DNA from: an uncultured delta proteobacterium
Lineage (GTDB): Bacteria > Myxococcota > Myxococcia > SLRQ01
DNA: 64,000 nt
Reading direction: 5' to 3'
Assembly: GCA_963727485.1 (NCBI GenBank)
Contig: CAVSGM010000003.1
Coordinates: 143,532 to 207,531 of the forward strand
Part shown: positions 1-64,000 of the stretch, piece after piece
How the letters are laid out: each line of letters starts with the position of its first letter
How positions within the stretch are numbered: position 1 is the first letter of the stretch
Made by a program: the position numbers and the translations under genes
The notes under the pieces: model-generated
Database searches by the model: none
What the model was told of the DNA's origin: nothing
The model's input: only the letters and a program-made list of their open reading frames with translations

Positions 1-910
1 CGAGGAGAAGATCGCCCCCCAGAGCCCGGGGACCACCAGCCAGGCGCCCAGAGGCGCGATGCGGGTCCAGATCAGCGGGTCCTTGAGGGCCTGGGGATTG
101 GCGCCGGCGTGGAGGAGGAACGGGACGCCGAGGTAGATGACGAAGCCGGTGAGGGTGGCGGCGATGGCGCCCAGGGGGATGGCCTTGCCCGGGTTGCGCA
201 GGTCGCCGGAGAGGCCGAGGCCGGCCATCACCCCGGTGACCGCCGGGAAGAACACCGCGAACACCACCCAGAAGCCCACGGCCTTGGCGGCGGGGGCGGC
301 GACGGGGACCGGGTCGGCGACGTAGTGGCCCCGGAGGACCCCGACCGCGAGCGCCGCGATGGCCATGACGATGAGCACCATCAGGGGGATCTGCGCCTTG
401 AGGGCGGCGTTGGCGCCCTTGAACGCCAGGATCCCCACCGCGGCGACGATGACGAAGGCGGCGAGCTCCACCGGGACGCCCGGCCACACGATGCGCAGGG
501 ACTCGGCGAGACCGAAGGCGTAGAGGGTCACCGAGAACGCCTGGGAGAGGAAGAGCGGCACCCCGATGGCGCCGCCGATCTCCAGGCCCAGGCTCCGCGG
601 AGATCATGTAGTAGGCGCCGCCCACGCCCACGTGGATGTTGGTGGCCACCGCCGAGAGCGAGAGCGCGGTGATGAGGGTGATGACGTTGGCGATGACGAC
701 GATGAGCAGCGTCTTCGGCAGGCCCACCGAGCCCACGACCCACCCGAAGCGCAGGAACATGATCACGCCGAGGATGGTGAGCACCGTCGGGGTGTAGACC
801 CCGATGAAGGTGCCCAGCTTGCCGTCCTTCGGCCGCCGCGGCTTGCGGAAGCGCGAGAGCAGTCCCCCCTTCACCGGCGACCGCGTCGCTGTCTCCTCGC
901 CCTTGGCCAT
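1..910 (-). CDS. APC-superfamily transporter, SLC12 (cation-chloride cotransporter)/amino-acid-permease-like; partial (C-terminus lies beyond the window start); one single-base insertion near 598-602 breaks the frame
   Basis: Reverse translation from ATG at 910 gives MAKGEETATRSPVKGGLLSRFRKPRRPKDGKLGTFIGVYTPTVLTILGVIMFLRFGWVVGSVGL... with many TM segments, typical of SLC12/APC N-termini. The frame is lost at ...GGAYYMIS and resumes as SLGLEIGGAIGVPLF... one base out. Confidence 0.6.
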   Translation of the reverse strand, partial: MAKGEETATRSPVKGGLLSRFRKPRRPKDGKLGTFIGVYTPTVLTILGVIMFLRFGWVVGSVGLPKTLLIVVIANVITLITALSLSAVATNIHVGVGGAYYMISAEPGPGDRRRHRGAALPLPGVLGDPLRLRSRRVPAHRVAGRPGGARRLRHRRRGGDPGVQGRQRRPQGADPPDGAHRHGHRGARGRGPPGPLRRRPGPRRRPRRQGRGLLGGVRGVLPGGHRGDGRPRPLRRPAQPGQGHPPGRHRRHPHRLRHLPRRPVPPPRRRQSPGPQGPADLDPHRASGRLAGGPRALGGDLLL

Positions 911-968
911 GGGCGGAGAGGGTACTCGGGGACGGGGGCTTCGCGCGAGGGGGGAAGCGCGGCGGCCC

Positions 969-2045
969 CTAGCCGAAGAACACCGCGGCGTCGTCGTAGA
1001 GCGCCTGGTCGATGCCCTTGAGCTTGGCGGTGGCCTCGGCGAGCGGCACCTCGACCATGGCGGTGCCCTTGAGGGCGACCATCATCCCGAACTGCCCCCG
1101 CTGCACCATCTCGGCGGCGTGGAGGCCGAAGCGGGTGGCGAGCACCCGGTCCCAGGCGGTGGGGCTGCCCCCGCGCTGCACGTGGCCCAGGGTGGTCACC
1201 CGGGTCTCGATCCCGAGGCGCTCCTCGAGCTCGGCGGCGAGCCAGGCGCCGACGCCCCCGAGGCGCGGGCGGCCGAAGTCGTCGGGGGTGGCGATGGCGG
1301 TGATGAGCCTGGGCTCCCCGTCCTCGCCGATGATCCGGGCGCCCTCGGCGACGACCACGATGGAGAAGTTCTTCCCCCGGCGGTGGCGGCGCTCGAGGCT
1401 CCGGGCGAGCTCGTCGAGGTCGGTGGCCCGCTCGGGGACCAGGATGGCGTCGGCGCCCCCGGCCATCCCCGCGTGGAGCGCGATGTGGCCCACGTGCCGG
1501 CCCATGACCTCGACCACCATGACCCGGCTGTGGGCCTCGGCGGTGGTGTGGAGGCGGTCGATGGCGTCGGTGGCGATCTGCACCGCGGTGTCGAAGCCGA
1601 AGGTGTAGTCGGTGGCGGCGATGTCGTTGTCGATGGTCTTCGGCACCCCGACCACCTTGAGCTGGCCGCGCTCGTGGAAGCGCCGGGTGATGGAGAGGGT
1701 GCCCTCGCCGCCGATGGCGATCACCGCGTCGAGGCCGAGCTCGGCGGCGGTGTGCTCCACCCGCGCCGGGCCGTCGTCTGCCTGGTAGGGGTTCACGCGG
1801 GTGGTCCCGAGGATGGTGCCCCCGGCGTGGAGGATCCCGCTGACCGCGCGCTGGGTGAGCTTGAAGTGGTCGCGCTCGAGGAGCCCCTGCCACCCGCCCC
1901 GGATCCCGGTGACCTCGTAGTGGAGGGACACCGAGCGCCGGACCACCGCGCGAATCACCGCGTTGAGCCCCGGGCAGTCGCCGCCGCCGGTGAGGATGCC
2001 GACCTTCACGGGTGCCTCGTTACGCCAGGGTGGGCAGGGCTGCAA
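969..2045 (-). CDS. pfkA: 6-phosphofructokinase
   Basis: 358-aa ORF containing [23 protein letters not shown]...GGEGTL...[10 protein letters not shown], the PFK fold motifs. The start may be a few codons inside the listed ATG. Confidence 0.85.
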
Positions 2046-2110
2046 GCACGGATATCCTGCGCTGCGCCGGATCGTTGCCCGGCCGGGGTCGCGGTGCTAA
2101 TCCCCCACCC

Positions 2111-3505
2111 ATGAAGACGCGCATCGAAACCGACTCCATGGGTGAGATGGAGGTCCCGGCGGACCGCTACTACGGCGCCCAGACCGCCCGCTCCAAGTCG
2201 AACTTCAAGATCGGCGGCGAGACCATGCCCCGGGAGATCCTCCGGGCCTTCGGGATCCTCAAGAAGGCCGCGGCGATCACCAACCGGGACCTGGGCAACC
2301 TCGAGCCGGCCATCGCCGACCTCATCGTCAAGGCCGCCGACGAGGTCATCGCCGGCAAGCTCGACGACCACTTCCCCCTGGTGGTGTGGCAGACCGGGTC
2401 GGGGACCCAGTCGAACATGAACGTCAACGAGGTCATCTCCAACCGCGCCATCGAGCTCGCCGGCGGACAGATGGGCTCCAAGAAGCCGGTCCACCCCAAC
2501 GACCACGTCAACCGCTCCCAGTCGAGCAACGACACCTTCCCCACCGCCATGCACATCGCCGCGGTGGAGCGCATCGAGGACCACCTCCTGCCCAAGGTGA
2601 AGCAGCTGCGGGACACCCTGGCGGGCAAGTCCGAGCAGTTCGCCGACATCGTGAAGATCGGGCGCACCCACCTCCAGGACGCGGTGCCCCTGACCCTGGG
2701 CCAGGAGATGAGCGGCTGGGTGGCCCAGCTCGACCACGCCCTGGCCGCCGTCGAGGCCACGCTCCCCCAGCTCCGGGAGCTGGCGCTCGGCGGCACCGCG
2801 GTGGGCACCGGGCTCAACACCCACCCCAAGTACGCCGAGCAGGTGGCGGCGAAGATCGCCGAGCTGTCCGGCCACGCCTTCGTCACCGCGCCCAACAAGT
2901 TCGGGGCGCTCGCCGCCCACGACGCCTTCGTGGGGACCAGCGGGGCCCTCAAGCAGCTCGCCGCCGCGTGCATGAAGATCGCCAACGACGTGCGCTGGCT
3001 CGCCAGCGGCCCGCGCTGCGGCATCGGCGAGCTGAAGATCCCCGAGAACGAGCCGGGCAGCTCCATCATGCCGGGCAAGGTGAACCCCACCCAGGCCGAG
3101 GCCATGACCATGGTCTGCTGCCAGGTCTTCGGCAACGACGCCACCATCGGCTTCGCCGGCTCCCAGGGGAACTTCGAGCTCAACGTCTACAAGCCGGTGA
3201 TCGCCTTCAACCTGCTCCAGTCGGTGCGGCTCCTCGGCGACAGCTGCGAGAGCTTCGACATTCACTGCGCGGTGGGCATCGAGCCCAACCGCGAGGTCAT
3301 CGAGCGGAACCTCAAGAACTCCCTGATGCTGGTGACGGCGCTGAACCCCAAGATCGGCTACGACAACGCCGCCAAGGTGGCCAAGCACGCCCACAAGACC
3401 GGCGGCACCCTCAAGGACGCGGCGGTGGAGCTGGGCCTGCTCACCGCGGAGGAGTTCGACGCCGCCGTCCGGCCCGATAAGATGGTCGGACCCCTCGATC
3501 TGTAG
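2111..3505 (+). CDS. fumC: Class II fumarate hydratase (fumarase C)
   Basis: [28 protein letters not shown]...[16 protein letters not shown], the class II fumarase signature. The internal ATG at 2111 of the longer 2012 ORF fits homologue length. Confidence 0.9.
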
Positions 3506-3526
3506 TCCGCCTCCAGGAGCGTCCGC

Positions 3527-4255
3527 ATGTCCCCGAGCCCCCGCCTCGCCCTCGCCGCCGCCGTCCTCTTCGCCTGTGCCGCCTGCAGCGGCGGGAGCGG
3601 CGGGGGCACCCCCGACGGCGGCACCGACGGGGGCTCGAACGGCCAGACCGACCAGGCCTACTTCGGGCTGACCGACGGCACCTGCTACGGCTTCCTCCAG
3701 GCCGGGGGCACCGCGGGCCGTCCCCCGGACGCCACCATCGGGATCCAGGCGGACAACACCCTGGGCTACCCGGCGCTGCGGGTGGACTACCGGGTGGGCG
3801 GCTTCGTCCTCCGCACCGACTTCGTGACCGTGGACAACGGCCAGGTGCTGCTCCACCGGCGCGAGGAGACGGGCAACCCCGGGATGCAGGTGGAGTTCAG
3901 CCCGCCCATCGTGCTCCTCGAGCGGCCGGTGCGGGAGACCGGGACCTCGCCTGTCACCACCGACTCCACCTCCACCGACGTGACCGACAGCAGCACCGCC
4001 GCCTGGCACGTGGAGGTCACCGTCGCCGCCACCCAGTCCACCCAGACCACCCAGCAGAGCGCCCCCTACGACGCCTACCCGGTCTACCTCGCCTACCAGC
4101 ACCCGACCCTGGGGGCGGCGCAGCAGGACAAGCTGTGGGTGGTCCCGAACACCGGCTTCGTGCGCGCCGACCTCGACGGCTCGAGCTGGCCCGACGTCAC
4201 CCTCTCCGCCATCTGGCAGCTCAAGCCGGGGGAAAGCCGATGCACCGCGCCGTGA
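3527..4255 (+). CDS. Hypothetical lipoprotein
   Basis: N-terminus MSPSPRLALAAAVLFACAACSGG carries a signal peptide plus lipobox; Thr/Ser-rich; no recognisable catalytic motif. Confidence 0.5.
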   Translation: MSPSPRLALAAAVLFACAACSGGSGGGTPDGGTDGGSNGQTDQAYFGLTDGTCYGFLQAGGTAGRPPDATIGIQADNTLGYPALRVDYRVGGFVLRTDFVTVDNGQVLLHRREETGNPGMQVEFSPPIVLLERPVRETGTSPVTTDSTSTDVTDSSTAAWHVEVTVAATQSTQTTQQSAPYDAYPVYLAYQHPTLGAAQQDKLWVVPNTGFVRADLDGSSWPDVTLSAIWQLKPGESRCTAP

Positions 4256-5106
4256 TCCGTTCCGTCCGCCGGGCCCTGGTCCCGGCCCTGGGCCTCGCCC
4301 TGGGCCTCGGCTTCGGTCTCGCCTCGTGCAAGACCGCGCCGCAGGTGAAGGCGCCGGGCACCTTCACCGTCGAGCCCACGGGCCTCAAGACCACCCACCA
4401 GACCCTCTCGAGCTTCACCGTGACCCTCTCGGCGTCGGTGGAGAACCCGGGGAAGGTGCCGCTGACGATCACCGGCGCCGACTACACACTCACCGTCGGG
4501 GGCAAGGTGCTGCGCACCGGCCACGCGCCCCTGGAGCTGACGGTGGCGCCCACGAGCAGCGGCCAGCTCTCGTTCCCAGTGGCGGTGGAGTACGCCCTCA
4601 AGCTCGAGGAGCTCCAGAAGCTCGCGAGCACCCCCACCATCGATCTCCTCCTCGGCGGGACCATCGACGGCAAGCTGGGGACGCAGGCGGTCCAGGTGCC
4701 CTTCTCCCGGGCCGGGCAGCTTCGCAGCCCCCGGCTGCCGACGGTCAAGCTCGGGACCCCCGACGCCGCGCGCCAGAGCCTCTCGGAGATCGCCGCCACC
4801 TTCCGCCTCCAGGTGGAGAACGACAACCCGTTCCCGGTGAAGCTCGACGGCCTCGACTACGTGCTCACCGTCCAGGGCGCCGACGTGGCCTCGGGGACCG
4901 TCGGCGACCGGACCACCGTGCCGCCCTCGTCGACCCAGACCTGGGAGGTCCCGACGGACCTCACCGAGAAGACGGTCCCGGGGATGACCAAGGCGATGAA
5001 GGAGAACAACGCCCTCGACGATCACCTCAAGGGCGTGTTGCACCTGGGGCCGGTGGACGTGCCGGTGGATCTGACCTCGCAGATCACCTTCACCGAGCAG
5101 CGGTAG
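4240..5106 (+). CDS. LEA14/WHy (late-embryogenesis-abundant LEA-2)-like lipoprotein
   Basis: MHRAVIRSVRRALVPALGLALGLGFGLASCK gives a signal peptide and lipobox. It is followed by two repeated beta-rich modules (TFTVEPTG...VENPGKVPLTITGADYTLTVGGKVL; FRLQVENDNPFPVKLDGLDYVLTVQGADVASG) matching the LEA-2/WHy pattern. It overlaps the previous ORF by 16 nt. Confidence 0.5.
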   Translation: MHRAVIRSVRRALVPALGLALGLGFGLASCKTAPQVKAPGTFTVEPTGLKTTHQTLSSFTVTLSASVENPGKVPLTITGADYTLTVGGKVLRTGHAPLELTVAPTSSGQLSFPVAVEYALKLEELQKLASTPTIDLLLGGTIDGKLGTQAVQVPFSRAGQLRSPRLPTVKLGTPDAARQSLSEIAATFRLQVENDNPFPVKLDGLDYVLTVQGADVASGTVGDRTTVPPSSTQTWEVPTDLTEKTVPGMTKAMKENNALDDHLKGVLHLGPVDVPVDLTSQITFTEQR

Positions 5107-5191
5107 CAGCGGTCGCGCCCCGGGGGCGGCGACCCGCCGGCGAGGTCGGTGAGGTCGGTGACGGTGGGGGCTTGATTCTCGGGTCGGCTTT

Positions 5192-5227
5192 CAACTAACA
5201 ATCAAAAAATCATTTGATTGTTAGTTG
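5192..5227. promoter_or_regulatory. Perfect 15-6-15 inverted repeat, candidate ArsR-type operator
   Basis: CAACTAACAATCAAA-AAATCA-TTTGATTGTTAGTTG. It is AT-rich in a very GC-rich background and overlaps the 5' end of the ArsR–rhodanese ORF. Confidence 0.6.
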
Positions 5228-5913
5228 GAGTGACCGTGCCCAAGACCGAAGTCCGAGACCAGCTCTACGAGGCCTACGCCCGCATCGGCCAGGCCGCCGG
5301 CAGCCCCCGGCGCCTGCGCCTGCTCAACATCCTTGCCCAGGCCGAGAAGACCGTGGAGGCCCTGGCCGAGGAGACCGGCCAGTCCACCGCCGCGGTGAGC
5401 GCCCACCTCAAGGTCCTCCGGGAGGCCCACCTGGTCGCCGGCCGCCGGGAGGGGCGCCACGTGCGCTACCGGGTCGCCGACGACACGGTCACCCGGTTCT
5501 GGGTCGCCCTCCAGGCCCTCGGCGAGGCGAGGCTCCCCCAGGTCCGGGACACGGTCCACCGCTACTTCTCCGAGCCCGAGACCCTCGAGCCCTTCGACGC
5601 CTGGACCCTCCTCGGCCAGGTGCAGCGTGGCGAGGTCCTCCTCCTCGACCTGCGAAAGGCCGACGAGTACGCCGCCGGCCACATCCCCGGCGCCCGCTCC
5701 GTCCCCGCCATCGAGCTCGAGTCGCGTCTCGCCGAGCTGCCCACCGATCGCCGGATCGTCGCCTACTGCCGCGGCCCCTACTGCGTGGTCGCCCTGGAAA
5801 CCGTCGAGCGCCTCCGGGCGAAGGGCCTGGAGGTGCGGCGCCTCCCCGCGGGGATCGCCGAGTGGCAGGCCGGCGGCCACGACCTCGAGCGCATCCCCAA
5901 CCCCCTCACCTGA
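5218..5913 (+). CDS. ArsR/SmtB-family transcriptional regulator fused to a rhodanese (sulfurtransferase) domain
   Basis: N-terminal wHTH (LRLLNILAQAEKTVEALAEETGQSTAAVSAHLKVLREAHLV) followed by a rhodanese domain with an active-site Cys loop (LLLDLRKADEYAAGHIPGARSV...IVAYCRGPYC). The true start is probably the GTG at ~5230-5236, just past the palindrome. Confidence 0.75.
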   Translation: MLVGVTVPKTEVRDQLYEAYARIGQAAGSPRRLRLLNILAQAEKTVEALAEETGQSTAAVSAHLKVLREAHLVAGRREGRHVRYRVADDTVTRFWVALQALGEARLPQVRDTVHRYFSEPETLEPFDAWTLLGQVQRGEVLLLDLRKADEYAAGHIPGARSVPAIELESRLAELPTDRRIVAYCRGPYCVVALETVERLRAKGLEVRRLPAGIAEWQAGGHDLERIPNPLT

Positions 5914-5928
5914 ACCGGAGTCCCCACC

Positions 5929-6882
5929 ATGTCCGCCCCCCTTGACGCCTCCAAGCGCGCCGACGCCCTCTTCCGGGGCCTGTTCAGCCTCCTCTTCGTG
6001 GTCGCCGGGATCGAGCACCTGTTCAACACCCAGAAGGTGGTGGCCAAGCTCGCCCACGCGCCGCTGGCCTGGCTGGCCACCGACCTCGCCCCGCCGACCT
6101 TCCTGGTCGTCGCCGCGGGCGTCACCCTCTTCGTCTTCGGCCTGATGATGCTCCTGGGCTTCCGCACCCGCCTGGCGGCGGTGGTCCTCATCGCGGTGCT
6201 CATCCCCATCACCATCACGGTGCAGGTGGGCAGCGTGAAGACCATCGGGCCCCTGCTCAAGAACGTGGCGCTCCTCGGCGGCCTCATCCACTTCGCCTCC
6301 GTGGGCAGCGGGCCGGTGAGCCTCGACGCCCTCTTCGCCCGCCTCCGGGGCCAGACCCTCGAGGGCGACGGCCTCACCCTCTTCGGGCGGTCCGCCGGGG
6401 TCGGGGCGCTCGCCGCCGGGGCGCTGGCCCTGATCCTCGGGGTCGTCGTGGCCTCCATGGGCTGCCCCCGGGCCGCCGCGGCGGAGGAGGGGCACAAGGC
6501 GTGCGCCGCCCCCAAGCGCGCCGCCCTCGGCGCCCCGGTGGAGAAGGCCGAAGGCGTCGCCTTCCTGGTCCGCGACGTGTCCACCCTCAAGGCGAGCCTC
6601 GGCACCGCCGGCCAGATGCTCCACGGCCAGGGCTTCCCCGTCGCCCACGCCGAGGTGGTGGTCTGCGGGAAGCTGGTCCAGCAGCTGGTCATGGGCTCCG
6701 ACCTCGAGCCCGCCATCGAGCGGGCGAGCCAGGGCGGGGTGAAGGTCGTGGCCTGCGGGCTCTCGCTCGCCCACATGCACGTGGACCCCCGGAGCCTCTC
6801 GACCTACGTCTCCACCGTCCCCAACGGCCTGGTGGAGATGGTCCGCCTCGAGGCGAAGGGCTGGCAGGCGGTGTCGCTCTAG
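5929..6882 (+). CDS. DoxX-family membrane domain fused to a DsrE/DsrF-like sulfur-relay domain
   Basis: N-terminal four-helix DoxX-like region (LFRGLFSLLFVVAGIEHL...LLGGLIHF). C-terminal VAFLVRD...VVVCGKLVQQL...VKVVACGLSLAHMHVD resembles DsrE/TusD-like proteins. Confidence 0.6.
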   Translation: MSAPLDASKRADALFRGLFSLLFVVAGIEHLFNTQKVVAKLAHAPLAWLATDLAPPTFLVVAAGVTLFVFGLMMLLGFRTRLAAVVLIAVLIPITITVQVGSVKTIGPLLKNVALLGGLIHFASVGSGPVSLDALFARLRGQTLEGDGLTLFGRSAGVGALAAGALALILGVVVASMGCPRAAAAEEGHKACAAPKRAALGAPVEKAEGVAFLVRDVSTLKASLGTAGQMLHGQGFPVAHAEVVVCGKLVQQLVMGSDLEPAIERASQGGVKVVACGLSLAHMHVDPRSLSTYVSTVPNGLVEMVRLEAKGWQAVSL

Positions 6883-6904
6883 CGGCAGCCGGGGCCCGGG
6901 CCCG

Positions 6905-7810
6905 CTACCCCTTCCCGCGGGTCCGGGTCTTCCCCGGCTCGGCGGTCTTCTCCACGAACTCGATCATCTTCCCGGCGATGTCCTTGCCGGTGGTGGTCTC
7001 GATCCCCTCGAGGCCGGGCGAGGCGTTCACCTCCATGACCACCGGCCCGTGGTGCGACCGGAGGATGTCCACGCCGGCGACGTTGAGCCCCAGGATCCGC
7101 GCCGCGCGCACCGCCGTCGACCGCTCCTCGGGGGTGATCTTCACGGTCTCGGCCTGGCCGCCCCGGTGGAGGTTGGAGCGGAACTCGCCGGCCTTCGCCG
7201 TCCGGCGCATGGAGGCGACGACCTTGTCCCCGATGACGAAGAGGCGCAGGTCCGAGCCCTTGGCCTCCTTGATGAACTCCTGGACGATGATGTTGGCGTT
7301 GAGGCCCATGAACGCCTCGATGACGCTCTCGGCGGCCTGGGAGGTCTCGGCGAGGACCACGCCGATGCCCTGGGTGCCCTCGAGGAGCTTGATCACCGAC
7401 GGCGCCCCGCCCACGAACTGCAGCAGGTCCCCGACGTCGTCGGGGGAGCGGGCGAAGCCGGTGACCGGCATCCCGATGCCCTTGCGCGCCAGCAGCTGGA
7501 GGCTCCGGAGCTTGTCCCGGGCCCGGCTGATGGCCACCGACTCGTTGAGGCAGAAGACGCCCATCATCTCGAACTGCCGCACCACCGCGGCGCCGTAGAA
7601 GGTCACCGAGGCGCCGATCCGGGGGATGACGGCGTCGAAGCCCTCGAGCTTGCGCCCCCGGTAGTGCACCGAGGGGTTGTGGGCGGAGATGTTCATGTAG
7701 CAGCGCAGGGTGTCGATGACCTCCGCCTCGTGGCCCCGGGCCTCGCAGGCCTCCACCAGCCGGCGGGTGGAGTAGAGCTTTCGGTTGCGGGACAGGATGG
7801 CGATCTTCAT
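6905..7810 (-). CDS. rimK: RimK-family ATP-grasp alpha-L-glutamate ligase
   Basis: [33 protein letters not shown]...[17 protein letters not shown]...[30 protein letters not shown], the canonical RimK pattern. Confidence 0.85.
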
Positions 7811-8018
7811 GGCGCGTCCTCCGGAGAACGGGCGGAGCGGGCCTCGGCAGAGCGGGCCGGGGCCGGGGCCGTGCGGGCGTTACGAGTGGGCGCCCGATCG
7901 CCGGCGCGGGCCGTAGGCGCGGCGGAGCGTCCGGCCGGTGAGGTAGGACGCGCCGGGGTCGACGAGCATCCGTCCGGCGAGGGCGGTGCGACCTAGTAGC
8001 ATCCGGAAGCGCATGGTG

Positions 8019-8348
8019 TCACGAGCCGTCAGCGGAGATCTCCACCGGCACCGCGAGGTCGCCGACCACCACCTCGGTGGCCAGGATCGGCCGGCGCTCC
8101 CGGTGCCCCCCGGAGTCGCTGACCACCCGCTCGTCGGCCACCGGGGCGGCGCACACCAGCTCCACGTCCGAGCGCCGCTGCAGGGGGTGGAGGCGAAAGC
8201 GCACCCAGGGCGCGCCCCGGTCGAGGTAGCGCTCCACGGCGAAGGCGTGCAGCGCGCTGGTCCGCGCCCCGGTGTCGATCTTCGCCTTCACCGCCGGGAT
8301 CCCGAGCCCCGGGAGGGCGACCCACTCGCGCCAGCCGACGGTCAGCAC
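8019..8348 (-). CDS. RimK-associated retropepsin-like protein (DUF785, putative ATP-dependent zinc protease)
   Basis: [36 protein letters not shown]... matches the DUF785 signature. A GTG start directly abuts the glmS stop. It sits inside the 745-aa shadow ORF 8019..10256. Confidence 0.65.
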
Positions 8349-8350
8349 GC

Positions 8351-10183
8351 TCACTCGACGGTGACGCTCTTGGCGAGGTTTCTGGGCTGGTCCACGTCGG
8401 TGCCGTGGTGGTCGGCGACGTGGTAGGCGAGCAGCTGCAGGGGCACCACCGCCAGGAGCGGCTCGGTGAGCGCCGACGACTCGGGGATCCAGAGCACGTC
8501 GTGGGCCAGCCGCCCGATCTCCGCGTCCCCCTCGGTGGCGATGGCGATCACCCGCCCGCCCCGGGCCCGCGCCTCCTCGAGGTTCCCCAGGACCTTCTCG
8601 TAGGCCGAGTGCCTGGTGGCCACCACCACCACCGGCAGCCCCTGGTCGATGAGGGCGATGGGCCCGTGCTTCATCTCGCCGGCGGGGTAGCCTTCGGCGT
8701 GGAGGTAGGAGATCTCCTTGAGCTTGAGGGCCCCCTCGAGGGCGATGGGGAAGGCGATGCCCCGGCCCAGGAAGAGGAAGTCCCGGGCGGAGGCGACGTC
8801 CCGGGCGAGCTCGGCGATGTGCGCCTCGTCCTCGAGGAGGTGCTCTACCTGCCGGGGCACCGCCGCCAGTGCCTCGAGGTGGGCCCGGCCCTGGGCGGCG
8901 TCCACCGTCCCCCGGAGCCGCCCGAGGCGAAGCGCCACCAGGTAGAGGGCGGCGAGCTGGGTGGTGAACGCCTTGGTGGAGGCGACGCCGATCTCGGGGC
9001 CGGCGTGGGTGTAGAGGACGTCGTCGGCCTCCCGGGCGATGGCCGAGCCCAAAACGTTGACGATGGCGAAGGTACGGGCGCCGAGGCGCTTGGCCTCGCG
9101 CATCGCCGCCAGGGTGTCGGCGGTCTCGCCGGACTGGGAGATGGCGAGCACCAGGGTCCTCTCGTCGATGACCGGCTGCCGGTAGCGGAACTCGCTGGCG
9201 TAGTCGACCTCCACCGGGACCCGGGCGAGCTGCTCCACCAGGAACTTGCCCACCAGCCCCGCGTGCCAGCTGGTCCCACAGGCGACGATCACCACCCGGG
9301 AGATCGCCTCGGCGTCGGCGCGGGAGAGCTTCACCTCGTCGAGGACCACCTCGCCGTGCTCCGGTCGCATCCGGGTGCGCAGGGTGTCGGCGATGGCCCG
9401 GGGCTGCTCGTGGATCTCCTTGTGCATGAAGTGCTTGTGGCCGTTCTTCTCGGCCATCACCGGGGACCAGTCGATGCGCGTGGTCTCGCGGGAGACCGGG
9501 GTCCCGTCGAAGCGGATGATCCGCGCACCGTCCCGGCGCACCGTGGCGATCTCGCCCTCCTCGAGGAAGATCACCTCCCGGGTCCAGGGCAAGAGCGCCG
9601 GGACGTCCGAGGCCACGTGCCACGCCCCCTCGCCCCGGCCGAGGACCAGCGGCGAGGCGTTCTTGGCCACCACGATCTCGTCGGGGTGATCCGCGTGCAT
9701 CACCACCAGGGCGTAGGTGCCCTTCACCCGGGCCCGGGCCGCGCGCACCGCCTCGGTGAGGTCGCCGCCGCTCTCGTCGAGGGCGTCGGCCACCAGGTGG
9801 GCGAAGATCTCGGTGTCGGTCTCGCTGACGAAGACGTGGCCCGCGGACTCGAGCTCCCGGCGCAGGGCCAGGTGGTTCTCGATGATCCCGTTGTGGACCA
9901 CCGCCACGTCCCGGTACCGGTGGGGGTGGGCGTTCTTCTCGCTCGGGGGCCCGTGGGTCGCCCACCGGGTGTGGCCGATGCCCAGGTGGCCCGGGGTCGG
10001 GTGCGCGGCGAGGGCCGTCACCAGCCCGGCGAGCTTCCCCTCGCAGCGCACGATGTCCAGGCCGCCGTCCCCGAGGACCGCGACCCCCGCCGAGTCGTAG
10101 CCCCGGTACTCGAGGCGCCGCAGGCCCTCGACCAGGATCGGCGCCGCTTCCTCGGGGCCCACGTAACCAACGATGCCGCACAT
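8351..10183 (-). CDS. glmS: Glutamine--fructose-6-phosphate aminotransferase (glucosamine-6-phosphate synthase)
   Basis: MCGIVGYVG... N-terminal Cys nucleophile with two SIS domains (VIVACGTSWHAG, FLGRGIAFPIALEGALKLKEISY) and C-terminal ...AKSVTVE. Confidence 0.92.
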   Translation of the reverse strand: MCGIVGYVGPEEAAPILVEGLRRLEYRGYDSAGVAVLGDGGLDIVRCEGKLAGLVTALAAHPTPGHLGIGHTRWATHGPPSEKNAHPHRYRDVAVVHNGIIENHLALRRELESAGHVFVSETDTEIFAHLVADALDESGGDLTEAVRAARARVKGTYALVVMHADHPDEIVVAKNASPLVLGRGEGAWHVASDVPALLPWTREVIFLEEGEIATVRRDGARIIRFDGTPVSRETTRIDWSPVMAEKNGHKHFMHKEIHEQPRAIADTLRTRMRPEHGEVVLDEVKLSRADAEAISRVVIVACGTSWHAGLVGKFLVEQLARVPVEVDYASEFRYRQPVIDERTLVLAISQSGETADTLAAMREAKRLGARTFAIVNVLGSAIAREADDVLYTHAGPEIGVASTKAFTTQLAALYLVALRLGRLRGTVDAAQGRAHLEALAAVPRQVEHLLEDEAHIAELARDVASARDFLFLGRGIAFPIALEGALKLKEISYLHAEGYPAGEMKHGPIALIDQGLPVVVVATRHSAYEKVLGNLEEARARGGRVIAIATEGDAEIGRLAHDVLWIPESSALTEPLLAVVPLQLLAYHVADHHGTDVDQPRNLAKSVTVE

Positions 10184-10275
10184 GTCCTAAACCTCTACAC
10201 CGGGTTCGCCGGCGCACCCAAGAGCCGGTCGCGATCGCCGCCGGGCCACCGGGCACGGTCCCCAGGGGGCCGGCC

Positions 10276-11643
10276 CTATTTCCGCTTCCTGCCCCGGGGC
10301 TTCCTGGGCGCCCGGCGCGCCACCCAGCCCTCGAGGTTCTTCTGGGGCCCCCGGGCCACCGCCAGGGCCCCGGCGGGGACGTCCTTGGTCAGGGTGGACC
10401 CGGCGCCCACGTAGGCCCCGTCGCCGACGGTGATGGGCGCCACCAGGGCGGTGTTCGAGCCGATGAAGCACCCGGCGCCGAGGGTGGTCTGGTGCTTGGC
10501 GGCGCCGTCGTAGTTGCAGGTGATGGTCCCGGCGCCGACGTTGGTCCCGGCGCCCACCTCCGCGTCGCCGAGGTAGGAGAGGTGGTTGGCCTTGGCGCCC
10601 CGGCCCAGGTGGGCCTTCTTGGTCTCCACGAAGTTCCCCAGGTGCACCTCGCCCTCGAGGACCGACCCGGGCCGCACCCGGGCGAAGGGCCCGACCCGGC
10701 ACCCGTCGCCGATGACCCCGTCCTCCACATGCGACCAGGGCAGGAGGGTCACGCCCCGGCCCACCCGGGTCTCGCCCAGGAGGTGGCAGCCGGCGCCGAT
10801 GACCGTGTCCCGGCCAATCGCCACGCCCTCGTCGACGTAGGTGTTCGCCGGATCCTCGAAGCTCACCCCGCCGACCATCAGCGCCTCGTTGATCCGCCGG
10901 CGCATCAGTGTGGCCGCCCGGGCGAGCTCCACCCGGTCGTTGACCCCGGCGACCTCGCTGGGATCGGCGACCGGCACCGCCTTCACCGTGAGCCCCCGGG
11001 CCACCGCCACCGCCACCACGTCGGTGAGGTAGAGCTCCCCCTGGGCGTTGTCGGCCCTCAGGTTTCCGAGGGCCGCCTCGAGAATCTTGCGGTCGACGTC
11101 GTAGATCCCGGCGTTGATCTCCCCGAGGCGCCGCTCGGCCGGGGTGCAGTCCCGGTGCTCCACGATCCGCACCACCCGCCCGTGGCCGTCGCGGACGATG
11201 CGCCCGAGGCCCGTGGGGTCGGCGGGCTCGGTGGTGAGCAGCGCCACCGCCGCCTTGGCCCCGGCGCGCACCAGGCGCTGGAAGGTGGCCCGGGTGAGCA
11301 GGGGCACGTCGCCGTAGAGGATGCGCACCCGCTTGGCCCGGCCCACCTCGGGGAGGGCGCAGCGCACCGCGTCGCCGGTGCCCCGCTGGTCGCGCTGGGT
11401 GACGAAGCGCAGGGGCGCCCCGGGGAAGGCGGCCTCGAGGGCCGCGCGCACCGCCTCGCCCTGGTGGCCGACGACGACCACCACCCGGCGGCTGCCGGCG
11501 TCGAGGGCCCGGCGCACCGGGTAGAAGGCCAGCGGCCGGCCGCAGAGGGGGTGGAGGACCTTGGCGGTGGCGGAGCGCATCCGGGTGCCCTTGCCCGCCG
11601 CGAGGATCACCGCTGCATCGGGAGTCGAAGCCATGGGGGGCAT
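10276..11643 (-). CDS. glmU: Bifunctional UDP-N-acetylglucosamine pyrophosphorylase / glucosamine-1-phosphate N-acetyltransferase
   Basis: AAVILAAGKGTRMRS..., followed by left-handed beta-helix hexapeptide repeats (GAGTNVGAGTITCNYDGAAKHQTTLGAGCFIGSNTALVAPITVGDGAYVGAGS). Confidence 0.9.
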   Translation of the reverse strand: MPPMASTPDAAVILAAGKGTRMRSATAKVLHPLCGRPLAFYPVRRALDAGSRRVVVVVGHQGEAVRAALEAAFPGAPLRFVTQRDQRGTGDAVRCALPEVGRAKRVRILYGDVPLLTRATFQRLVRAGAKAAVALLTTEPADPTGLGRIVRDGHGRVVRIVEHRDCTPAERRLGEINAGIYDVDRKILEAALGNLRADNAQGELYLTDVVAVAVARGLTVKAVPVADPSEVAGVNDRVELARAATLMRRRINEALMVGGVSFEDPANTYVDEGVAIGRDTVIGAGCHLLGETRVGRGVTLLPWSHVEDGVIGDGCRVGPFARVRPGSVLEGEVHLGNFVETKKAHLGRGAKANHLSYLGDAEVGAGTNVGAGTITCNYDGAAKHQTTLGAGCFIGSNTALVAPITVGDGAYVGAGSTLTKDVPAGALAVARGPQKNLEGWVARRAPRKPRGRKRK

Positions 11644-11700
11644 CTACCGGGGCCGCCGTCGGGATTCAAGCGGGGCCGGCGCCTTGGCCCCGCGCGGGCG

Positions 11701-12033
11701 TCAGTGCCGGGTGGCGACGAAGGCCTGGATCCGCGCCCGGTCCCCGGGGGCGATGTCCACGAACCGGACCCCCATGGCGGGCTTCGGACCCGGGCGCGAC
11801 CACACCACCTTGCCCACCACCGTGAACGGCCGGCCGCTGCCGGGGCCGAGGCGGAGGGTGACGAAGCGGCCCGTGGCCAGGGGGGCGTCGGTCGAGAGGG
11901 ACACGCCCCCGCCGCCGATCTCCCCGGCGGTCACCTGGCGTCGGCTGCGGTCCCGGTCGAAGAGCTCGACCAGGCCGGACCAGGCGGTGCGAGGGAAGCG
12001 GCGGGTCTCCGGGGCTCGGTCGTCGTGGCGCAT
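11701..12033 (-). CDS. PilZ-domain protein (c-di-GMP receptor family)
   Basis: MRHDDRAPETRRFPR...VTAGEIGGGGVSLSTDAPL...GVRFVDIAPGDRARIQAFV matches the PilZ RxxxR...(D/N)xSxGG pattern. The ATG at 12033 was chosen within the longer listed ORF. Confidence 0.6.
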   Translation of the reverse strand: MRHDDRAPETRRFPRTAWSGLVELFDRDRSRRQVTAGEIGGGGVSLSTDAPLATGRFVTLRLGPGSGRPFTVVGKVVWSRPGPKPAMGVRFVDIAPGDRARIQAFVATRH

Positions 12034-12140
12034 GGTGGAAGCAACTAGCAGGCCCCATGCCAGCTTCCCGGGGAGGCACCGAACCCAGGCGGGGATCCCC
12101 GGATGTCGGGGGGTTGGGGCGCCCGTCGCCCGGGAGTGGC

Positions 12141-14939
12141 TCACCCCGCCGCCTGGGCGGCCGTGATCCAGGTGTCACTGTCGTCGCCCTGCCACACCGG
12201 CCGGATGGGATCGAGGCCCAGGGGATGCCCGAGGGCGCCGCCGTAGAGGACCCGGTAGATGGCGTAGAACGAGAGCACCTTCTGGACGTAGTGCCGGGTC
12301 TCGGAGATGGGGATCTCCTCGACGAAGGCGTCGAGGGGCAGGTGGCCCCGGGTGGCGACCCACCGGCGCACCGCCCGCTCCCCGGCGTTGTAGGCGGCCA
12401 CCGCCAGGGCCACCCGGCCGCGGAAGTCCCGGAGGAGCCGGGCGAGGAACGCCGCGCCCACGGCGATGGACACTCCCGGGCGCTTCAGCTTCCAGAACCG
12501 GAAGTGGTGCAGGTGGATCGCCCGGGCGATGGGGTAGGCGGTGTGGCGCATCACCTGGGTGAGGCCGAGGGCCCCGGCCGCCGACCGGGCCCGGGGCTCG
12601 AAGCCGCTCTCGGCGCGGATCAGGGCGTAGAGGAGGGCCCCGGGGACCCCGTCCGCCGCGGTGGCCCGGGCCACGTCCCCGGGCCAGGGCCTCGGGTAGG
12701 CCAGCCGGGCGTCGGCGGCGGTCTGCCCGGCGGGGAAGGCGGGCAGGCCCCCCTGCCAGGCCACCGGGGCCATCCGGTGGGACCGGCGCAGGTCCCCGAG
12801 GCGGGCCCACAGGAGGCTGGCCACCCGGCGGTCGGCGTCGACCAGGGTCCCCCGGTCGAGACTGAACAGCGCCCGGCGGGCCTCCCGGGTGAGCCCCAGG
12901 CGCAGGTAGGCCGCGGCGGCGGCGACGTCGGGGTCGAGGCCCGCGGCCGGCTCGGGCGGGGCGACGGGGGTCGCCGGCCGGCGCCGCGCCACCGCCGCGC
13001 GGGCGTCGACCCCCAGCGCCTCCAGCCGGTCCCAGGCGAGGAGGCCGTAGTAGTCGAGGGGGCGGGTGGCGGCGACCTCGAGGTAGTCCCGGCGCGCCGA
13101 CCGGGCGTCGCCCTGCATCTCCTGGATCCGCCCGCGCCAGTAGGCCGCGCGCTCGAGGAGGCGGCGCCGCGCCACCGGCGCGGGCTCCGGGCGGCCGTCG
13201 GGGTGGAAGCGGATGCCCAGGGTCGGGGCCGGGGCGGGGCGGGCGCGGCGCACCTCGGGGCCGAGGGGGGGCCGGGCCCCATGGGGGCGCGCCGGTGGGG
13301 CGGCAACCGCTGCCGCGGCGGCGACGGTGGGCAGGCCGATCCCTGCACCGGCGGCGGTGGCCAGGGTGCCCACGGAGACGGTGACCTCGGCGAGGGACCG
13401 GAGCGCGCCGGGCCCGGAGGCCGGCGCCGGGTCGGAGGCCGGGGCCGGGTCGGGGGCCAGGGCCGGGTCGGGGGGCGGCGCCGGGTCGGGGGCCGGGAGG
13501 CGCTCGGGTGACGGCGCGGCCGGCGGGTCGGCGGCGAGGCCCGCGGGGACCCGGACCAGGGGCCGCGCCGAGGCCGGGAGGCGGGTCACCGTCGACGGGA
13601 TGGCCGGCGGGGGCGACGCGGGGATGGGCTCGGGGCCCAGCAGGGTGGCCAGCCACGCCCGGGCCGCGTCGCCGCGCCCGGCCTTCCAGGCGAGCCAGGC
13701 GAGGCCGAAGCGGCAGGCGTCGGCGGCCGGGGCGGCGGGGTGGCCGAGGGCGCACCGGCGGTAGAGCCGGGCCGCGGCCGGGGTGTCTCCGCCCCGGGCG
13801 GCGAGGCGGCCGGCCCGGCGCAGGGCCGTGGCCGCGGCGTCGGTCCCGGGGTGGCGCCGGGCGGTGGCGAGGTAGGCGGCGAAGGCGGCGGTGCTGTGGC
13901 GGCGGGCGACGAGGTCGGCGTGGATCACCTCGGCGCCGGCGAGAAGCTCCGGGTCCTTGGCCTCCCGGGCCACCCGCCGGAGGTAGCGCCGCGCGGTGCG
14001 GAACCAGCGGATGTGGACGTAGAGCTCGGCGGTGACGAGATCGAGCTGGGTCCCCGCCCGGTGGGCCCCGGCCGGGAGGAGGCGGCGCAGGTGGCGCACC
14101 GCCCGGAGGGCCCGGCGGGGGTGGAGGTGGAGCACCGCGTGGCGGGCCCGGGCCAGGAGGGCGTCGACCTTCGGGGGCGCCGGGCGGACGCCCCGGGCGG
14201 CGAGGCGGCGGAGCCGGTCCCGGGCCGCCCGGCCGGCGGCGCGCCGGGGCCACAGGGTCGCCACCCCCCGGTCGAGGGCGGCGGCGTCCCGGAGGCGGTC
14301 CTGGGCCTGGCGCCTTTGGCCGGTGCGGGCGAGGTGCCACGCCTGCCGCTCCAGGCACCCCGCGAGGAGCCCCCAGGCCCGGTCCTCCCGGGGGGTGCCC
14401 TCGAGGGCGGTGACCGCGCGGTCGGCGAGCTGGCAGGCGGCGTCCACCGCGCCCCGGGCGAGGCGGGCCCGGACCCGGAGGGTCACCGCCTGGAGGCCGA
14501 AGCGGCTCCCCAGGGGCACGGCACCGAGGGCCGCGGCGGCGGCCTGGAGGTGGCCGGTGCGGGCGAGGAGGTCGCCGTGGTACCAGGCCACGTCGGCGGC
14601 GAGCCCCGGGGGCGCCGCCGGGCCGTCGAGGGTGGCGAAGATCGCCAGGGCCTCGCCGGCGCGTCCGGCCCGGCGCAGGGCCAGGGCCCGGACGAAGGCC
14701 AGGGCCGGGGCGCTCCGGGGATCGAGGCGGGGATCGGCGCCGGCGCGGCCGGTGAGGTCCAGGGCCCGGGCCAGGGCGTGGCGGTCCACGGCCCGGGCGG
14801 CGGCGCGCACCTGGGGATCGGAGAGGCCCGGGAGCCTTGGCAGGGCGGTGGCCGCGCGGGCCGGCCCCGCCGAGGCGACGGCACCGGCCACGATGCAGGC
14901 GCCGAGGGTCCGACGAAGCACGGGCATGAAGACCACCAT
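12141..14939 (-). CDS. Lytic murein transglycosylase, Slt family, with a long superhelical/TPR-like N-terminal region and Pro/Ala-rich insert
   Basis: Signal peptide MVVFMPVLRRTLGACIVAGAVASAGPARA. The C-terminal Slt catalytic domain carries ALIRAESGFEPRARSAAGALGLTQVM...AAYNAG. A low-complexity APDPAPPPDPALAPDPAPASDPAPAS insert is present. The rest of the 1258-aa listed ORF upstream of the M is GC-rich read-through. Confidence 0.75.
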   Translation of the reverse strand: MVVFMPVLRRTLGACIVAGAVASAGPARAATALPRLPGLSDPQVRAAARAVDRHALARALDLTGRAGADPRLDPRSAPALAFVRALALRRAGRAGEALAIFATLDGPAAPPGLAADVAWYHGDLLARTGHLQAAAAALGAVPLGSRFGLQAVTLRVRARLARGAVDAACQLADRAVTALEGTPREDRAWGLLAGCLERQAWHLARTGQRRQAQDRLRDAAALDRGVATLWPRRAAGRAARDRLRRLAARGVRPAPPKVDALLARARHAVLHLHPRRALRAVRHLRRLLPAGAHRAGTQLDLVTAELYVHIRWFRTARRYLRRVAREAKDPELLAGAEVIHADLVARRHSTAAFAAYLATARRHPGTDAAATALRRAGRLAARGGDTPAAARLYRRCALGHPAAPAADACRFGLAWLAWKAGRGDAARAWLATLLGPEPIPASPPPAIPSTVTRLPASARPLVRVPAGLAADPPAAPSPERLPAPDPAPPPDPALAPDPAPASDPAPASGPGALRSLAEVTVSVGTLATAAGAGIGLPTVAAAAAVAAPPARPHGARPPLGPEVRRARPAPAPTLGIRFHPDGRPEPAPVARRRLLERAAYWRGRIQEMQGDARSARRDYLEVAATRPLDYYGLLAWDRLEALGVDARAAVARRRPATPVAPPEPAAGLDPDVAAAAAYLRLGLTREARRALFSLDRGTLVDADRRVASLLWARLGDLRRSHRMAPVAWQGGLPAFPAGQTAADARLAYPRPWPGDVARATAADGVPGALLYALIRAESGFEPRARSAAGALGLTQVMRHTAYPIARAIHLHHFRFWKLKRPGVSIAVGAAFLARLLRDFRGRVALAVAAYNAGERAVRRWVATRGHLPLDAFVEEIPISETRHYVQKVLSFYAIYRVLYGGALGHPLGLDPIRPVWQGDDSDTWITAAQAAG

Positions 14940-15047
14940 AGACGTCCGGGACCGCCCGGGCCACGTGCCCCATGCGCCTTGCGACCCATCCCGGGCGCTG
15001 CCTATACTGGCCCCGCCGGCTGGCCCCCCCAGCCCTCGAGCCCCCCG

Positions 15048-15401
15048 ATGACTGCGGTCCTCGTCCTCCTGGTCGTCTCCCTCACGGCGTACTTCGCCCT
15101 GCGGCTGCGCGAGGCGAAGCGGTCCCGCCTCGCCCTCGAGGCCGAGCTGCGCGCCGTCCAGGGCCGGTTGATGCAGGTCGAGGGGCACCTCGGCGGGGCC
15201 CACGAGGACCTGGTCGTCCTCACCCACGTCCTCGTCGAGCGCGGCGTCGCCGACGAGGAGGACCTCGACGAGATCCGCCAGCGGGTGGTGGAGCAGCCCA
15301 TCCGCCGGGCCGAGGAGCGCGAGGAGCTCCTCGAGGGCTCGGGGCTCTCCGACGACGCGGTGGTGGTCGAGGGCCCCGACCCGGGCCGGACCATCCACTG
15401 A
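15048..15401 (+). CDS. Hypothetical small membrane-anchored coiled-coil protein
   Basis: MTAVLVLLVVSLTAYFALRL (TM) then a charged, heptad-like stretch. It is the real tail of the otherwise spurious 13740..15401 ORF. Confidence 0.4.
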   Translation: MTAVLVLLVVSLTAYFALRLREAKRSRLALEAELRAVQGRLMQVEGHLGGAHEDLVVLTHVLVERGVADEEDLDEIRQRVVEQPIRRAEEREELLEGSGLSDDAVVVEGPDPGRTIH

Positions 15402-15732
15402 CCGCCCCGGCCGCCCGGCCCCAGGCGCGTGTTGCGGACAGCGCCTCGTCGCTTGAGGCGCCGGGGGTGCCCTGGCGGTGGGGGCGCGACCCGTCGAATA
15501 CGTCACAACGTATCCCATTGGGGCAATCCGCCCCAACGTATCCCAACGTGACGCATTCAGAGGGGTGCCGAGGGTGCCCTCGGCGCGGAGTGGAGCGACA
15601 GCGGCGAGAGTCCCGACGACTGCGAGCACCACCCACCGATGATGGAGCGGGTCAAAGAGACCACCGGGTCCTACCTGGCGCGGGTGCTGGCGGACGCGGG
15701 CGCCTGGCGGGCGGCGTCTCCGCGACACGCCC

Positions 15733-17475
15733 CTAGAACCCGGCGGCCACCCCCTCGCCCCGGGGGTCGGCGGCGCCGAAGCGCACCCGGGTCCCGGGGT
15801 CCACCAGGATGCACGCGGCGTTCCCCCAGGGCCGCCGTCGCACCAGGTGGTGCCCGAGGGCCTCGAGCCCGGCGATCGTCGCCGGGTCCAGGCCGTGGGG
15901 CTCGTAGTAGGTCTCATCCGGGAGCCACTGCTCGTGGATCCGCGGCGCCGCCACCGCCTGGGAGAGGTCCATGTGGAAGTCGACCACGTTCAGGAGCACC
16001 TGGAGGACGGTGGTGATGATGGTCGGCCCCCCGGGGGCGCCCAGGGCCAGGTAGAGCTTCGCGTCCTTCCCCTCGCCCCGGAACACCAAGGTCGGCGACA
16101 TGCTGGACAGCGGGACCTTCCGCGGGGCGATGGCGTTGGCCTCGCCCTGCACCAGCCCGTAGACGTTGGGCTGGCCCGGGGCCGAGGCGAAGTCGTCCAT
16201 CTCGTCGTTCATCAGCACCCCGGTCCCCGGCGCCATCACCCCGGCGCCGAAGCCGTAGTTGATGGTGGTGGTGAGGGCCACCGCGTTCCCGGCGGCGTCG
16301 ACCACCGAGAGGTGGGTGGTGTCGGGGCTGGGGTCGCGCTCCGGGGCCAGGTGCTGGGGCAGGTCCCTGGACGGGGTGGCGTGGAGGGGGTCGATGCCGG
16401 CGCGCAGCCGGTCGGCGTAGGCCATGCTGGTGAGCCTCGCCACCGGGTCGTCGACGAAGGCCGGGTCGCCGAGGTCGGTGTTCCGGTCGGCGAAGACCCG
16501 GCGCAGGGTCTCGATGAGCAGGTGCAGCGAGCGCACCGAGTGCCAGCCGTCCCGGTCGAGGTCGAAGCGCGAGAGGAGGTTGAGGGCCTCGGCCAGCGCG
16601 ATGCCCCCGGACGAGGGCGGCGGCATGCTCTCGATGGTCAGCCCCCGGTAGTGGGCGACGATGGGGCGCCGCTCGGTGGGGCGGTAGGCGGCGAGGTCGT
16701 CGGCGGTGAGGACCCCGCCGCCGGCGGCGCTCCCCGTGGCGATGGCCGCGGCCACCGGCCCCGCGTAGAAGGCCCGGGCTCCGTCTTTGGCGATGGCCGT
16801 GAGGGTCCTGGCCAGCTCGGGCTGGACGACGCGGTGGCCGAGGGGCGGGACCTGCGGCGGCCCGCCGTCCGGGCCCGGGACCAGGAAGATCCGCGCCGCC
16901 GACGGGTCCTTCCGGAGCAGGGCCAGGCGCCACGCGGCGACCTCCCGGTACCGGGGCGTGACCCGGAAGCCCGCCTTGGCCAGCGCGATCGCCGGGGCCA
17001 TGACCTGGGCCCTCGGGAGGGTGCCCCACTTCGCCAGGGCGTGGAGCAGACCGGCGACCTCGCCGGGGACCGCCACCGAGAGCCACCCGTCCCGGGACAG
17101 GTGGGGCACGTACGTGCCGTGGACGAGGTACATGTCCCGGCTCGCCTTCAGGGGCGCCATCTCCCGGAAGTCCAGGGTCGTCGTCTTCCCGGCGAGCTTC
17201 TGGTGGAGGACCAGGAAGCCCCCGCCGCCGAGGCCCGAGCTGTAGGGCTCGCACACGGCGAGGGCGAAGGTGGCGGCGACGGCGGCGTCGACGGCGTTCC
17301 CCCCGGCCTTCAGCATGGCCAGGCCGGCGGCGGTGGCCTCGGGGCGGGCGGTGACCACCATCCCGTTCGCGCCGCGCACCGGCGGCGGGGCGGCGGCCCG
17401 CGCGGCACGCCCCGGTGCGAGGATCAGGGCCAGGGTGGCGAGGGCGAGGGCGAGGGGTCGGGGAGCGCGGCGCAT
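15733..17475 (-). CDS. ggt: Gamma-glutamyltranspeptidase
   Basis: Signal peptide MRRAPRPLALALATLALILAPGRAARA. GGT family motifs are present, including the autoprocessing Thr in the region ...DTTHLSVVDAAGNAVALTTTIN... and GLVQGEANAIAPRKVPLSSMSPT. Confidence 0.88.
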   Translation of the reverse strand: MRRAPRPLALALATLALILAPGRAARAAAPPPVRGANGMVVTARPEATAAGLAMLKAGGNAVDAAVAATFALAVCEPYSSGLGGGGFLVLHQKLAGKTTTLDFREMAPLKASRDMYLVHGTYVPHLSRDGWLSVAVPGEVAGLLHALAKWGTLPRAQVMAPAIALAKAGFRVTPRYREVAAWRLALLRKDPSAARIFLVPGPDGGPPQVPPLGHRVVQPELARTLTAIAKDGARAFYAGPVAAAIATGSAAGGGVLTADDLAAYRPTERRPIVAHYRGLTIESMPPPSSGGIALAEALNLLSRFDLDRDGWHSVRSLHLLIETLRRVFADRNTDLGDPAFVDDPVARLTSMAYADRLRAGIDPLHATPSRDLPQHLAPERDPSPDTTHLSVVDAAGNAVALTTTINYGFGAGVMAPGTGVLMNDEMDDFASAPGQPNVYGLVQGEANAIAPRKVPLSSMSPTLVFRGEGKDAKLYLALGAPGGPTIITTVLQVLLNVVDFHMDLSQAVAAPRIHEQWLPDETYYEPHGLDPATIAGLEALGHHLVRRRPWGNAACILVDPGTRVRFGAADPRGEGVAAGF

Positions 17476-17651
17476 CACCGGTCCACCCAAGCCCGACCGG
17501 CCCGGGATTTCAAGGCCCCCGGGCGCGCGACGGGTCGCCGAGCCGTGACCCCGGTCGACACACGACGAAAATGGCGGCCAATCGGCGGTTGACAACGGCC
17601 CCATAAGGCGGCTTGCCTAGTGGGCGATGCGGGGGCCGGCCAGAGAACCAG

Positions 17652-18641
17652 ATGGAGTTCAACCGCCTTGACGTGCCGCGCCCGGCGTGGCCCTCGGGGC
17701 CGCTGCCGGCGGCGATCTCCGCTCTCTCCTCGTGGGCCCTGGGTCTCGCCGCGGGGCTGACGGGGATCTTCGGTCTCCGGGCCCTCGGCGCCGGCGGCGC
17801 CGATCCCTGGGGCCTCGCCGTGGCCCCGCTGGGCATCGTCGCCGGGGCGGCGCTGGTGGAGGCCCTGTGGCCGGCGCGGATCGTGGTGCGGCGCCAGGGC
17901 GAGGTGGTGCGCGCCGGCCGGCTGCGCCTCCCGGTGGGGGTCGGCGACCTCGGGGTGACCCGGGTGGCGTCCGGCGGGGGCGAGACCTACGCCGTGCGGT
18001 GGATCGGACCTGGGGGCGAGGTGCGCCCCTGCGCCACCGGCTCCGACCCGGCGGTGATCGACGCCTACGCCGAGGGCCTCGGCCTGGTGGGGGGCTACGC
18101 GGTGCGGTGGGCCGGCCGGCGCCCGGCGGCGCGCCCGGCGGCGGACCCGGTGGTCCTCTCCCGGGCGGTGCGCCTCACCCGCCCGGCCCCGGGGACGGTG
18201 GCCCTGCGGCCCCGGGGTCCCGGGTGGCGCGAGCTCCTCCTCGGGAGCCTGGTGCTGTGGACGGGGACGGCCCTGGCGGTGGCGGTGGCCTACCCCTTCG
18301 CCCCCGGGCCCCTGGACTTCGGGTCGACGCTCCTGGCCTGGGAGGGCGCCTCCACGCTCCTGCTCGGGGTCTACGCCGCCGCGCCGGCGGTGGCGGGCCT
18401 GGAGCTGGTCGCCTCCCCGGCGGGCCTCACCCGGATGAGGCGCCTCCTCGGCGCCCTGGTGGCCAGCCGCCGGCGCCTCGCCCCCGAGGTGGTGGTCGCC
18501 ATCTCCCTGACCCGGCGCAGCCGGTGGCAGCTCTTCGCCGCTACCGCCGACGGTCCGGTGGGCCTGGGCCGCTACACCCTCCGAGGGGACGCGGAGGGGG
18601 TCCGCACGCTCCTCCAGGCGGCCCTCGACGGCGAGGCCTAG
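17652..18641 (+). CDS. Hypothetical integral membrane protein
   Basis: MEFNRLDVPRPAW... with several hydrophobic segments. No family assignment possible from sequence alone. Confidence 0.35.
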   Translation: MEFNRLDVPRPAWPSGPLPAAISALSSWALGLAAGLTGIFGLRALGAGGADPWGLAVAPLGIVAGAALVEALWPARIVVRRQGEVVRAGRLRLPVGVGDLGVTRVASGGGETYAVRWIGPGGEVRPCATGSDPAVIDAYAEGLGLVGGYAVRWAGRRPAARPAADPVVLSRAVRLTRPAPGTVALRPRGPGWRELLLGSLVLWTGTALAVAVAYPFAPGPLDFGSTLLAWEGASTLLLGVYAAAPAVAGLELVASPAGLTRMRRLLGALVASRRRLAPEVVVAISLTRRSRWQLFAATADGPVGLGRYTLRGDAEGVRTLLQAALDGEA

Positions 18642-19786
18642 AGGAAGCGCAGGGCCACGGTGTCCTGGAACCGGAGCCCCCGGGCGGTGGGCGCCACCCG
18701 GTCCCCGTCCCGGGCGAGGAGCCCCTCGGCGACGAGGCCCTCGAGGGCGCCGGCGTGGCGCACCCGGGGATCGACGCCGGTGCGCCGGAAGAGGGCGTCG
18801 AGATCCACGCCGTCGACCAGGCGCAGCCCGGTGAGCAGGGCCTCGGCGAGGCGGGTCTCCGGGTTCAGGGTCTCGGTGAAGGCGGCGGGGAGGTCGCCGT
18901 CGTCGAGGGCCCGGCGCCACCGGCCCACGCCCTTGTGGTTCTGGTAGCGGTGGGCGGCGCCGTCCCCGTCGAGGCGGTGGCCCGCCGCCGACGGCCCCAG
19001 GGCGAGGTAGGTGGCCCCGGTCCAGTAGCCGGTGTTGTGCACCGCCCGGTGGCCGGGCCGGGCGTGGCTGGCGACCTCGTAGCGGGCGAGGCCGGCGGCC
19101 TCGAGGGCGCCCCGGAGGGCGTCCTCCTGGGCCACCACCGCGGCGTCCCCGGGGACGGCGAGGGCCCCCCGGCGGACCTGCCGGGCGAGCGGCACCCCAC
19201 TGTCCAGGGTCAGGGCGTAGGCGCTCACGTGGTCCGGGGCGGAGGCGGCGGCGAGGCGCCCGTCGGCGGCGGCCTCGGCGACGGTCTCACCCGGGGCGCC
19301 GTAGATGAGGTCCACGGACACGTCGTCGATCCCCGCGGCCCGGGCCCGGTCCACCGCCCGGGCGCTCTCGGTCGCGTCGTGCCACCGGCCGAGGGCCCGG
19401 AGCACCCGGGGCTGGAAGCTCTGGGTCCCGAAGGAGACCCGGTTCACCCCCGCGGCCCGCGCCTCGGCGAGGTGTCGCGACTCGGCGACGCCGGGGTTCG
19501 CCTCCAGGGTCACCTCGGCGCCGGCGGCCACCGGGACCCGGGCGGCGAGGCCCTCGAGGAAGCGCCCGAGCTCGGCGGGATCCCAAAGCGACGGGGTCCC
19601 GCCCCCGAGGTACACCGACCCCGCCGGCTCGGTGGGCCAGGGCTCCCGCTCCAGGCGCCGGTCGAGCTCGACGAGCAGGGCGTCGGTGAACGCCCGCTGG
19701 GGGATGCTCGCGACCACGTGGACCCCGAAGTCGCAGTAGGGGCACTTGGCGGCGCAGTAGGGGAAGTGGACGTAGACGGAGTGCAT
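18638..19786 (-). CDS. hemW: Radical-SAM HemW-type protein (oxygen-independent coproporphyrinogen-III oxidase-like haem chaperone)
   Basis: MHSVYVHFPYCAAKCPYCDF (CxxxCxxC radical-SAM cluster), SVYLGGGTPS, NRVSFGTQSF, and the HemN C-terminal region. Confidence 0.85.
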   Translation of the reverse strand: MHSVYVHFPYCAAKCPYCDFGVHVVASIPQRAFTDALLVELDRRLEREPWPTEPAGSVYLGGGTPSLWDPAELGRFLEGLAARVPVAAGAEVTLEANPGVAESRHLAEARAAGVNRVSFGTQSFQPRVLRALGRWHDATESARAVDRARAAGIDDVSVDLIYGAPGETVAEAAADGRLAAASAPDHVSAYALTLDSGVPLARQVRRGALAVPGDAAVVAQEDALRGALEAAGLARYEVASHARPGHRAVHNTGYWTGATYLALGPSAAGHRLDGDGAAHRYQNHKGVGRWRRALDDGDLPAAFTETLNPETRLAEALLTGLRLVDGVDLDALFRRTGVDPRVRHAGALEGLVAEGLLARDGDRVAPTARGLRFQDTVALRFL

Positions 19787-19790
19787 CGCC

Positions 19791-20825
19791 TCACGAACCG
19801 TCCGGATCCGGCGGGACGTCCCGGCCCTCGCCGAAGCCCAGGGTCCAGAAGCGCAGGGTGCCCCCGGCCTCCCGGGCGGCCTCGACCGCCGCCTGGATCC
19901 GCGCCGGGGCCTCGAGCTGCCCGTCGTCGGCGAGGCGGAAGGTGCCGAAGTGGATGGCCACGCTGGTCTTCGCCTCGAGGACGTAGTGGGCGCGCACCGC
20001 GTCGGCGGGGGAGAGGTGGACCCGGCCCATGAACCACTCGGGGCGGAAGGCGCCGATGGGGAGCATCGCCAGGCGCACCCGGCCGAAGCGGGCGCGGATC
20101 TCGGCGAAGTGGGGGCCGAAGGCGGTGTCCCCGGCGAAGTAGGCGGCGCCGGCGGGGCCCCGGACCACGTAGCCGCCCCAGAGGGCGCGGTTTCGGTCCC
20201 AGGGCATCCGGTTGGAGAAATGCTTCGCCGGGACCCCGAAGACCTCGACCCCCGGGGCGACCTCGACCGACTGCCACCAGTCGAGCCCGGTGGCCTTCAG
20301 GCCCGCCCCGGCGAGGATCCCGGCGTTGCCCAGGGGCACCACGAAGCGCGGGTGGAAGCGCGCCTCCAGGCGCTTCAGGGTGGGCAGGTCGAGGTGGTCG
20401 TAGTGGTTGTGGCTGACGAGGACCACGTCGATGGGCGGCAGGTCCTCGAAGCGGATCCCCGGGGGGCGCACCCTCGCCGGGCCGGCGAAGCCCACCGGGC
20501 TCGCCCGCTCGGACCAGATGGGATCGGTGAGGAGGTTCACCCCGTCCATCTGGACGAGCATCGTCGCGTGGCCCACGAAGGTCACCCGCAGCGCGCCGGG
20601 GCCCACCCGGGTCGGCGGCTTCGGCCCGGGGACCGCGTCCTCGACCTTCGCCCAGGGCCCGGGCTGCCGGTGCCTTGCCCAGCGCAGGAGGTCGCCGAGA
20701 TCCGCCTCCCCCCGGGGGTCGGCGATCTCGTTGTGGAAGCGGGTGCCGTCGAAGTGGTCCGTCACGGGGAAGGTGGCCGCGGCGCCGAGGAGGGCGGCGC
20801 CAAGGAGCAGGTGAAGCGGGCCCAT
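19791..20825 (-). CDS. MBL-fold metallo-hydrolase (NAPE-PLD/Zn-dependent hydrolase-like), secreted
   Basis: Signal peptide MGPLHLLLGAALLGAAATF. The metallo-beta-lactamase motif VLVSHNHYDHLD is present. Confidence 0.7.
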   Translation of the reverse strand: MGPLHLLLGAALLGAAATFPVTDHFDGTRFHNEIADPRGEADLGDLLRWARHRQPGPWAKVEDAVPGPKPPTRVGPGALRVTFVGHATMLVQMDGVNLLTDPIWSERASPVGFAGPARVRPPGIRFEDLPPIDVVLVSHNHYDHLDLPTLKRLEARFHPRFVVPLGNAGILAGAGLKATGLDWWQSVEVAPGVEVFGVPAKHFSNRMPWDRNRALWGGYVVRGPAGAAYFAGDTAFGPHFAEIRARFGRVRLAMLPIGAFRPEWFMGRVHLSPADAVRAHYVLEAKTSVAIHFGTFRLADDGQLEAPARIQAAVEAAREAGGTLRFWTLGFGEGRDVPPDPDGS

Positions 20826-20893
20826 GGGTCAGTGATAGGCCCGCGGGCCCGGGCCGCCCGCTCGGGGCCGCCGGCTCGGGGTCGCCGGGGGGC

Positions 20894-23477
20894 CTAGTCC
20901 ATCCCCGAGAGGCGGCTGACCTCGCCGTTGAGGAACTCGTTCTCGTCCTTGAGGTCCGAGAGCTCCTCCTCGACGGCGGCGAGGCGCTTCTTCAGGGCCG
21001 CGGTGTCCCCGCCGCCCCCGCCGGCGGCCTTGGCCGCCTCGAGCTCCATCTTGTGGGCCTGCTGGAGCTTCTCGAGCTCGGCGGCGAGGCGGTTGGTGCG
21101 GGTCTCGCGGCTGACCAGCTCCCGGGAGAGGTCGGAGATCTTGGCGGACATCTGGTCCTGGAGCTGCTCCCGGCCGGCGGTGGCCTGGCGCGCCGCCTCG
21201 GCCTGGCGCCGGGCCTCGGCCTGGGCCTCGGCGACCTGGCCGCGGAGCTTCTTCGCCTCGCCGTGGGCCCGGCTGACCTCCTCCTCGAGGCCCCGGGTCG
21301 CGGCCTCGGCGTCGGCGGCACCCCGGTGGACCTCGGTCCGGGCGGTGTCGAGCTCGGCGGCGAGGGCGTCGGCGCGCTCGGTGGCGGCGGCGGTGTCGGC
21401 GCGGGCGGCGTCGATCCCGGCCTGGGCCTCGGCGAGCTGGGCCCGCAGCGCCTCGAGCTCGACGTCCCGGGCCTCGGCCTCGCCCCGGGCCTCGGCGAGG
21501 GCGGCGTCCCGGTCGGCGGCGGCGGCGCCGGCGCGCTCGGCGTCCTGGCGCGCGGCGTCGGCGTCGGCCTGGGCCGCGGCGGCGTCCTGGTGGGCGTGCT
21601 CGGCGGCCTCCCGGGCGGCGTCGGCGTCGGCCCGGGCCCGCGCGGTCTCGGCCTGGGCGGCGGCGACGGCCTCCTGGGCCTGGGCCCGCGCGGCGTCGGC
21701 GTCGGCCCGGGCGGCGTCGGCGTCGGCGTGGGCCTGCTCGGCGGCTTCCCGGGCCTGCTCGGTCTCGGCCTGGGCGGCGGCGACGGCCTCCTGGGCCTGG
21801 GCCTTCGCGGCCTCGGCCTCGGCGCGGGCGGCGTCGGCGTCGGCGCTGGGCCTGCTCGGCGTCGGCCTGGGCCTGCTGGGCGTCGGCCTGGGCCTGCTCG
21901 GCGGCGCTCCGGGCCTGCTCGGCCTCGGCCTGGGTGGCCTGGAGGGCCCCCTGGAGGTCCCCGACCTGGGCCTCGGCGGCCTCGAGGTCCTGCTGGAGCC
22001 GGGCCGCCTGGGCCCCGGCGGCGCCCCGGACCTGCTCGAGCTCGGCGGCGGCCTGCTCGAGGCGGGCGTCGCGGTCGGCGACCTCGCCCCGGGCCGCCTC
22101 GAGGGCGGCCTCGAGCTCGGCGACGCGCCCGTCGCGCTCGGCGAGGGCCTCGGCCTGGCCCTCGAGCTCGGCCTCCCGGTCGGCGAGGGCCGCCTCGAGG
22201 GCCTCCTTCTCGCCGGCGAGCTCGGCGACCCTGGCGTCGGCCTCGCCCCGGACGGCCTCGATCTCCGCCTCGGCCTCGCCGCGGGCCGCGGCGACGGTGG
22301 CCTCGGCCTGCTGGGCCGCCTCCGCCACCTGGGCCTCGGCCTGGGCGTTGGCCTCGGCGACGGCGGCGTCGGCGGCGGCCCGGGCCTCGGCGATCCGGGT
22401 CTCGGCGGTCTCCCGGGCCTCGGCGAGGGCGCCCTCGGCGTCGGCGATGCGCTGGGAGGCGGCCCGGGCCTCGGCCTCGCGCTCGGCGAGGGTCTCGTTG
22501 AGGACCTCGGAGAGGTCCTGGCGTGCCTGCTCGGCGCGATCCATGGCCTCGGCGTGGGCCCGGCCCTTCTCGACCACCTCCTCCTCGAGCTGGGCGATGG
22601 TGGCCAGGTGCTCGTTCTGCTCGTCGGTGGCCAGCGCCGCCTCGCCCCTGGCCTCCATCAGCGCCGACTCCAGCTCCTCCCGGGCCTCGGCCTCCTCGGC
22701 GCGCTCGGTCTCGAGGGTCTCGACGTGGGCCTGGTAGGCCTCGAGGCTCCCGGTCAGCTCGGCGATCCGGTCCGTGAGCTGCCCCCAGCCCTCCCGGGCC
22801 CGGCTCACGGCGGTCTCGAGGAGCTTGACCCGCTCCCGGAAGAACTGGGCCTTCTCGTCGGGGCTGGCCCCGGCGGGCAGGCGCCCGGCGCCGGCGAGGT
22901 CCAAGAAGGGGTCCGGGGGCAGGGCGTCGGCGTCGGGGGCCGGCGCGCCGCCCCCGGGGAGCGGCGGGGGCAGGGGCGGGGGCGCGGTGGCCCCGTCGCC
23001 GGGCAGGCCCCCCAAGGGCTCGCCGGCGGTGAGCTCGGAGATCCCCAGGTCCGAGGCCACCGCGTCGAGGCCCGCGACCTCGGCGCCGGCGGCGGGGAGC
23101 CCGGAGCCGCCCCCGGCCAGGGCGGTGAGCTCGGCGAGGAGCGCCTGCGCGTCGAAGGGCTTGTGGAGGTAGGCGTCGGCCCGGGCCTTGTTCTTCTTGT
23201 GCTGCTCGAAGGCCTCGGGGGTGGCCTCGCCGGAGATGAGGATCACCGGGATCTCGGCGAGCCCCTGGCTCCGGCGCAGGCGGCTGCACACGGTGAACCC
23301 GCTGACCTCCGGGAGCTCCACGGCCAGGACGATGGCGTCCGGGGGCTGCTTCCTCGCCGCCTCGATGCCCGCGTGGCCGTCGCCCACGGTGGTCACCGCC
23401 CACCCCGCCGGCTCGAAGGCCTGGGCCAGGGTGTGGGCGAAGACGGCGTCGCTCTCGATGAGCAGGACGTTGGGCAC
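20894..23477 (-). CDS. FrzS/AglZ-like protein: N-terminal pseudo-receiver domain plus ~700-aa Ala/Glu-rich coiled coil; one single-base frameshift near 21846
   Basis: The GTG start at 23477 is preceded by the RBS GGGAGAGG. The receiver fold VPNVLLIESDAVFA...PDAIVLAVELPEVSGF...ILISGEA...HKPF has the phospho-acceptor Asp position occupied by Ala. A long heptad-repeat region follows (AEAE/AQAE). The frame is lost at ...ADAEQAQ/RRRRR.. and resumes in the 20894..21151 ORF (MSAKISDLSRE...). Confidence 0.7.
21841..21920. repeat. Tandem nucleotide repeat (~18 nt, ggcctgggcctgctcggcgtc-like) inside the coiled-coil coding region
   Basis: gcctgggcctgctcggcgtcggcctgggcctgctgggcgtcggcctgggcctgctcggcggc; encodes AQADAQQAQADAEQAQ on the minus strand; the frameshift lies at its edge. 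Confidence 0.6.
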
Positions 23478-23598
23478 GAGGCCTCTCCCGGCGGCGGGCA
23501 AGCTCGCCCGAAGCGTCGAGAATAGACCGGCCCCCGGGCCCCGAACAAGCAGGCGGCGCTGGCGCCCGGCCCGGCCGTCCCCTATACGTGGGCCACCC

Positions 23599-26150
23599 AT
23601 GCGACATCAGCTCGACAACGGACTGACGGTCCTGCTCCAGGAGAACCGGGCCGCCCGGGTGGTGGCGATGCAGGCCTGGGTCGACGCGGGCAGCGCCGAC
23701 GAGACCGACGCCGAGAGCGGGCTGGCCCACCTCCACGAGCACATGCTCTTCAAGGGCACCGCGCGCCGGGGGGTCGGGGAGATCGCCCGGGCGGTGGAGG
23801 CCGCCGGCGGCGACATCAACGCCTGGACCAGCTTCGACCAGACCGTCTACCACCTGGTGATGGCGAGCCGGGACCTGAACGTCGGCCTCGACATCCTCGC
23901 CGACGCCCTGATGCACTCGGCCTTCGACGCCGAAGAGCTCGCCCGGGAGCAGGAGGTGGTCCTCGAGGAGATCAAGCGCACCTACGACAGCCCCGGGCGC
24001 CGCGCCTCCCGGGCGATGTTCGACCTGGCGTTCACCACCCACCCCTACAAGAAGCCGGTGATCGGCACCGAGGAGACGGTGCGGGGCTTCTCCCGGGCCG
24101 ACGTGGTGGCCTTCTACCGCAAGCACTACCGCCCCGAGAACGTGACCCTGGTCTGCGTCGGCGACCTCGACCCCGACAAGACCCTGGCGGAGATCACGCG
24201 CCTGTTCGGCGACTGGCCGGTTCAGGGCGACGGGGCGCGGGAGCCCGTGCGCGTCGAGGAGCCCCCCAGGAGGGCCTGCGGATCCGGCGGCGCGAGGAGG
24301 ACCTCAAGGAGGTGTACCTCGACCTCGCCTGGCACGCCCCGGCCCTCTCGCACCCGGACGTCGCCGCCCTCGACGTGCTCACCCTGGCGCTCGGCCAGGG
24401 GGAGAGCTCGCGGCTGGTGCACCAGCTGCGGCGCCGGCAGCACCTGGCCAACGACGTGATGGCGTTTGCCTACACCCCCAAGGACCCGGGGCTGCTCCTG
24501 GTCTCCGCCCAGTGCGCCGCCGAGAAGACCGAGGCGGTCCTCGAGGGGATCCTCGACACCTGCTACCGCCTGCGCACCGAGCGCCTCCCCGAGGACGAGC
24601 TGGAGAAGGCCCGGAGCATCATCGAGGCCGACGCCATCTACCAGAAGGAGACGGTGCAGGGGCAGGCGCGCAAGCTGGGCTTCTTCGAGACGGTGGCCGG
24701 GGGCGTGGCCTTCGAGGACGCCTACTACCAGCGCATCCGCCAGGTCACCGCCGACGACGTGCGCCGGGTGGCGCGCACCTACCTCTCGACCGAGGGGCTC
24801 ACGGCCGTCGCCCTCTGCCCCGAGGGGACGGCGATCACCGAGGACCGGATCCGGGAGATCGCCGAGGAGGTCGAGCGGCGCCACGCCCCGGCCAAGCGCC
24901 GGGCCCGGCCCCGCAACGGGCAGATCGTCCCCATGGACCTCTCCAGCGGGGCGCGGCTCATCGTCCAGTCCGACCACCACGTGCCCCTGGTGGCGATGCG
25001 CGGGGTGCTCACCGGGGGCCTGCGCTTCGAGACCCCGGAGGTCAACGGGATCCACCTGCTCATGGCCCGGATGCTCACCTCGGGGACGCGGACCCGGACC
25101 GCCGCCGAGATCGCCCGGACGGTGGACGAGTGGGCGGCGGGGCTCTCGGGGGTCAGCGGGCGCAACTCGTTTGGCCTCGGCGCCGAGCTCCTCTCGCGCC
25201 ACCTGGAGAAGGGGCTCCAGCTGTTCACCGAGTGCCTCACCGGCGCCACCTACCCCGAGGACGAGCTGGACAAGGAGCGCAGCCAGCAGCTCGAGGAGCT
25301 GCGCACCCGGGAGGACGATCCCTCGGGGATGGCCTTCGACCTCTTCGCCGAGACCCGGTGGCGGGTGCACCCCTACCGGATGGACGTGCTGGGGACCCCC
25401 GAGTCCCTGGGGCGCCTCGACGCCGAGGCGCTTAGGCGGTGGCACCGCAGCCACTTCCCGGTGAGCCGCCTGCACCTGGGGATCGTCGGCGACGTGGATC
25501 CGGAGCGGGCGCGGGACCTGGCCGAGGAGGCCCTGGCGGCGGCGCCGGCGCCCGAGGCGATCGCGCTCCCCGAGGTCCCGGTGGAGCCCCCGGTCGACGG
25601 CCCGCGGCGCGCCGAGACCCACCTGGACAAGGCCCAGGCCCACATCGTCCTCGGCTACCCGGGCATCACCCTCGACGACCCGGACCGCTTCGCCCTCGAG
25701 GTGCTCTCCACGGTGCTCTCGGGCCAGGGGGGGCGGCTCTTCGTGGACCTGCGCGACCGGCGGTCGCTGGCCTACTCGGTCACCAGCTTCTCCCTCGAGG
25801 GCCTCGACCCCGGGTACTTCGCGGTCTACCTCGGGTGCTCGCCGGAGAAGGTCGACGAGGCGGTCGAGGGGATCCGGCGCGAGCTGATGGCGCTCACCGA
25901 GGCCCCGGTCGAGGCCGCCGAGCTCGACCGGGCCCGGCGCTACCTCATGGGCGCCCACGACATCGGGCTCCAGCGGGCCGGGAGCCGGGCGGCGGTGATG
26001 GCCTTCAACGACGCCTACGGGGTCGGCTACGACGCCCACCTGGGCTACGCCGACGCCCTCGCCGGGGTGGACGCGGAGGCGGTGCTGGAGCTGGCGCGGC
26101 GCCTCCTCGATCCGCAGCGCGAGATCCTGGCGATCGTCCGGCCCGGGTGA
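23599..26150 (+). CDS. M16-family (pitrilysin-like) zinc peptidase, two tandem M16 units (~850 aa); single-base deletion in a C-run at ~24260-24266
   Basis: MRHQLDNGLTVLLQEN...HLHEHMLFKGT carries the inverted HxxEH zinc motif. The second half (24312..26150 ORF) is also M16-like. The frame switches where gagccccccagg reads PPRRAC but the other frame continues PPQEGLRIRRREEDLKEVYLDLAW. Confidence 0.8.
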
Positions 26151-26237
26151 GGCGCGGCGCAGGATCGGCGCGGGATCGGCGCAGTGCGTCTTGCGGCGCC
26201 CGTCGGCGACGCCTATAGCCTTTCCCTGACGCCTCCC

Positions 26238-26615
26238 ATGCCGGACGACATCGATCGGCGGCTCCACGCCCGCCCCCGCCGGGTCCACCGGCGCCTCGCC
26301 CACCGGGTCACGGTGGCCATCGGCCCCCCCGGTGGGGTCCTGCGACCGGCGGTCACCGGCAACGTGAGCATCTCGGGTCTCTACCTCGAGGCCCCCGGGG
26401 CCGAGATCCCGGGGGCGCGCCTCGACGTGGAGGTGGTCCCCGGCGACGGCGAGCGCTTCCGCCTCCAGGGGGTGGTGGTGTGGGCGGCGGAGACCGGCGA
26501 GACCCGGGAGGGCTTCGGGGTCTGGCTCCTCGACCCGCCGGCGGCCTGGCGGGCGTACTGCGGCGCCCTGGTCGGGGGATCTTCCCCGGAGTCGCCGGGC
26601 CCGGACGAGGACTAG
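26238..26615 (+). CDS. PilZ-domain protein
   Basis: MPDDIDRRLHARPRRVHRRLAHRVTVAIG...GNVSISGLYLEAP... matches the RxxxR and DxSxxG PilZ motifs. Confidence 0.65.
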   Translation: MPDDIDRRLHARPRRVHRRLAHRVTVAIGPPGGVLRPAVTGNVSISGLYLEAPGAEIPGARLDVEVVPGDGERFRLQGVVVWAAETGETREGFGVWLLDPPAAWRAYCGALVGGSSPESPGPDED

Positions 26616-26620
26616 ATTTC

Positions 26621-26965
26621 ATGGGCATGGAGACCTCGCGGCCCTTTCCCAGGTACAAGCGTCGGCTCATGGTCCGCTACGCCTTCGAGGGGCGGGACTG
26701 GCGGCCCGGGTTCACCCGGAACCTCTCGGCCTCGGGCCTCTTCGTGGAGACCCGGCACCTGGAGCCGCCGGGCACCTCCCTGACCATGGAGATCGACCTG
26801 CCGAAGCAGGGCACGGTCCAGGTGCGGGGCGAGGTGATCTGGGGCCGGGCGGTGGGCCGGGGGCTGGAGCGGGTGGCGCTGGGGGGCTTCGGGGTGCGCG
26901 TGGTCCAGGCGGACGAGGGCTGGTACCAGTTCTGCCTGGGCCTCGGGGATCCGTACCGGGGCTGA
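26621..26965 (+). CDS. PilZ-domain protein (second of a tandem pair)
   Basis: MGMETSRPFPRYKRRLMVRYAFEGRDWRPGFTRNLSASGLFVET...; start is 5 nt after the previous stop. Confidence 0.65.
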   Translation: MGMETSRPFPRYKRRLMVRYAFEGRDWRPGFTRNLSASGLFVETRHLEPPGTSLTMEIDLPKQGTVQVRGEVIWGRAVGRGLERVALGGFGVRVVQADEGWYQFCLGLGDPYRG

Positions 26966-27058
26966 GGCCCGGGCTCGGCGCAGGTCCTGCGGGCATGGGG
27001 GAAATCACCCAGGTCTTGCCTCCGTGACGCCGGCCGGTCAAGCTGGGGCCGAAAGGGG

Positions 27059-27450
27059 ATGTCCATGGATCGACGCGAGTTCCTCCGCAGGGCCGGTCTC
27101 ATCGTGGTTGCAATCCCCGCCGGGGAGCTCCTGGCGGCGTGCGGGGGCGCAGGCACCGGCAACCAGGGCGCCCACGGGGCCGACGGTGGCACGGGGCAGA
27201 CCCAGACCTTCACCTCGACGCTGGTCGGCGGCCACACCCACGAGGTGACCATCGCGGTGGCGAACTTCGGCGTGCCCCCGGCCTCGGGCATCACCAAGAC
27301 CACCACCCAGACCAACAGCCACACCCACCAGGTGAGCCTGACCCAGGCCGAGCTGAAGGCGGTCCACAACGGCCAGACCGTGACCAAGGACACCACGGTC
27401 AACGCCGGGCACAAGCACAGCTTCGCCTTCGTGCTGAGCTCGATCCCCTC
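27059..27450 (+). CDS. TAT-signal lipoprotein with three HxH-containing repeats; 3' end uncertain (no in-frame stop before 27805)
   Basis: MSMDRREFLRRAGLIVVAIPAGELLAACGG has a twin-arginine motif plus lipobox. It is followed by GGHTHEVTI / NSHTHQVSL / AGHKHSFAF, each preceded by a Thr-rich strand. The frame then runs into low-information sequence overlapping the NusG paralogue. Confidence 0.4.
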
Positions 27451-28041
27451 ATGGGCGGTATGGGTGAAGCGAGGCGCGGATCCGCCGGTCCCGGCGAGGC
27501 CCCCGAGGGCGCGTGGCACGCGGTGGCGGTCCACGCCCGGCAGGAGAAGGCCGCGGCGGCGGCGCTGGCCGACCGGGGCCTCGAGGTGTTCCTCCCCACG
27601 CGCATCGAGCGCCGCCCCTGGAGCGACCGGGTCAAGAAGGTCGAGCTGGCGTTCTTCCCCGGGTATCTCTTCGTGCGCACCGCGTTGTCGGCGGCCCGCC
27701 GGGTGGAGATGCTCAAGGTCCGGCAGGTCTACGACCTGGTGGGCAAGATCCCCGGCGACGACCGCATCGCCCGGGCCATCCCCGACTGGGAGATCGAGAG
27801 CCTGAAGACGGTGGTCCGGTCGGCGCGCGAGGTGGACCCGGTGGAGGGGCTGGTGAAGGGGACGCCGGTGGTCATCGGCGCCGGGGGGCTCAAGGGCGCG
27901 CGGGGGGTGGTGCTCCAGGGGCCCGACGGGCAGCGGCGCCTGGTGGTGCAGGTGGAGCTGCTGGGCCGCGGGGTGCGGACGACGCTGTCGGCGGAGGATG
28001 TGCTGGTGGGGGACGAGGCGGCGGGCACCGTCCGCGGGTAG
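27451..28041 (+). CDS. NusG-family specialised paralogue (NGN + KOW; RfaH/UpxY/LoaP-like antiterminator candidate)
   Basis: AWHAVAVHARQEKAAAAALADRGLEVFLPTRIER...ELAFFPGYLFVR is the NGN domain. VKGTPVVIGAGGLKGARGVVLQ is the KOW motif. The stop lies 7 nt before the asnB-like start. Confidence 0.7.
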   Translation: MGGMGEARRGSAGPGEAPEGAWHAVAVHARQEKAAAAALADRGLEVFLPTRIERRPWSDRVKKVELAFFPGYLFVRTALSAARRVEMLKVRQVYDLVGKIPGDDRIARAIPDWEIESLKTVVRSAREVDPVEGLVKGTPVVIGAGGLKGARGVVLQGPDGQRRLVVQVELLGRGVRTTLSAEDVLVGDEAAGTVRG

Positions 28042-28048
28042 CGCGACC

Positions 28049-29931
28049 ATGTGTGGCATCAACGGGGCCTTTGCCTTCGGCGACTCGGCGCCGGAACCCT
28101 CGGTGGACGAGGCGGTGCGGGTGCGTGACGCCATGACCGCCCGGGGCCCCGATGGCGAGGGCCTGTGGCGGGATGCCGTCGGGCCGGGTGGTCCTCGGGC
28201 ACCGGCGCCTGGCGATCATCGGTCTCGGCGAGGGCGGGGCCCAGCCCATGGCGAGGGCCGACGGCTCGCTGGTGGTCACCTTCAACGGCGAGATCTACAA
28301 CTACCGGGCCCTGCGCGCCGAGCTCGAGGCCGAGGGCGTCGCCTTCCGCTCCGAGAGCGACACCGAGGTGCTGCTCCACCTCTACCGCCGCGACGGCGCC
28401 GAGCTGGTGCACCGGCTCCAGGGGATGTTCGCGTTCGGGATCTGGGACGCCCGGGCGCGGCGCCTGGTCCTCGCCCGGGACCCCCACGGGATCAAGCCGC
28501 TGTACTACGCCGAGGACGCGGGGACCTTGCGCTTCGCCTCGTCGGTGCGGGCGTTGGCGGCCGGCGGCGGGATCTCCCGGCGCGTGGACCCGGCGGGGGT
28601 GGTGGGGTTCCTCGCCTGGGGGGCGGTGCAGGAGCCGCGGACGATCCTGGCGGCGGTGCGGGCGTTGCCGGCGGGCTCGGTACTCACCGTGGATGCCGGG
28701 GGCGCGCCGCAGGTGCGCCGCTACTGGCGGCCGGTGGACGCCTACGCTGGACGGCGGGGCCGCCGACGTGGCGGGGGTGCGGGCGGCGCTCCGGGAGAGC
28801 GTGGGCCGGCACCTGGTCGCCGACGTGCCGGTGGGGATCCTCCTCTCGGCGGGCGTCGACTCCACCGCGCTCCTGGGGATGGCCGCCGAGGTCGCCGACC
28901 CGCCGCCCCACGCGGTGACCCTGGCCTTCGCCGAGTTCCGGGGGAAGCACGAGGACGAGGCGCCGCTCGCCGGCGAGGTGGCGCAAAGCTACGGCGCCGG
29001 CCACGACGTGGTGGAGATCTCCGGGGACCAGGTGCGCGCCGGGATCGACGCGTTCCTCGCGGCCATGGACCAGCCGACGGTGGACGGCCTGAACGTCTAC
29101 TGGGCCTCCCACGCGGTGCGGGCCGCCGGGCTCAAGGCGGCGATCTCGGGCCTCGGGGGCGACGAGCTCTTCGGCGGCTACCCGAGCTTCCGGCGCTATC
29201 CCAAGGTCAGGCAGGTGGCGGGCGTGCTGGGGCGGCTGCCGGCGCGGGGGCTGTGGGCGGCGCCGGTGGCGCGCCTCGCCGGGCCCCGGCGTCGCGACCG
29301 CCTCGCCGATCTCCTCGGGGGCGACGTGACCCCCGCGGGGACCTACCACGCCCTGCGCGGGCTCTTCGGCCTCGGGGAGCTCCGGGCGCTGTTGCCGCCG
29401 TCCCTGTGGGACGCGGCGGGGGGCGAGGTGGCGGCCCTGGGGCCGGTCACCGACGCGCTGAAGGGCACCGAGCGGCGGTCGCCATGGGTGCAGATCGCCG
29501 TGGCCGAGCAGAGCCTCTACATGCGCAACCAGCTCCTGCGCGATGCGGACTGGGCCTCGATGGGGCACAGCCTGGAGCTGCGGGTGCCGCTCGTGGATCG
29601 GACGCTCACCGAGGCGGTGGGGCCCTGGGCGGCGGCGCGGGACGGCCGGGCCGGGAAGCGGCCGCTGGCGGAGGCGCCCCGGCGTCCGCTGCCGGCGAAG
29701 ATCCTCAATCGGGAGAAGACCGGCTTCGGGATGCCGCTGCAGGACTGGGTCGGCGCCGACGCCCGGGCGGGGCGGGTGCCACCGCTGCCCGGGTGGCTGC
29801 GGTGGACCGGGGGAGACGCGGCGCGGGATCGGCTGGTGGCGCGGACGGCAACGGCCGAGGTCCACTGGGCGCGGCTGTGGGCGCTCACGGTGCTGGCGCA
29901 GTACGCCGAGGCGGTGGGCGTCGAGGGGTAA
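28049..29931 (+). CDS. Asparagine synthase (glutamine-hydrolysing)-like amidotransferase (AsnB/WbpS/exosortase-associated type); two single-base frameshifts (~28180 and ~28750)
   Basis: MCGINGAFAFGD... N-terminal Cys nucleophile; GRVVLGHRRLAIIGL; SAGVDSTALLGMAAE PP-loop. It is spread over three listed ORFs (27998.., 28152.., 28165..). Confidence 0.8.
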
Positions 29932-29990
29932 GGGGTCGGGGGGGTGACCCGCGTCGTGCCCAGGGGCTGGGCGATGGTAGCCTGCCGGGC

Positions 29991-30971
29991 ATGAGCCGCA
30001 TCGCTGCCTCGATCCTCCTCGTGATGCTCATGGTGCCCGGGGCCGCCCGGGCCGCCGGGAAGACGCCCAAGTGCCACAAGCCCTCCAGCGCCCTGGAGGC
30101 CAAGGCGGTGAAGGTCGCCGAGCTCGGCTGGGCCTCCCACGACCCCCACGACCGGGCGGTGGCGCTCGGGATCCTGGCGCGGGTCCGAGGGGCCTGCGAG
30201 GCCCGGCGCATCGCCGAGGGGCTTCACGCGAAGAACCCGGAGCTGAGGTCGGCGGCGGCGCTGGCGGCGGCGGAGGTGGGCGTGGAGAAGGCCGCGGCGA
30301 AGCAGGCGGCCACCTCGCTTTTGGGCACGGAGAGCGGCTACCTCCGGGTCCGCGCGGCGCTCACGCTCCTGCGCCTCGGGGACGACGCCGGGCGTAAGGC
30401 CCTGGTGCACCTGGCCCTCGGGGCGCCGAAGACGCCCAAGGGCCCGCCCACGGTGGGGTTCGCGGTGGCGACCTACGCGGCGATGCGGCTGTCGGCCGAC
30501 GCGAAGCGGGCCGGGCGCGGGGCGCTGATGGCGCTGCTCGGCGGCCAGCCCGACGTGGACCTCATGGCCCGGGCGGGGCTGGTGCGTCTCGGCGACAAGG
30601 ACCAGCTGGCGCGGCTGCGGGCGGCGGCGGCGGCGGGGCAGCCGACGGCGATCCGGCTCCTGGGCGAGGTGGGCTCCAAGGCGGACGTGGCGGCGATCCG
30701 CAAGGGCATGGGCCGCTCGCCCCAGGCGCACCAGGCGGCGCTCCAGGGGCTGGCGGCGCTCGGGGACACGGGGCCGCTGATGGCCGAGATGGCCGGGGTG
30801 GATCTCGCCCACGTGAACCACAAGAGCATGCTGCTCCTGGCCACGGCGTCGCGGGCGGGGGCCAAGGCGCTGCTGCCGCGGTTCGAGGGGCTGCTCGAGA
30901 ACGGGCGGCTGCCCATGCGCCTCTACGCGGCGTACCTGGTGGTCCGGGCGGATCACCCGGGGCTGCCGTAG
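29991..30971 (+). CDS. Secreted HEAT/PBS-lyase-like repeat protein
   Basis: Signal peptide MSRIAASILLVMLMVPGAARA, then repeated ALGxLxxxEA/ARxAAAxALG modules. Confidence 0.5.
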   Translation: MSRIAASILLVMLMVPGAARAAGKTPKCHKPSSALEAKAVKVAELGWASHDPHDRAVALGILARVRGACEARRIAEGLHAKNPELRSAAALAAAEVGVEKAAAKQAATSLLGTESGYLRVRAALTLLRLGDDAGRKALVHLALGAPKTPKGPPTVGFAVATYAAMRLSADAKRAGRGALMALLGGQPDVDLMARAGLVRLGDKDQLARLRAAAAAGQPTAIRLLGEVGSKADVAAIRKGMGRSPQAHQAALQGLAALGDTGPLMAEMAGVDLAHVNHKSMLLLATASRAGAKALLPRFEGLLENGRLPMRLYAAYLVVRADHPGLP

Positions 30972-30980
30972 ACTCGGGGC

Positions 30981-31881
30981 GTGCCCGAGCTCCCCGACGT
31001 CACGGTGTACGTGGAGGCCCTCGCCGAGCGGGTGGTCGGGGCGCCGCTGGAACGGGTGCGCCTCTTGAGCCCCTTCGTGCTGCGGACGGTGGACCCAGCC
31101 GTCGGCGAGGTGGAGGGCCGGGTGGTGCGCGGCGTCCGGCGGCTCGGCAAGCGGGTGGTGCTCGAGCTCGCCGGGGACGTGTACCTGGCGATCCACCTGA
31201 TGATCGCCGGGCGGCTGAAGTGGCTGGAGCCCGGGGCGCCGGTTCCGAAGAAGGCGGGGCTGGCGGCCTTCGACTTCCCCTCGGGGACCTTGGTGCTCAC
31301 GGAGGCCGGGTCCAAGCGGCGGGCGGCGCTGCACCTGGTGCGCGGGGCCGAGGGGCTCGCCGAGCTGGACCGGGGTGGGGTGGAGCCCCTGGAGGTGGAC
31401 CTCGACGGGCTTCCGGGCGGCGCTGACCCGGGAGGTCCACACGCTCAAGAGGTCGCTCACCGATCCGAGGATCTTCTCGGGCATCGGCAACGCCTACTCC
31501 GACGAGATCCTCCACCGGGCGGGACTCTCGCCGGCGAAGCGCACCGACCAGATGGACGACGCGGAGGTCGCGGCGCTCTTCGAGGCGACGCGGGCGGTGC
31601 TGCGGGGGTGGACCGAGCGGCTGCGCGCCGAGGCCGGCGGGGGGTTCCCGGGGAAGGTCACCGCGTTTCGCGAGGGGATGGCGGTGCACGGGCGGTACCG
31701 GAAGCCGTGCCCGGTGTGCGGCACGGAGATCCAGCGCATCCGCTACGCCGACAACGAGACCAACTACTGCCCGCGGTGCCAGACCGGGGGGCGGCTCTTG
31801 TCGGACCGGGGGCTCAAGCGGCTCCTGCGCGAGGACTGGCCGAAGACCATCGAGGCGCTGGAGGCGCGGCGGGGGCGGTAG
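30981..31881 (+). CDS. mutM: Formamidopyrimidine-DNA glycosylase (Fpg/MutM/Nei family); one single-base insertion near 31408
   Basis: [14 protein letters not shown] has the N-terminal Pro nucleophile. The C-terminal half carries the H2TH motif and zinc finger ([31 protein letters not shown]). The halves sit in two frames joined at ...[15 protein letters not shown]. Confidence 0.8.
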
Positions 31882-32022
31882 GGCGCCGCACCCGGTGCTA
31901 CCGGCCGAGGGCCTGCAGCGCCGCGCGGATCCGAGGCACGGACTGCTGCGGGATGCCCACGACCTGGTCGCAGCAGTCGCAGACGGCGGAGGAGGCTTCG
32001 CCGGGCTCGTGGGGCTGCCTGG

Positions 32023-32591
32023 TCATGCTTCGATACCGAGGGCCTGGTCGAGGCGCTTCTCGAGGGCGCCAAAGGTAGCATCGAAGCGGTCCCGACGCAG
32101 GCCCGCGAGGACGGCGTTCACCGCGGCGAGGAAGCGCGCGCGCTCGGCCTCGGCGGGGTCGAGGAGCTCTCGGGCGGCGAGCCAGCTCGCCACCTCGTGC
32201 CAGCTCCAGAGGCGCGACTGGTCGAGCACGGCGACGGGGGCCGGGAACTCCCCAGCGCGCCGCTCGCCGGCGATCCAGAGGCGGATGCCCTCGCGGGTTC
32301 GGCCGGTGCGCCGGGCGATGTCGGCGGCGGTAACGAGGTCGTCGGGGAGTCACACGGACGACCCTCGCGCCGAGGCCCGCGGCGGCGACGTCCCGGATGG
32401 CGGAGAGCACGGCGACCTCCAGGCCGTCGGCCTCGCGGTCGAAGTCCAGGGTGGCGGTGCCCGCGCGGATGGTGAGCAGGGCGTCGTCGCACCCGGCTTC
32501 GAAGAGGGCGTCCTCGACCCGGCCGTCGTCGGGCGAGAGGCCGTCGACGACCAGGGAGAAGTGGAAGACGCTGGTGTCGGTGCTGGCCATG
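32023..32591 (-). CDS. Hypothetical protein with C-terminal HTH-like segment; one single-base frameshift near 32343
   Basis: MASTDTSVFHFSLVVDGLSPDDGRVEDALFEAG... then ...DLVTAADIARRTGRTREGIRLWIAGER... after a frame change in a C-run (gtgactccccgac). Confidence 0.35.
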
Positions 32592-32768
32592 GTGCCCTCG
32601 AAGTGCGGTTTCGGGTGCCTCGGTCTCGATGTGGGCAGCCTGGTGTGGATGTTGACCATTGTCAACAGTCGACGGTGGGGCGCGCCGGGCGCAGGTTGCG
32701 ACCTGCCGTCCCGCTCGTCTACGCTGGGCAGGCGCCCGAGGTGGGCGCAGAGGTGGTCAAGATGAAGC

Positions 32769-33701
32769 ATGCAGTCGCGGTCGTCCTCGGTGCTCCTCCT
32801 CGCGCTCCCGGGCGCGGCCCACGCCGCCGAGAGCGGCCTCACGCGGGCGGCCGCAGCCCTGGCCCAGGCCCAGCGGAGCTTCCCGGACGCCGCGGCGTCG
32901 TGGGCGTGGTCGGCGAAGAGCGCCCAGGCCGCGCCGAACGCCGCGGGGCTGGTGGCGCTGGGCCTGGTGCGCGGCTACGGGCGGACCGGCGACGCCTCGG
33001 CGCTGGCGGCGGCGCGGCGGTGGGGCGAGGCGCGGCTCGCGGACCTGGCCGCCTGGCGGCCCTTGTACGACCCGGACGTCGAGGCCCTGGCGGCGCTGGG
33101 GCGCGCCACGGGGGACGCCAACTACACCGAGGCGGCGCGCACGGCCTTCGACCGGCGCTGGGGCGGCGCCACCGGCGACGAGGCCCTGGCGCGCCTGAAG
33201 ATGATCCGCGGCGCCAACCTGGGCTACGTGGGCTACGACGCGGCGCTGGCCATCCGGGCGGCGCGGGCGGTGGGCCACGGGGCCTTCGCGGCGGCGCTGG
33301 CGCGGGCGGTGGTCTCGGCGCCGGGCCTGGTGCCGGCGATCACCGACCCGCGGGGGATCGGCGTGACCGCCCGGGCGGCGCTGGTGGGCGCGGTGACCGG
33401 CCTCGACGACCCGGCGGTGGTCGCGGCGGCGGGCCGGTGGGCCGAGGCCCTGGTGGCCGCCCAGGGGCGCGACGGGAGCTGGTCGTTCCACAACACCCAG
33501 GCGACGGCCTACGCGGTGGCGGCCCTGGCGACGCGCACCCCGGCGGCGGCGGCCAAGGGGCGCGCCTGGCTCACGAAGACCCAGCGCCCCGACGGCACCT
33601 GGACCACCTTCGACGACGGGATGCCCGCGGCGTTCTCCGGGCCGGTGGTCCACGAGGTCTCGGCGGAGGCGCTGCTGGCGCTCGCGGACACCCAGCCCTA
33701 G
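32769..33701 (+). CDS. Secreted hypothetical protein, possible alpha/alpha-toroid (prenyltransferase/terpene-cyclase-like) repeats
   Basis: Signal peptide MQSRSSSVLLLALPGAAHA. Repeated ...DGSW.../...DGTW... motifs, Ala-rich. Confidence 0.4.
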   Translation: MQSRSSSVLLLALPGAAHAAESGLTRAAAALAQAQRSFPDAAASWAWSAKSAQAAPNAAGLVALGLVRGYGRTGDASALAAARRWGEARLADLAAWRPLYDPDVEALAALGRATGDANYTEAARTAFDRRWGGATGDEALARLKMIRGANLGYVGYDAALAIRAARAVGHGAFAAALARAVVSAPGLVPAITDPRGIGVTARAALVGAVTGLDDPAVVAAAGRWAEALVAAQGRDGSWSFHNTQATAYAVAALATRTPAAAAKGRAWLTKTQRPDGTWTTFDDGMPAAFSGPVVHEVSAEALLALADTQP

Positions 33702-33714
33702 AGGTCCAAGGGCG

Positions 33715-34839
33715 GTGAGCGGTCGTCGAGAGCGGGTCCGGGCCCGGGGGCGTCGTCGTCGCCGGCGGCTGGCGGTGGCGCACGTGGTCTCCGTGGCGGT
33801 GCACCTGCTGCCGCTGGTGGCGCTGGTGGGGTTGGAGTGGCCCGATCTGAGCGCGGAGCCCGAGGTGCCCATGCGGCGGGTGGTCGAGGTGCGGCTGGAG
33901 GCGCAGCGGCCGCCCAAGGACGTGATGTTCCAGGCCGAGCACGACTCGGACGTGAAGCAGGCGACGACGGCGGTGGCGAGTGGGGCGGCGATGCGGACGC
34001 GGGGTGGGGTGGTGACCCAGCGGCCGGCGCCTCGGTCGCGGGCGGCGGCCCGGGCGGCGAGGCAGCTTCGCCCGCGGCGGCGTGGGGCGGTGCGGCGTTC
34101 GGCAGCCGCGGAGGCGCCGCATTCGGTCGCCAGGCAGCCCCACCGGGCCGCCCCTCGGCCGGCAGAGGCGGTGCTGGCGTCTGCGCACGTCGCCGCACAT
34201 GGGCGCACCCTGGCGCTGGCCCACGCGGCGGTGGACCTGACGCCCGCGCCCGCGCCGGCGCGGCCTTCGGTGTCCGCGCCGGCCGCTCGTGACGCGGTTG
34301 CGCATGCCGCGGCGGCCGAGGTGGATCGCCCCCCTCGGGACGCCGACACAGACGCCGCCCCCGACGTCGAGCTCGCCGACGCCCAGGTGCCCCAGCCGCC
34401 GAGCCCCTACGTGCCCTCCTCGCCGGCCGCTGAGGCCCCAAGCCAGCGCGCCGAGGCGGCACCCGCGGCCCACATTCCGGGCCTGCGGCCGGCGATGCGC
34501 ACCCAGGTCCCCGCCCGCGCCATGCTCCTGGCCGCCTACCTGCGCCGCGTGCGCGACCGGATCCGGCACGAGTGGCACCCGAAGCTGGTCCTCGGTGGGG
34601 GAAACACGGTGTGGCGCCCGGTGGAGGTGCAGGTGTACATGGCGGTCGCCGCCGACGGCAGCCTCGAGACCGTCCGCGTGGCCCGGAGCTGCGGGAACGC
34701 CGGCATCGACGGGCAGGCGCTGGCGGCGGTGAAGCGCGCCGAACCGTTCCTCCCGCCCCCGGCGGCACTGCTCCACGGCGGGGTGGTGGGCTTCACCTTC
34801 GGGGCCATGGCCCTGGGGGCTGGCGCCGGGGTTCCGTAG
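33715..34839 (+). CDS. TonB-family energy-transducer protein
   Basis: N-terminal TM (VAHVVSVAVHLLPLVALV), Pro/Ala-rich spacer, C-terminal TonB domain (YLRRVRDRIRHEWHP...GNAGIDGQALAAVKRAEPFLPPP). Confidence 0.65.
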   Translation: MSGRRERVRARGRRRRRRLAVAHVVSVAVHLLPLVALVGLEWPDLSAEPEVPMRRVVEVRLEAQRPPKDVMFQAEHDSDVKQATTAVASGAAMRTRGGVVTQRPAPRSRAAARAARQLRPRRRGAVRRSAAAEAPHSVARQPHRAAPRPAEAVLASAHVAAHGRTLALAHAAVDLTPAPAPARPSVSAPAARDAVAHAAAAEVDRPPRDADTDAAPDVELADAQVPQPPSPYVPSSPAAEAPSQRAEAAPAAHIPGLRPAMRTQVPARAMLLAAYLRRVRDRIRHEWHPKLVLGGGNTVWRPVEVQVYMAVAADGSLETVRVARSCGNAGIDGQALAAVKRAEPFLPPPAALLHGGVVGFTFGAMALGAGAGVP

Positions 34840-34902
34840 CACCCGGGCGGGCGGTGCCCCGGGCTGGACTCGGCCCCGGCGCCTCAGGGTAGTCTCGGGC
34901 AG

Positions 34903-35824
34903 ATGTCCACGGACCCCACCAACGGCCGGCTGACCCACCTGCGCCAGCTCGAGGCGGAGAGCATCCAGATCCTCCGCGAGGCGGCCGCCGAGTTCGAGAA
35001 CCCGGTGATGCTCTACAGCATCGGCAAGGACTCCTCGGTGCTGGTCCGCCTGGCCCAGAAGGCCTTCTACCCGGGCCCGCTGCCGTTCCCGCTTTTGCAT
35101 ATTGACACCACCTTCAAGTTCCGGGAGATGATCAGCTTCCGGGACCGGTTCACCCAGGAGCAGGGCCTGCGCCTGTTGGTCCACACCAACCCGGACGGCC
35201 TGAAGCTGGGAATGAATCCCTTCGACTTCGGGTCTGCCAAGCACACGCAGGTGATGAAGACCGATGCGCTGCGCCAGGCCCTCGACCACTGGCGCTTCGA
35301 CTGCGCCTTCGGTGGGGCCCGGCGGGACGAGGAGCGCAGCCGGGCCAAAGAGCGGGTATTCTCCTTCCGCGATCGGTTTCACCAGTGGGACCCGAAGCGC
35401 CAGCGGCCTGAGCTGTGGAACCTCTACAACGGCCGCATCAACCCGGGCGAGAGCGTCCGCGTCTTCCCCATCAGCAACTGGACCGAGCTCGACGTCTGGC
35501 TCTACATCCACGTGGAGAAGATCCCGCGTGGTGCCGCTCTACTTCGCCAAGAAGCGCCCGGTGGTCGAGCGCCAGGGCCAGCTCCTCATGGTCGACGACG
35601 ACCGGCTGCCCCTCGAGGACGGCGAGGAGCCGATGATGAAGAAGGTCCGGTTCCGGACGCTCGGGTGCTACCCGCTGACCGCCGGCGTCGAGAGCGAGGC
35701 GGACACGGTGCCCAAGATCCTTCGGGAGATGCTCGAGTCGCGCTTGAGCGAGCGGCAGGGCCGCCTCATCGACACCGACGAGGACGCGTCGATGGAGAAG
35801 AAGAAGCGCGAGGGGTACTTCTGA
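34903..35824 (+). CDS. cysD: Sulfate adenylyltransferase subunit 2; one single-base insertion near 35524
   Basis: [35 protein letters not shown] is the PAPS-reductase-like fold. The C-terminal [20 protein letters not shown]...KKKREGYF is in a second frame. Confidence 0.85.
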
Positions 35825-35836
35825 TGCGCGCGGTGC

Positions 35837-37676
35837 TTGGATGAGCGAGCAGGGTCGCACATCGAGGACATCGACGCCTGGCTGGCGGACTACCAGGAGA
35901 AGGAGCTCCTGCGGTTCGTGGCGGTGGGGTCGGTGGATGACGGCAAGTCGACGCTCATCGGCCGCCTGCTGCACGACACCGGGATGGTCTACGAGGACCA
36001 GCTCGAGGCGGCGCAGCGGGCGAGCCGGATGCCCGACGGGAGCCTCGACTTCTCGCTGCTGACCGACGGGCTGGCCGCCGAGCGCGAGCAGGGCATCACC
36101 ATCGACGTCGCGTACCGGTACTTCTCCACCGAGCAGGCGCAAGTTCATCATCGCCGATACGCCGGGGCACGTGCAGTACACCCGGAACATGGTGACCGGC
36201 GCGTCCACCGCGGACGTGGCGCTGATCCTCATCGACGCGCGGCTCGGGGTGCTGGAGCAGAGCCGGCGGCACGCGACCATCGCCTCGCTGCTGGGGATCC
36301 CGCACCTGGCCGTGTGCGTGAACAAGATGGACCTGGTGAGCTGGGACCAGGCGGTCTTCGAGCGCATCCGGGAGGACTTCAGCGCCTTCGCGGCGGACCT
36401 GGGGTTCAAGGACACCGCGTTCATCCCCGTGAGTGCGGTACGCGGCTCCAACATCGTCGAGCCGAGCACGCGGATGCCCTGGTACGACGGCCAGACGGTG
36501 CTCGGGTACCTGGAGCGCGTGCCGGTTGGCGCCGACCGGAATCTGGAAGACCTGCGGTTCCCGGTGCAGTACGTGATCCGGCCCGACCTGAACTACCGCG
36601 GCTACGCCGGCGAGGTGGTGAGCGGGACCGCGAAGGTGGGGCAGGAGGTGATGGTCCTCCCCGGCGGGCAGAAGAGCCGGGTGAAGGCCATCGACACCTT
36701 CGATGGGCCGCTGCGCGAGGCCGAGACCCCGCGGTCCGTGGTGGTGCGCCTCGAGGACGAGGTCGACGTGAGCCGCGGCGACATGCTCGTGGATGCAGGG
36801 CGGATCCCCCGGGTGCGCCGGCGCTTCGAGGCCCACCTGGTGTGGATGAGCGAGCGTCCCCTGGACCTCCAGAAGACCTACCTGCTCAAGCACACCACCC
36901 AGACCGTGCGGGCGCAGATCGGTCGGGTGGCGTGGAAGAAGGACATGGAGACGCTGGCCGAGGTGCCCGGCCGAGGGCCTCGCGCTCAACGACATCGGGC
37001 GGGTGGAGGTGACCTGCCACCGGGCGTTCTACTTCGACCCCTACCGGGTGAACCGGGCGACCGGCGCGTTCATCGTCATCGACTCGCTGACCAACGACAC
37101 CGTTGGCGCCGGGATGATCGTCGACGGTGCGGCGGAGCAGGGCCTCGACGAGGTCGTCCAGGAGCTCCATGCCGGGTCGGCGCTGGTGCCCAAGAGCCAG
37201 GTGAGCCCCCGGGAGCGGTTCGAGCGGCTCGGGCAGAAGGGCTGCGTGGTGTGGCTCACCGGGCTGCCGGGCTCGGGGAAGTGGCCGCTGGCCTACGCCC
37301 TGGAGCGGCGCCTCTTCGACATGGGGCACACCGCCACGGTGGTGGTCCCCACCGGCGAGGACCTCCGGACGATGATCAGCGCCGCCAAGGCCGGCGCCGA
37401 CGCGGGGCTCATCACCATCTGCGCCTTCGCCAGCTACGGCCGGGCCGACCGGGCGGCGGTGCGCGAGCGGGTGGGGGCCGAGCGCTTCGTCCACGTGTAC
37501 GTGAACACCGACCCGGCGCTGTGCCGGGAGCGGCGGCCCGACGCGAGCTTCGAGGGCTTCGAGGTGCCCGCAGCGCCCGGAGGTGACGGTGGCGCTCGAC
37601 GAGATGGACCTCGACGGAGCCATCGAGGCGATCCTCGAGGACCTGGGGCGGCGCGGGCAGTTCCGGCCACGCTAGC
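35837..37676 (+). CDS. cysNC: Bifunctional sulfate adenylyltransferase subunit 1 / adenylylsulfate kinase (CysN/CysC fusion); three single-base frameshifts (~36138, ~36975, ~37577)
   Basis: GTPase motifs GSVDDGKST and DTPGH; an EF-Tu-like beta-barrel region; and a C-terminal APS-kinase P-loop ([11 protein letters not shown]). It is split over ORFs 35837.., 36171.. and 37003... Confidence 0.85.
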
Positions 37677-37732
37677 TTTGCAGCTACGGTTCCGACACTG
37701 CGTTCGGTGGGAACGCGGGGTGCCCGGGACGG

Positions 37733-37774
37733 TGCAGACTGTTTCGGTCTTGAACGCAGGTTTCGTCTGCAAGT
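37733..37774. promoter_or_regulatory. Inverted repeat TGCAGAC-N28-GTCTGCA with internal GTTTCGGTCT/GTTTCGTCT half-repeats, upstream of the MarR-type regulator
   Basis: tgcagactgtttcggtcttgaacgcaggtttcgtctgca lies in the lower-GC intergenic region between cysNC and the regulator. Confidence 0.3.
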
Positions 37775-37880
37775 CGAAGAAGGACTCCGGGCGCCGCCCG
37801 GCCCTGCTGAAGGCCGCCAGCCCGCCCTCGCAGTCCCGCCCGCCGGTCCAGTTCTGGGACCGAACCGGGGCGGAGTGTGA

Positions 37881-38435
37881 ATGACGCTGGGCGCTTCACT
37901 CGCCAACCGAGGGGATGGATACCATCGTGACGAGCTCCGGCTCCTCGAGGCCCTCCATGAGTCCCCCGAGCAGAGTCAGCGGGAGCTCGCCAAGCAGGCA
38001 GGCCTCTCGCTCAGCAAGGCCCACTTGGTGCTCAAGCGGCTCGCCCAGCGGGGGATGGTGACGGTGAAGACCACACCGGCCAGCGGTCACCGCCTCGGCT
38101 ACCGGTACCAGCTTACCCCACGCGGGCACGCCCGAAAGGCGCTGCTTCGCTACCGTCTGCTCCAGAGAACGGCGGAGGAGTACCAGGACGCCGTGCGGCG
38201 CCTGAAGACGCGCGTGCGGGAGGCTTGGCGCCAGCACAAGCCGGCGTCGCGACGGGGTCCGCCGGCAATCCTTCTTGTGGGGTCGGGGGCCCTCTCCGAC
38301 CTGGTAAGGGACGTGGTGCAGCGCGCGGGGATGCCGGTGGTGGACGACGCCGCGCGGGCCGACCTGGCCATCGTCCTCGACCCCCGGGAGGCGGATAGTG
38401 TGGACTCCCGTCTGGCGAAGGTGGGGCTCGGATGA
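37881..38435 (+). CDS. MarR-family winged-helix regulator of the EPS-associated type
   Basis: [45 protein letters not shown]... The MarR wHTH pattern and the position at the head of a polysaccharide gene block suggest an EPS-associated MarR subfamily. Confidence 0.6.
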
Positions 38436-38454
38436 GCATCACCGAGCGGGGATG

Positions 38455-39500
38455 GAGATGAACCCCTCGTCCTTGTGGCGATCGGCGCCCGCAGTGGCGA
38501 GGGTCTACCGCGCACCCTCCCTCGGCGCCGCACTGGCAGTGGCGCCTGAGCCGGCGCTGAAGACCTTCGCTCGCGAGGAGGGGCTCGCGGCGCTCCTTGG
38601 GCGCCGGTGGGGCGTGTGGGGGAACGATGTCCAGGCGAGCGTGGCCAACGCGCTGGTGGCCGAGCAGGCAACCCGCCGGGCAATCTGTGCCCTGGAGGAC
38701 GAAGGCATCCCGGTGGTGGTCCTCAAGGGTGTGGTGGCCGCGCGCCTCGGCTGGACGAACCGTTCCTGCGACCCCAGTCGGACATCGATCTGCTGGTGCT
38801 TCGTGCGGACGTGCGTCGCAGCATGGCGGTGCTCCACGACGGGGGCCTGACCACCACCGCTCCCCAGGAGCCCGACCCGTGGCTGCACCACCGGACCCTG
38901 CGGAGCCGTTCCGGTCCGCCCATCGAGCTGCACTATGCGCTCACCAACGACCTGGCGCTGACCCTGGACACGGCGTCGCTCCTCGAGGCCCGGGGGCACC
39001 TGGGAGAGGGGCCGTCGCGACTGCCCACCCTAGGGTTGGTGGAGACCTTCGTGTACCAGGTCCTCCACGCGGCGGTGCACCTCTGCGCGCGTCTGGCCTG
39101 GCTGGTGGACCTCGTCGGCCTGCTCGAGGCCGTTACCGCGGTTTGGGACCAAGTGCTGGCGACCGCCAACGCCTGGGGTGCCACCCTGGCCCTGCAGACG
39201 ACCCTCGGGGCTCTGGACACGCTGGTGGGTGCCGGGCACGTGCCGCCTGGCCGGTCCAGCGTACGACTCGGCGCCGGTCGGGTGGCGGCGCTGGAGGCCT
39301 ACGTGCTGGCACGGCGCCGTCTGCCGGGGTGGCTGTCCTGGCAGGTCGACCGGGCCGCGCGGCTCGGGCTCTCCGACCGGCTCGCCGGGCTGCTGCTGGG
39401 ATCTGCGAAGGCGCGAGGCAGCGCCTCGAGACGAGGCCAGGAGGCGCTGACCTGGGTTCGCGCCCGCGGCCAGGGCCCCCGCCAGGGCTGGCCAGGGTGA
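38455..39500 (+). CDS. PF14907-type uncharacterised nucleotidyltransferase; one single-base deletion near 38752
   Basis: ...ALEDEGIPVVVLKGVVAARLG... then in the adjacent frame ...DEPFLRPQSDIDLLVLRADVRRSMAVLHDGGL..., matching the family core. Confidence 0.55.
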
Positions 39501-39522
39501 GCAGGTCCCGAACGGAGCCCGA

Positions 39523-40878
39523 GTGACGGTCGCCGAGCACCGGCAGGGCCCTCCGGGGGGCCTCTCGATCCGTTCGCAATTTCGTGTGGGTTGCCGCCGG
39601 AAACCTAATCTACGGCGGCACCCAGTGGGGCCTGCTGGTTGCGATCGCGCGTGCGTTGAGCCCGGCGGCGGTCGGCCGCTATGCCCTCGGCCTCGCGTTC
39701 ACCGCACCGGTGTTTCTCTGCGGTCTTCAGCTGCGTGAGATCCTTGCGACCGACGCCAAGCGTGAGTACCCGTTTGCGGTCTACGCCCACCTCCGCTGGA
39801 CCTCGGTGCTCGCTTCGATAGTCCTCTCCTGGCTCCTGGTCCTCGCCCTCGGTTACGACCTCCAGATGCAGACCCTGGTGGTCCTCCTGGGGATCTCGAA
39901 GGCCGTGGGGTCGTTGAGCGAACTCCGGTATGGGCTCTTTCAGCTGCGGGAGCGCATGGGCCTCTCGTCCGCTCGCCGATACTTCGAGGCGTTCTCGACC
40001 TGGCCGCGGTGGTGGCCTCGGTGGTCGTGCTCCACAGCCTCGAGGTCGCCGTGGCCGGGCTGGCGGCCGCCTGGCTCATCGTCTACTTGGCCCATGACCT
40101 CCCCATCGCTCGCACTCTTCTCCATGCCGGCGAGGCTCCCGCCGCCGGCGCCGGTACGCGCCGTTCCAGGCTCTCGGACGCCCGGCCGCTTCTCCTGCGG
40201 GCGCTTCCCATGGGATTCGTGGTTCTGCTCATCTCGTTGAACGTGAGCGTCCCGCGGTACGCCATCGAGCACTGGTGGAATGCCCATGTGCTCGGTGTGT
40301 TCGCCGCCATGAACTACGTGTTCGTGGCGTTCGGGGGCGTGGTGATCGCGCTGGCCCAGGCTGTGACCCCGCGCTTGGCCCATATCATTCGGAGCGGCGA
40401 CCTGCCGAGTTCCGCAGGCTCCTGCTCCAGTCGCTGGGGGTTGGGGTGGCGGCCGGCGTCGGCACGGTGCTCGGTGTCGCGCTCCTCGGCCGGCCGGTGC
40501 TCAAGCTGGTGTACGGACCGGCCTTCGCTGGCCACCTCGACGTGTTTCTGGTCCTGGCCGTCGCGGGCGGCCTCGGATACGCTCGCACCTTTCTCGGGCA
40601 CGCGGTCACCGCGGCGCGCTGGTTCGCCATCCAGCCGCTGGTGGCCGTCTCCGGCCTCACCACCACCGTGGTTCTGGCGTGGCTGCTGGTCCCGCGCGGG
40701 GGCATGATGGGCGCCGCCCTGGCGGTGCTCGGAGGGTCTGTGGTGCAGACCATGGGCATGGGCAGTGTCGCCTCTGGGTATCTCGGGCGCTCTCCCGGGC
40801 ATCGATCGCGCAGCCCCGCCCCGAGGCATCGTGACCACCTCGGGTCCGGCCAGCGTCCGGATGCGGAAGGAACGATGA
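39523..40878 (+). CDS. wzx: Wzx-type polysaccharide flippase (MOP/PST family); at least three frameshifts, the first in a G6 run at ~39556
   Basis: After correction the N-terminus reads MTVAEHRQGPPGASRSVRNFVWVAAGNLIYGGTQWGLLVAIARALSPAAVGRYALGLAF. About 12 TM segments are spread over ORFs 39584.., 40009.. and 40275.. (...LLGISKAVGSLSELRYGLFQ...). Confidence 0.7.
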
Positions 40879-41780
40879 AACAGAGGATCAAGCAGCTCTA
40901 CTTCGGCCTCAGCGGCGCCGTGAGGTGGTGCGGGTGTCAATCCCCGCCGAGCCCGAGGGCCAGGCACGGCCCATCTTCATCGTCGGGCTCTATCGCTCAG
41001 GCACCACCTTGCTCCGGTACATGCTCGACAGCCACCCGAACCTCGCCTGTCCCGCCGAGACAGACTTCCTGGCCACCCTGGCTCCGCTGGTCAATCAGGA
41101 GCTTTACCGGACTGGGCTCGAGGCCATGGGATTCGAAAGCGACCACGTCCGGCTGAGACTGCGGCGGTTCATCTCCTACTTTTACGAGAACTATGCCCAG
41201 GCTCGGGGGAAGCAGCGGTGGGTGGACAAGACACCCGCCTATGTCGACCACCTGCCGTTCATCCGGTCGGTGTTCCCGCAGGCCCAGATGTTGCTGCTCT
41301 ATCGGCACCCCTTCGACCAGATCGAGTCGCACACCAGTGGTGGCGCCCGACTGCACTGGTCGTCGAGGGCTACCAGGAGCCCGGGGACACGGTCCGGATG
41401 GCGGCGGCGCGCTACTGGGCGAAGAAGGCGCAGAATATCCTGGACTTCGAGGCCCAGGACGCCGGGTGCCGTCGGCTGCGGGACGAAGACCTCACGGCGG
41501 ATCCCGAGGCGACGCTGGGGCCCCTGCTGGAGTGGCTGGGCGAGCCCTGGGATCCGACGTCCTCGACTTTAGCCGGGTTCGACACTCGGCGGGCCGAGAA
41601 GACAACAAAATCAAGACGACGACCGGTATCGTGGCGAGCGTGGGTAACTGGAGCAGCTGGCCCGCGGAGGAAGTGGCCGCCGTGAGGGAGATGGTGGCGG
41701 GGCCGATGAGCGCCCTTGGCTACGACAGCGAGCTGGTCGCCGCTTCTCGCGGTGGCGCACGCCGAGGACGAGGCCTCTGG
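40875..41780 (+). CDS. Sulfotransferase (PF13469 Sulfotransfer_3-like, PAPS-dependent); about three frameshifts; 3' end uncertain
   Basis: MKQRIKQLYFGLSGAV... then PIFIVGLYRSGTTLLRYMLDSHPNLACPAETDF is the 5'-PSB loop; ...RYWAKKAQNILDF... The start overlaps the wzx stop (ATGA). Confidence 0.65.
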
Positions 41781-42144
41781 ACACGAAGAACACATCCCGA
41801 TTCTCGTACTGGGCAACGCTCGTCGAGGTCTCGTATCCGGGCCGTGGCTCGTCGTTCTGCTCGCCTTCCCTGGCCCAGGGGGTCGGGGTGCGCCTGCTCA
41901 CCGGATTCCTCACGGCATCCGGTCTCTGGTACCTCGTCGGATGGTACGTCCTCACCCGTGAGCTGCTGCGGCCCTACATTCTCTTCTGGGGATCGTCCTG
42001 GCCTTCAACGCGGGCCAGGCGGTGCTCTTCGTCCTGGGGGTCTCGCGCCATGGCTTTCTCTTTCACAGTTCTCCGAGGGTCTAACCCTTGAGACCCTGAC
42101 GCTGGTGGACAATTCGCGGCCCTGCACCTCGGAGCGCTCCTGGC

Positions 42145-43230
42145 GTGGAGATGGAGAGGCGGCCGGTGGACCGCGCCCCCAGGAATCGGATCGACTTCAG
42201 CCATATGCGCACCATCGGCTGGTTGCTGGTGGTGGTATCGGCGCCCTTCGCCGCGGCCGTGCTCTGGAGCCACGTTTCCGACGTGCTCTCGAGCCGGGTA
42301 CTTCTCCATCTTCCGGGGCTCCTCGCCCACCGGCGTGCTGGCCGCCCGGTACGTGCTGGCGCCTCTGCTGCTCCCGGGGATCCTCCTGGTGGTGGCGGCC
42401 TCTCCCGAGCTCCCCCGACTCCGCCAGGTGCTCGCGGGGGTGACCCTCGCCTACGTGCTGGTGCTGTTGTTCATCGGCTCCCGGGGTGCCGCCGCCCGAG
42501 ACGCTCTGGCCTTCGCCTGGGTCTGGCCGGCGACGGTGAAACGCCACTCCACGGCCATGATAGTCGCCGTGGGGAGGTCGTGTCCTGGTTCTCTTCCCCG
42601 TCATCGGGGTGATGCGCGATGCGCCAGGGCACGAGCGCCTCTCTGCGGACTACGTGGTCAACGTCCTCTCGGAGGTGAACGATCCGGCACAGCGCAGCCT
42701 CTCCGAATCGGTGGGACAATGCAGACGGTCGCTTGGACCTTGGAGCCGGTGCCCGAGGAGCGACCGTTCTCCTACGGCGTCGAGTATGCCTACGCCATGC
42801 TCGCCGTGGTGCCGAACCTGGGGTGGAGCATCCACCCCTCCGAGGTTCACGCCCGGCCCGAGCGGTGGCTGACCCGCGAGGTCGCGCCGACCATAGCCCG
42901 CAAGGGTGGGTCGATTGGCTACTCCTTCCTCGCCGAGGCCTATCTGAACTTCGGCCCCGTGGGCGCCTGCCTCGTGCTCTTCCTGCTCGGCGCGGCGGTG
43001 GTGCGTCTCGACCGCTGGGCCACCGGCGAGCCCGGCGCCCCGAGGGCCGCGCGGATGCGTGGCGGCCGCCTCGCTCTTTCCCTTCCTCCTGGTCTTCCCT
43101 CGAGCCGAGGCAACCACCGTGGTGCGCGGGCTGGCATGGTACAGCGTCGCCCCCTACCTGCTGATCCTGGTGTTCCAGCAGATGTCAGACGGCTGGCCCC
43201 GGGGGGGGCGAGGCAGGCAGCGAGGCGTCG
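42145..43230 (+). pseudogene. wzy: Wzy-like O-antigen/EPS polymerase membrane protein, heavily fragmented by indels
   Basis: MRTIGWLLVVVSAPFAAAVLW..., VLAPLLLPGILLVVAASPE..., ...SYGVEYAYAMLAVVPNLGWSIHP...GGSIGYSFLAEAYLNFGPVGACLVLFLLGAAVV... is polytopic and its C-terminal pattern is Wzy-like. A further ~100-aa membrane fragment at 41790-42088 ends in an in-frame stop. Confidence 0.45.
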
Positions 43231-43340
43231 AGCAGACGCCATTCGGGCCGGCTACCTCGGGCGGAGACGCGATCCCTGACGGCGGCGTCCGCCGCGAACC
43301 GCCGAACCTCCTTCATCCCTCCTCTCCGGCTCCAACTCAC

Positions 43341-44459
43341 GTGCGTGTCCTCCACATCCTCGGATCGCTCGACCACGGTGGCGCAGAGCGCTGGCTCCTC
43401 GACATGCTCCCGGCGCTAGCGCAGGCGGGGGTCCACTCGGACTTCCTCCTGCACACCCCGAACAAGGGCGCCTACGAGGACGAAGTGCGGCGCCTTGGCG
43501 CCCGGGTCCACCGGGTCACCGACTTCTCCCGGCCAGTGAGCTACGCACGCGCCCTGCGCCGGATCCTCTGCGCAGGTACGGGACCTACGACGCCGTCCAC
43601 AGCCACGTACACTACTTCAGCGGCCTGCCGCTGATGGTCGCCGCGGAGGCCGGCGTTGCCGCCCGGGTGGCCCACTCGCACATCGACCGGCGCCGGGCCG
43701 AGTCGGGGGCCGCGCTCCGGCGATGCGCCTACCTGGTCGGCGCCAGGAGGCTGATCCGGTTGACGGCCACCCGTGGCCTGGCGGCCAGCCGCCTCGCCGC
43801 AGACGACCTCTTCGGCCGGCACTGGGAAGGCGACCCGCGCTTCGGGATCAGCCACTGCTCGGTCGACGTGGCGCGGATGCGCCCGACCCGCCCGCCCGTC
43901 GAGCTGCGCCGCGCCCTCGGCCTGCCCGGCGAGGGCCGGGTGGCAATCGCAAGTGGGCAACTTCGCCGGCGCCAAGAACCAGGAGTTCACCCTCACCGTG
44001 GCTCGCGAGGCGAAGGCCAGCGGCCGGCCCTTCACCTTCCTCCTCGTGGGAGACGGTCCCCGGCGAGTGGAGATCGAGGCGGCGGCGAGCCGGGACGGAC
44101 TGGACGACCGGGTCCGGTTCCTGGGGCTGCGGGACGATGTCCCCAATCTCCTCGTGGCATCGGACATCCTCCTCCTGCCCTCGCTCTTCGAGGGCCTGCC
44201 CATCATTGGCCTCGAGGCGCAGGCGTTGGGGTTGCCCATCCTCGCCTCGGACCAGGTCACCACCGAGCTGGCGGTGGGGCCCGGCTGGGTGACCCACCTG
44301 CCGCTGGCGTTGGGGCCGGCCATCTGGCTCGACCGGCTGGGCGAGCTGGCGCGGGAGAAGCGACCGCTGGACGAGGCCCGCGAGGTCTTCGAGCAGAGCG
44401 ACTTCTCGGTGAGCGCTGGGGTTGGCCGCCTCCGCGAGGCCTACGGCCGCCCCACCTAG
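43341..44459 (+). CDS. GT4-family glycosyltransferase (group 1), several frameshifts
   Basis: VRVLHILGSLDHGGAERWLLDM... N-terminal Rossmann domain. C-terminal ...LLVGDGPRRVEIEAAASRDGLDDRVRFLGLRDDVPNLLVASDILLLPSLFEGLPIIGLEAQALGLPILASD... is the EX7E-type motif region. Confidence 0.65.
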
Positions 44460-44508
44460 CGCGGGTCTCCGTCCGCGTAGTCCGGACGCATTCCACCAAT
44501 AGGATCCC

Positions 44509-45712
44509 GTGAAGCTCACCATTGCATTGGAGGCCCGGTTCCAGAGGGCGCCCGATGGCTCCTACTGGTCCGACGGCCCCTTCGGCGTGGACTTCTGGTC
44601 GAGGTACCAGGCGGTGTTCGACGAGTTGGAGGTGGTGGCCCGGGCGCGCCCTGTCGACCGCGTCGCGGCCAACAGCGTCCGGAGCGACGGCCCCGGGATC
44701 GCGCTTCCTGCCCTTGTCCCACTACCTCGGACCCGCCGAGTTCCTCCGGGCGGCACCGGGGATCCAGATGGAGATGCACGCCGTCGCCGCGCGGGCGCAG
44801 GCGGTGATCGCCCGGGTCCCGGGTCAGGTCGGGACCAGCTTGCTGTGGGCCCTGCGTCTGCGTCGCCACCCGTATGGCGTCGAGGTCGTCGGGGATCCCC
44901 ACGACGTGTTCGCGCCCGGCGCGGTCCGCCATCCCCTGCGGCGACTGTTCCGGTGGCAGGGCTCGCGTGCCCTGCGCCGACAGTGCGTCGAGTCCGCCTG
45001 CGCCTCCTACGTGACCGAGCGGACGCTGCAGGCGCGCTACCCAGCCGGAGCCCCGAGGCCAGCCACGCTTGCATCGACCTCGCCGACGACGTGATCGGAT
45101 GTGGCGCCAGCGCCCAACGCGTCGCCGGCGACGAAGCCTTCCGCGTGGTCTATGTGGGGAGTCTCGAACAGCTCTACAAAGCCCCGGACGTGCTGCTCCA
45201 CGCGATCCACCGCTGCCGGCAGGCGGGTCTCCGGGCGCGGCTGACACTCGTGGGCGGGGGGAAGTACCGGCCGGAGCTCGAGCGTCTGGCTGGCCGCCTT
45301 GGCCTGGGGTCGGAGGTCCAGTTCCTCGGTCAGCTCAAGCCCGGTGACGCAGTGCGGGCGCAGCTCCTCGCGGCGGACCTCTTCGTGCTCCCGTCGAGGA
45401 CCGAGGGGCTGCCCCGGGCGATGATCGAGGCGATGGCCTGCGGCCTGCCGTGCATCGGGTCCCGGGTGGGCGGCATCCCCGAGCTGCTCCCCCCGGAGAT
45501 GTTGGTGCCGCCGGGCGATGCCGAGGCCCTCGCACGGCGAGATCCTGGAGCTGGCGGCCAACCCGGAGCGGCTGGCGGCGGAGGGGCGGCGGAACCTCGA
45601 GGCCGTGGAGCGCTTCCGCCCCGAACGCCTGCGGGTGGCCCGGGAGCGGTTCTACGACGACCTCAAGGGGAGAACCGCGGCCTGGGCGGCGGAGCGAGGG
45701 ATGCGCTGGTGA
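44509..45712 (+). CDS. GT4-family glycosyltransferase (second), about three frameshifts
   Basis: MKLTIALEARFQRAPDGSYWSDGPF... and ...VVYVGSLEQLYKAPDVLLHA...LTLVGGGKYRPELERLAGRLGLGSEVQFLGQL...FVLPSRTEGLPRAMIEAMACGLPCIGSRVGGIPELL... Confidence 0.65.
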
Positions 45713-46851
45713 GGGTGCTGCACCTGCTGAAGACCTCCGTGGGGGCCACCTGGGCCCTGCGCCAGATTGACGTGCTGGTGAAGCGCGGGGTCGAGGTCCA
45801 CGTAGCACTGCCTTCCGGCGGCCCAATGGTCGGGCGCTACACGTCCCGGGGTGCGACGGAGCATCTGCTCCAGACGGCGCTGCCGGTGCGACGGCCCTGG
45901 GAGGCACCGTCGGTGCTCCGGGGGCTCGCGCGGCTCGTCGACGAGGTCAAGCCCGACATCATCCACAGCCACTTCGTGGCCACCACCCTGTCCATGCGCC
46001 TCGCCCCCTACCGGCGCCGGTCCACGCCTCGGATCTTCCAGGTGCCCGGGCCGTTGCACCTGGAGCACTGGCCCTTCAGGAAGGCCGAGGTCCTGGTCTG
46101 GCCGGGACTCCGGACTATTGGGTCGCCGCCTGCGAGTGGACCCGGCGCACCTATCTGTCGGAGGGCATCCCGGCAGACCGCGTCCTGCTCTCCTACTACG
46201 GCGCCGACAACGAGCAGTTCCTGAATCGTCGGCGCCGGGGCCTGCGGTCCGAGCTGGGGCTGGCCGGCGGGACGCCCGCCTGGTGGGCATGGTCGCCCAC
46301 ATCTACGGGCCGAAGCGCTACCTGTTGCAGCGCCGGGGACTCAAGGGGCATGAGGACCTCTTTGGCGCCATCGCGCGACTGCAGGGGCGGTGGCCGGACC
46401 TCTACGCCCTGGTGGTCGGCGGCGCCTGGGCCGGGGCCGAAGACTACGAGCGCAACTTGCGACAGGAGGCGCGGCGCAGCTGCGGGGACCGGTATCCCTT
46501 CCTCGGTCCGCGCCGGGACGTGGCCGACCTCTACCCGGAGTTCGACGTGGCGGTGCACCCCTCGTTGAGCGAGAACGTCGGGGGGGCCGTCGAGTCCCTG
46601 GTGGCCGGGATTCCGACCATCGCCACCCGGGTCGGCGGCTTTCCCGACCTGGTGCGCGACGGCGAGACGGGCTGGCTGGTGCCGCCGCGGGACCCCTGAG
46701 CGCCTGGCCCGGGCCATCCAGGCGGCGCTCCGCGATCCGGAGGAGGCGGCGCGGAGGGCCCGGGCCGGTCGGGCGCTGGCGCTGCAAATGTTCGATGTCG
46801 AGGCGAACACGCAGACGATCCTCGAGCTGTATCGCCGACTCGTGGGGTAGC
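45709..46851 (+). CDS. GT4-family glycosyltransferase (third), about three frameshifts; GTG start overlaps previous stop
   Basis: VRVLHLLKTSVGATWALRQIDVLVKRGVEVHVALPS... and ...LYALVVGGAWAGAEDYERNLRQEARR...FDVAVHPSLSENVGGAVESLVAGIPTIATRVGGFPDLVRDGETGWLVPPRDP... Confidence 0.65.
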
Positions 46852-46866
46852 CGGGAGACGGGTCGC

Positions 46867-47440
46867 ATGAAGCAGAGAGGCTGGAGACTTCGGGCAAAGC
46901 GGACCCTGGACGCCGCGACCGCAGCGGTGGGCCTGTCTGGCCACCGCGCCGGTGACCACCGGCGTCGCCCTGTCCATCTGGGCCACCATGGGGAGGCCCA
47001 TCCTCTTTCGCCAGCAGCGGCCCGGCCGGGCCGGGAGGCCCTTCCACCTCCTCAAGTTCCGGACCATGTCCGCCGATGGAGACCAGGATGCCGGCGCACG
47101 ACGAGGCCCGCCTCACGCCCCTGGGTCGAGTGCTCCGGGCCACCAGCCTCGACGAGCTGCCGGAGCTGTGGAATGTCCTCACGGGGAGCTGAGCCTGGTC
47201 GGGCCGCGGCCGTGCTCATGCGAGTAGCTCAAACGGTACTCCATCGAGCAGGCGCGACGGCACGAGCTGAAACCTGGGATTACGGGGTGGGCCCAGATAA
47301 CGGTCGCGATGCCATCCCCTGGCCGAGAAGTTCGAGCTCGACGTCTGGTACGTCGACACCGGATCCTCTCGCTCGACTCGGATCCTGGTCAAGACCGTCT
47401 GGCAGGTGTTCGCGCGCGGGGCATCTCCAGAGCGGGGCAG
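46867..47440 (+). pseudogene. Small bacterial sugar transferase (PF02397; PglC/WbaP-C-like initiating phosphoglycosyltransferase), at least four frameshifts
   Basis: MKQRGWRLRAKRTLDAATAAVGLS..., ...ALSIWATMGRPILFRQQRPGRAGRPFHLLKFRTMSADG..., ...[22 protein letters not shown]..., ...KFELDVWYVD... are each in a different frame. Confidence 0.6.
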
Positions 47441-47443
47441 ACG

Positions 47444-48098
47444 ATGCCGGAGTTTTTGGGGAGCCCGGGACCCGGTGCGGGTAGTCGATAATCAAGGGAC
47501 GGGAGGGGCACACGGCGTCGTGGCGACGGCAAGGTTGAGGCCTAGGAGGCGCACCCGCCGGTCGTGCGGCCTGGGATCCTGGATGACGGGACGAACCTCG
47601 GGGACCCGGTCCTGGGGACCCGGTCCTCGGGGGACTGGACGCCCTCGGCAGCCGACCCCCATGACGCGGTGGGTCTCGTGGTCGGTGATAACGCCCGCCT
47701 GGGCTTGATTTACGAAATGGTTCGCCGCCACTGGTGAGGTCGCTACCCTCGTCCACCCGGCGGCGGTCCGAGTCGGCCGAGCTCGGCCAGGAGGCATGGC
47801 TCTCGCTCAGGCGGTGGTCCATCCGGAAGCCGTGGTCGGCAGACGCGCAATCGTCAACACGGCGTCTAGCGTCGATCACCACGCTGGGGTTGGCGTCCTT
47901 CGCCCGTCGCCCCTGAGCGCCATGGCGTCGGCGGCACCGTGGGGGACGGTAGCGGAGCTCGGGCATCGGCGCATACCTCCTTCCCGGGTGCACGTCGGTG
48001 CTCACTCGATCGTCGGGGCCGGGGCGGCGGTGGTAAGGAACATCCCCGGGAACGTCGTCGCCGTCGGGGTGCCGGCGCGGGTGGTGCGCGAGCTTTGA
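47444..48098 (+). CDS. Hexapeptide-repeat sugar N-acetyltransferase (PglD/NeuD/WbbJ-like), at least two frameshifts
   Basis: VRVVDNQGTGGAHGVVATARL is the GxGGHA-type N-terminal motif. The C-terminal left-handed helix reads ...VVHPEAVVGRRAIVNTASSVDHH... and ...VGAHSIVGAGAAVVRNIPGNVVAVGVPARVVREL. Confidence 0.55.
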
Positions 48099-48163
48099 CC
48101 GGCCGGGCACGCCAGGAGGCCGCGCGAACCGCGAATGCGGGCGGAGCGAGGGAGCCTAGAGGT

Positions 48164-49330
<1,167 letters not shown>

Positions 49331-49404
49331 CCAGCTCGCTGCATCGGCAACGCCGCTTTCCGACCCTCCCCGGTACTGGGCGTGGTCGCCACCTAGGTCA
49401 AATC

Positions 49405-51363
49405 ATGGCAGTACGTGACGAAGACCACGCCAATAGCCAGTCCATGGGCCGGCCCCAACAGCCTCTGGCGGTACCTCAACAGTGCTTCCCGCGTTGCCAT
49501 CGATTTCCTCGTGCTGTCGGTCGCGTTCTGGCTCGCGTTCCTCTTTCGATTTGGGCTTCGGCTCGACCTCGACCAGGTCAAGCTCCTGTTCTTCACTTTG
49601 CCCTACGTCGTGATTCTGGAGTACGTGGTCCTGGTGGCTCTTCGGGGTGCCGCGCTTCTCCTGGCGCTACGTCGGGCTCCGCGAGGTCGACCCGATCGCC
49701 GCTGGCGACTGCGACCTCCACTGCCGTGCTTGGTGGCCTTCGCGCCCTGCCTCGGGCCACTCGGCAGCCTCCGCGCACGTTCGTGGTGCGTCCCCCTCGG
49801 GGTCCTCGCGTGAACTTCTTCCTGGCGCTTCCTGGGCATCGTCGGGGTGGCGATGCTCCGGCGGATCCCCGGCGAGCGGGCGCTGCGCGCCAACGCGGGG
49901 CCACGGGGACGCGTCAGGAAGTCGCCGACGATCCTCGTCGGTGCCGGCGAGGCGGGCGTACATGGTGGCCAAGGAGCTGGCATGACCGCCCCGACCTGGG
50001 CATTCGGCCGTGGGCTTCCTCGACGACGACACCCTCAAGGTTGGCACCGTTGTGCACGGCCTGCCGGTGCTCGGCACCACCGCGGAGCCTCCCGAAGATT
50101 GCGAGAGCACGACGCGGCCAGCAGGCCCTGATCACCATGGCGAGCGCTCCCGGCGCGGCCATCCGCCGCATCACCGACACCTTGCCGGCGGGCGCGGGCT
50201 CCCCACGAAGATCATCCCCGGGCTCTACGAGATCGTGGGCGGCCGGGTCAATCTCGCCCGAATCCGCGAGTGGCCATCGAGGACCTGCTGGGCCGCGAGC
50301 CGGTGGAGCTCGACGAGACGGCCGATCGCCGGGAGGTCCGAGGGCAAGGTGGTCCTGGTCACCGGGGCCGGCGGCAGCATCGGCTCCGAGCTGTGCCGGC
50401 AGGTCTGCCGCGTTCGGGCCCGCCGGTCCTGCTGGTGGAGCACGCCGAGAACACCCTCTTCCACATCCACCGCGAGCTGGTGGACGGCTACCCCGACTCA
50501 CGATCGTCCCTGCATCGCCGACATCACCGACAGCAGCGGATGAGGCGATCTTCGAGGCCCAGCGGCCCTGAGGTGGTCTTCCACGCCGCCGCCCACAAGC
50601 ACGTGCCGATGATGGAGTGGAACCCGGGCGAGGCGATCAAGAACAACGTCTTCGGCACCGGCGCCTGGCCGAGCTGGCGCACAGCGCGGGGTGCGGGAGC
50701 TTCGTGATGATCTCCACCGACAAGGCGGTGAACCCCACAGCGTCATGGGCGCGACCAAGCGGGCGGCCGAGATGTACATGCAGGCGCTCGCCCAGCGCAG
50801 CCAGACCCGGTTCGTGACCGTGCGCTTCGGCAACGTGCTCGGGCTCGGCGGGCAGCGTGATCCCGATCTTCAAGGAGCAGATTGCCAGGGGCGGGCCGGT
50901 CACCGTCACCCACCCGGAGATGCCGCGCTACTTCATGACCATCCCCGAGGCCTGCCAGCTCGTGCTGCAGGCCGGCCGCATGGGGCGACGGCGGGGAGAT
51001 TTCATCCTCGACATGGGCGAGCCGGTGAAGATCGTCGATCTGGCGAAGGACCTCATCCGGCTCTCCGGGTTCGAGCCCGAGAAAGATATCGAAATTGCCT
51101 TCAGCGGTATCCGGCCGGGCGAGAAGCTCTTCGAGGAGCTCTCCGTCAACGGCGAGAACGCCGACAAGACGGTGCACCCCAAGATTTTCGTCGGCCGGCT
51201 AGGGGCACATGCCCTGCCGGTCGTCGAGGCCGGCCTGCGACGGCTGCGCGAGGCGGCCGAGCTGGGCGACCCGTCGAAGGTACGATTGGCGCTTGGGGAC
51301 CTGGTTCAGGAGTACGCTGGCGCTGGCGCGCCCCCCCGCGTCGCCTCGACGGGAAATGAGTAG
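49405..51363 (+). pseudogene. Membrane-anchored CapD/PglF-like UDP-sugar 4,6-dehydratase (polysaccharide biosynthesis protein), densely frameshifted
   Basis: The N-terminal TM region reads NSLWRYLNSASRVAIDFLVLSVAFWLAFLFRFGL...VFWLFGVPRFSWRYVGL. Later segments are [19 protein letters not shown] (Rossmann), [30 protein letters not shown], and the C-terminal ...GGPVTVTHPEMPRYFMTIPEACQLVLQAG...PGEKLFEEL.... They span at least eight frame segments. Confidence 0.6.
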
Positions 51364-51399
51364 CCAGCGGCATCGGCCGCGGAAACGTAGGAAACGAAG

Positions 51400-53621
51400 A
51401 TGGAAGCAGGTGACAAGGCACTCGCCACCTCGGGCGCCGCCCAGAAGGTAGAGCCCGTCGACCTTCGGCGGTAATTCCTCGGCGTCGCCCGGATGCGGAT
51501 TCGGGGAATCGTCGCCATCTTCGCTTGCGTTGTGGCGGCGGCGACGGTGTGGGTCCTGAAGCAGCCGCGGATTTACGAGGCGACAACCTCGGTGGTCATC
51601 GATCCGATGCCTCCCCGGGCCCTTAAAGAACGTATCCGACGTGGTCGAGATTGGTGCCGGAAACTACTGGGCGACCAAGGAGTTCTACGAGACCGAGTAC
51701 AAGATCATCCAGAGCCGGGAGGTCTGCCAGCGGGTGGTCGACAAACTGGGGCTGGCAAAGGACCCTGCGTTCCTGGGCCTCGACAAGATCAAGGATCCCG
51801 ACCAGCGCGCCGCGCTGCGGAAGCTGGTCGACCCGGTCGCGCGCCTCCAGAGCATGATCCGGGTGGTCCCGGTCAGGGACTCCCGGATGGTGCTGGTGAG
51901 CGTCATGGACACCGACCCCAAGCGGGCCGCATTGCTGTCGACGAGTGTAGCCGAGGAGTACCGCGAGGAGAACCTCGCCCGGCGCGTCGAGGGCACGGGC
52001 AGCGTGGTGGACTGGCTGGAGCAGCAGCTCGGTGACCTCAAGCCGCGGCTCGAGGCCAGCGAGATGGCACTCTACGACTACCGAAAGCGCAATGACATGC
52101 TTACCGCCTCGCTGGAGGATCGGCGGAGCATTGTTTCGCAGAAGCTATTGGACCTGAATCGTGCTCTCACGGACATGGAGTCCAGGCGAATCCAGCTCGA
52201 GTCCAAGGTTGAGGAGATTAAGCGTCTCCGGTCTGCGGCGAAGGGGGACCAGTCGGCATTCGATAGCCTGCCCGAGGTCTCGAGCAGCCTCCTGATCGAG
52301 AAGCTCAAGGAGTCCCTCTCCGCACGTCTCCAGGACTATGCTCAGCTGCGGGAGCGCTATGGCGACAAGCATCCGAAGTTGGTCGCCGCCAAGGAGGCGT
52401 TGGCCGCTGCCCGAAAGGCCCTGTCCCGCGAGGTCCAGTACATCATCGGCGGCATCGAAGCCCAATACCGGGAGACCACGGACGCCGAGGCAGGCACCGA
52501 GCGCCTTCTGAAGAGGGTGAAGGCGGAGGCTTTCGAGCTCAACAAGAAGGCGATCGGGTACGACCGGCTGGAGCGGGAGAAGAAGGACAACGAGCGCCTC
52601 TACAACATGGTCCTGGAACGGACGAAGGAGGCCAACCTCTCCGGGCAGCAGCGGACCAACAACGTACGGATTGTCGATGCGGCCCTGGTTCCCCGGGGCC
52701 CAGTGCGTCCTCGGGTCCTGGTCGACATGGTGGTGGCCAGCGTCCTGGCGTTGCTGCTGGCCCTTGGCTACGCCTTTGTTCGTGAGTATCTGGACGCCAC
52801 CATCAAGAACAAGGAGGAAGTGGAGACGGATTTGGGCTTGCCGTTCCTGGGCCTCATTCCGCTCGTGCGCGAGCGCTTCACCGGGGAATCCTCGCGGGAG
52901 GTGGATCTCCACGTCCTCCTCAACCCCCAAGGTCAGGCCGCGGAGGCGTGTCGGGCAATCCGCACGAATCTCCTCTTCATGTCGCCGGAGCGACCGCTGA
53001 AACGGTTGGTGGTGACCTCCGCGGGCCCCCGGGAGGGCAAGACCACGACGGTCGTCGACCTCGGCGTCGTCATGTCGACAGGTGGCGCCTCCGTGGTGCT
53101 GGTCGACACGGACATGCGGCGGCCCCGGCTGCACAAGGTGTTCGGCCTCCCGGCGGACATCGGTCTCTCCAGCGTCATCCTCGGCGAGGCCACCCTCGAC
53201 GAGGCGATCTGCGCTACGGAGGTGCCCGGGCTCTTCGTCCTGCCCTGCGGGCCGGTTCCACCAAACCCCGCCGAGCTCCTGCATACCGAGCGCTTTGCCC
53301 GCACCCTGGACGAGCTCGCCACCCGCTACGACCGGACCATCCTCGACTCGCCCCCGGTCGGGGCCGTGGCCGACGCCAAGGTCCTGGCGGTGGCGGCCGA
53401 CGGTGTCCTGCTGGTCGTGAGGTCCCATAAGACCTCCCGGGACATGGTAGCCCAGGCGGCCGACTCGGTCCTCGAGGTCAACGGAAGGATTCTGGGCGTC
53501 ATCCTCAACCAGGTGAACCTGGAAGGTCCACAAGATGCAGGCTACTACTCGACCGTACTATCGGCAGAACTGCTTAGACGAGGCGCCGGGCACCGGCAAC
53601 GGGGTGGCAAGCGATGCCTAG
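51400..53621 (+). CDS. wzc: Wzc-type polysaccharide co-polymerase fused to a BY-kinase (tyrosine autokinase) domain; about three frameshifts
   Basis: The ATG at 51400 is preceded by aggaaacg. The N-terminal TM reads IVAIFACVVAAATVWVLKQPRIYEATTSVVID. There is a long periplasmic coiled-coil region and a second TM (VLVDMVVASVLALLLALGYAFV). The Walker A motif is VVTSAGPREGKTTTVVDLG; Walker A'/B are VVLVDTDMRRP and ...ILDSPPVG.... With a last frame correction the tail is Tyr-rich (GYYS..PYYRQ). Confidence 0.75.
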
Positions 53622-53654
53622 GTCGTACCCCTGCTCGGGCACGGAGAGGCGGCG

Positions 53655-54065
53655 GTGGAGGTGACGGCACTGCTCATCCAGGACATCATGACCCCGGACC
53701 CCACCTGCGTCACCGCGGCCACCACCACCGCCGACGCCCGGGCGCAGATGGAGCCCTCGGCTGCCGGCACCTCCCGGTCCTCGACGGCGCCACCCTCGCG
53801 GGCATCATCACCCATCGGGACCTCAACCGCCCGCGGCGAGACGGTCGGCGACCTCATGTCGCGCGACCTCATCACCGCCAAGCCGACCCTCCGCGTCGAC
53901 GCCGCCGCCGCCACCATGGCGGTCCACAAGGTCGGCTGCCTCCCGGTCGTCGAGAACGGCCGCCTGGTCGGCATCGTCACCACCTACGACCTCCTCGACG
54001 CCCTGGTGAAGTGGCTGCGCAGCCAGCTGCCCGCCGACGTGGACCCTGAGGGCACCCCGTACTAG
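53655..54065 (+). CDS. CBS-pair domain protein, about two frameshifts
   Basis: LIQDIMTPDPTCVTAATT... and ...VGDLMSRDLITAKPTLRVDAAAATMAVHKVGCLPVVENGRLVGIVTTYDLLDAL are two CBS motifs. Confidence 0.55.
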   Translation: MEVTALLIQDIMTPDPTCVTAATTTADARAQMEPSAAGTSRSSTAPPSRASSPIGTSTARGETVGDLMSRDLITAKPTLRVDAAAATMAVHKVGCLPVVENGRLVGIVTTYDLLDALVKWLRSQLPADVDPEGTPY

Positions 54066-54077
54066 GTTCCGGGCACC

Positions 54078-55010
<933 letters not shown>

Positions 55011-55026
55011 GCGCCGGCGACCCGCC

Positions 55027-56371
55027 TCAGGCCCGGCACAATCCGCGCCCGCCCCTCGATCCCCCGGGTCGCCCCGCGCGTGTCCACCACCAGCGCCGCC
55101 TTGCCACCACCCGGGCGTAGTCGATGCCGGTGTGGTCGGTGACGATGACCACCGCGTCGCTCGCCGGCGAGCGTCGCGTCGTCGAGCGCCACCGAGGCCA
55201 GGTCGCGAGATCGTGGTTGCGCATCGGCCGGGCCCGGGGCACGAAGGGGTCGTGGTAGCTCACCTCGGCGCCGCGCTCCTGCAGCAGCTCGATGACTGCG
55301 AACGCCGGCGACTCGCGCACGTCGTCGACGTCGCTTCTTGTACGCCAGCCCAGCACCAGGACCTTGGCGCCCTTGAGCGGCTTGCCGTCGCTCGTTGAGC
55401 GCCTCGGCCATCCGGTCGACCACGTACTCGCGGCATCGCCGATGTTGATCTCGCCGGCGAGCTCGATGAAGCGCGTGGTCAGCCCGAACTCGCGCGCCTT
55501 CCAGGTCAGGTAGAAGGGGTCGATGGGGATGCAGTGCCCGCCGAGGCCCGGGCCCGGGTAGAAGGGCATGAAGCCGAAGGGCTTGGTGGCCGCGGCGTCG
55601 ATGACCTCCCAGACGTCGATGCCCATCGCGGTCGCAGAGCACCTTCAGCTCGTTGACCAGGGCGATGTTCACCGCGCGGAAGATGTTCTCGAGGAGCTTG
55701 GCCATCTCCGCCACCCGGGTCGACGACACCGGGATCGACCTGCTCGAGGGCGCCGCGCCGTAGAGCGCCACGCGCCGCCTCGCTGGCAACGCCGTCGGTC
55801 AGCCCGCCGACCACCTTGGGGATGCGCCGGGTGGTGAAGTCCGGGTTGCCCGGGTCCTCGCGCTCGGGGCTGTAGGCCAGGATAGAAGTCGGCGCCCGGC
55901 CGTCAGCCCGCTGCCGGCCTCGAGGATCGGCAGGAGCACCTCGTCGGTGGTGCCCGGATAGGTGGTCGACTCCAGGACCACGAGCTGCCCGGCGCCGCAG
56001 GTGCGGCGCCATGGCTGCGCGCGGTGCCCTCGACGTAGCTCATGTCGGGCTCGCGGTGTCGGTCGAGCGGGCGTCGGCACGCAGAGCAAGAGGGCGTCGC
56101 AGCTCGCGGCACGCGGGCGAAGTCGGTGGTGGCCGAGAAGCGCTCCGCCGCGTCCAGCGCCTCGCGCACTCGCCGCGTCGCGGATGTGCTTGATGTAGCT
56201 CTCGCCGGCCTCGAGCTTCGTCGACCTTGGTCGGGTCGACGTCGAAGCCGACCACGCGGAAGCCCCGCGCCGGGCGAAGGCCAGCACCAGCGGCAGGCCC
56301 ACGTAGCCCAGCCCGACCACGCCGACCACCGCCTCCCGGCGGTCGATCCGCGCCAACAGCTCGCTCGCCAT
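55027..56371 (-). pseudogene. UDP-sugar dehydrogenase of the UDP-GlcNAc/ManNAc 6-dehydrogenase (WbpA/WecC-like) type, densely frameshifted
   Basis: MASELLARIDRREAVVGVVGLGYVGLPLVLAFARRG... is the NAD-binding segment. ...[28 protein letters not shown]... has the catalytic Cys. ...KGAKVLVLG...[31 protein letters not shown]... Segments alternate between frames every ~50-150 nt. Confidence 0.6.
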
Positions 56372-56376
56372 GGTCG

Positions 56377-56721
56377 CTACCTCGCCAGCCCGCAGGCCTT
56401 CTTGCCGGCCTCGGTGTCCAGCTTGTGGCAGTCGCACTTGTCCACCAGCGCCGAGCACGCCGGGCCCGCCTTGGACAGGTCCGAGGACCGCGCCGCCTGG
56501 TAGGCCTGGAGCATCTGGGTCATGCAGTTCTGCTTCCCGAGCTCGGTGGTCTGGCAGTCGCAGAGCTTCTGGGCCAGCGCCAGGCAGGGGTCGGTGCAGC
56601 CGGCGGCGGCGACCGGGAGCACCAGGGCCGAAAGGAGCAGCCAGCGGCCGGCGGCGGCACGGAGGCGCGCGGCGACGCGGGCGCGGAGCGAACGAGTGGA
56701 GCTAGCGGCGACCGATGCCAT
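56377..56721 (-). CDS. Small secreted Cys-rich hypothetical protein (8 Cys, ~114 aa)
   Basis: Signal-like RWLLLSALVLPVAAAGC, then CTDPCLALAQKLCDCQTTELGKQNCMTQ...ACSALVDKCDCHKLDTEAGKKAC. Intact ORF between two dehydrogenase genes. Confidence 0.45.
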   Translation of the reverse strand: MASVAASSTRSLRARVAARLRAAAGRWLLLSALVLPVAAAGCTDPCLALAQKLCDCQTTELGKQNCMTQMLQAYQAARSSDLSKAGPACSALVDKCDCHKLDTEAGKKACGLAR

Positions 56722-58012
56722 GGTAGACGAATCCCATCTCCCGCATCCGCGCGGGGTCCCAGATGTTGCGGCCGTCGAAGACCACGGGTGAGGCCATCAG
56801 CCCCTTCATCCGGTCGAAGTCAGGGCGCCGGTACTCGTTCCACTCGGTGACGAGGAAGAGCGCGTCGGCGCCGTCGAGGCAGTCGTAGTTCTTGTCGTGG
56901 TAGGTGATGGCGTCGCCCAGGTCGGCGAGGCGCCGCCGGACGTTGTCCATCGCCGCGGGGTCGTTGGCGCGCACCTTGGCGCCCGCCTCCACCAGCGCCC
57001 GCAGCAGCACCAGGGCCGAGGCCTCGCGGATGTCGTCGGTCTGGGGCTTGAACGCCAGGCCCCACACCGCGAAGGTCCGGCCCGTGAGATCGCCGAAGTG
57101 GGCCTGGGCCCGCTCCAGGAGCACCCGCTTCATCTGGGCGTTGGTGCGCTCGGTGGCCTCGAGGATCCCGAAGTCCACGTCGTGGCTCCGCGCGGTGTGC
57201 AGGAGCGCCTGCACGTCCTTGGGGAAGCACGAGCCCCCGTAGCCCGCCCCGGGGAAGAGGAACGGGTAGCCGATGCGGCTGTCGGCGCCCACGCCCTGGC
57301 GCACCAGGTGGACGTCGGCGCCCACCGTGTCGCAGAGCCGCGCGATGTCGTTCATGAACGAGATGCGCGTGGCCAGCAGCGCGTTGGCCGCGTACTTGGT
57401 GATCTCGGCGCTCTTGTTGTCCATGAAGAGCACCGGGTGCTCGGTGCGCACGAAGGGGCCGTAGAGGTCGCCCATCACCTGGCGCGCCCGCTCGCTCTGG
57501 CAGCCGACCACCACCCGGTCGGGCTTCATGAAGTCGTCGATCGCCGCCCCCTCCTTGAGGAACTCGGGGTTGCTGACGATCTCGATGCCGCTCTGGGGCC
57601 CGCGGACCTCCAGGACCAGGGCCCGCAGCCGGTCCGCCGTGCCCACCGGCACCGTGCTCTTGGTGACCATGAGCGTCCCCGGGTCGCAGCGCTCGGCCAC
57701 CGACCGGGCCGCGTCGAGGACGTGCTGCAGGTCCGCCGACCCGTCCTCGTCCTGGGGCGTGGGCACCGCCAGGAACACCACCTCGCGGCCCTTGACCCCC
57801 GCCATGTCCGTGGAGAACGTCAGCCGCCCGTCGGCGACGTTGCGGGCCACCAGCTCCTCGAGCCCGGGCTCGAAGATGGGGATGTCCCCGGCCTCCAGCC
57901 GCGCGACCTTGTCCGCGTCGATGTCGAGGCACAGGACGTCGTTGCCCGACTCGGCGAAGCAGGTGCCGGCGACGAGGCCGACGTATCCGGTGCCCAGGAC
58001 TGCCAGACGCAT
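56702..58012 (-). CDS. ugd: UDP-glucose 6-dehydrogenase; intact
   Basis: MRLAVLGTGYVGLVAGTCFAESGNDVLCLDID...GAGYGGSCFPKDV has the catalytic Cys; full-length 436 aa. Confidence 0.9.
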   Translation of the reverse strand: MRLAVLGTGYVGLVAGTCFAESGNDVLCLDIDADKVARLEAGDIPIFEPGLEELVARNVADGRLTFSTDMAGVKGREVVFLAVPTPQDEDGSADLQHVLDAARSVAERCDPGTLMVTKSTVPVGTADRLRALVLEVRGPQSGIEIVSNPEFLKEGAAIDDFMKPDRVVVGCQSERARQVMGDLYGPFVRTEHPVLFMDNKSAEITKYAANALLATRISFMNDIARLCDTVGADVHLVRQGVGADSRIGYPFLFPGAGYGGSCFPKDVQALLHTARSHDVDFGILEATERTNAQMKRVLLERAQAHFGDLTGRTFAVWGLAFKPQTDDIREASALVLLRALVEAGAKVRANDPAAMDNVRRRLADLGDAITYHDKNYDCLDGADALFLVTEWNEYRRPDFDRMKGLMASPVVFDGRNIWDPARMREMGFVYHGIGRR

Positions 58013-58122
58013 GGTGCAACGCTCCTTCGGGTCCTCCAGGGGACCGATGGGGGGATAGCATCGCCGGGCCCGCCGGGCAACGCCACCGCGGGCCCCGGAC
58101 TTCCGCTAGACTGCCAGCCGGG

Positions 58123-61000
58123 GTGGGCACGAAGGGACCAGAAGGACGCGACGCGCCGCCGTCCGCGGACGCGCACGAGGCCGCCGCCGCGACCTCCGCC
58201 GCCCCCGGCGCGCCCCACCGCCGCCGCCGCCGGCACCGGGGCCCGGATCCCCTCCGCGCCCGCCGGGCCCGCACCCTCGAGGTCGCCGCCGAGGTGGGCC
58301 TGGGCGCCGTCCTGGTCGTGGCGCCCCAGCTCATCGGCTCGGTGCCCACCTGGGCCGTGGGCGTCGACCTGGCCCTGGCCGCCGCCACCTTCGCCCTCGT
58401 CCTCGCCGGCCGGCACCTCGCCGGCGCCAAGGTCCGGGTGCCGGGCCTCGCCTGGGTCCTCGTCGGCGCCCTCGGCCTCGAGGCCCTCCAGCTCGTGCCC
58501 CTGCCCCCGGCGCTCCTCGGCCTGGTGAGCCCCAAGGCCGCCGCCGTCGACGCCTTCGTCCTCCCGATGGTCCACGGCTGGCCCGCCTGGCGCCCGCTCT
58601 CCATGGACCCCTACCAGACCGGCCTCGACTGGGCGCGCCACCTCACCGCGGTCCTGGTGCTCCTCACCGTGGTCACCCTCGCCGACAAGCGCCGGCGCCG
58701 GCGCCGCCTCACCGCCCTCCTCGCCGCCTCGGCCCTGGTCGCCGTGGCCCTCGCCTTCGGCCAGCGCCTGGTGGGCCTCGACCACATCTACGGCGTGTGG
58801 CCCCGGGCCATCAGCGGCACCTGGGTCTTCGCCGCCTTCGTGAACCCCAACCACTTCGGCGCCTACCTCGACCTCCTGGCGCCGGTGAGCCTGGGCCTGG
58901 CGCTGTCCACCGAGGACCGGAGCCGCGCGGCCCTCTGGGGGCTCGCCTTCGTCCTGGCCGCCGGCACCGCGCTGCTCACCCTCTCGCGCGGGGCCATCGT
59001 GGCGCTGCTCGCCGGCCTCACCGTGTTCATCGCCCTGCGCCGGCGGGACACCGCCCCCGAGGGCCCCGAGGGCCCGGGCTTCCCCGACCGCCCCGGTCCC
59101 CCCGACCCCCCAGGCTTCCCCGACCGCCCCGCCGGCCCGGGTCGCCCCGCCGGCCCCCGCCCGCCCCCGCGCCGCCGGGCCCTCGCCCGGATGGCCGCCC
59201 CGCTGTTGGTGGGCGCCGCCCTCTCCGTCGCCGCCTACCTCGCCCTCGACCCCATCCTCGACCAGGTCGCCACCCTCACCAGCAAGCGCAGCCTCGAGCA
59301 CGAGGAGCGCTGGAAGATGTGGGGCGAGACCCTGCCGCTGGTCCGGGACTTCTGGCTCACCGGGGTGGGGGCCGGGGCCTACCGGGTGGTCTTCCCGATG
59401 TACAAGCGCATCCCCGCGGAGACCACCTTCGAGCACCCGGAGAACCAGTACCTGGAGCTCCCGGCGTCCCTGGGCGTCCCCGCCGCCCTGGCGATCCTCC
59501 TGGCGCTGGGGTGGGTGCTCCTGGGCGTGGCCCGGCGCCGGGACCTGCGGCCCCGGGAGCTCGGGCTCCTGGCGGGGATGGTGGCGCTCGCCATCCACGA
59601 GGGCGCCGACTTCGCCACCGCCTTCGGGGGCGTCGCGCTCCCCGCCGCCGCCGCCCTCGGGCTCCTGGTGGCCGCCGCCACCCCCGGCCGCCGCCGCGCC
59701 CGCGCGCGCGACGACGCCCGCGCGCCCGACGACGCCCCCCGACGCCCGCCTCCCGCGCCGCCTCCCGCGCCGCCTCCCGCGCCGCCTCGGGCCGCTCCCG
59801 GTGACCGCCGCCTTCTCCGTGGCCCTCGCCGGGGGCGTGGTCGGCGTCGCCCGGGCCTCGGGCCACCTCGCCAACGAGACCCTCGTCCGCCTCGACCACG
59901 CCCTCGCCGGGGGCGCCCGGGTCGACGACGCCGTCGCCGCCGCCGTCCGCGCCCGCCCCAGCGACCACATGCCCCCGCTCGTCGCCGCCGACACCCTGAT
60001 GCGCCGGGGCCACGACCCGGCCCGGGCCATGGACTGGGTCACCCGGGCCATGTACCTCGCCCCCACCGAGCCCCGGGGCCACCTCCTCGCCGCCCTCCTC
60101 CTCACCGAGGCCGGGCGCAAGGACCAGGCCCTCCTCGAGCTCCGCCTCGCCGCCCGGGACGGCCACCCCCTCCGGCGCGTCCTCGACCTCGCCGCCGCCC
60201 GCTTCCCGGACCTCGCCGACCTCGAGCGCTCGGTCCCCGACACCCCCAAGGCCCAGATGGCCCTCATGGACTTCCTCCTGGCCCACCGGCGCCCGGACGA
60301 CGCCTGGACCGTGGGCCAGGCGCTGAAGGCCACCGACCCCGGCGACCCGGACCTCCTCGACCGCCTCGGCCGCGCCGCCCTCGCCGCGCGCCGCCCCGAC
60401 GACGCCGAGACCCTCGGGGAGGCCCTGGTGCGCCTGGCCCCCGAGCGGCCCCAGGGGGCGCTCCTCGTCGCCGGCGCCCACTCCCAGCGCCGCGACTACC
60501 AGGGCGCCGCCGACGCCCTCAAGGACGGCCTCACCCGGGCCCACGGCGACCCGGCGCTCGCCATGACCCTCGCCGGCCTCTACCTCGGGCCCCTCAAGGA
60601 CCCCAAGGCCGCCCGCTCGGTCCTCGACGCCATGCGCCTCCCGGCCTCCGACGGCGCCCGGGCCCGCCTCCAGAGCCTCCTGGGCCGCGCGGCCTTCGAG
60701 CAGGGCAAGACCCGCCAGGCCCTCGACCGCTACCACACCGCCGCGCGCCTCGCCCCCTGGGACCCCGGGCCCCTCATCCAGGTCGGCGACGTCCTCATGG
60801 GGCTCGACCAGTACGCCCGGGCCCTCGACGCCTACCAGGCCGCCCGCCGCCGGGCCCGGGGCGGCACCCGGGACGCCCTCGACGCCCGGATCGCCCGGGC
60901 CCGGACCCGGCTCGCCGCCCTCGAGGCCTTCCGCAAGCGCCAGGCCATCCTCGGCGCCCCGGACCCCGGCGGCCCCCTGCCCGGCGCCGGGGACCGCTGA
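58123..61000 (+). CDS. O-antigen ligase-family (Wzy_C/WaaL-like) polytopic membrane domain followed by a TPR-repeat domain; either one fused gene with a frameshift at ~59790 or two adjacent genes
   Basis: The membrane domain (...WPRAISGTWVFAAFVNPNHFGAYLDLL...LTLSRGAIVALLAGL...HPENQYLELPASLG...) is intact in one frame to ~59790. The TPR region (59801..61000; ...AMYLAPTEPRGHLLAALLLTEAGRKDQALLELRLAARDG...) is open upstream in its own frame. The junction is a (cgccgcctcccg)x3 repeat. Confidence 0.6.
59751..59790. repeat. 12-nt tandem repeat x3 (cgccgcctcccg) at the ligase/TPR junction
   Basis: tcccgcgccgcctcccgcgccgcctcccgcgccgcctcgg encodes PPPAPPPAPPPA in the ligase frame. Confidence 0.6.
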
Positions 61001-61213
61001 CGCCGCGCCCGGGGGCCCCATGCGCCGGCCGCCTCCGTGCCGGGCGGGGCCCGTCGGGTTCGGTCACGCCGGGCGACGTCGTACGTCACGGCCGTCGGTT
61101 GAGTCACGGTGGGATACAGCGTGACTCACAAGAGGGGTCCGAAGGGACCCCGGCCACCCGGCCCGAACGTTGCGCGCGCGAAGGGCCCGGTGCTACCGTC
61201 GTCCCTGGCCGCC

Positions 61214-63082
<1,869 letters not shown>

Positions 63083-63083
<1 letters not shown>

Positions 63084-63397
63084 TGCCCCTGAACAGCAAG
63101 CAGATCCGCCACCTCCGCGGCCTCGGCCACCACCTCTCGGCGGTGGTCCACGTGGGCAACGACGGCGTCACCGACGGCGTCGCCGGCGCCCTCGACCAGG
63201 CCCTCACCGACCACGAGCTGGTGAAGGTCAAGGTCCTGGAGAACGCCCCCGAGGGCCGCCGCGAGGTCGCCCGGGCGCTGGCCGACCGCACCGGGAGCGA
63301 GGAGGTGCAGGTCCTCGGCCGCACCGTGCTCCTCTACCGGCGCCACCCGGAGAAGCCCAAGATCAAGCTGCCGGGCGAGCGCGCCGCGACCCGGTGA
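63083..63397 (+). CDS. yhbY: YhbY/CRS1-type CRM-domain RNA-binding protein
   Basis: MPLNSKQIRHLRGLGHHLSAVVHVGNDGVTDGVAGALDQALTDHELVKVKVLEN...; the ATG overlaps the upstream stop (TGATG). Confidence 0.8.
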
Positions 63398-63413
63398 CGC
63401 GCCCCGCCGCCGC

Positions 63414-63743
63414 TCAGGTCCCCTTGAGCCGGTAGTGGAGCAGGCTGTCCATCATCGCCGTGACCAGGAGACCGTCCTCCTTCATCTCCTGCATCAGCGT
63501 GGCGGCGACCTGGGTCTCGACCTCCAGGCCCTTGCCCACCTCGGCGGCGGTGGCCCAGCCGATGTGCTTGCGCATGAACCGGATGATCTCGCCCTTGAGG
63601 CGCGCCTTCTCGGCGCCGGCGATCTCCGGGGTCTTCCAGGCGTTGGCCACCGCGGCGATGAGCAGGACGATCACCAGCAGCGCCAGCACCGGATAGATGA
63701 TGTGCTTGTGCTGGGCCAGGAACTCGAAGCTGGTCGCGATCAT
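63414..63743 (-). CDS. Hypothetical small membrane-anchored protein
   Basis: MIATSFEFLAQHKHIIYPVLALLVIVLLIAAVANAW (one TM) followed by a charged soluble region. Confidence 0.4.
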   Translation of the reverse strand: MIATSFEFLAQHKHIIYPVLALLVIVLLIAAVANAWKTPEIAGAEKARLKGEIIRFMRKHIGWATAAEVGKGLEVETQVAATLMQEMKEDGLLVTAMMDSLLHYRLKGT

Positions 63744-64000
63744 GCCAGGTCCGCCAGGGCCGTCTGCACCCGGGGCGTCTCCCCTTCGCGGAAGAGGAGC
63801 GCGCCGGCCCGGGCCAGGAGCGTGTCGAGGCCGTCGCCGGTCAGCGCGCTCACCGCCACGCCATCCCGGCCGGCTGCCAGGTTCTCTGCGGTGCCACCCG
63901 TCATCCGATCCCCCTTGTTGAACACCAAAAGACGCGGGCGGTCCAGGAGATCGAGCTCCCGGAGGATGCCCTCCACCGCCTCGATCTGCTGGGGATGGTC
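63740..64000 (-). CDS. GTPase, HflX/Obg-like C-terminal fragment (partial; continues beyond window end)
   Basis: ...RPRLLVFNKGDRMTG... is the NKxD G4 motif; the ORF is open at the window boundary. Confidence 0.45.
   Translation of the reverse strand, partial: DHPQQIEAVEGILRELDLLDRPRLLVFNKGDRMTGGTAENLAAGRDGVAVSALTGDGLDTLLARAGALLFREGETPRVQTALADLA

Follow-up and report, generated by a model that had tools for sequence, protein, structure and literature searches.

Within the window, by which we mean the whole 64,000-nt stretch of DNA that was analyzed, positions 5192 to 6882 probably make up a self-contained, autoregulated two-gene operon. We regard this as the somewhat favored reading when the scheme is taken whole, with all of its steps, among which we infer the ligand, the cysteine chemistry, and repression. 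A candidate operator precedes a gene for an ArsR-type regulator fused to a rhodanese domain (ORF1), which is followed by a gene for a membrane protein that joins DoxX to a DsrE-like domain (ORF2; Table 1). The 15-nt gap between the two genes, its GGAG, the lack of a terminator, and the recurrence of the pairing in other genomes support their assignment to one predicted transcription unit.

Table 1. Coordinates of the proposed operon and its parts in the window
Feature	Position	Strand	Basis or remark
Perfect inverted repeat 15-6-15, proposed operator of the ArsR-rhodanese repressor	5192..5227	.	Sequence reading, AT-rich island
Operator core AATC-N4-AATC-N4-GATT	5200..5219	.	Form that the family motif ATTC-N12-GAAT takes in the window
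GGAG ribosome-binding site of ORF1	5227..5230	+	First base is the last base of the palindrome
ORF1, ArsR/SmtB wHTH + rhodanese regulator, 225 aa	5236..5913	+	GTG start; GTG 5230 alternative
HTH_5 DNA-binding region, residues 23-67	5302..5436	+	Pfam HTH_5, E 2.8e-12
Rhodanese homology domain, residues 127-212	5614..5871	+	Pfam Rhodanese, E 8.5e-15
Active-site loop C178-R-G-P-Y-C183, proposed sensor site	5767..5784	+	Homologue alignment
Intercistronic spacer, 15 nt, with GGAG (5917-5920), no terminator	5914..5928	+	
ORF2, membrane protein, DoxX (4 TM) + fifth hydrophobic helix + DsrE-like domain, 317 aa	5929..6882	+	
DoxX domain, Pfam residues 13-98, helical bundle to about residue 127	5965..6222	+	Pfam
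Fifth hydrophobic helix, residues 152-177, ends ..ASMGC179	6382..6465	+	Hydropathy, model helix
DsrE-fold domain, residues 205-317	6541..6879	+	PDB sequence matches, AlphaFold model, family alignment
Cys246 of the DsrE-like domain	6664-6666	+	Near-invariant in family
Cys276 of the DsrE-like domain	6754-6756	+	Invariant in 23 family members

The fusion of an ArsR winged helix-turn-helix (wHTH) domain to a rhodanese domain, as originally predicted for ORF1, was confirmed by both Pfam matches, and NCBIfam HTH_metalloreg matched with 74.2 bits (cut-off 55). The start at GTG 5236, which lies 8 nt beyond the palindrome, is backed by the GGAG at 5227-5230, by an identical 225-aa public protein (P0001), and by the N-termini of aligned homologues. 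An overlap between the palindrome and the start of ORF1, as first described, therefore exists only for the longest candidate (TTG 5218) and not for this probable start; the concern that a start further downstream would remove the HTH was dispelled, since the HTH is intact for every candidate start. The AlphaFold model (pLDDT 92, pTM 0.85) places helices at residues 3-21, 24-33, 40-47, and 51-63, a wing at 67-80, and a further helix at 83-99, i.e., the alpha1-alpha5 and beta-wing fold of an HTH_5-type wHTH that characterizes the ArsR/SmtB family. Foldseek TM-scores on target were 0.91 to 3gw2 and 0.83-0.85 to SmtB and CzrA, and 3gw2/2kko was also the best PDB match by sequence (40% identity, E 1e-15). 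For the rhodanese domain, Foldseek retrieved BH2092, 3tp9, and 5ve5, comprising single-domain rhodaneses and PDO-rhodanese fusions.

The distribution of cysteines sets ORF1 apart from other regulators of its family. C178 and C183 are its sole cysteines and residues 1-110 contain none. Neither the alpha3N CXC nor the alpha5 (D/H-x-H-x10-H-x2-E/H) set of metal ligands is present in ORF1, and its helix alpha5 (83-99, DTVTRFWVALQALGEAR) lacks any His, Asp, or Glu ligand pattern; a metal or metalloid sensor of the wHTH type was rejected on these grounds. Since the wHTH has neither a cysteine nor a metal site, the signal would have to pass through the rhodanese loop. Among 20 homologues (47-58% identity) C178, R179, G180, and C183 of this loop are invariant and P181 is nearly so. 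C178 is aligned with the catalytic cysteine position of rhodanese domains (active-loop Cys, 1yt8 domain 2), so the domain has a catalytic-type fold with a cysteine at the loop position, and its sulfurtransferase activity is putative. The CRGPYC loop closes with a second cysteine where the usual residue is Arg, Ser, or Thr, and this makes it atypical for sulfurtransferases.

The closest characterized regulators are BigR, SqrR, and YgaV. They too are ArsR-family wHTH autorepressors, bind an inverted repeat of the ATTC...GAAT type across their own promoter, and control rhodanese, PDO, and sulfur-transport genes. In Escherichia coli the rhodanese YgaP and the ArsR-type YgaV share a transcript, and the ygaV-ygaP operon can be seen as a split analogue of the ORF1 fusion. 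However, these repressors sense through an alpha2/alpha5 cysteine pair of the wHTH, which forms a polysulfide bridge, whereas the cysteines of ORF1 are found only in the rhodanese loop. The sensing mode of BigR and SqrR that had been invoked for ORF1 was thus abandoned, as was YgaV-type sensing: the cysteine pair is absent from the wHTH, ORF1 reaches only 37 bits with the BigR model NF040642 (cut-off 155), and the operator half-sites are spaced by N12 instead of N8. SoxR and sHdrR are further ArsR-family, sulfane-sulfur-responsive repressors placed over periplasmic sulfur-oxidation genes.

The best solved-structure match of the ORF1 wHTH is the Mycobacterium protein Rv0324/Mb0332 (PDB 3gw2 and 2kko, 'wHTH fragment 1-100'). 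We take the full-length protein to be a 226-aa ArsR and rhodanese protein, which would place it in the same family as ORF1; the PDB entry itself states only the fragment 1-100. Purified Rv0324 shifts its own promoter in EMSA, and published studies treat it solely as a bedaquiline-tolerance network hub. The Rv0324 literature that was searched gives no role to a rhodanese domain, to any operator motif, or to sulfur as a signal, and its genomic partners, unlike those of ORF1, are not DoxX/DsrE. The ArsR-rhodanese fusion has already been mentioned in the literature as an architecture. With 3134 protein matches, and at least 600 matches of the peptide [VI]AYCRGP[YF]C in species-representative genomes, it is not the uncommon arrangement that the original prediction supposed; this description fits the DoxX-DsrE fusion, which is rare.

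An unlikely but still serious competitor to sulfane-sulfur sensing is that ORF1 responds to thiol oxidation or electrophiles (H2O2, disulfide stress, quinones) or to metalloids (arsenite or selenite bridging C178 and C183), or that its rhodanese domain is a non-catalytic ligand-binding or dimerization module. The C-X4-C pair would allow a simple disulfide as well as chelation of As(III), the atypical loop is in keeping with such a role, the literature on the mycobacterial relative links it with drug tolerance and nutrient stress and not with sulfur, and a part in quinone and thiol stress is ascribed to DoxX relatives. The genes that follow ArsR-rhodanese homologues speak for both sides. On the one hand, non-sulfur functions occur among the 54 scanned (FA_hydroxylase 4, MFS 2, methyltransferases 2). 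On the other hand, the commonest Pfam matches are to sulfur trafficking, namely Rhodanese (13), Lactamase_B (10; member 1 has both domains), DsrE (7), Aminotran_5 of the cysteine-desulfurase type (5), and Pyr_redox_2 (3). Moreover, no ars or other metalloid genes are found near ORF1, and the DoxX/DsrE-like partners adjoin genes of inorganic sulfur metabolism, as detailed below. A phyletic survey bore out the pairing of ArsR-rhodanese with DoxX-DsrE, which recurs in at least four independent lineages: such genes are adjacent in the window and its relative L001, in L006, in L104/L105, and in L093. In L093, L095, and L101, DoxX and a DsrE-like lipoprotein are encoded by split gene pairs. Many loci with DoxX-DsrE or DsrE-like genes carry no ArsR-rhodanese gene.

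Elsewhere, the neighbors of DoxX/DsrE-like genes include SoxB-like proteins (best match TIGR04486), TauE, DsbD or DsbD_TM-Trx, SQR/MBL/DUF442, and ECF sigma factors. The sulfur theme proposed at the outset is therefore upheld by the neighbors of both the ArsR-rhodanese and the DoxX/DsrE-like families. In gene content, loci encoding the DsrE-like domain (with DoxX, a SoxB-like hydrolase, TauE, DsbD/thioredoxin, and ArsR-rhodanese) resemble the Sox system. In these related loci, SoxR is matched by an ArsR-type regulator, SoxV and SoxS/W by a CcdA/DsbD-like protein together with thioredoxin, SoxB by a SoxB-like hydrolase, and SoxYZ by a cysteine-bearing carrier. In contrast to Sox, an exported DsrE-fold protein would here serve as the carrier and a quinone-feeding DoxX as the outlet for electrons, and the SoxB-like proteins are paralogues that score below the equivalog cut-off (282-313 bits versus 550). 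No SoxB-like (by tblastn), TauE, DsbD, MBL, or SQR gene was found in the 64 kb of the window.

ORF2 belongs to the DoxX family, as it combines an above-threshold match to PF07681 (E 6.3e-11, 43.2 bits, cut-off 23.6) with a four-helix membrane bundle. The model helices (5-32, 56-76, 80-99, and 106-125) agree with the hydrophobic windows, the fold matches NACHO/TMEM35A in Foldseek (TM-score on target 0.72), and this part of the protein shares 49% identity with the free-standing DoxX in L093. Proteins of the DoxX/DoxD fold, such as those of the DoxD/DoxA thiosulfate:quinone oxidoreductase (TQO) and of the M. tuberculosis DoxX-SseA-SodA complex, link thiosulfate or thiol chemistry to quinones and work with a sulfurtransferase. 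We considered ORF2 as a DoxD subunit of TQO and rejected this, because the PF04173 match stays below the cut-off (20.8 versus 22.7 bits) and ORF2 is the only gene co-transcribed with the regulator. It also differs from DoxD/DoxA in that its partner is covalently fused, has the DsrE fold, and is predicted to lie outside the cytoplasm.

For the C-terminal domain, Pfam DsrE (PF02635) gave only a sub-threshold match (E 0.0066, 17.0 bits, cut-off 22.7), and the NCBIfam search returned no match for this domain. Sequence matches in the PDB were ST0148 and MTH1491, whose cysteine aligns with Cys276. In the AlphaFold model residues 205-317 have a pLDDT of about 90, and TM-scores on target were 0.85 for both 2pd2 and 1l1s and 0.70 for both DsrEFH (chain C) and YchN. 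A DsrE-like alpha/beta fold with a conserved cysteine after a central strand is thereby confirmed at the level of the predicted structure. DsrEFH, TusBCD, DsrE3, YchN, the COG1416-type ST0148 (2pd2), and MTH1491 (1l1s) share this fold (TM 0.70-0.85), but they are cytoplasmic, lack signal peptides, and are only 13-23% identical to the ORF2 domain. Compared with the DsrEFH/TusBCD group, the family of the ORF2 domain is small (about 205 clusters among 1.84 billion representatives), predicted to be exported, endowed with a second conserved cysteine, and repeatedly fused (16 DoxX fusions) or adjacent to DoxX. TusA or DsrF/H-type genes were not present among the annotated neighbors.

It is also conceivable, although we think it decidedly unlikely, that ORF2 is an envelope thiol:disulfide oxidoreductase of the DsbB/VKOR kind with no role in inorganic sulfur. 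Its DsrE-like domain has two conserved cysteines, genes for such domains occur together with those for DsbD, DsbD_TM-Trx, Trx, and ECF sigma/anti-sigma factors, and its architecture mirrors bacterial VKOR-thioredoxin fusions, which have a four-helix quinone-linked membrane core, a fifth helix, and a periplasmic two-cysteine redox domain. This is a likeness of design only and not of family, as the folds are unrelated. The DoxX part has no conserved cysteines, in its loops or elsewhere, to relay electrons, and the SoxB-like, TauE sulfite exporter, SQR, MBL, and DUF442 neighbors point to inorganic sulfur. DsbD-like and thioredoxin genes also keep the sulfur carrier of Sox systems reduced.

The DsrE-like domain of ORF2 most likely resides outside the cytoplasm, to judge from hydropathy, homologues, and a low-confidence linker model. 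Of the 109 full-length short members of the family, 100 have an N-terminal hydrophobic signal-like segment, with a lipobox-like motif in 29 of them; free-standing homologues carry a signal peptide or lipobox (LLAGC in L093) where ORF2 has its fifth helix. Because these free-standing members are equipped for export, the domain of ORF2 is most likely exported, and its position after the fifth hydrophobic helix most likely makes it face the periplasm. That helix may be a signal-anchor left over from a signal peptide or lipoprotein peptide, its lipobox being non-canonical. Hence the original description of ORF2 as DoxX plus a DsrE/TusD-like carrier stands for the DoxX match (43.2 bits) and the DsrE fold (TM 0.85), but not for a cytoplasmic carrier of the TusD type. 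A membrane-tethered cytoplasmic relay of the TusD/DsrE type, with stretch 152-177 re-entrant or peripheral, would accord with the low confidence of the linker (residues 141-204, pLDDT below 50), with the non-canonical ASMGC, with the cytoplasmic location of canonical DsrE/TusD/YchN proteins, and with the cytoplasmic YchN/TusD-like DsrE genes that follow ArsR-rhodanese genes in 7/54 loci. We find it very improbable: those DsrE proteins form another subfamily and share only 11-24% identity with the ORF2 domain, the domain's own relatives overwhelmingly bear signal-like segments or lipoboxes, the DoxX-DsrE fusions show a charged n-region, a hydrophobic h-region, and an AxA-like linker just at the expected signal-peptide position, and the neighbors are of the envelope type (DsbD, lipoprotein SoxB-like hydrolase, ECF sigma/anti-sigma).

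The palindrome upstream of ORF1 had been singled out as a perfect, AT-rich 15-6-15 repeat in a GC-rich background, and it proved to be exactly that. Its arms, CAACTAACAATCAAA (5192-5206) and TTTGATTGTTAGTTG (5213-5227), are each 15 nt long and 100% complementary around a 6-nt spacer (AAATCA), and GC is 0.37-0.43 against about 0.70-0.80 in the surroundings. With up to three mismatches allowed, the half-site occurs in the 64 kb only as these two arms (chance expectation 0.02; two matches reached in 0/100 shuffles), and AWTC-N12-GAWT occurs once, as the palindrome core. In L001 (92-94% identical) the palindrome is kept with one change, in the spacer, the arms being intact. We then compared the regions from -150 to +20 relative to the start of 80 ArsR-rhodanese homologues. 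ATTC-N12-GAAT was found upstream of 36/80 (36-37 matches), a 226-fold enrichment over the rest of the same loci, and a relaxed form in 47/80, the other 33 having neither form in the stretch that was scanned. Spacings of N8, N10, N11, N13, and N14 yielded 0-1 matches in the same 80 regions (N8, none), which differs from the BigR-type operator ATTC-N8-GAAT (PMC9774250). The motif, which contains an internal (A/T)ATC element, extends across Chloroflexota, Acidobacteriota, Myxococcota, Gemmatimonadota, Actinomycetota, Beta- and Gammaproteobacteria, and others. The window site reads AATC/GATT where the family form is ATTC/GAAT, and its nearest sequence variants are CTAATAATC-N12-GATTGTTAG in L076 and CTAACATTC-N12-GATTGTTAG in L052, compared with CTAACAATC-N12-GATTGTTAG in the window. 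In relatives, TTGACA or TTGACT flanks the operator, and about 10 nt separate its end from the start codon; in L104, TTGACA directly adjoins the site and GAAT is followed 10 nt later by the ATG. A second site precedes the downstream gene in L022, and L093 has AATCAAAAAGATATTTGAAC upstream of its DoxX operon. The idea of an autoregulatory operator is thus strengthened by the same motif and spacing in a footprint across phyla. Judged from this comparison, the palindrome is very probably the ORF1 regulator's own operator, and the predicted binding to an inverted repeat at its own promoter agrees with the autoregulation typical of ArsR/SmtB proteins.

Alternatively, the palindrome might work as RNA, as a 5' leader hairpin that hides the GGAG and GTG or as a terminator of the upstream LEA_2 gene. 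The segment 5180-5245 folds with -32.3 kcal/mol (z = -7.4), the stem extending over the GGAG and start region, and a consensus scan of 4900-7100 found no sigma-70-like promoter, so that transcription could start upstream of the palindrome. This role seems highly unlikely to us, given that no T-run follows the stem, that Rfam returned no family match (only chance miRNA-like matches, E 0.14 or more), that ATTC/GAAT and the exact N12 are kept across phyla while the spacers vary, a signature of a protein site and not of pairing-preserving covariation, and that the L104 site, lying between TTGACA and ATG, must for the most part be absent from the mRNA. DNA-operator and RNA-hairpin roles of the window palindrome could coexist.

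The proposed autoregulated operon would work as follows. By comparison, the 15-6-15 palindrome is very probably the cognate operator of the large, cross-phylum ArsR-rhodanese family, in the form AATC-N4-AATC-N4-GATT, and an ORF1 dimer on it would block the promoter. Sulfane sulfur (persulfide, polysulfide, or thiosulfate) would load Cys178 as a persulfide, which Cys183 would resolve into an intraloop di- or trisulfide; helix alpha6 would transmit the change to the DNA-binding domain, releasing the repressor from the DNA. ORF2 would then supply, according to fold and topology predictions and comparison, a DoxX bundle, a signal-anchor-like helix, and a DsrE-fold domain that is most likely periplasmic. 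In the last and least certain step, this domain may carry sulfur or a thiosulfonate on Cys276, with DoxX linking the domain's oxidation or reduction to the quinone pool. In loci that have them, a SoxB-like hydrolase, TauE, and DsbD/thioredoxin may complete a Sox-like envelope pathway.

A broader possibility, speculative and in our view rather doubtful, is that DoxX and the exported DsrE-like protein form the center of a Sox-like envelope pathway, coupled to quinone and so far undescribed, which a new class of sensor would switch on. If so, the exported DsrE-fold protein would be a cysteine-based sulfur carrier in the role of SoxYZ, and DoxX would load or oxidize this carrier and pass electrons to quinone, taking the role of SoxXA in a TQO-like manner. 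The SoxB-like lipoprotein would hydrolyze the bound sulfonate to sulfate or sulfite, with export or handling by TauE, and DsbD/thioredoxin would keep the carrier reduced, as do SoxV/SoxS. ORF1 would likewise represent a new class of sulfane-sulfur sensor, in which the ArsR wHTH leaves sensing to the C-X4-C loop of a fused rhodanese. Were Rv0324 to belong to the same class of regulators, it would gain both a ligand and an operator (ATTC-N12-GAAT).

The first gene of the two-gene unit (ORF1) was read as an ArsR-type winged helix-turn-helix (wHTH) fused to a rhodanese domain with a CRGPYC loop, and this was borne out by Pfam (HTH_5 at residues 23-67, Rhodanese at residues 127-212) and by an AlphaFold model (pLDDT 92, pTM 0.85) in which a canonical ArsR fold is followed by an extra helix (101-110) and then by the rhodanese domain. 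The HTH is intact for every candidate start of the gene. Searching 5.8 billion proteins with the regulator gave 3134 matches, and the best 120 of these all combined an ArsR-type HTH (HTH_5 or HTH_20) with Rhodanese in about 215-280 aa. The peptide [VI]AYCRGP[YF]C had at least 600 confirmed matches in contigs with one genome per species. Their hosts include Chloroflexota, Acidobacteriota, Myxococcota, Gemmatimonadota, Planctomycetota, and Actinomycetota, with Thiobacillus and other Beta- and Gammaproteobacteria also among those listed; the closest relatives are Myxococcota-type MAGs. These protein and genome matches indicate that the architecture is common and not rare, with thousands of sequences in many phyla. 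ArsR-rhodanese is one of the larger ArsR sub-architectures, and this pairing of domains has appeared in the literature before.

The inverted repeat next to ORF1 was confirmed as perfect in both arms, forming an AT-rich island (GC 0.37-0.43) in surroundings of about 70-80% GC. No third copy of its half-site was found in the 64 kb with up to three mismatches allowed (chance expectation of copies 0.02), and two copies were reached in 0 of 100 shuffles. Being single-copy in the 64 kb, it was ruled out as a mobile-element end or repeat family. In L001, a contig from a 92-94% identical relative, both arms are intact and the flanks have diverged; the sole change in the repeat is T to G in the spacer, by which the central element AATC becomes AAGC. 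The proposed overlap of the repeat with the start of ORF1 applies only to the longest version of the gene, which begins at TTG 5218 inside the repeat. P0001, a public protein identical to the ORF1 product, has 225 aa (i.e., a start at GTG 5236), and the N-termini of homologues align at this same codon, so the repeat precedes the likely start.

Features of the window and of other loci that carry homologues (L numbers)
Locus	Feature	Coordinates	Strand	Remarks
Window	PFK-type phosphofructokinase	969-2045	-	
Window	Class II fumarase	2012-3505	+	
Window	LEA_2-domain gene	4135-5106	+	
Window	GC-rich imperfect hairpin	5111-5134		GGTCGCGCCCC...GGCGGCGACC, no T-run
Window	Perfect inverted repeat	5192-5227		CAACTAACAATCAAA - AAATCA - TTTGATTGTTAGTTG
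Window	Core of repeat	5200-5219		AATC-N12-GATT
Window	Spacer	5207-5212		AAATCA
Window	GGAG	5227-5230		shares one base with repeat end
Window	In-frame GTG candidates of ORF1	5230 and 5236		downstream of GGAG
Window	ORF1, ArsR-rhodanese	5236-5913	+	
Window	ORF2, DoxX plus DsrE-like	5929-6882	+	
Window	Predicted linker helix of ORF2	residues 152-177		ends in ASMGC179
Window	RimK ATP-grasp	6905-7810	-	
Window	glmS	8351-10183	-	
Window	glmU	10276-11643	-	
L038	Palindrome			TCGACTATTCAAG-CGTCCA-CTTGAATAGTCGA
L059	Palindrome			AGTATTCAAT-AACCTC-ATTGAATACT
L076	Palindrome			CTAATAATCTAAC-CATC-GTTAGATTGTTAG
L104	Operator and -35-like hexamer	2147-2184		TTGACA-ATTC-N12-GAAT
L013	Two upstream operator copies	3860-3990		
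L047	Two upstream operator copies	3867-3985		
L032	Two upstream operator copies	2812-2850		
L002	Inverted repeat	4930-4975		TATTCTA-N8-TAGAATA
L093	Gene cluster	1274-7052		DoxX, SoxB-like lipoprotein, DsrE-like lipoprotein, ArsR-rhodanese, full-length DsbD
L095	Gene cluster	2282-7951		FA_hydroxylase (divergent), DoxX, DsrE-like, SoxB-like, TauE, PBP
L092	Gene cluster	30-943		SoxB-like C-terminus, DsrE-like
L102/L103	Gene cluster	L102:489-5746		thioredoxin, YgaP-like TM, unannotated 220-aa gene (opposite strand), SoxB-like, DsrE-like; divergent DUF1634-TauE
L094	Gene cluster	1738-7203		DUF442, DoxX, DsrE-like, MBL, SQR fragment, cytochrome bd
L104/L105	Gene cluster			ArsR-rhodanese, DsbD_TM-thioredoxin, DoxX-DsrE fusion
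L088	Divergent ECF sigma, putative anti-sigma	52-1268		
L100	Divergent ECF sigma, putative anti-sigma	1888-3863		DsbD_TM also present
L095	Fatty-acid-hydroxylase/sterol-desaturase	2282-3160	-	
L101	Fatty-acid-hydroxylase/sterol-desaturase	1-270		

We screened the 200 nt upstream of 80 ArsR-rhodanese homologues for inverted repeats, and most of these regions held an AT-rich palindrome with a common half-site, located 25-65 nt upstream of the gene. Specifically, ATTC-N12-GAAT occurred in 36 of the 80 loci (region -150 to +20), with 37 matches in 13.5 kb of upstream regions versus 6 in the other 539 kb (226-fold enriched), and the relaxed form A[TA]TC-N12-GA[TA]T was found in 47. The half-sites at spacings of N8, N10, N11, N13, and N14 gave 0-1 matches in the same upstream regions, which serves as a control for AT-richness. 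The window core is the sole such site in 64 kb, and L076 and L052 have outer arms nearly identical to those of the window (CTAACAATC...GATTGTTAG). A conserved asymmetric central element, ATTC-N4-(A/T)ATC-N4-GAAT, emerged when positions were counted over 46 sites, and into it the window spacer fits as AATC-N4-AATC-N4-GATT. The spacer of the operator is therefore constrained and holds a third, asymmetric element within the palindromic site. The conservation of sequence and exact spacing across phyla, with variable spacers, points to a protein-binding site, and it is highly likely on these sequence comparisons that the palindrome is the cognate operator of the ArsR-rhodanese regulator.

A less probable reading is that in this window the palindrome acts as an RNA hairpin hiding GGAG and GTG. 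The folded repeat would be very stable (-32.3 kcal/mol, z = -7.4) and would bury both elements, and no promoter was located around it; on the other side, an RNA hairpin leaves the family-wide footprint unexplained, and an Rfam scan gave no real match. A sigma-70 promoter and terminator scan of positions 4900-7100 found no promoter, and the single terminator-like site fell within the upstream gene, on its minus strand. The -35/-10 candidates around the palindrome, judged by eye, were poor, and we do not claim a promoter position. Directly past the stop of the LEA_2-domain gene we noted by eye a GC-rich imperfect hairpin, which may be a terminator insulating the operon from upstream transcription.

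The operator reading gains detail from the arrangement of the sites in other loci. A -35-like hexamer, TTGACT or TTGACA, abuts the site in several relatives, and in L104 the ATG lies 10 nt past it, so that here the promoter falls within the operator's span and the mRNA must be almost leaderless. Several ArsR-rhodanese loci share a start codon about 10 nt past the right half-site and TTGACA/TTGACT directly before the operator, which implies promoters embedded in operators and mRNAs with almost no leader. If the window follows these loci, its ORF1 could begin at GTG 5230. A second site was present between the regulator and the next gene in L022, and AATCAAAAAGATATTTGAAC lies upstream of the DoxX operon in L093. 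Two upstream operator copies, about 90 nt apart or overlapping, were observed in L013, L047, and L032, and suggest cooperative or graded repression. In L002, an inverted repeat resembling the family half-site at another spacing lies upstream of P0124, a DoxX-DsrE fusion from an AT-rich genome that has no ArsR-rhodanese neighbour.

In the ORF1 protein, C178 and C183 are the sole cysteines. An alignment of 20 members (47-58% identity) showed C178, R179, G180, and C183 to be invariant and P181 nearly so. Residues 1-110 contain neither Cys nor an alpha5 His/Asp/Glu ligand set, so the protein is not a classical metal sensor. Nor is it a sensor of the BigR/SqrR-like class: the BigR model scored 37 bits against a cut-off of 155, and the alpha2/alpha5 Cys pair used by BigR/SqrR/YgaV-type sensors is absent from the ORF1 wHTH. 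An arsenate-reductase-like loop (Cdc25/Acr2, C-X5-R) was ruled out, as V, L, I, or M occupies position +6 in place of Arg. The best solved match to the wHTH was Mycobacterium bovis Mb0332 'fragment 1-100' (3gw2/2kko; E 1e-15, 40% identity, TM-score on target 0.91). We regard Rv0324 of M. tuberculosis, an ArsR plus rhodanese protein of 226 aa, as the orthologue of Mb0332, which would place it in this sub-architecture. In EMSA, Rv0324 retards DNA of its own promoter (PMC9953421), and its known role is in regulating bedaquiline tolerance (PMC9480834). In the searchable literature we found no ligand, sensing chemistry, rhodanese role, or operator for any ArsR-rhodanese protein, and no characterised ArsR-rhodanese regulator or DoxX-DsrE protein.

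Among the structural neighbours of the ORF1 rhodanese domain are PRF, a fusion of persulfide dioxygenase and rhodanese, and a protein of the MBL-rhodanese type. The gene directly downstream of 54 ArsR-rhodanese homologues was scanned against Pfam, and the most frequent families were Rhodanese (13 loci), Lactamase_B (10; at least the L008 gene matches both of these), DsrE (7), Aminotran_5 of the cysteine-desulfurase type (5), FA_hydroxylase (4), and Pyr_redox_2 (3). Membrane proteins of the fatty-acid-hydroxylase/sterol-desaturase family also adjoin DoxX/DsrE-like pairs (L095 and L101). ORF1 could possibly be a general thiol-oxidation or metalloid sensor; a sulfane-sulfur model is the most economical given the downstream genes, the structural neighbours, the invariant C-X4-C loop, and the lack of any other sensor site. 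We thus infer with moderate confidence that sulfane sulfur is the signal of the regulator. C178 would receive the sulfane sulfur, C183 would resolve it into an intraloop di- or trisulfide, and the repressor would then leave the DNA; our confidence in the precise chemistry is low.

ORF2 begins 15 nt past the ORF1 stop, behind a second GGAG and with no terminator between the genes. Its DoxX match is clear. The C-terminal 117 residues matched ST0148 (E 0.003), MTH1491 (E 0.25), and engineered ST0148 (E 1.6e-4) by sequence, and the modelled domain (residues 205-317, pLDDT ~90) superposes on ST0148 and MTH1491 (TM-score on target 0.85 for both) and on DsrEFH and YchN (0.70 for both). The N-terminal part of the model matches the DoxX-fold protein NACHO/TMEM35A. 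The DoxX-DsrE fusion is therefore correct at the fold level, although Pfam DsrE stays below threshold. Only five proteins with the full-length architecture were found in a word-indexed protein search, so the rarity resides in ORF2 and not in ORF1. The DsrE-like domain alone as query gave no match in the word-indexed search, 205 clusters at E <=1e-3 when 1.84 billion cluster representatives were searched exhaustively with HMMER, and only 5 loci in a metagenome scan with a 7-sequence domain alignment. Cys276 is invariant and Cys246 nearly so in this family, and the conserved Cys that ST0148 and MTH1491 share lines up with Cys276.

Among the best 150 of the 205 clusters, 16 were DoxX fusions (264-317 aa) and 109 were full-length short proteins (125-200 aa). 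A hydrophobic signal-like start was present in 100 of these 109, with a lipobox-like motif in 29 of the 100 (examples of N-termini are MKTPRRLLLFFTLLLAGVGC... in the public protein P0129 and ...VLAIALLAGC... in L093), and several apparent exceptions were truncated fusions. In the fusions, DoxX is joined to the domain by a linker that resembles an internal signal peptide (basic residues, hydrophobic stretch, small residues). The RTR loop and the basic N-terminus would be cytoplasmic, and five membrane passes would then put the DsrE-like domain outside. An extracytoplasmic domain is thus predicted with moderate to high confidence from hydropathy and homology, as are all localisation statements here. 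The usual view of DsrE-fold proteins is that they relay sulfur in the cytoplasm, and the TusD/DsrE-like carrier proposed at first gives way to a DsrE-like domain of a different, predicted exported kind. The DsrE proteins encoded behind other ArsR-rhodanese genes were considered as orthologues of this domain and rejected: they are YchN/TusD-like, 11-24% identical to it, and lack a signal peptide. DoxX followed by a DsrE-like lipoprotein gene also exists as a split pair (the genes overlap in L095 and L101), and the DoxX part of ORF2 is 49% identical to the free-standing DoxX of L093. On this basis ORF2 looks like a gene fusion that retained the signal peptide as its fifth helix.

The two-gene unit lies between the LEA_2-domain gene upstream, which has the same orientation, and a convergent rimK downstream, and the genes at 969-3505 and 6905-11643 are housekeeping genes with no sulfur theme. 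L001 keeps the same gene order, so the unit looks like an insertion between conserved genes. Elsewhere, metagenome contigs carry a recurrent cluster of DoxX, a predicted exported DsrE-like (lipo)protein, and a SoxB-like lipoprotein of the 5'-nucleotidase family; a protein of the TauE sulfite-exporter family, DsbD or thioredoxin, or SQR/MBL/DUF442 often accompanies them. The best model for the 5'-nucleotidase-family neighbours was SoxB (TIGR04486), whose score of 282-313 bits is far above other models and below the 550-bit equivalog cut-off. Queries with SoxB-like, TauE, DsbD, MBL, SQR-fragment, and DUF442 sequences gave no match in the 64-kb window (tblastn). ArsR-rhodanese accompanies DoxX/DsrE-like genes in four independent lineages (window/L001, L006, L104, and L093), and other DoxX-DsrE loci lack it. 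The ECF sigma genes of L088 and L100, whose putative anti-sigma partners (229-231 aa) have no Pfam or NCBIfam match, look like an alternative, envelope-stress type control of the same effector. Sox loci comprise SoxR (ArsR-type), SoxV (CcdA-like), SoxS/W (thioredoxins), SoxB, and the Cys carrier SoxYZ. By analogy, and speculatively, the DoxX/DsrE-like combination may be a Sox-like system with other parts, in which the roles of SoxYZ and the cytochromes would fall to a DsrE-fold carrier and a quinone-linked DoxX.

The original prediction of an operator, an autoregulated sensor, and a membrane sulfur protein is thus supported in outline, with the sensor class, the rarity of the regulator, and the kind of DsrE domain revised. 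For the ArsR-rhodanese family, our comparison yields the operator consensus ATTC-N12-GAAT with its internal ATC, the invariant C-X4-C rhodanese loop as candidate sensor, and a sulfur-centred set of neighbouring genes. The window holds the most compact version (one operator, one sensor, and one fused effector), and so lends itself to work by EMSA, Cys mutants, topology mapping, and quinone-reduction assays. The DsrE-like family, predicted to be exported, is repeatedly fused to or adjoins DoxX, SoxB-like hydrolases, TauE, and DsbD. If its export holds true, the family would give the widespread DoxX a concrete partner and would extend sulfur-relay chemistry to the periplasm.

Follow-up and report, generated by a model that had tools for sequence, protein, structure and literature searches.

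Specialised NusG paralogues encoded beside envelope-polysaccharide genes are already known and well documented. The closest described ones are the UpxY proteins of Bacteroides capsule operons, whose recruitment uses an upstream hairpin in the nascent RNA (PMC11685472) and some classes of which show a LoaP-like KOW charge (Saba et al.). In the Myxococcota, TaA of Myxococcus xanthus is described as controlling one long operon, the TA-antibiotic operon (Paitan 1999, as cited in PMC7593976 and PMC7819879). The window analysed here, a 64,000-nucleotide stretch of DNA from an uncultured member of the same phylum, carries a gene of this kind, referred to below as NusG_SP. NusG_SP is probably an operon-specific paralogue of the UpxY family that provides processivity through a MarR-led operon via a diverged site in the leader of that operon.

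The NusG_SP gene occupies 27451..28041 on the + strand, from an ATG at 27451 to a TAG at 28039-28041. Its product is intact (196 aa), is on record in NCBI/ENA in exactly this form with 174 homologues, and was annotated as UpxY-like from NCBIfam, Pfam and an AF2 model. Both domains that an earlier note on this DNA had read in the ORF are borne out. The NGN domain (residues 21-118; 27511..27804, + strand) is a Pfam PF02357 match with 55.5 bits (cut-off 22.2) and contains the motifs WSDR and LFPGYLFV. The second of these aligns with FFPGYVLV of NusG and LFPNYLFV of RfaH and, on this alignment, represents the conserved surface by which those two proteins bind RNA polymerase. The KOW domain (residues ~137-186; 27859..28008, + strand) gave no match to the Pfam KOW model at E <= 0.01. 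Isolated KOW structures (2kvq, 6duq and 1nz9) were matched by the NusG_SP family profile at ~1e-4, and the AF2 model (pLDDT 88) predicts a five-strand beta-barrel, with strands at residues 139-142, 151-156, 163-170, 173-180 and 184-186, rather than an RfaH-type alpha-hairpin. The predicted structure gave matches to NusG and RfaH over the full-length fold, the NGN domain included. The description of the protein as short was mistaken, as E. coli NusG has 181 aa.

The family of NusG_SP was assigned from curated HMM scores, which stand in for a phylogeny. Among the NCBIfam models, UpxY (NF033644, cut-off 100 bits) scored highest at 91.3 bits, yet under its cut-off. LoaP (NF033641, cut-off 125) followed at 58.2, RfaH (TIGR01955, cut-off 144.5) at 46.4 and nusG (TIGR00922, cut-off 135.7) at 31.1 bits, each far below the respective cut-off. 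UpxY was also the best model for all 42 aligned family members, and its cut-off is exceeded by those Acidobacteriota, Nitrospirota and Omnitrophota relatives that were tested (104-143 bits). It is barely credible that the ORF is the genome's housekeeping NusG in a merely divergent form. NusG_SP does have the same two-domain fold, and its best PDB sequence matches are NusG chains (E ~5e-13); however, the PDB matches include no UpxY-type entry, so the NusG chains at the top reflect which structures have been solved. The 31 bits against 135.7 on TIGR00922 speak against a housekeeping role, as do the 42 of 42 relatives for which nusG is outscored by the UpxY, LoaP and RfaH models, the location of relatives in polysaccharide loci, and a neighbourhood without secE or rplK, in which NusG_SP is flanked by a PilZ-like gene, a small Tat-signal protein and AsnB. 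That this is not the housekeeping NusG had already been claimed, and the claim holds. By these sequence comparisons the ORF is a genuine specialised NusG paralogue of the known UpxY type, in a branch found in Myxococcota.

The transcription unit of NusG_SP consists of the small Tat protein, NusG_SP itself, AsnB, a HEAT-repeat lipoprotein and Fpg. It spans ~4.8 kb and includes a DNA-repair gene, and same-strand packing is tight up to 31881. The AsnB-family glutamine amidotransferase gene (28049..29931, + strand; GATase_7 and Asn_synthase domains) begins at an ATG at 28049, 7 nt past the NusG_SP stop, as had been proposed. As assembled it contains two frameshifts, with tblastn pieces at 28049-28192 (frame 2), 28176-28727 (frame 3) and 28777-29904 (frame 1). 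It passes a generic asparagine-synthase model only, and only with the piece scores summed; the exosortase-type model, the identity first suggested for it, was not passed. No UpxZ antagonist was found among the scanned ORFs, the gene 3' of NusG_SP being AsnB. The small ORF upstream of NusG_SP matched nothing in NCBIfam or Pfam, and the gene maps of relatives show no small conserved partner gene beside the NusG paralogue.

The 7-nt gap and the same-strand packing to 31881 would be consistent with NusG_SP acting in cis on its own unit instead of on the MarR-led operon. A distant Omnitrophota locus (L064), in which an AsnB homologue also follows NusG_SP, and a weak half-match to the hairpin of the element described below, at 27029-27058 upstream of the unit, point the same way. 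This reading is nevertheless improbable. The half-match is without the GCG-N-AGC core, and the unit is short and holds a DNA-repair gene. Among all 87 loci NusG_SP and AsnB are neighbours in a single one, L064, and they are neighbours in none of the 12 from Myxococcota; the positional argument once drawn from this neighbour is not supported. In addition, the SQHop-cyclase-like repeat protein and TonB_2-domain protein encoded at 32766..34839 (+ strand) match positions 10851-13126 of a syntenic relative, L084, at 48% and 37% identity (tblastn). In L084 these SQHop-like and TonB-like genes lie directly 3' of the NusG paralogue, and the AsnB-HEAT-Fpg block of the window therefore looks inserted.

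Two small genes on the minus strand (32026..32824), neither with a match in the Pfam scan, break the series of + strand genes between NusG_SP and the polysaccharide cluster. A same-strand series of >25 kb, as described in the earlier note, is thus interrupted. Nor does NusG_SP head one long transcription unit. The core polysaccharide genes begin at 34858 (cysD) and 37881 (MarR), 7-10 kb away. The 8-mer GGCGGTAG at the fpg stop codon lies at 31874..31881 (+ strand) and not at 31871-31878, where it had been placed. It has neither a hairpin nor a TGGGAC context, was put down to chance or codon usage, and was set aside as a recruitment site, in agreement with its earlier rejection. The window contains 8 matches to GGCGGTAG against 2.2 expected, 7 of them antisense to coding strands. 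The canonical ops sequence GGCGGTAGnnTG is present in no leader of the window, and each of the 8 copies of GGCGGTAG is either coding or antisense or sits at the stop codon of fpg.

The genes cysD and cysN/cysC for PAPS synthesis (34858..37675, + strand; PAPS_reduct, GTP_EFTU and APS_kinase domains) are frameshifted as assembled, with the cysN/cysC stop read from the sequence as TAG at 37673-37675. An EPS-associated MarR-family regulator (37881..38435, + strand; HTH_24 and MarR_2) heads the putative target operon. A single-sequence search with this MarR protein returned only itself, whereas a three-sequence MarR profile found homologues named 'MarR family EPS-associated transcriptional regulator'. 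The putative operon covers ~17 kb (37881..55010, + strand) and was delimited by Pfam on translated pieces, ORF reading of 46.7-48.4 kb and a frame plot. Its order is MarR, NTP_transf_5, Wzx-like, sulfotransferase, Wzy, GT4 glycosyltransferases, PglC-like sugar transferase, PglD-like acetyltransferase, DegT, CapD/Polysacc_synt_2, Wzc-like, CBS and UDP-glucuronate decarboxylase-like. The Wzx-like (no Pfam match), PglC-like, PglD-like and UDP-glucuronate decarboxylase-like (in a piece outside the Pfam scan) assignments come from the translation alone. The operon starts 9.8 kb from NusG_SP, past the two opposite-strand genes. With its gene at this distance upstream and in a different transcription unit, the regulator would act in trans.

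The MarR leader also contains a promoter- or operator-like motif, GTTTCGGTCTTGAACG (37741..37756, + strand), that is conserved in relatives. Two window matches were found at <=3 mismatches (an exact one at 37741, the other with 3) against 0.19 expected, and identical or near-identical copies are present in L003, L086 and L094. Relatives read TTGAAC-N17-CTACCAA at this position; in the window TTGAAC occupies 37751-37756, and the -10-like CTACCAA is missing. A sigma-70 consensus scan of 26.0-38.5 kb found no promoter, and terminators there occurred at chance level only. Rfam searches gave nothing at gathering thresholds for the whole window, nothing meaningful at E <= 10 for the leader alone, and a tRNA and nothing else for seven related loci.

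The new observation of this analysis is a conserved hairpin and ops-like element beside NusG-like genes. Its first part is an RNA hairpin with the 3' arm GGGACY, its second an ops-like GGCGG(T)AGC. The element was found <=450 nt from a NusG-like gene, on the same strand, in 37 of 87 loci. Its density is 0.48 per kb beside NusG-like genes and 0.007 per kb away from them. This corresponds to a 66-fold enrichment among loci that were all selected for the presence of a NusG-like gene or a MarR gene. In acidobacterial relatives it stands upstream of the NusG-like gene in the form GGCGGTAGCTTG, which matches E. coli ops (GGCGGTAGCGTG) at 11 of 12 positions and has JUMPstart as its best, sub-threshold Rfam match. 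The Myxococcota form, GCGGAGC (GCG-N-AGC), fits the Bacteroides opsX consensus YGCGNAGCR. Protein residues differ between the partners of T-containing and T-less sites (e.g. those aligned to RfaH 57, 68 and 73). These differences were set aside, being confounded with phylum.

The hairpin is present in 10 Myxococcota leaders and shows compensatory changes, namely AGTCC/GGACT in L086 and GTTAC/GTAAC in Nitrospirota. Its predicted fold is more stable than those of shuffled controls (mean z -0.89, p = 2.5e-4). Pairs were counted by anchored pair count, MAFFT having set the 5' arms in two registers. In loci reached via MarR homologues the element lies just upstream of MarR in 4 of 4 cases (E 2e-8 to 2e-6), and 6 of the first 12 Myxococcota loci contain no element within 10 kb. 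Strong copies of the whole element occur in 10 Myxococcota relatives. A metagenome scan with GGGACYGAMAKGGGCGGAGCC returned 7 stretches, 2 with an adjacent paralogue and 5 apparently unrelated or in coding sequence. The idea that the element is a mini-ORF (ATG GGA CTC AAA GGG CGG TAG) was rejected, because T-less variants break the frame and the start codon lacks conservation. Promoters of the sigma-54 and ECF types were likewise discarded, as either would have the invariant bases in its spacer.

The relatives in Myxococcota MAGs are located in Wza/Wzc-type polysaccharide loci, often sulfated ones, and a Wzc homologue lies <=10 kb away in 50 of 87 loci. The order Wza-Wzc-NusG_SP is seen in L001, L086 and L098. 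Other loci place the element directly after the paralogue: Wza-NusG_SP-[element]-MarR-betaCASP-Wzc-CysC-CitMHS-CysD-CysN-CysQ in L003, NusG_SP-[element]-MarR-Ugd in L096, NTP_transf_5-NusG_SP-[element]-MarR in L097 and NusG_SP-[element]-CysD in L007. The layout of the window recurs in L098/L095, where the regulator also lies upstream, at a distance of 6.1 kb, with two genes on the minus strand in between.

Of the three leaders in which a search for a shared motif had been suggested, the one at 37.68-37.88 kb contains a candidate copy of the element, in diverged form. A candidate nascent-RNA pause hairpin (CGGTCC, loop AGTTCTG, GGACCG; 37844..37862, + strand, from RNA folding) precedes a diverged ops-like sequence, GGGGCGGAGTGTG (37867..37879, + strand), where relatives have GGGGCGGAGCC with the GCG-N-AGC core. 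The hairpin is the best-preserved part. The window reads GAACCGGGG where relatives have GAAA-GGGG, and GCGGAGT where they have GCGGAGC. The composite pattern matched at 37856-37875, the Myxococcota HMM reached E 0.14-0.15 over the whole window, and the generic element HMM (40 instances) did not find the copy. With profile matches weak or absent, support for the copy is positional: it occupies the same place in the orthologous MarR leader as in L003, L086 and L094-L097. As a sequence match taken by itself, it is statistically weak and is not claimed to be significant.

The GGAG of the window element lies 5 nt ahead of the MarR ATG, and in the window the element could therefore be merely a ribosome-binding site. 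More broadly, the leader element might have nothing to do with NusG_SP and simply co-occur with polysaccharide operons, serving as promoter, as operator for MarR or as a structure for ribosome binding. GAAAGGGG is Shine-Dalgarno-like, and all loci were chosen for the paralogue or MarR and hence provide no negative control. We nevertheless regard this explanation as unlikely. In other loci 20-146 nt separate the element from the next start codon, and it precedes CysD, Ugd and a NusG-like gene as well as MarR. A promoter would have its most conserved bases in the spacer, the length of which would be altered by the insertion or deletion of the T. The match at 11 of 12 ops positions and JUMPstart as the top Rfam match also argue for a site of the NusG_SP type.

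If the site is read by NusG_SP, it could be read as RNA. In a LoaP-like mode, a basic KOW domain would recognise the leader hairpin and suppress intrinsic terminators, with no reading of the non-template DNA. LoaP is the second-best model (58 bits), the UpxY classes with LoaP-like KOW charge provide a precedent, and in the window it is the hairpin that is preserved and the ops-like core that has diverged. Across three phyla, however, the invariant part is GGCGG and not the hairpin sequence, the element is close to ops and opsX, and 58 bits compares with a cut-off of 125. These observations make an RNA-reading mode quite unlikely.

As assembled, 28-51 kb contains ~one frameshift per kb, which may reflect decay of the operon or a sequence that is not reliable base by base. 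If the locus were decaying, the frameshifts would be real and the regulator an orphan without a functional target; the frame breaks in this region, of which there are at least 20, and the degenerate ops-like copy and -10-like motif fit this picture. Frame breaks also affect conserved housekeeping-type genes outside the cluster, however, among them fpg, cysNC and the gene for an M16 peptidase at ~24.26 kb. Public MAGs of related organisms were assembled from long reads, and indel errors would give such a pattern. No break is present in the NusG_SP ORF, which can be aligned with its relatives over the full length. Decay thus has little probability.

The mechanism proposed for NusG_SP is as follows. 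RNA polymerase transcribing the 205-nt leader (37676-37880) would pause at the ops-like site at 37867-37879, aided by the nascent hairpin at 37844-37862. The NGN domain of NusG_SP would then read the exposed non-template strand (GCG-N-AGC), and NusG_SP would displace housekeeping NusG on the polymerase. The modified polymerase would resist pausing and termination across the 17-kb MarR-to-UXS operon at 37881-55010, the product of which would be a sulfated, Wzx/Wzy-dependent polysaccharide. The recruitment and antitermination steps are inferred from Bacteroides UpxY/opsX and E. coli RfaH/ops. A dedicated antiterminator for the polysaccharide locus, as suggested in the earlier note, appears probable from the UpxY scores of 42 of 42 members, the Wza/Wzc loci, the 66-fold enrichment of the element and its copy in the leader, with the correction that NusG_SP is not the first gene of a long unit. 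A generic 'NusG-like' call is thereby turned into a concrete model with a factor (27451-28041), a candidate site (37844-37879) and a 17-kb operon as target.

A wider reading is offered tentatively, with somewhat less than an even chance of being right. UpxY-family paralogues far outside Bacteroidota (Acidobacteriota, Nitrospirota, Myxococcota and probably others) may share one inherited module, made up of a GGGACY hairpin and a GCG-N(1-2)-AGC non-template hairpin, of which the acidobacterial version is essentially the ops of E. coli RfaH. In the Myxococcota lineage of the window the regulator would have become unlinked from its site and would act in trans on a MarR-headed sulfated-polysaccharide operon. 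The hairpin and ops-like element bears on the evolution of ops recognition, which, if this reading is true, predates the RfaH/UpxY split or passed between both lineages and is not a late proteobacterial invention. The occurrence of the element beside UpxY-family genes in three phyla also provides a sequence handle, by which regulons could be predicted for NusG paralogues that are uncharacterised and number in the thousands.

Among the known systems, NusG_SP is most similar to UpxY, the model of which it scores best. Both have NGN and KOW domains with a WSDR/LFPGY core, and NusG_SP, like UpxY, would serve polysaccharide operons. The candidate site, diverged in its core (GCGGAGT), would have the opsX architecture of an upstream nascent-RNA hairpin and a GCG-N-AGC non-template hairpin (PMC11685472). 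The differences are that NusG_SP remains under the 100-bit cut-off and comes from Myxococcota, not Bacteroidota. UpxY is the first gene of its polysaccharide operon after the leader, whereas NusG_SP is 9.8 kb upstream in another unit and the first gene after its candidate site encodes a MarR-type regulator. The window has no UpxZ partner, invertible promoter or set of paralogous copies.

In the case of RfaH of E. coli and other Proteobacteria, the resemblance lies in action in trans from a separate gene, as proposed for NusG_SP, in an ops-like site in the 5' leader (GGCGGTAGCTTG of acidobacterial relatives versus GGCGGTAGCGTG) and in long envelope-polysaccharide operons as targets. NusG_SP differs in its 46.4 bits against a cut-off of 144.5 and in a KOW domain predicted as a beta-barrel and not as the autoinhibitory alpha-hairpin, a prediction that cannot exclude a second state. 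Its candidate site is preceded by an RNA hairpin, and the Myxococcota form has no T of the kind read by RfaH (GCGGAGC versus GCGGTAGC).

LoaP, the antiterminator of Bacillus antibiotic clusters, is likewise a specialised NusG paralogue with a leader hairpin. It is set apart from NusG_SP by the score (58.2 against 125 bits), by polyketide instead of polysaccharide targets and by the ops-like conserved DNA core at sites of the NusG_SP type. TaA, compared by description, is a NusG paralogue from the same phylum acting on one long operon; it differs in being encoded inside a polyketide operon. Housekeeping NusG has the fold and the RNA-polymerase-binding motif in common with NusG_SP, which is distinguished from it by 31.1 bits against 135.7, by a different genomic context and by membership of a clade that tracks polysaccharide loci.

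The NusG paralogue (NusG_SP) is encoded on the plus strand of the window (27451–28041; ATG at 27451, TAG at 28039–28041; 196 aa), in DNA of 73% G+C. NCBI/ENA lists an identical protein encoded on a 790-kb contig, so this ORF call does not stand alone. Pfam places an NGN domain at residues 21–118 (55.5 bits), and the AlphaFold model, built from an alignment of 42 homologues (mean pLDDT 88), predicts this domain, a linker helix (residues 112–127) and a five-strand KOW barrel. Full-length NusG and activated RfaH were returned by Foldseek and a PDB profile search. Among NCBIfam models, NusG_SP scored highest against UpxY (91.3 bits, cut-off 100), followed by LoaP (58.2, cut-off 125), RfaH (46.4, cut-off 144.5) and nusG (31.1, cut-off 135.7), with the specialised families outranking the housekeeping one. 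NusG_SP is almost certainly an UpxY-type specialised paralogue, and LoaP-like RNA recognition by this protein appears unlikely. The earlier note's two-domain, non-housekeeping ORF was thus borne out; its description as short was not, given the 181 aa of E. coli NusG.

The 174 homologues of NusG_SP come mostly from Myxococcota or 'Deltaproteobacteria' MAGs, and some are recorded as 'UpxY family transcription antiterminator'. UpxY was the top-scoring model for 42 of 42 aligned members. In an exhaustive profile search, 16,692 representatives had E ≤ 1e-3, 5,903 had E ≤ 1e-10 and 78 had E ≤ 1e-30, which places a small close clade inside a very large family. Gene maps of the homologues displayed polysaccharide loci throughout, with a Wzc homologue within 10 kb in 50 of 87 related loci. 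Examples of the related loci are L001 and L098 (Wza-Wzc-NusG_SP-DegT-ABC-GT4), L085 (Wza-NusG_SP) and three with an EPS-associated MarR-family regulator gene (MarR): L003 (Wza-NusG_SP-MarR-betaCASP-Wzc-CysC-CitMHS-CysD-CysN-CysQ), L096 (NusG_SP-MarR-Ugd) and L097 (NTP_transf_5-NusG_SP-MarR). Myxococcota polysaccharide loci repeatedly place a beta-CASP/RMMBL ribonuclease-like gene next to NusG_SP and MarR (L003 11311–12654; L004 6634–7977; L086 14082–15359; L094 993–2342); none was seen in the window. In L086, an otherwise GC-rich locus, the NusG paralogue and the MarR leader are separated by unusual T-rich repeated blocks of ~180 nt (10559–11161).

In the window, an AsnB-like gene begins at ATG 28049, 7 nt past the NusG_SP stop as the earlier note had stated, and is read in three frames (28049–28192, 28176–28727, 28777–29904; plus strand). 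Its proposed exosortase-type assignment did not hold; the exosortase-associated asparagine-synthase model was not reached, and the generic model was reached only by summing piece scores. This spacing could suggest that NusG_SP acts in cis on AsnB, and in L064, an Omnitrophota MAG locus (10001–12366), an AsnB homologue lies ~100 nt past the NusG paralogue (51% and 35% identity to the two large pieces of the window AsnB). However, the adjacency recurs only there among the 87 loci, and cis action is considered improbable. Further downstream on the plus strand are a HEAT-repeat lipoprotein gene (29976–30968), fpg (30972–31881), SQHop-cyclase-like and TonB-domain protein genes (32766–34839), and cysD and cysNC (34858–37675). 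Two small, overlapping minus-strand genes (32026–32824), with no Pfam match and an HTH-like N-terminus in one, separate fpg from the SQHop-like gene and perhaps form a small module that was inserted here. In L084, syntenic with the window (M16, PilZ, PilZ, NusG_SP further on), SQHop-like and TonB-like genes directly follow NusG_SP; judged from this junction, the AsnB-HEAT-Fpg block and the minus-strand pair look like an insertion in the window. The same-strand series of >25 kb read earlier is broken by this pair. The paralogue does not head the polysaccharide operon.

An unbroken plus-strand run extends over 37881–55010, with MarR starting 205 nt after the cysNC end. The order is MarR, NTP_transf_5, Wzx-like, sulfotransferase, Wzy, GT4s, PglC-, PglD- and PglE-like, CapD, Wzc, CBS and a UDP-glucuronate decarboxylase-like gene; the Wzx-, PglC-, PglD- and decarboxylase-like genes were named by reading translated pieces and the remainder by Pfam matches. 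The presence of cysD, cysN/cysC and a Sulfotransfer_3 gene within the cluster (34858–41580) points to a sulfated exopolysaccharide. Relatives' sulfation gene sets add CysQ and a CitMHS/SLC13-type transporter, and sulfation seems a recurrent feature of Myxococcota loci of this kind. Beyond the run, an intact UDP-glucose 6-dehydrogenase gene has as its neighbour a second Ugd-like copy, which is fragmentary and frame-broken (55069–55771 and 56705–58075, minus strand). Just upstream of NusG_SP, a small ORF (27059–27450) carries Tat-signal (MDRREFLRRAG) and lipobox (LAAC) sequences and an HxH repeat in three copies (GGHTHEV, NSHTHQV, AGHKHSF), with no Pfam or NCBIfam match; as its frame has no stop until 27805, a frameshift at its 3' end is probable.

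Frame breaks are frequent throughout the window, affecting the M16 peptidase (~24.26 kb), AsnB, fpg, cysNC, Wzx, the GT4 glycosyltransferases and the PglC-/PglD-like genes. Split genes span 23608–51400, with ~1 break per kb from 28 to 51 kb (for example 24261–24267, 28176–28192, 28727–28777, 31387–31442, ~37600, 39958–40440 and 46850–48100). Long-read indels left uncorrected in this high-GC MAG are the likeliest cause, with real pseudogenisation as the alternative; several of the related public MAGs were assembled from long reads. That the locus has decayed is given a low probability.

Comparison of the window MarR leader with the NusG_SP-to-MarR spacers of L003 and L086 revealed two common blocks: GTTTCGGTMTTGAACG, and a hairpin followed by GGGACCGAAAGGGGCGGAG. 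In the 87 loci, the most enriched 8-mers were GGCGGTAG and neighbours upstream of NusG-like genes and GGCGGAGC downstream. A composite pattern, G[GT][GA]A[CG]-N6-9-GGCGG(T)AG, on the same strand within 450 nt, occurred near the NusG-like gene in 37 of 87 loci, with 19 matches elsewhere in 2.65 Mb (66-fold enrichment). UpxY-family genes outside Bacteroidota with the conserved element, a hairpin plus GGCGG(T)AGC, at ≤450 nt are found in L012–L083 (Acidobacteriota, Nitrospirota, other phyla). The Acidobacteriota element (ATGGGACTCAAAGGGCGGTAGCTTGTCC) lies 60–200 nt upstream of the gene and is identical to E. coli ops at 11 of 12 positions; in Nitrospirota and Myxococcota it lies 115–350 nt downstream and lacks the T. 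Proteins beside both forms score above the UpxY and below the RfaH cut-off. The GGGACY 3' arm is complementary to an arm upstream of it, and compensatory changes occur between the two (C-G to U-A, G-C to A-U, G-C to C-G); folding of the upstream segments is better than that of shuffled sequences (mean z -0.89, p = 2.5e-4). The element is not covered by any Rfam family; JUMPstart gives the best, sub-threshold match (16.9 bits; gathering score 35).

In the window MarR leader, a CGGTCC/GGACCG hairpin (37844–37862) precedes an ops-like core, GGGGCGGAGTGTG (37867–37879), both on the plus strand. This copy has diverged from relatives (GAACCGGGG rather than GAAAGGGG; GCGGAGT rather than GCGGAGC). It was missed by a profile built from 40 instances and ranked first or second in the window with Myxococcota-only profiles, at only E = 0.14–0.15 (~2e-4 by rough arithmetic scaling to the 205-nt leader). 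Its weight comes from position, since the element lies immediately upstream of MarR in all four loci fetched independently via MarR homologues (E 2e-8 to 2e-6) and likewise in L003 and L086. The site is 9.8 kb from NusG_SP with two minus-strand genes between, a layout mirrored in L098/L095 (6.1 kb, two minus-strand genes). Alternatively, the element may be a promoter, operator or ribosome-binding site; the window GGAG is close to the MarR start and could double as its ribosome-binding site, but elsewhere the element is 20–146 nt from the next start codon, and we doubt this explanation. On balance, 37844–37879 is slightly favoured as a candidate site of NusG_SP.

Other sequences were also noted. 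MarR leaders have a conserved promoter-like block, GTTTCnnnnTTGAAC-N17-CTACCAA, ~100–160 nt ahead of the ops-like element (window 37741–37756; L003 10576; L086 11289; L094 5805; L095–L097); the block could be a promoter or MarR operator, and in the window its first part is retained and CTACCAA is absent. CCGGTCaagCTGGGGCCGAAAGGGG (27029–27058) resembles the hairpin half of the element (L003: CGGTCCtccCTGGGACCGAAAGGGG; weak match, nhmmer E = 4–10), is without the GCG-N-AGC core and runs directly into the small ORF's ATG. GGCGGTAG on the fpg stop codon (31874–31881) was correctly rejected by the earlier note as a recruitment site. It occurs eight times in the window (2.2 expected), always without hairpin or TGGGAC context, and seven copies are antisense to coding strands, where CTACCGCC comes from Tyr-Arg codons.

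We propose that NusG_SP would be recruited at a leader pause, would replace NusG and would render transcription of 37881–55010 resistant to pausing and termination. NusG_SP probably serves the polysaccharide operon as a dedicated processivity factor. The gene itself comes as no surprise; what merits further study is the ops-like module shared across phyla. No description of ops-like sites at Acidobacteria, Nitrospirota or Myxococcota polysaccharide loci was found in the literature searched, which is not proof of novelty, and Acidobacteria are not mentioned in the NusG-paralogue papers that were checked for them. In Bacteroides, opsX sites within capsule leaders pause RNA polymerase, to which UpxY is then recruited with the help of an upstream nascent-RNA hairpin; class-1 opsX forms a non-template hairpin, 5'-YGCGNAGCR, compared to GCGGTAGC in E. 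coli ops (Saba et al. 2024, PMC11685472). The GCG-N-AGC core of opsX is present in the T-less form described here (GCG-G-AGC; GCG-A-AGC in L097), whereas the core of E. coli RfaH/ops is present in the acidobacterial form.

Follow-up and report, generated by a model that had tools for sequence, protein, structure and literature searches.

A sulfated exopolysaccharide of the Wzx/Wzy type, synechan, has already been published from Synechocystis sp. PCC 6803 together with its xss cluster, and PF13469 is among the Pfam sulfotransferase families reported from xss-like clusters (PMC8205485). The capsule cluster of Vibrio sp. KMM 8419 contains sulfotransferases with neighbouring cysD/cysN-type genes, and its authors regard the joint presence of PAPS genes and sulfotransferases as a hallmark of sulfated polysaccharide synthesis (PMC11641403). 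In M. tuberculosis, PAPS is made by CysC, which carries P-loop residues Lys456 and Ser458, an LDGD motif (477–480) and a lid Lys562 (PMC4373884). Sulfated Wzx/Wzy polysaccharides and clusters joining a sulfotransferase to cysDNC genes are already known from the literature. The first-pass annotation of the locus described here considered a sulfated exopolysaccharide of the predicted kind to be rarely documented in bacteria, which is too strong in view of the published precedents (PMC8205485, PMC11641403, PMC11766843, PMC7356697) and of the wide occurrence of metagenomic homologues.

We analyzed a 64,000-nucleotide stretch of a contig from an uncultured bacterium (the window). The host contig is metagenome-assembled, and the region is of low sequence quality and rich in indels. 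Profile searches support a heteropolysaccharide locus of the Wzx/Wzy/Wzc type that combines an amino-sugar module resembling PglC/D/E/F with Ugd, a genuine UXS and a PAPS-type sulfotransferase (Table 1); it is an ordinary type of surface-polysaccharide locus carrying one sulfotransferase. All gene families listed in the first-pass annotation were detected with Pfam and NCBIfam profiles (UXS through human UXS1), in the order and orientation given there, and its designation of the locus as Myxococcota-like was borne out. Among the families it named, PF13469, PF02397, PF14907 and Wzy_C were recovered, while the MarR gene reaches 75.9 bits against TIGR04176 (MarR_EPS), under the cut-off of 88. The CBS-domain gene and the small Cys-rich ORF on the minus strand were missing from that list. 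As it had stated, neither Wza (OPX) nor Wzb was found within the window by profile searches; an active APS kinase, a PAP phosphatase and a sulfate transporter were likewise not found there. The locus possibly extends upstream to an UpxY-like gene (NF033644, 91.7 bits; cut-off 100) and an AsnB-type amidotransferase gene (TIGR01536, 371 bits; TIGR03108, 348 bits).

Table 1. Features of the polysaccharide locus and its surroundings, in window coordinates
Position	Strand	Feature	Reading frame	Family evidence
27493..29925	+	possible upstream extension: UpxY-like NusG-family antiterminator and AsnB-type amidotransferase	frameshifted	
34903..35821	+	cysD, sulfate adenylyltransferase small subunit	1 frameshift, extra C near 35527	PF01507 E 3.6e-51
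35840..37663	+	cysN fused to degenerate APS-kinase-like domain (~37180–37663)	3 frameshifts	TIGR02034 CysN 558 bits
37881..38435	+	MarR-type winged-helix regulator	intact ORF	PF01047/PF12802/HTH_24
38455..39491	+	PF14907 uncharacterised nucleotidyltransferase	~1 frameshift	PF14907 E 8.7e-33
39572..40874	+	Wzx-like flippase	~2 frameshifts, 3' end indistinct	
40875..41780	+	PF13469 PAPS-type sulfotransferase, TPST/NoeE-like clade	at least 3 frameshifts; no ORF as deposited	PF13469 E 2e-33
41781..43300	+	Wzy-type repeat-unit polymerase	~8 frameshifts	PF14296 E 1.9e-15
43344..44459	+	GT4 glycosyltransferase 1		PF13692, PF00534, PF13439
44509..45667	+	GT4 glycosyltransferase 2		PF13692 E 1.2e-33, PF00534
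45709..46835	+	GT4 glycosyltransferase 3		PF13692, PF00534, PF13439
46867..47470	+	short PglC-like polyprenyl-phosphate sugar-phosphate transferase	~7 frameshifts	PF02397 E 5.5e-41
47480..48101	+	PglD/NeuD-type sugar N-acetyltransferase	at least 5 frameshifts; middle unreadable in window	
48164..49330	+	PglE/LegC-type sugar 4-aminotransferase (DegT)	~11 frameshifts	PF01041 E 3.6e-51
49397..51360	+	PglF/CapD-type membrane-anchored UDP-HexNAc 4,6-dehydratase	~25 frameshifts	PF02719 E 1e-97
51493..53619	+	Wzc-type PCP-2a/BY tyrosine autokinase		GNVR, AAA_31, Wzz domains
53622..54050	+	CBS-domain protein	first CBS repeat apparently scrambled	PF00571 E 7e-20
54078..55010	+	UXS, UDP-glucuronate decarboxylase	intact ORF	
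55030..56383	-	WecC/TviB/WbpA-like UDP-N-acetylhexosamine dehydrogenase	~6 frameshifts	three UDPG_MGDP_dh domains
56386..56712	-	small Cys-rich putative lipoprotein ORF		no Pfam match or family
56702..58012	-	Ugd, UDP-glucose 6-dehydrogenase	intact ORF	PF03721, PF00984, PF03720
58123..61000	+	Wzy_C (O-antigen ligase/polymerase-like) membrane domain fused to TPR repeats		PF04932 E 1.6e-16, TPR_19

The Wzx-like protein spans the whole Polysacc_synt profile (PF01943) with 27.1 bits, narrowly missing the Pfam cut-off of 28.2, and its homologues adjoin sulfotransferase genes at 7 genome loci (tblastn). The polymerase scores 32.9 bits against TIGR04370 (cut-off 40), and Wzc exceeds the TIGR01007 cut-off of 108 with 177.5 bits. 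Wzc retains one 1.9-kb unbroken frame, and its reading frame probably shifts at the N-terminus and again near 53545, in the Tyr-rich tail; the Wzy_C–TPR gene changes frame near 59733. The PF14907 gene is also called in L001, a metagenome contig of the same species, and in L005. The PglC-like transferase aligns to TIGR03025 through the C-terminal catalytic domain only. In the frames of L001 the PglD-like gene reads 'VVIYGAGGHGKVV...GFLDDG' followed by a left-handed beta-helix, with a C-terminus common to the window, and the reconstruction, which leans on L001 and not on the window, scores 194 bits against TIGR03570 (NeuD/PglB/VioB family, cut-off 161). The merged PglE-like sequence gives 358 bits against the LegC family TIGR04181 (cut-off 420), and the PglF-like dehydratase, its motifs scattered over 4–5 frames, matches PseB/FnlA best, far under their cut-offs. 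UXS aligns to human UXS1 (2b69/4gll) with 344 bits (E 5e-102), the next SDR family reaching 148 bits. The WecC/TviB-like dehydrogenase (TIGR03026, 316 bits) has UDP-ManNAc dehydrogenase and TviB as its nearest named families, and Ugd is TuaD-like (477 bits; TIGR03026, 429 bits). We infer the sugar identities of the glycan from these enzymes; diNAcBac is plausible as the amino sugar, its C4 stereochemistry and N-acyl group being beyond the reach of these data.

The assembly line had been called complete, but most of its ORFs are broken in the deposited sequence, and of the claimed genes just three, marR, UXS and ugd, keep an intact ORF. We estimate about 80 frame-breaking indels across 34.9–61 kb. 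The GC3 phase switches every 80–600 nt from ~26 to 51.4 kb, with further switches at 55.0–56.4 kb and close to 59.7 kb, whereas no breaks affect UXS, Ugd, a 1.9-kb part of Wzc or the window's first ~24 kb. Homologues match in successive frames (tblastn): +2/+3/+1/+2 for CysNC orthologue P0241 against the cysN fusion, and +2/+1/+3 for sulfotransferase homologues. Examples of the breaks lie at ~35527 in cysD and at ~41361 and ~41557 in the sulfotransferase gene. The gene call P0091 (41193..42443), deposited at the sulfotransferase position, is mostly out-of-frame junk. The 14.3-kb alignment of L001 to the window has 94.4% identity and 193 gap openings; across 37.5–47 kb the two differ by 108 substitutions per 9.3 kb (~1.2%) and ~55 indels, about one indel per two substitutions. 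L001 stays in frame where the window loses it, correcting the Wzx indels at ~39998 and ~40381, and carries different indels of its own; long frames return once both copies are merged. Sign-matched indels against L001 occur at 18 of 33 window frame junctions (simple gene boundaries account for ~10 of them), with ~29% coincidence expected by chance. Because of the indel-to-substitution ratio and the frame kept by L001 at the window breaks, the breaks are probably long-read consensus errors and not gene decay. Real frameshifts in a decaying, non-functional island (~26–51 kb and parts of 55–60 kb) appear very unlikely. A single region carries the damage, next to 24 kb of intact housekeeping genes, most indels lie outside homopolymers, and surface-polysaccharide loci are frequently lost or inactivated, all of which would suit decay. 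Such a ratio at this divergence is nevertheless unlike natural decay, every fragment retains GC3 periodicity and conserved motifs, the frame paths are explicable without any nonsense mutations, and genes foreign to the polysaccharide (cysD, cysN, the AsnB-type amidotransferase and Fpg/Nei) are broken in the same stretch. The strikingly regional character of the damage speaks against consensus errors and can at best be rationalised by low coverage or strain mixing across a variable island.

The sulfotransferase, annotated at first as an ORF, has no open frame as deposited, but its family assignment stands, with profile positions 1–216 of 216 covered. In alignment A1 the RSGTT motif, E61, K118, R143 and S151 are invariant, by which the PAPS-binding and catalytic residues are intact and the clade conserved. 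The gene lies between the Wzx and Wzy genes in the same orientation, and EPS-type neighbours, one or more, accompany the homologue at 53 of 80 genome loci, in agreement with the proposed tie to the polysaccharide locus. The closest homologues (40–46% identity) nearly all neighbour PglC/E/F, GT4, Wzx or Wzc genes. Since homologues sit in polysaccharide clusters of many phyla, the best reading is a predicted sulfation of the polysaccharide, with the glycan as acceptor. It is unlikely that the sulfate goes onto protein tyrosine, onto a lipid or onto a small metabolite, with the gene clustered by chance or for co-regulation, even though the enzyme's nearest PDB entries are the tyrosylprotein sulfotransferases TPST1/2 and the CurM polyketide sulfotransferase, none of them polysaccharide-acting, JGI labels homologues 'protein-tyrosine sulfotransferase', and the other 27 loci have no EPS-type neighbour (tblastn). 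Against this stand the placement and neighbours just described, clusters with several paralogous sulfotransferases among glycosyltransferases (two in L004, alongside PglC/E/F-like genes, a Wzz-kinase and Wzy_C; five in L005, alongside PglC/D/E/F and PF14907), and the nearest NCBIfam family, NoeE, which is a carbohydrate (fucose) sulfotransferase. The donor is a separate question. The cysD gene begins in frame 1 and ends with the conserved VVPLYFAKK...KKREGYF and stop in frame 2; with one base removed it scores 512 bits against NCBIfam CysD (cut-off 413). A dedicated PAPS-supply module formed by cysD and a bifunctional cysN/cysC, as the first-pass annotation proposed, seems quite unlikely. In its favour, the pair is co-oriented with the cluster, only 218 nt upstream of its opening MarR gene, the flanks are free of cysH, sulfite reductase and transporter genes, an Actinomycetota MAG (L004/L019) links cysN, cysD and APS kinase near sulfotransferases, and linkage is similar in Vibrio KMM 8419 (PMC11641403). 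The fusion also scores 709 bits against the 'bifunctional' model PRK05506, just below its cut-off of 715, but NCBI names the orthologues simply 'subunit CysN'. Against it, the Walker A motif of the fused APS-kinase-like domain reads GLPGSGKW, with Trp replacing the P-loop Ser/Thr, LDGD and the lid Lys are missing, the lid bears deletions, and a 19-aa deletion takes out the APS-binding loop; this state is found in 120 of 120 orthologues. The missing motifs are those named essential for APS kinase (PMC4373884), and the domain is therefore probably a conserved, kinase-dead module and no source of PAPS, which would have to come from an unlinked APS kinase. Orthologous pairs in three other Myxococcota genomes (L087, L088 and L089) lie by themselves in unrelated surroundings, with neither EPS genes nor sulfotransferases nearby, and cysD and cysN occur together within 10 kb at just 2 of 80 sulfotransferase loci. 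The pair looks like the ordinary sulfate-activation (APS-forming) unit of the clade, its adjacency to the locus non-conserved. The organism's capacity to form PAPS is itself an inference.

In the proposed pathway, the PglF-, PglE- and PglD-like enzymes would yield a UDP-2-acetamido-4-(acyl)amino-2,4,6-trideoxyhexose of the bacillosamine/AAT type, which the short PglC-like transferase would load onto undecaprenyl phosphate. Three GT4 enzymes would lengthen the unit with sugars from UDP-GlcA (Ugd), UDP-Xyl (UXS) and a UDP-HexNAc uronic acid supplied by the WecC/TviB-like dehydrogenase. The cytoplasmic TPST/NoeE-like sulfotransferase would most likely O-sulfate the lipid-linked repeat unit before flipping by Wzx, with PAPS supplied through the unlinked kinase and cysD–cysN forming APS. 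Wzy would polymerise the units, Wzc would control chain length, and an OPX component encoded elsewhere would complete export. Taken as a whole, an EPS or O-antigen-like locus of a deep-branching uncultivated Myxococcota, lying in an indel-ridden contig stretch, with a sulfated glycan and an ordinary APS-forming cysD–cysN unit, is the best explanation and a moderately probable one.

The locus shares with synechan xss the Wzx/Wzy/PCP type, several glycosyltransferases, a linked regulator, embedded sulfotransferase genes and an OPX gene outside the cluster. The two differ in phylum (Cyanobacteria versus Myxococcota), in gene numbers (two sulfotransferases and eight glycosyltransferases in xss, one and three here) and in regulators (XssQ/R/S versus MarR), and the PglC/D/E/F module, UXS and Ugd are all absent from xss. 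Synechan sulfation is experimentally supported, whereas that of the present glycan is predicted from genes. The Vibrio KMM 8419 cluster likewise places sulfotransferases beside cysD/cysN-type genes, but exports through an ABC transporter (Kps) instead of Wzx/Wzy. It carries second copies of cysN and cysD and a separate cysC, unlike the degenerate CysC-like domain and the apparently standard cysD–cysN copy, with non-conserved neighbours, found here. With M. tuberculosis CysD–CysNC the locus shares cysD followed by cysN with a C-terminal APS-kinase-fold domain; the Myxococcota domain differs by GSG(K/R)W in place of the canonical P-loop, the lack of LDGD, and 19-aa, 11-aa and 4-aa deletions removing the APS-binding loop and lid. 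Fungal ATP sulfurylase also keeps an APS-kinase fold without kinase activity, in its C-terminal allosteric domain, but is a homo-oligomeric Sat-type enzyme, unlike CysDN. The amino-sugar module has the same four enzyme families as the Campylobacter/Neisseria Pgl systems, here in one contiguous block running C, D, E, F. They are a short PF02397 transferase of the monotopic type (C), an acetyltransferase of the NeuD/PglB/VioB family (D), a DegT aminotransferase (E) and a Polysacc_synt_2 dehydratase carrying a membrane N-terminus (F). None of these genes has a match at equivalog level, and the PglB oligosaccharyltransferase and PglK are absent from the locus. Whereas the Pgl systems feed an N-glycan, the module here would feed a Wzy-polymerised polysaccharide.

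The gene content predicted for the polysaccharide locus is real, and Wzx/Wzy is the right pathway type. The G+C content of the window (70–80%) makes mechanical ORF lists unreliable; families were scored on proteins stitched along a frame path, obtained from the third-position GC profile and a frame-path dynamic program. Profile searches of these stitched proteins (Pfam and NCBIfam, with human UXS1 as the reference for UXS) detect every family named in the first-pass annotation, and in the order it had claimed. The initiating polyprenyl-phosphate sugar-phosphate transferase matches PF02397 (E 5.5e-41), its gene being frameshifted in the window. The Wzy polymerase scores 57 bits against PF14296 (cut-off 26.6), and a second Wzy_C protein lies at the end of the locus. 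Wzc, the PCP-2a co-polymerase/BY-kinase, displays GNVR, AAA_31 and Wzz domains and reaches 177.5 bits with TIGR01007 (cut-off 108). The assignment of the Wzx-like protein is marginal: it spans the whole PF01943 profile at 27.1 bits, under the cut-off of 28.2, and has no NCBIfam match. The intact UXS ORF scores 344 bits to human UXS1 versus 148 bits for the next SDR family. The regulator is a MarR-type HTH protein by Pfam, and the narrower MarR_EPS label (TIGR04176) is not supported, at 75.9 bits under the curated equivalog cut-off of 88. The reported absence of Wza (OPX) and Wzb genes is borne out for the 64-kb window by Pfam searches of all major ORFs and by tblastn with an OPX query; both may be encoded elsewhere in the genome.

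All four families of the PglF/E/D/C amino-sugar module are present and contiguous (PF02719, PF01041, TIGR03570 and PF02397), the PglF-like dehydratase with an E-value of 1e-97. None gives an equivalog-level match—LegC, PseC, PseB and FnlA all score under their cut-offs—and a diNAcBac-type sugar is a reasonable prediction from the module. The PglD region was mapped by direct reading of the frames of L001, a metagenome contig of the same species; a hexapeptide transferase from another sulfotransferase locus, L005, belongs to a different subfamily and did not map it. Two genes are missing from the first-pass list: a CBS-domain pair between wzc and UXS, whose first CBS repeat is apparently scrambled by an indel pair, and a 109-aa Cys-rich ORF between the two nucleotide-sugar dehydrogenase genes, with a signal/lipoprotein-like N-terminus and no Pfam match. 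The Wzy_C/O-antigen-ligase-like membrane protein has a Pro/Gly-rich insert, PEGPEGPGFPDRPGPPDPPGFPDRPAGPGRPAGP, and ends in a TPR domain.

The polysaccharide island may extend about 7 kb further upstream than the boundary first drawn, because a UpxY-like NusG-family antiterminator (91.7 bits, cut-off 100) and a frameshifted, XrtA/PEP-CTERM-like AsnB-type amidotransferase, both typical companions of polysaccharide loci, are found there. Directly upstream of the antiterminator are two adjoining small PilZ-domain proteins, which could be c-di-GMP inputs to polysaccharide production. Farther upstream, a response-regulator receiver is fused to a very long Ala/Glu/Gln-rich coiled coil with 'AEQAQADA'-type repeats, somewhat resembling FrzS, and an ArsR-type HTH–rhodanese fusion precedes a DoxX-family membrane protein that has an additional domain at its C-terminus; the latter two genes may work together in sulfur trafficking, with no relation to the locus. 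By its GlmS, the organism belongs to Myxococcota but is remote from the cultured genera (MAGs at most 75% identical, Vulgatibacter 67%, Anaeromyxobacter 63%).

Features of the window, in order, with estimates of window-specific frame breaks per gene
Feature	Window position	Strand	Estimated frame breaks
Stretch free of frame-breaking indels	1-24000		
Stretches with frame-breaking indels	~26000-51400; 55030-56383; ~59733		
HTH–rhodanese fusion and DoxX-family protein	5218-6882	+	
Receiver–coiled-coil protein	20897-23582	-	
Two PilZ-domain proteins	26196-27018	+	
Antiterminator and AsnB-type amidotransferase	27493-29925	+	
cysD	extra C near 35527		1
CysN with APS-kinase-like tail	CysC-like domain at 37180-37663		3
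MarR-type regulator			none
PF14907			1
Wzx-like			2
PF13469 sulfotransferase	40875-41780 (region)		≥3
Deposited gene call P0091	41193..42443		
PF14296 Wzy			~8
Three GT4			1–3 each
Short PF02397 transferase (pglC)			~7
NeuD/PglB/VioB-family acetyltransferase (pglD)			≥5
LegC/PglE-like aminotransferase (pglE)			~11
PglF-like dehydratase (pglF)			~25
Wzc BY-kinase			~2
CBS-domain pair	53622-54050	+	
UXS			none
WecC/TviB-like (second) dehydrogenase			~6
Cys-rich ORF	56386-56712	-	
Ugd			none
Wzy_C–TPR protein	58123-61000 (frame change near 59733)	+	≥1

Most of these genes are broken in the deposited sequence. The GC3 profile and frame path display long single-frame genes over the first ~24 kb of the window, where Pfk, FumC, RimK, GlmS, GlmU, Ggt, a HemW-like protein and others have intact ORFs. 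Between about 26 and 51.4 kb the phase shifts every 80–600 nt, and shifts recur at 55.0–56.4 kb and close to 59.7 kb. In the locus, marR, UXS and ugd alone remain unbroken, and unrelated genes of the damaged stretch, the AsnB-type amidotransferase and Fpg/Nei, are broken as well. In cysD, frame 1 is good up to the extra C, after which the C-terminal third ('VVPLYFAKK'...'KKREGYF*') continues in frame 2; a CysNC orthologue (74–78% identical) matches the window in the consecutive frames +2/+3/+1/+2. The sulfotransferase, described in the first-pass annotation as a single ORF, does not exist as such: homologues match successive frames (+2/+1/+3, plus a shifted N-terminus), and the window as deposited holds no intact sulfotransferase ORF. 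The deposited gene call P0091, on an NCBI/ENA contig of 790,635 bp, consists of the true sulfotransferase C-terminus flanked by out-of-frame junk, and its being on record indicates that the breaks are present in the deposited assembly.

The breaks are most likely consensus errors of low-coverage long-read assemblies. L001 (ENA contig_78193 of ERZ25039549) carries the same genes in the same order, likewise with fragmented gene calls; aligned to window positions 37518–51703, it is 94.4% identical and requires 193 gap openings. Between 37.5 and 47 kb the two differ by 108 substitutions in 9.3 kb (1.2%) and about 55 indels; between 47 and 51.7 kb substitutions and indels both climb steeply, and indels number 30–37 per kb over 47–51 kb as against about 3–6 per kb over 37–46 kb. 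The window has 33 frame junctions between 37.5 and 47 kb, about 10 of them ordinary gene boundaries; 18 of the 33 coincide with an L001 indel of the right sign, often within 0–5 nt, against a chance expectation of about 29%. When the variant that keeps the frame was taken wherever the two sequences differ, 72 indel events of the window were replaced, and the merged sequence has long frames restored for Wzx, the sulfotransferase, PglC, PglE and PglF. Several related records belong to the 'MFD' long-read MAG series and bear Flye-style contig names. A homopolymer test of the indels was negative: they are mostly isolated bases, so that the typical sequencing-error signature is absent. The evidence nevertheless points away from decay and towards consensus error, because the indel-to-substitution ratio is near 1:2 at 1% divergence, the two assemblies carry independent sets of indels, and conserved motifs and GC3 periodicity persist. 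Substitutions between window and L001 by codon position (25/35/48; 43 synonymous versus 65 non-synonymous) are not numerous enough, and contain too much error, to demonstrate purifying selection. The damage is regional, which may reflect coverage that was low, or drawn from mixed strains, across a variable island of surface-polysaccharide genes.

The stitched sulfotransferase matches PF13469 over the full profile (E 2e-33), which upholds the family call. In the reconstructed sequence, residues S41, G42, T43 and T44 of the RSGTT motif, E61, K118, R143 and S151 are invariant across a 30-sequence alignment; they correspond to the 5'-phosphosulfate loop (RSGTT), the 3'-phosphate-binding Arg143…Ser151 and the expected catalytic Glu (Glu61), together with Lys118. 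Among solved structures, tyrosylprotein sulfotransferases 1 and 2 and the CurM sulfotransferase come closest (E about 1e-13), and the nearest named bacterial family is NoeE, the Nod-factor fucose sulfotransferase. Homologues that are 41–45% identical belong to clusters that also contain GT4s, Wzy_C, PF02397, hexapeptide or GNAT acetyltransferases, DegT, Polysacc_synt_2, PF14907 and Wzz-kinases, and in some of these the sulfotransferase is present as 2–5 paralogues. We scanned species-representative genomes for the clade, seeking EPS-type neighbours with the window's own proteins. It occurs at 80 loci in Myxococcota, Planctomycetota, Actinomycetota, Chloroflexota, Acidobacteriota, Verrucomicrobiota, Desulfobacterota and other phyla, and at least one EPS-type neighbour is found at 53 of them. 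The best match in the scan is 46% identical, and no close relative of the source genome was returned. From this context, a glycan is a plausible acceptor, and we lean towards it. Since PAPS occurs in the cytoplasm and the enzyme carries no export signal, the most economical mechanism would sulfate the lipid-linked repeat unit before flipping. A Wzx–sulfotransferase fusion, suggested by a merged frame without a stop, was dropped: the Wzx tail is Arg/Pro/Ser-rich and looks out-of-frame.

Two of the homologous loci stand out. In the Actinomycetota MAG MFD02840.bin.2.17 (L004/L019; contig_60306, locus coordinates 2760-20011), two PF13469 sulfotransferases are found with PglC/E/F-like genes, GNAT, GT4, Wzy_C and Wzz-kinase, and genes for CysN, CysD, a TauE-family permease and a canonical APS kinase encoded separately lie within 9 kb; of the loci found, it is the best natural match to the arrangement that the first-pass annotation imagined. 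A cluster in JGI 3300056889 (L005/L006; Ga0568907_0000806) holds five sulfotransferase genes (PF13469, PF00685) amid glycosyltransferases, Wzy_C, PglC/D/E/F-like genes and PF14907, which suggests heavily sulfated glycans in uncultured bacteria.

The proposed PAPS supply does not survive inspection of the CysN fusion. After frame correction, CysD and CysN are equivalog matches (512 bits, cut-off 413; TIGR02034, 558 bits, cut-off 336). In the CysC-like domain, the Walker A motif reads 'GLPGSGKW' where GLSGSGKS/T (GxxGxGK[ST]) is expected, and the LDGD position reads 'VPTGED'. Relative to canonical CysC, a 19-residue deletion removes the '...FS..DR.ENIRR' APS-binding segment, and the 'KGLY.KAR.GEI..FTGI' lid is lost through two further deletions, of 11 and 4 residues; when HMMER aligns the domain with Arabidopsis APS kinase (3uie), chain residues 59–79 are left out, and the missing motifs are not hidden in the window's other frames. 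All 120 closest orthologues (P0241–P0360, 603–640 aa) likewise have no LDGD, DR.ENIRR or KGLY and place Trp directly after GSG[KR], so the degenerate state is not a defect of the window assembly. Their named members are almost all Myxococcota, including Polyangiales and Sandaracinaceae, and NCBI names them only 'subunit CysN'. In the structure of M. tuberculosis CysC, the catalytic machinery consists of just these elements: the P-loop with Lys456 and Ser458, the latter contacting the beta-phosphate, the invariant LDGD (Asp478, Asp480) and the lid with Lys562 and Arg559 (PMC4373884). LDGD serves APS kinases as Mg2+ ligand and catalytic base. With its kinase motifs lost, the fusion most likely stops at APS, and by its sequence the CysC-like domain looks like a retained non-catalytic module of CysN.

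No canonical cysC, cysH or TauE-type permease was found in the window by Pfam and tblastn. A functional link between cysD–cysN and the polysaccharide locus is the less likely reading, though the pair is co-oriented with the locus across a 218-nt gap, and no assimilation genes lie near it. The orthologous cysD–cysN pair stands by itself as a two-gene unit in three other Myxococcota genomes; its neighbours there are unrelated and differ each time, and in none does it adjoin a sulfotransferase or polysaccharide cluster. Among the 80 sulfotransferase loci, cysD and cysN occur within 10 kb at 2 and an APS kinase at about 9. The adjacency is best explained by the clade's standard pair for sulfate activation lying next to the island by chance. 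Fungal ATP sulfurylase has an allosteric C-terminal APS-kinase-like domain. By analogy, the CysC-like domain might be a regulatory APS/PAPS-sensing module whose position directly upstream of the locus, in this lineage, would couple sulfate activation to the making of an exopolysaccharide that would be the first sulfated one on record for a myxobacterium, a scenario that we consider improbable. Sulfation of the glycan, which is plausible, requires unbroken frames in the living organism and a PAPS source outside the window.

The most useful new points are cautionary: the poor sequence quality of the stretch, and the probably kinase-dead CysC-like domain that myxobacterial CysN carries across the clade. 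About 80 frame-breaking indels in a deposited MAG stretch make ORF-based annotation there unreliable, and Myxococcota 'CysN/CysC fusion' labels should not be taken as PAPS synthesis, because the kinase motifs are missing clade-wide. If the frames are intact in vivo, Myxococcota would join the bacteria predicted to make sulfated surface polysaccharides. The TPST/NoeE-like clade travels with PglC/D/E/F-type clusters across at least ten phyla, which makes it useful for mining polysaccharide sulfotransferases.

Our literature search found no report of sulfated polysaccharides in myxobacteria. Examples from other bacteria include Cobetia, Pontiella and Actinoplanes. The sulfated exopolysaccharide synechan of Synechocystis comes from a Wzx/Wzy-type cluster that contains sulfotransferase genes and has its OPX encoded elsewhere (PMC8205485). 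In the sulfated capsule cluster of Vibrio KMM 8419, second copies of cysC, cysN and cysD adjoin the sulfotransferases, and its authors call PAPS genes plus sulfotransferases a hallmark of sulfated polysaccharide synthesis (PMC11641403). The present locus has cysD and cysN but departs from this hallmark in the active cysC: the CysC-like domain is degenerate, and the cysD–cysN pair has other neighbours in related genomes.
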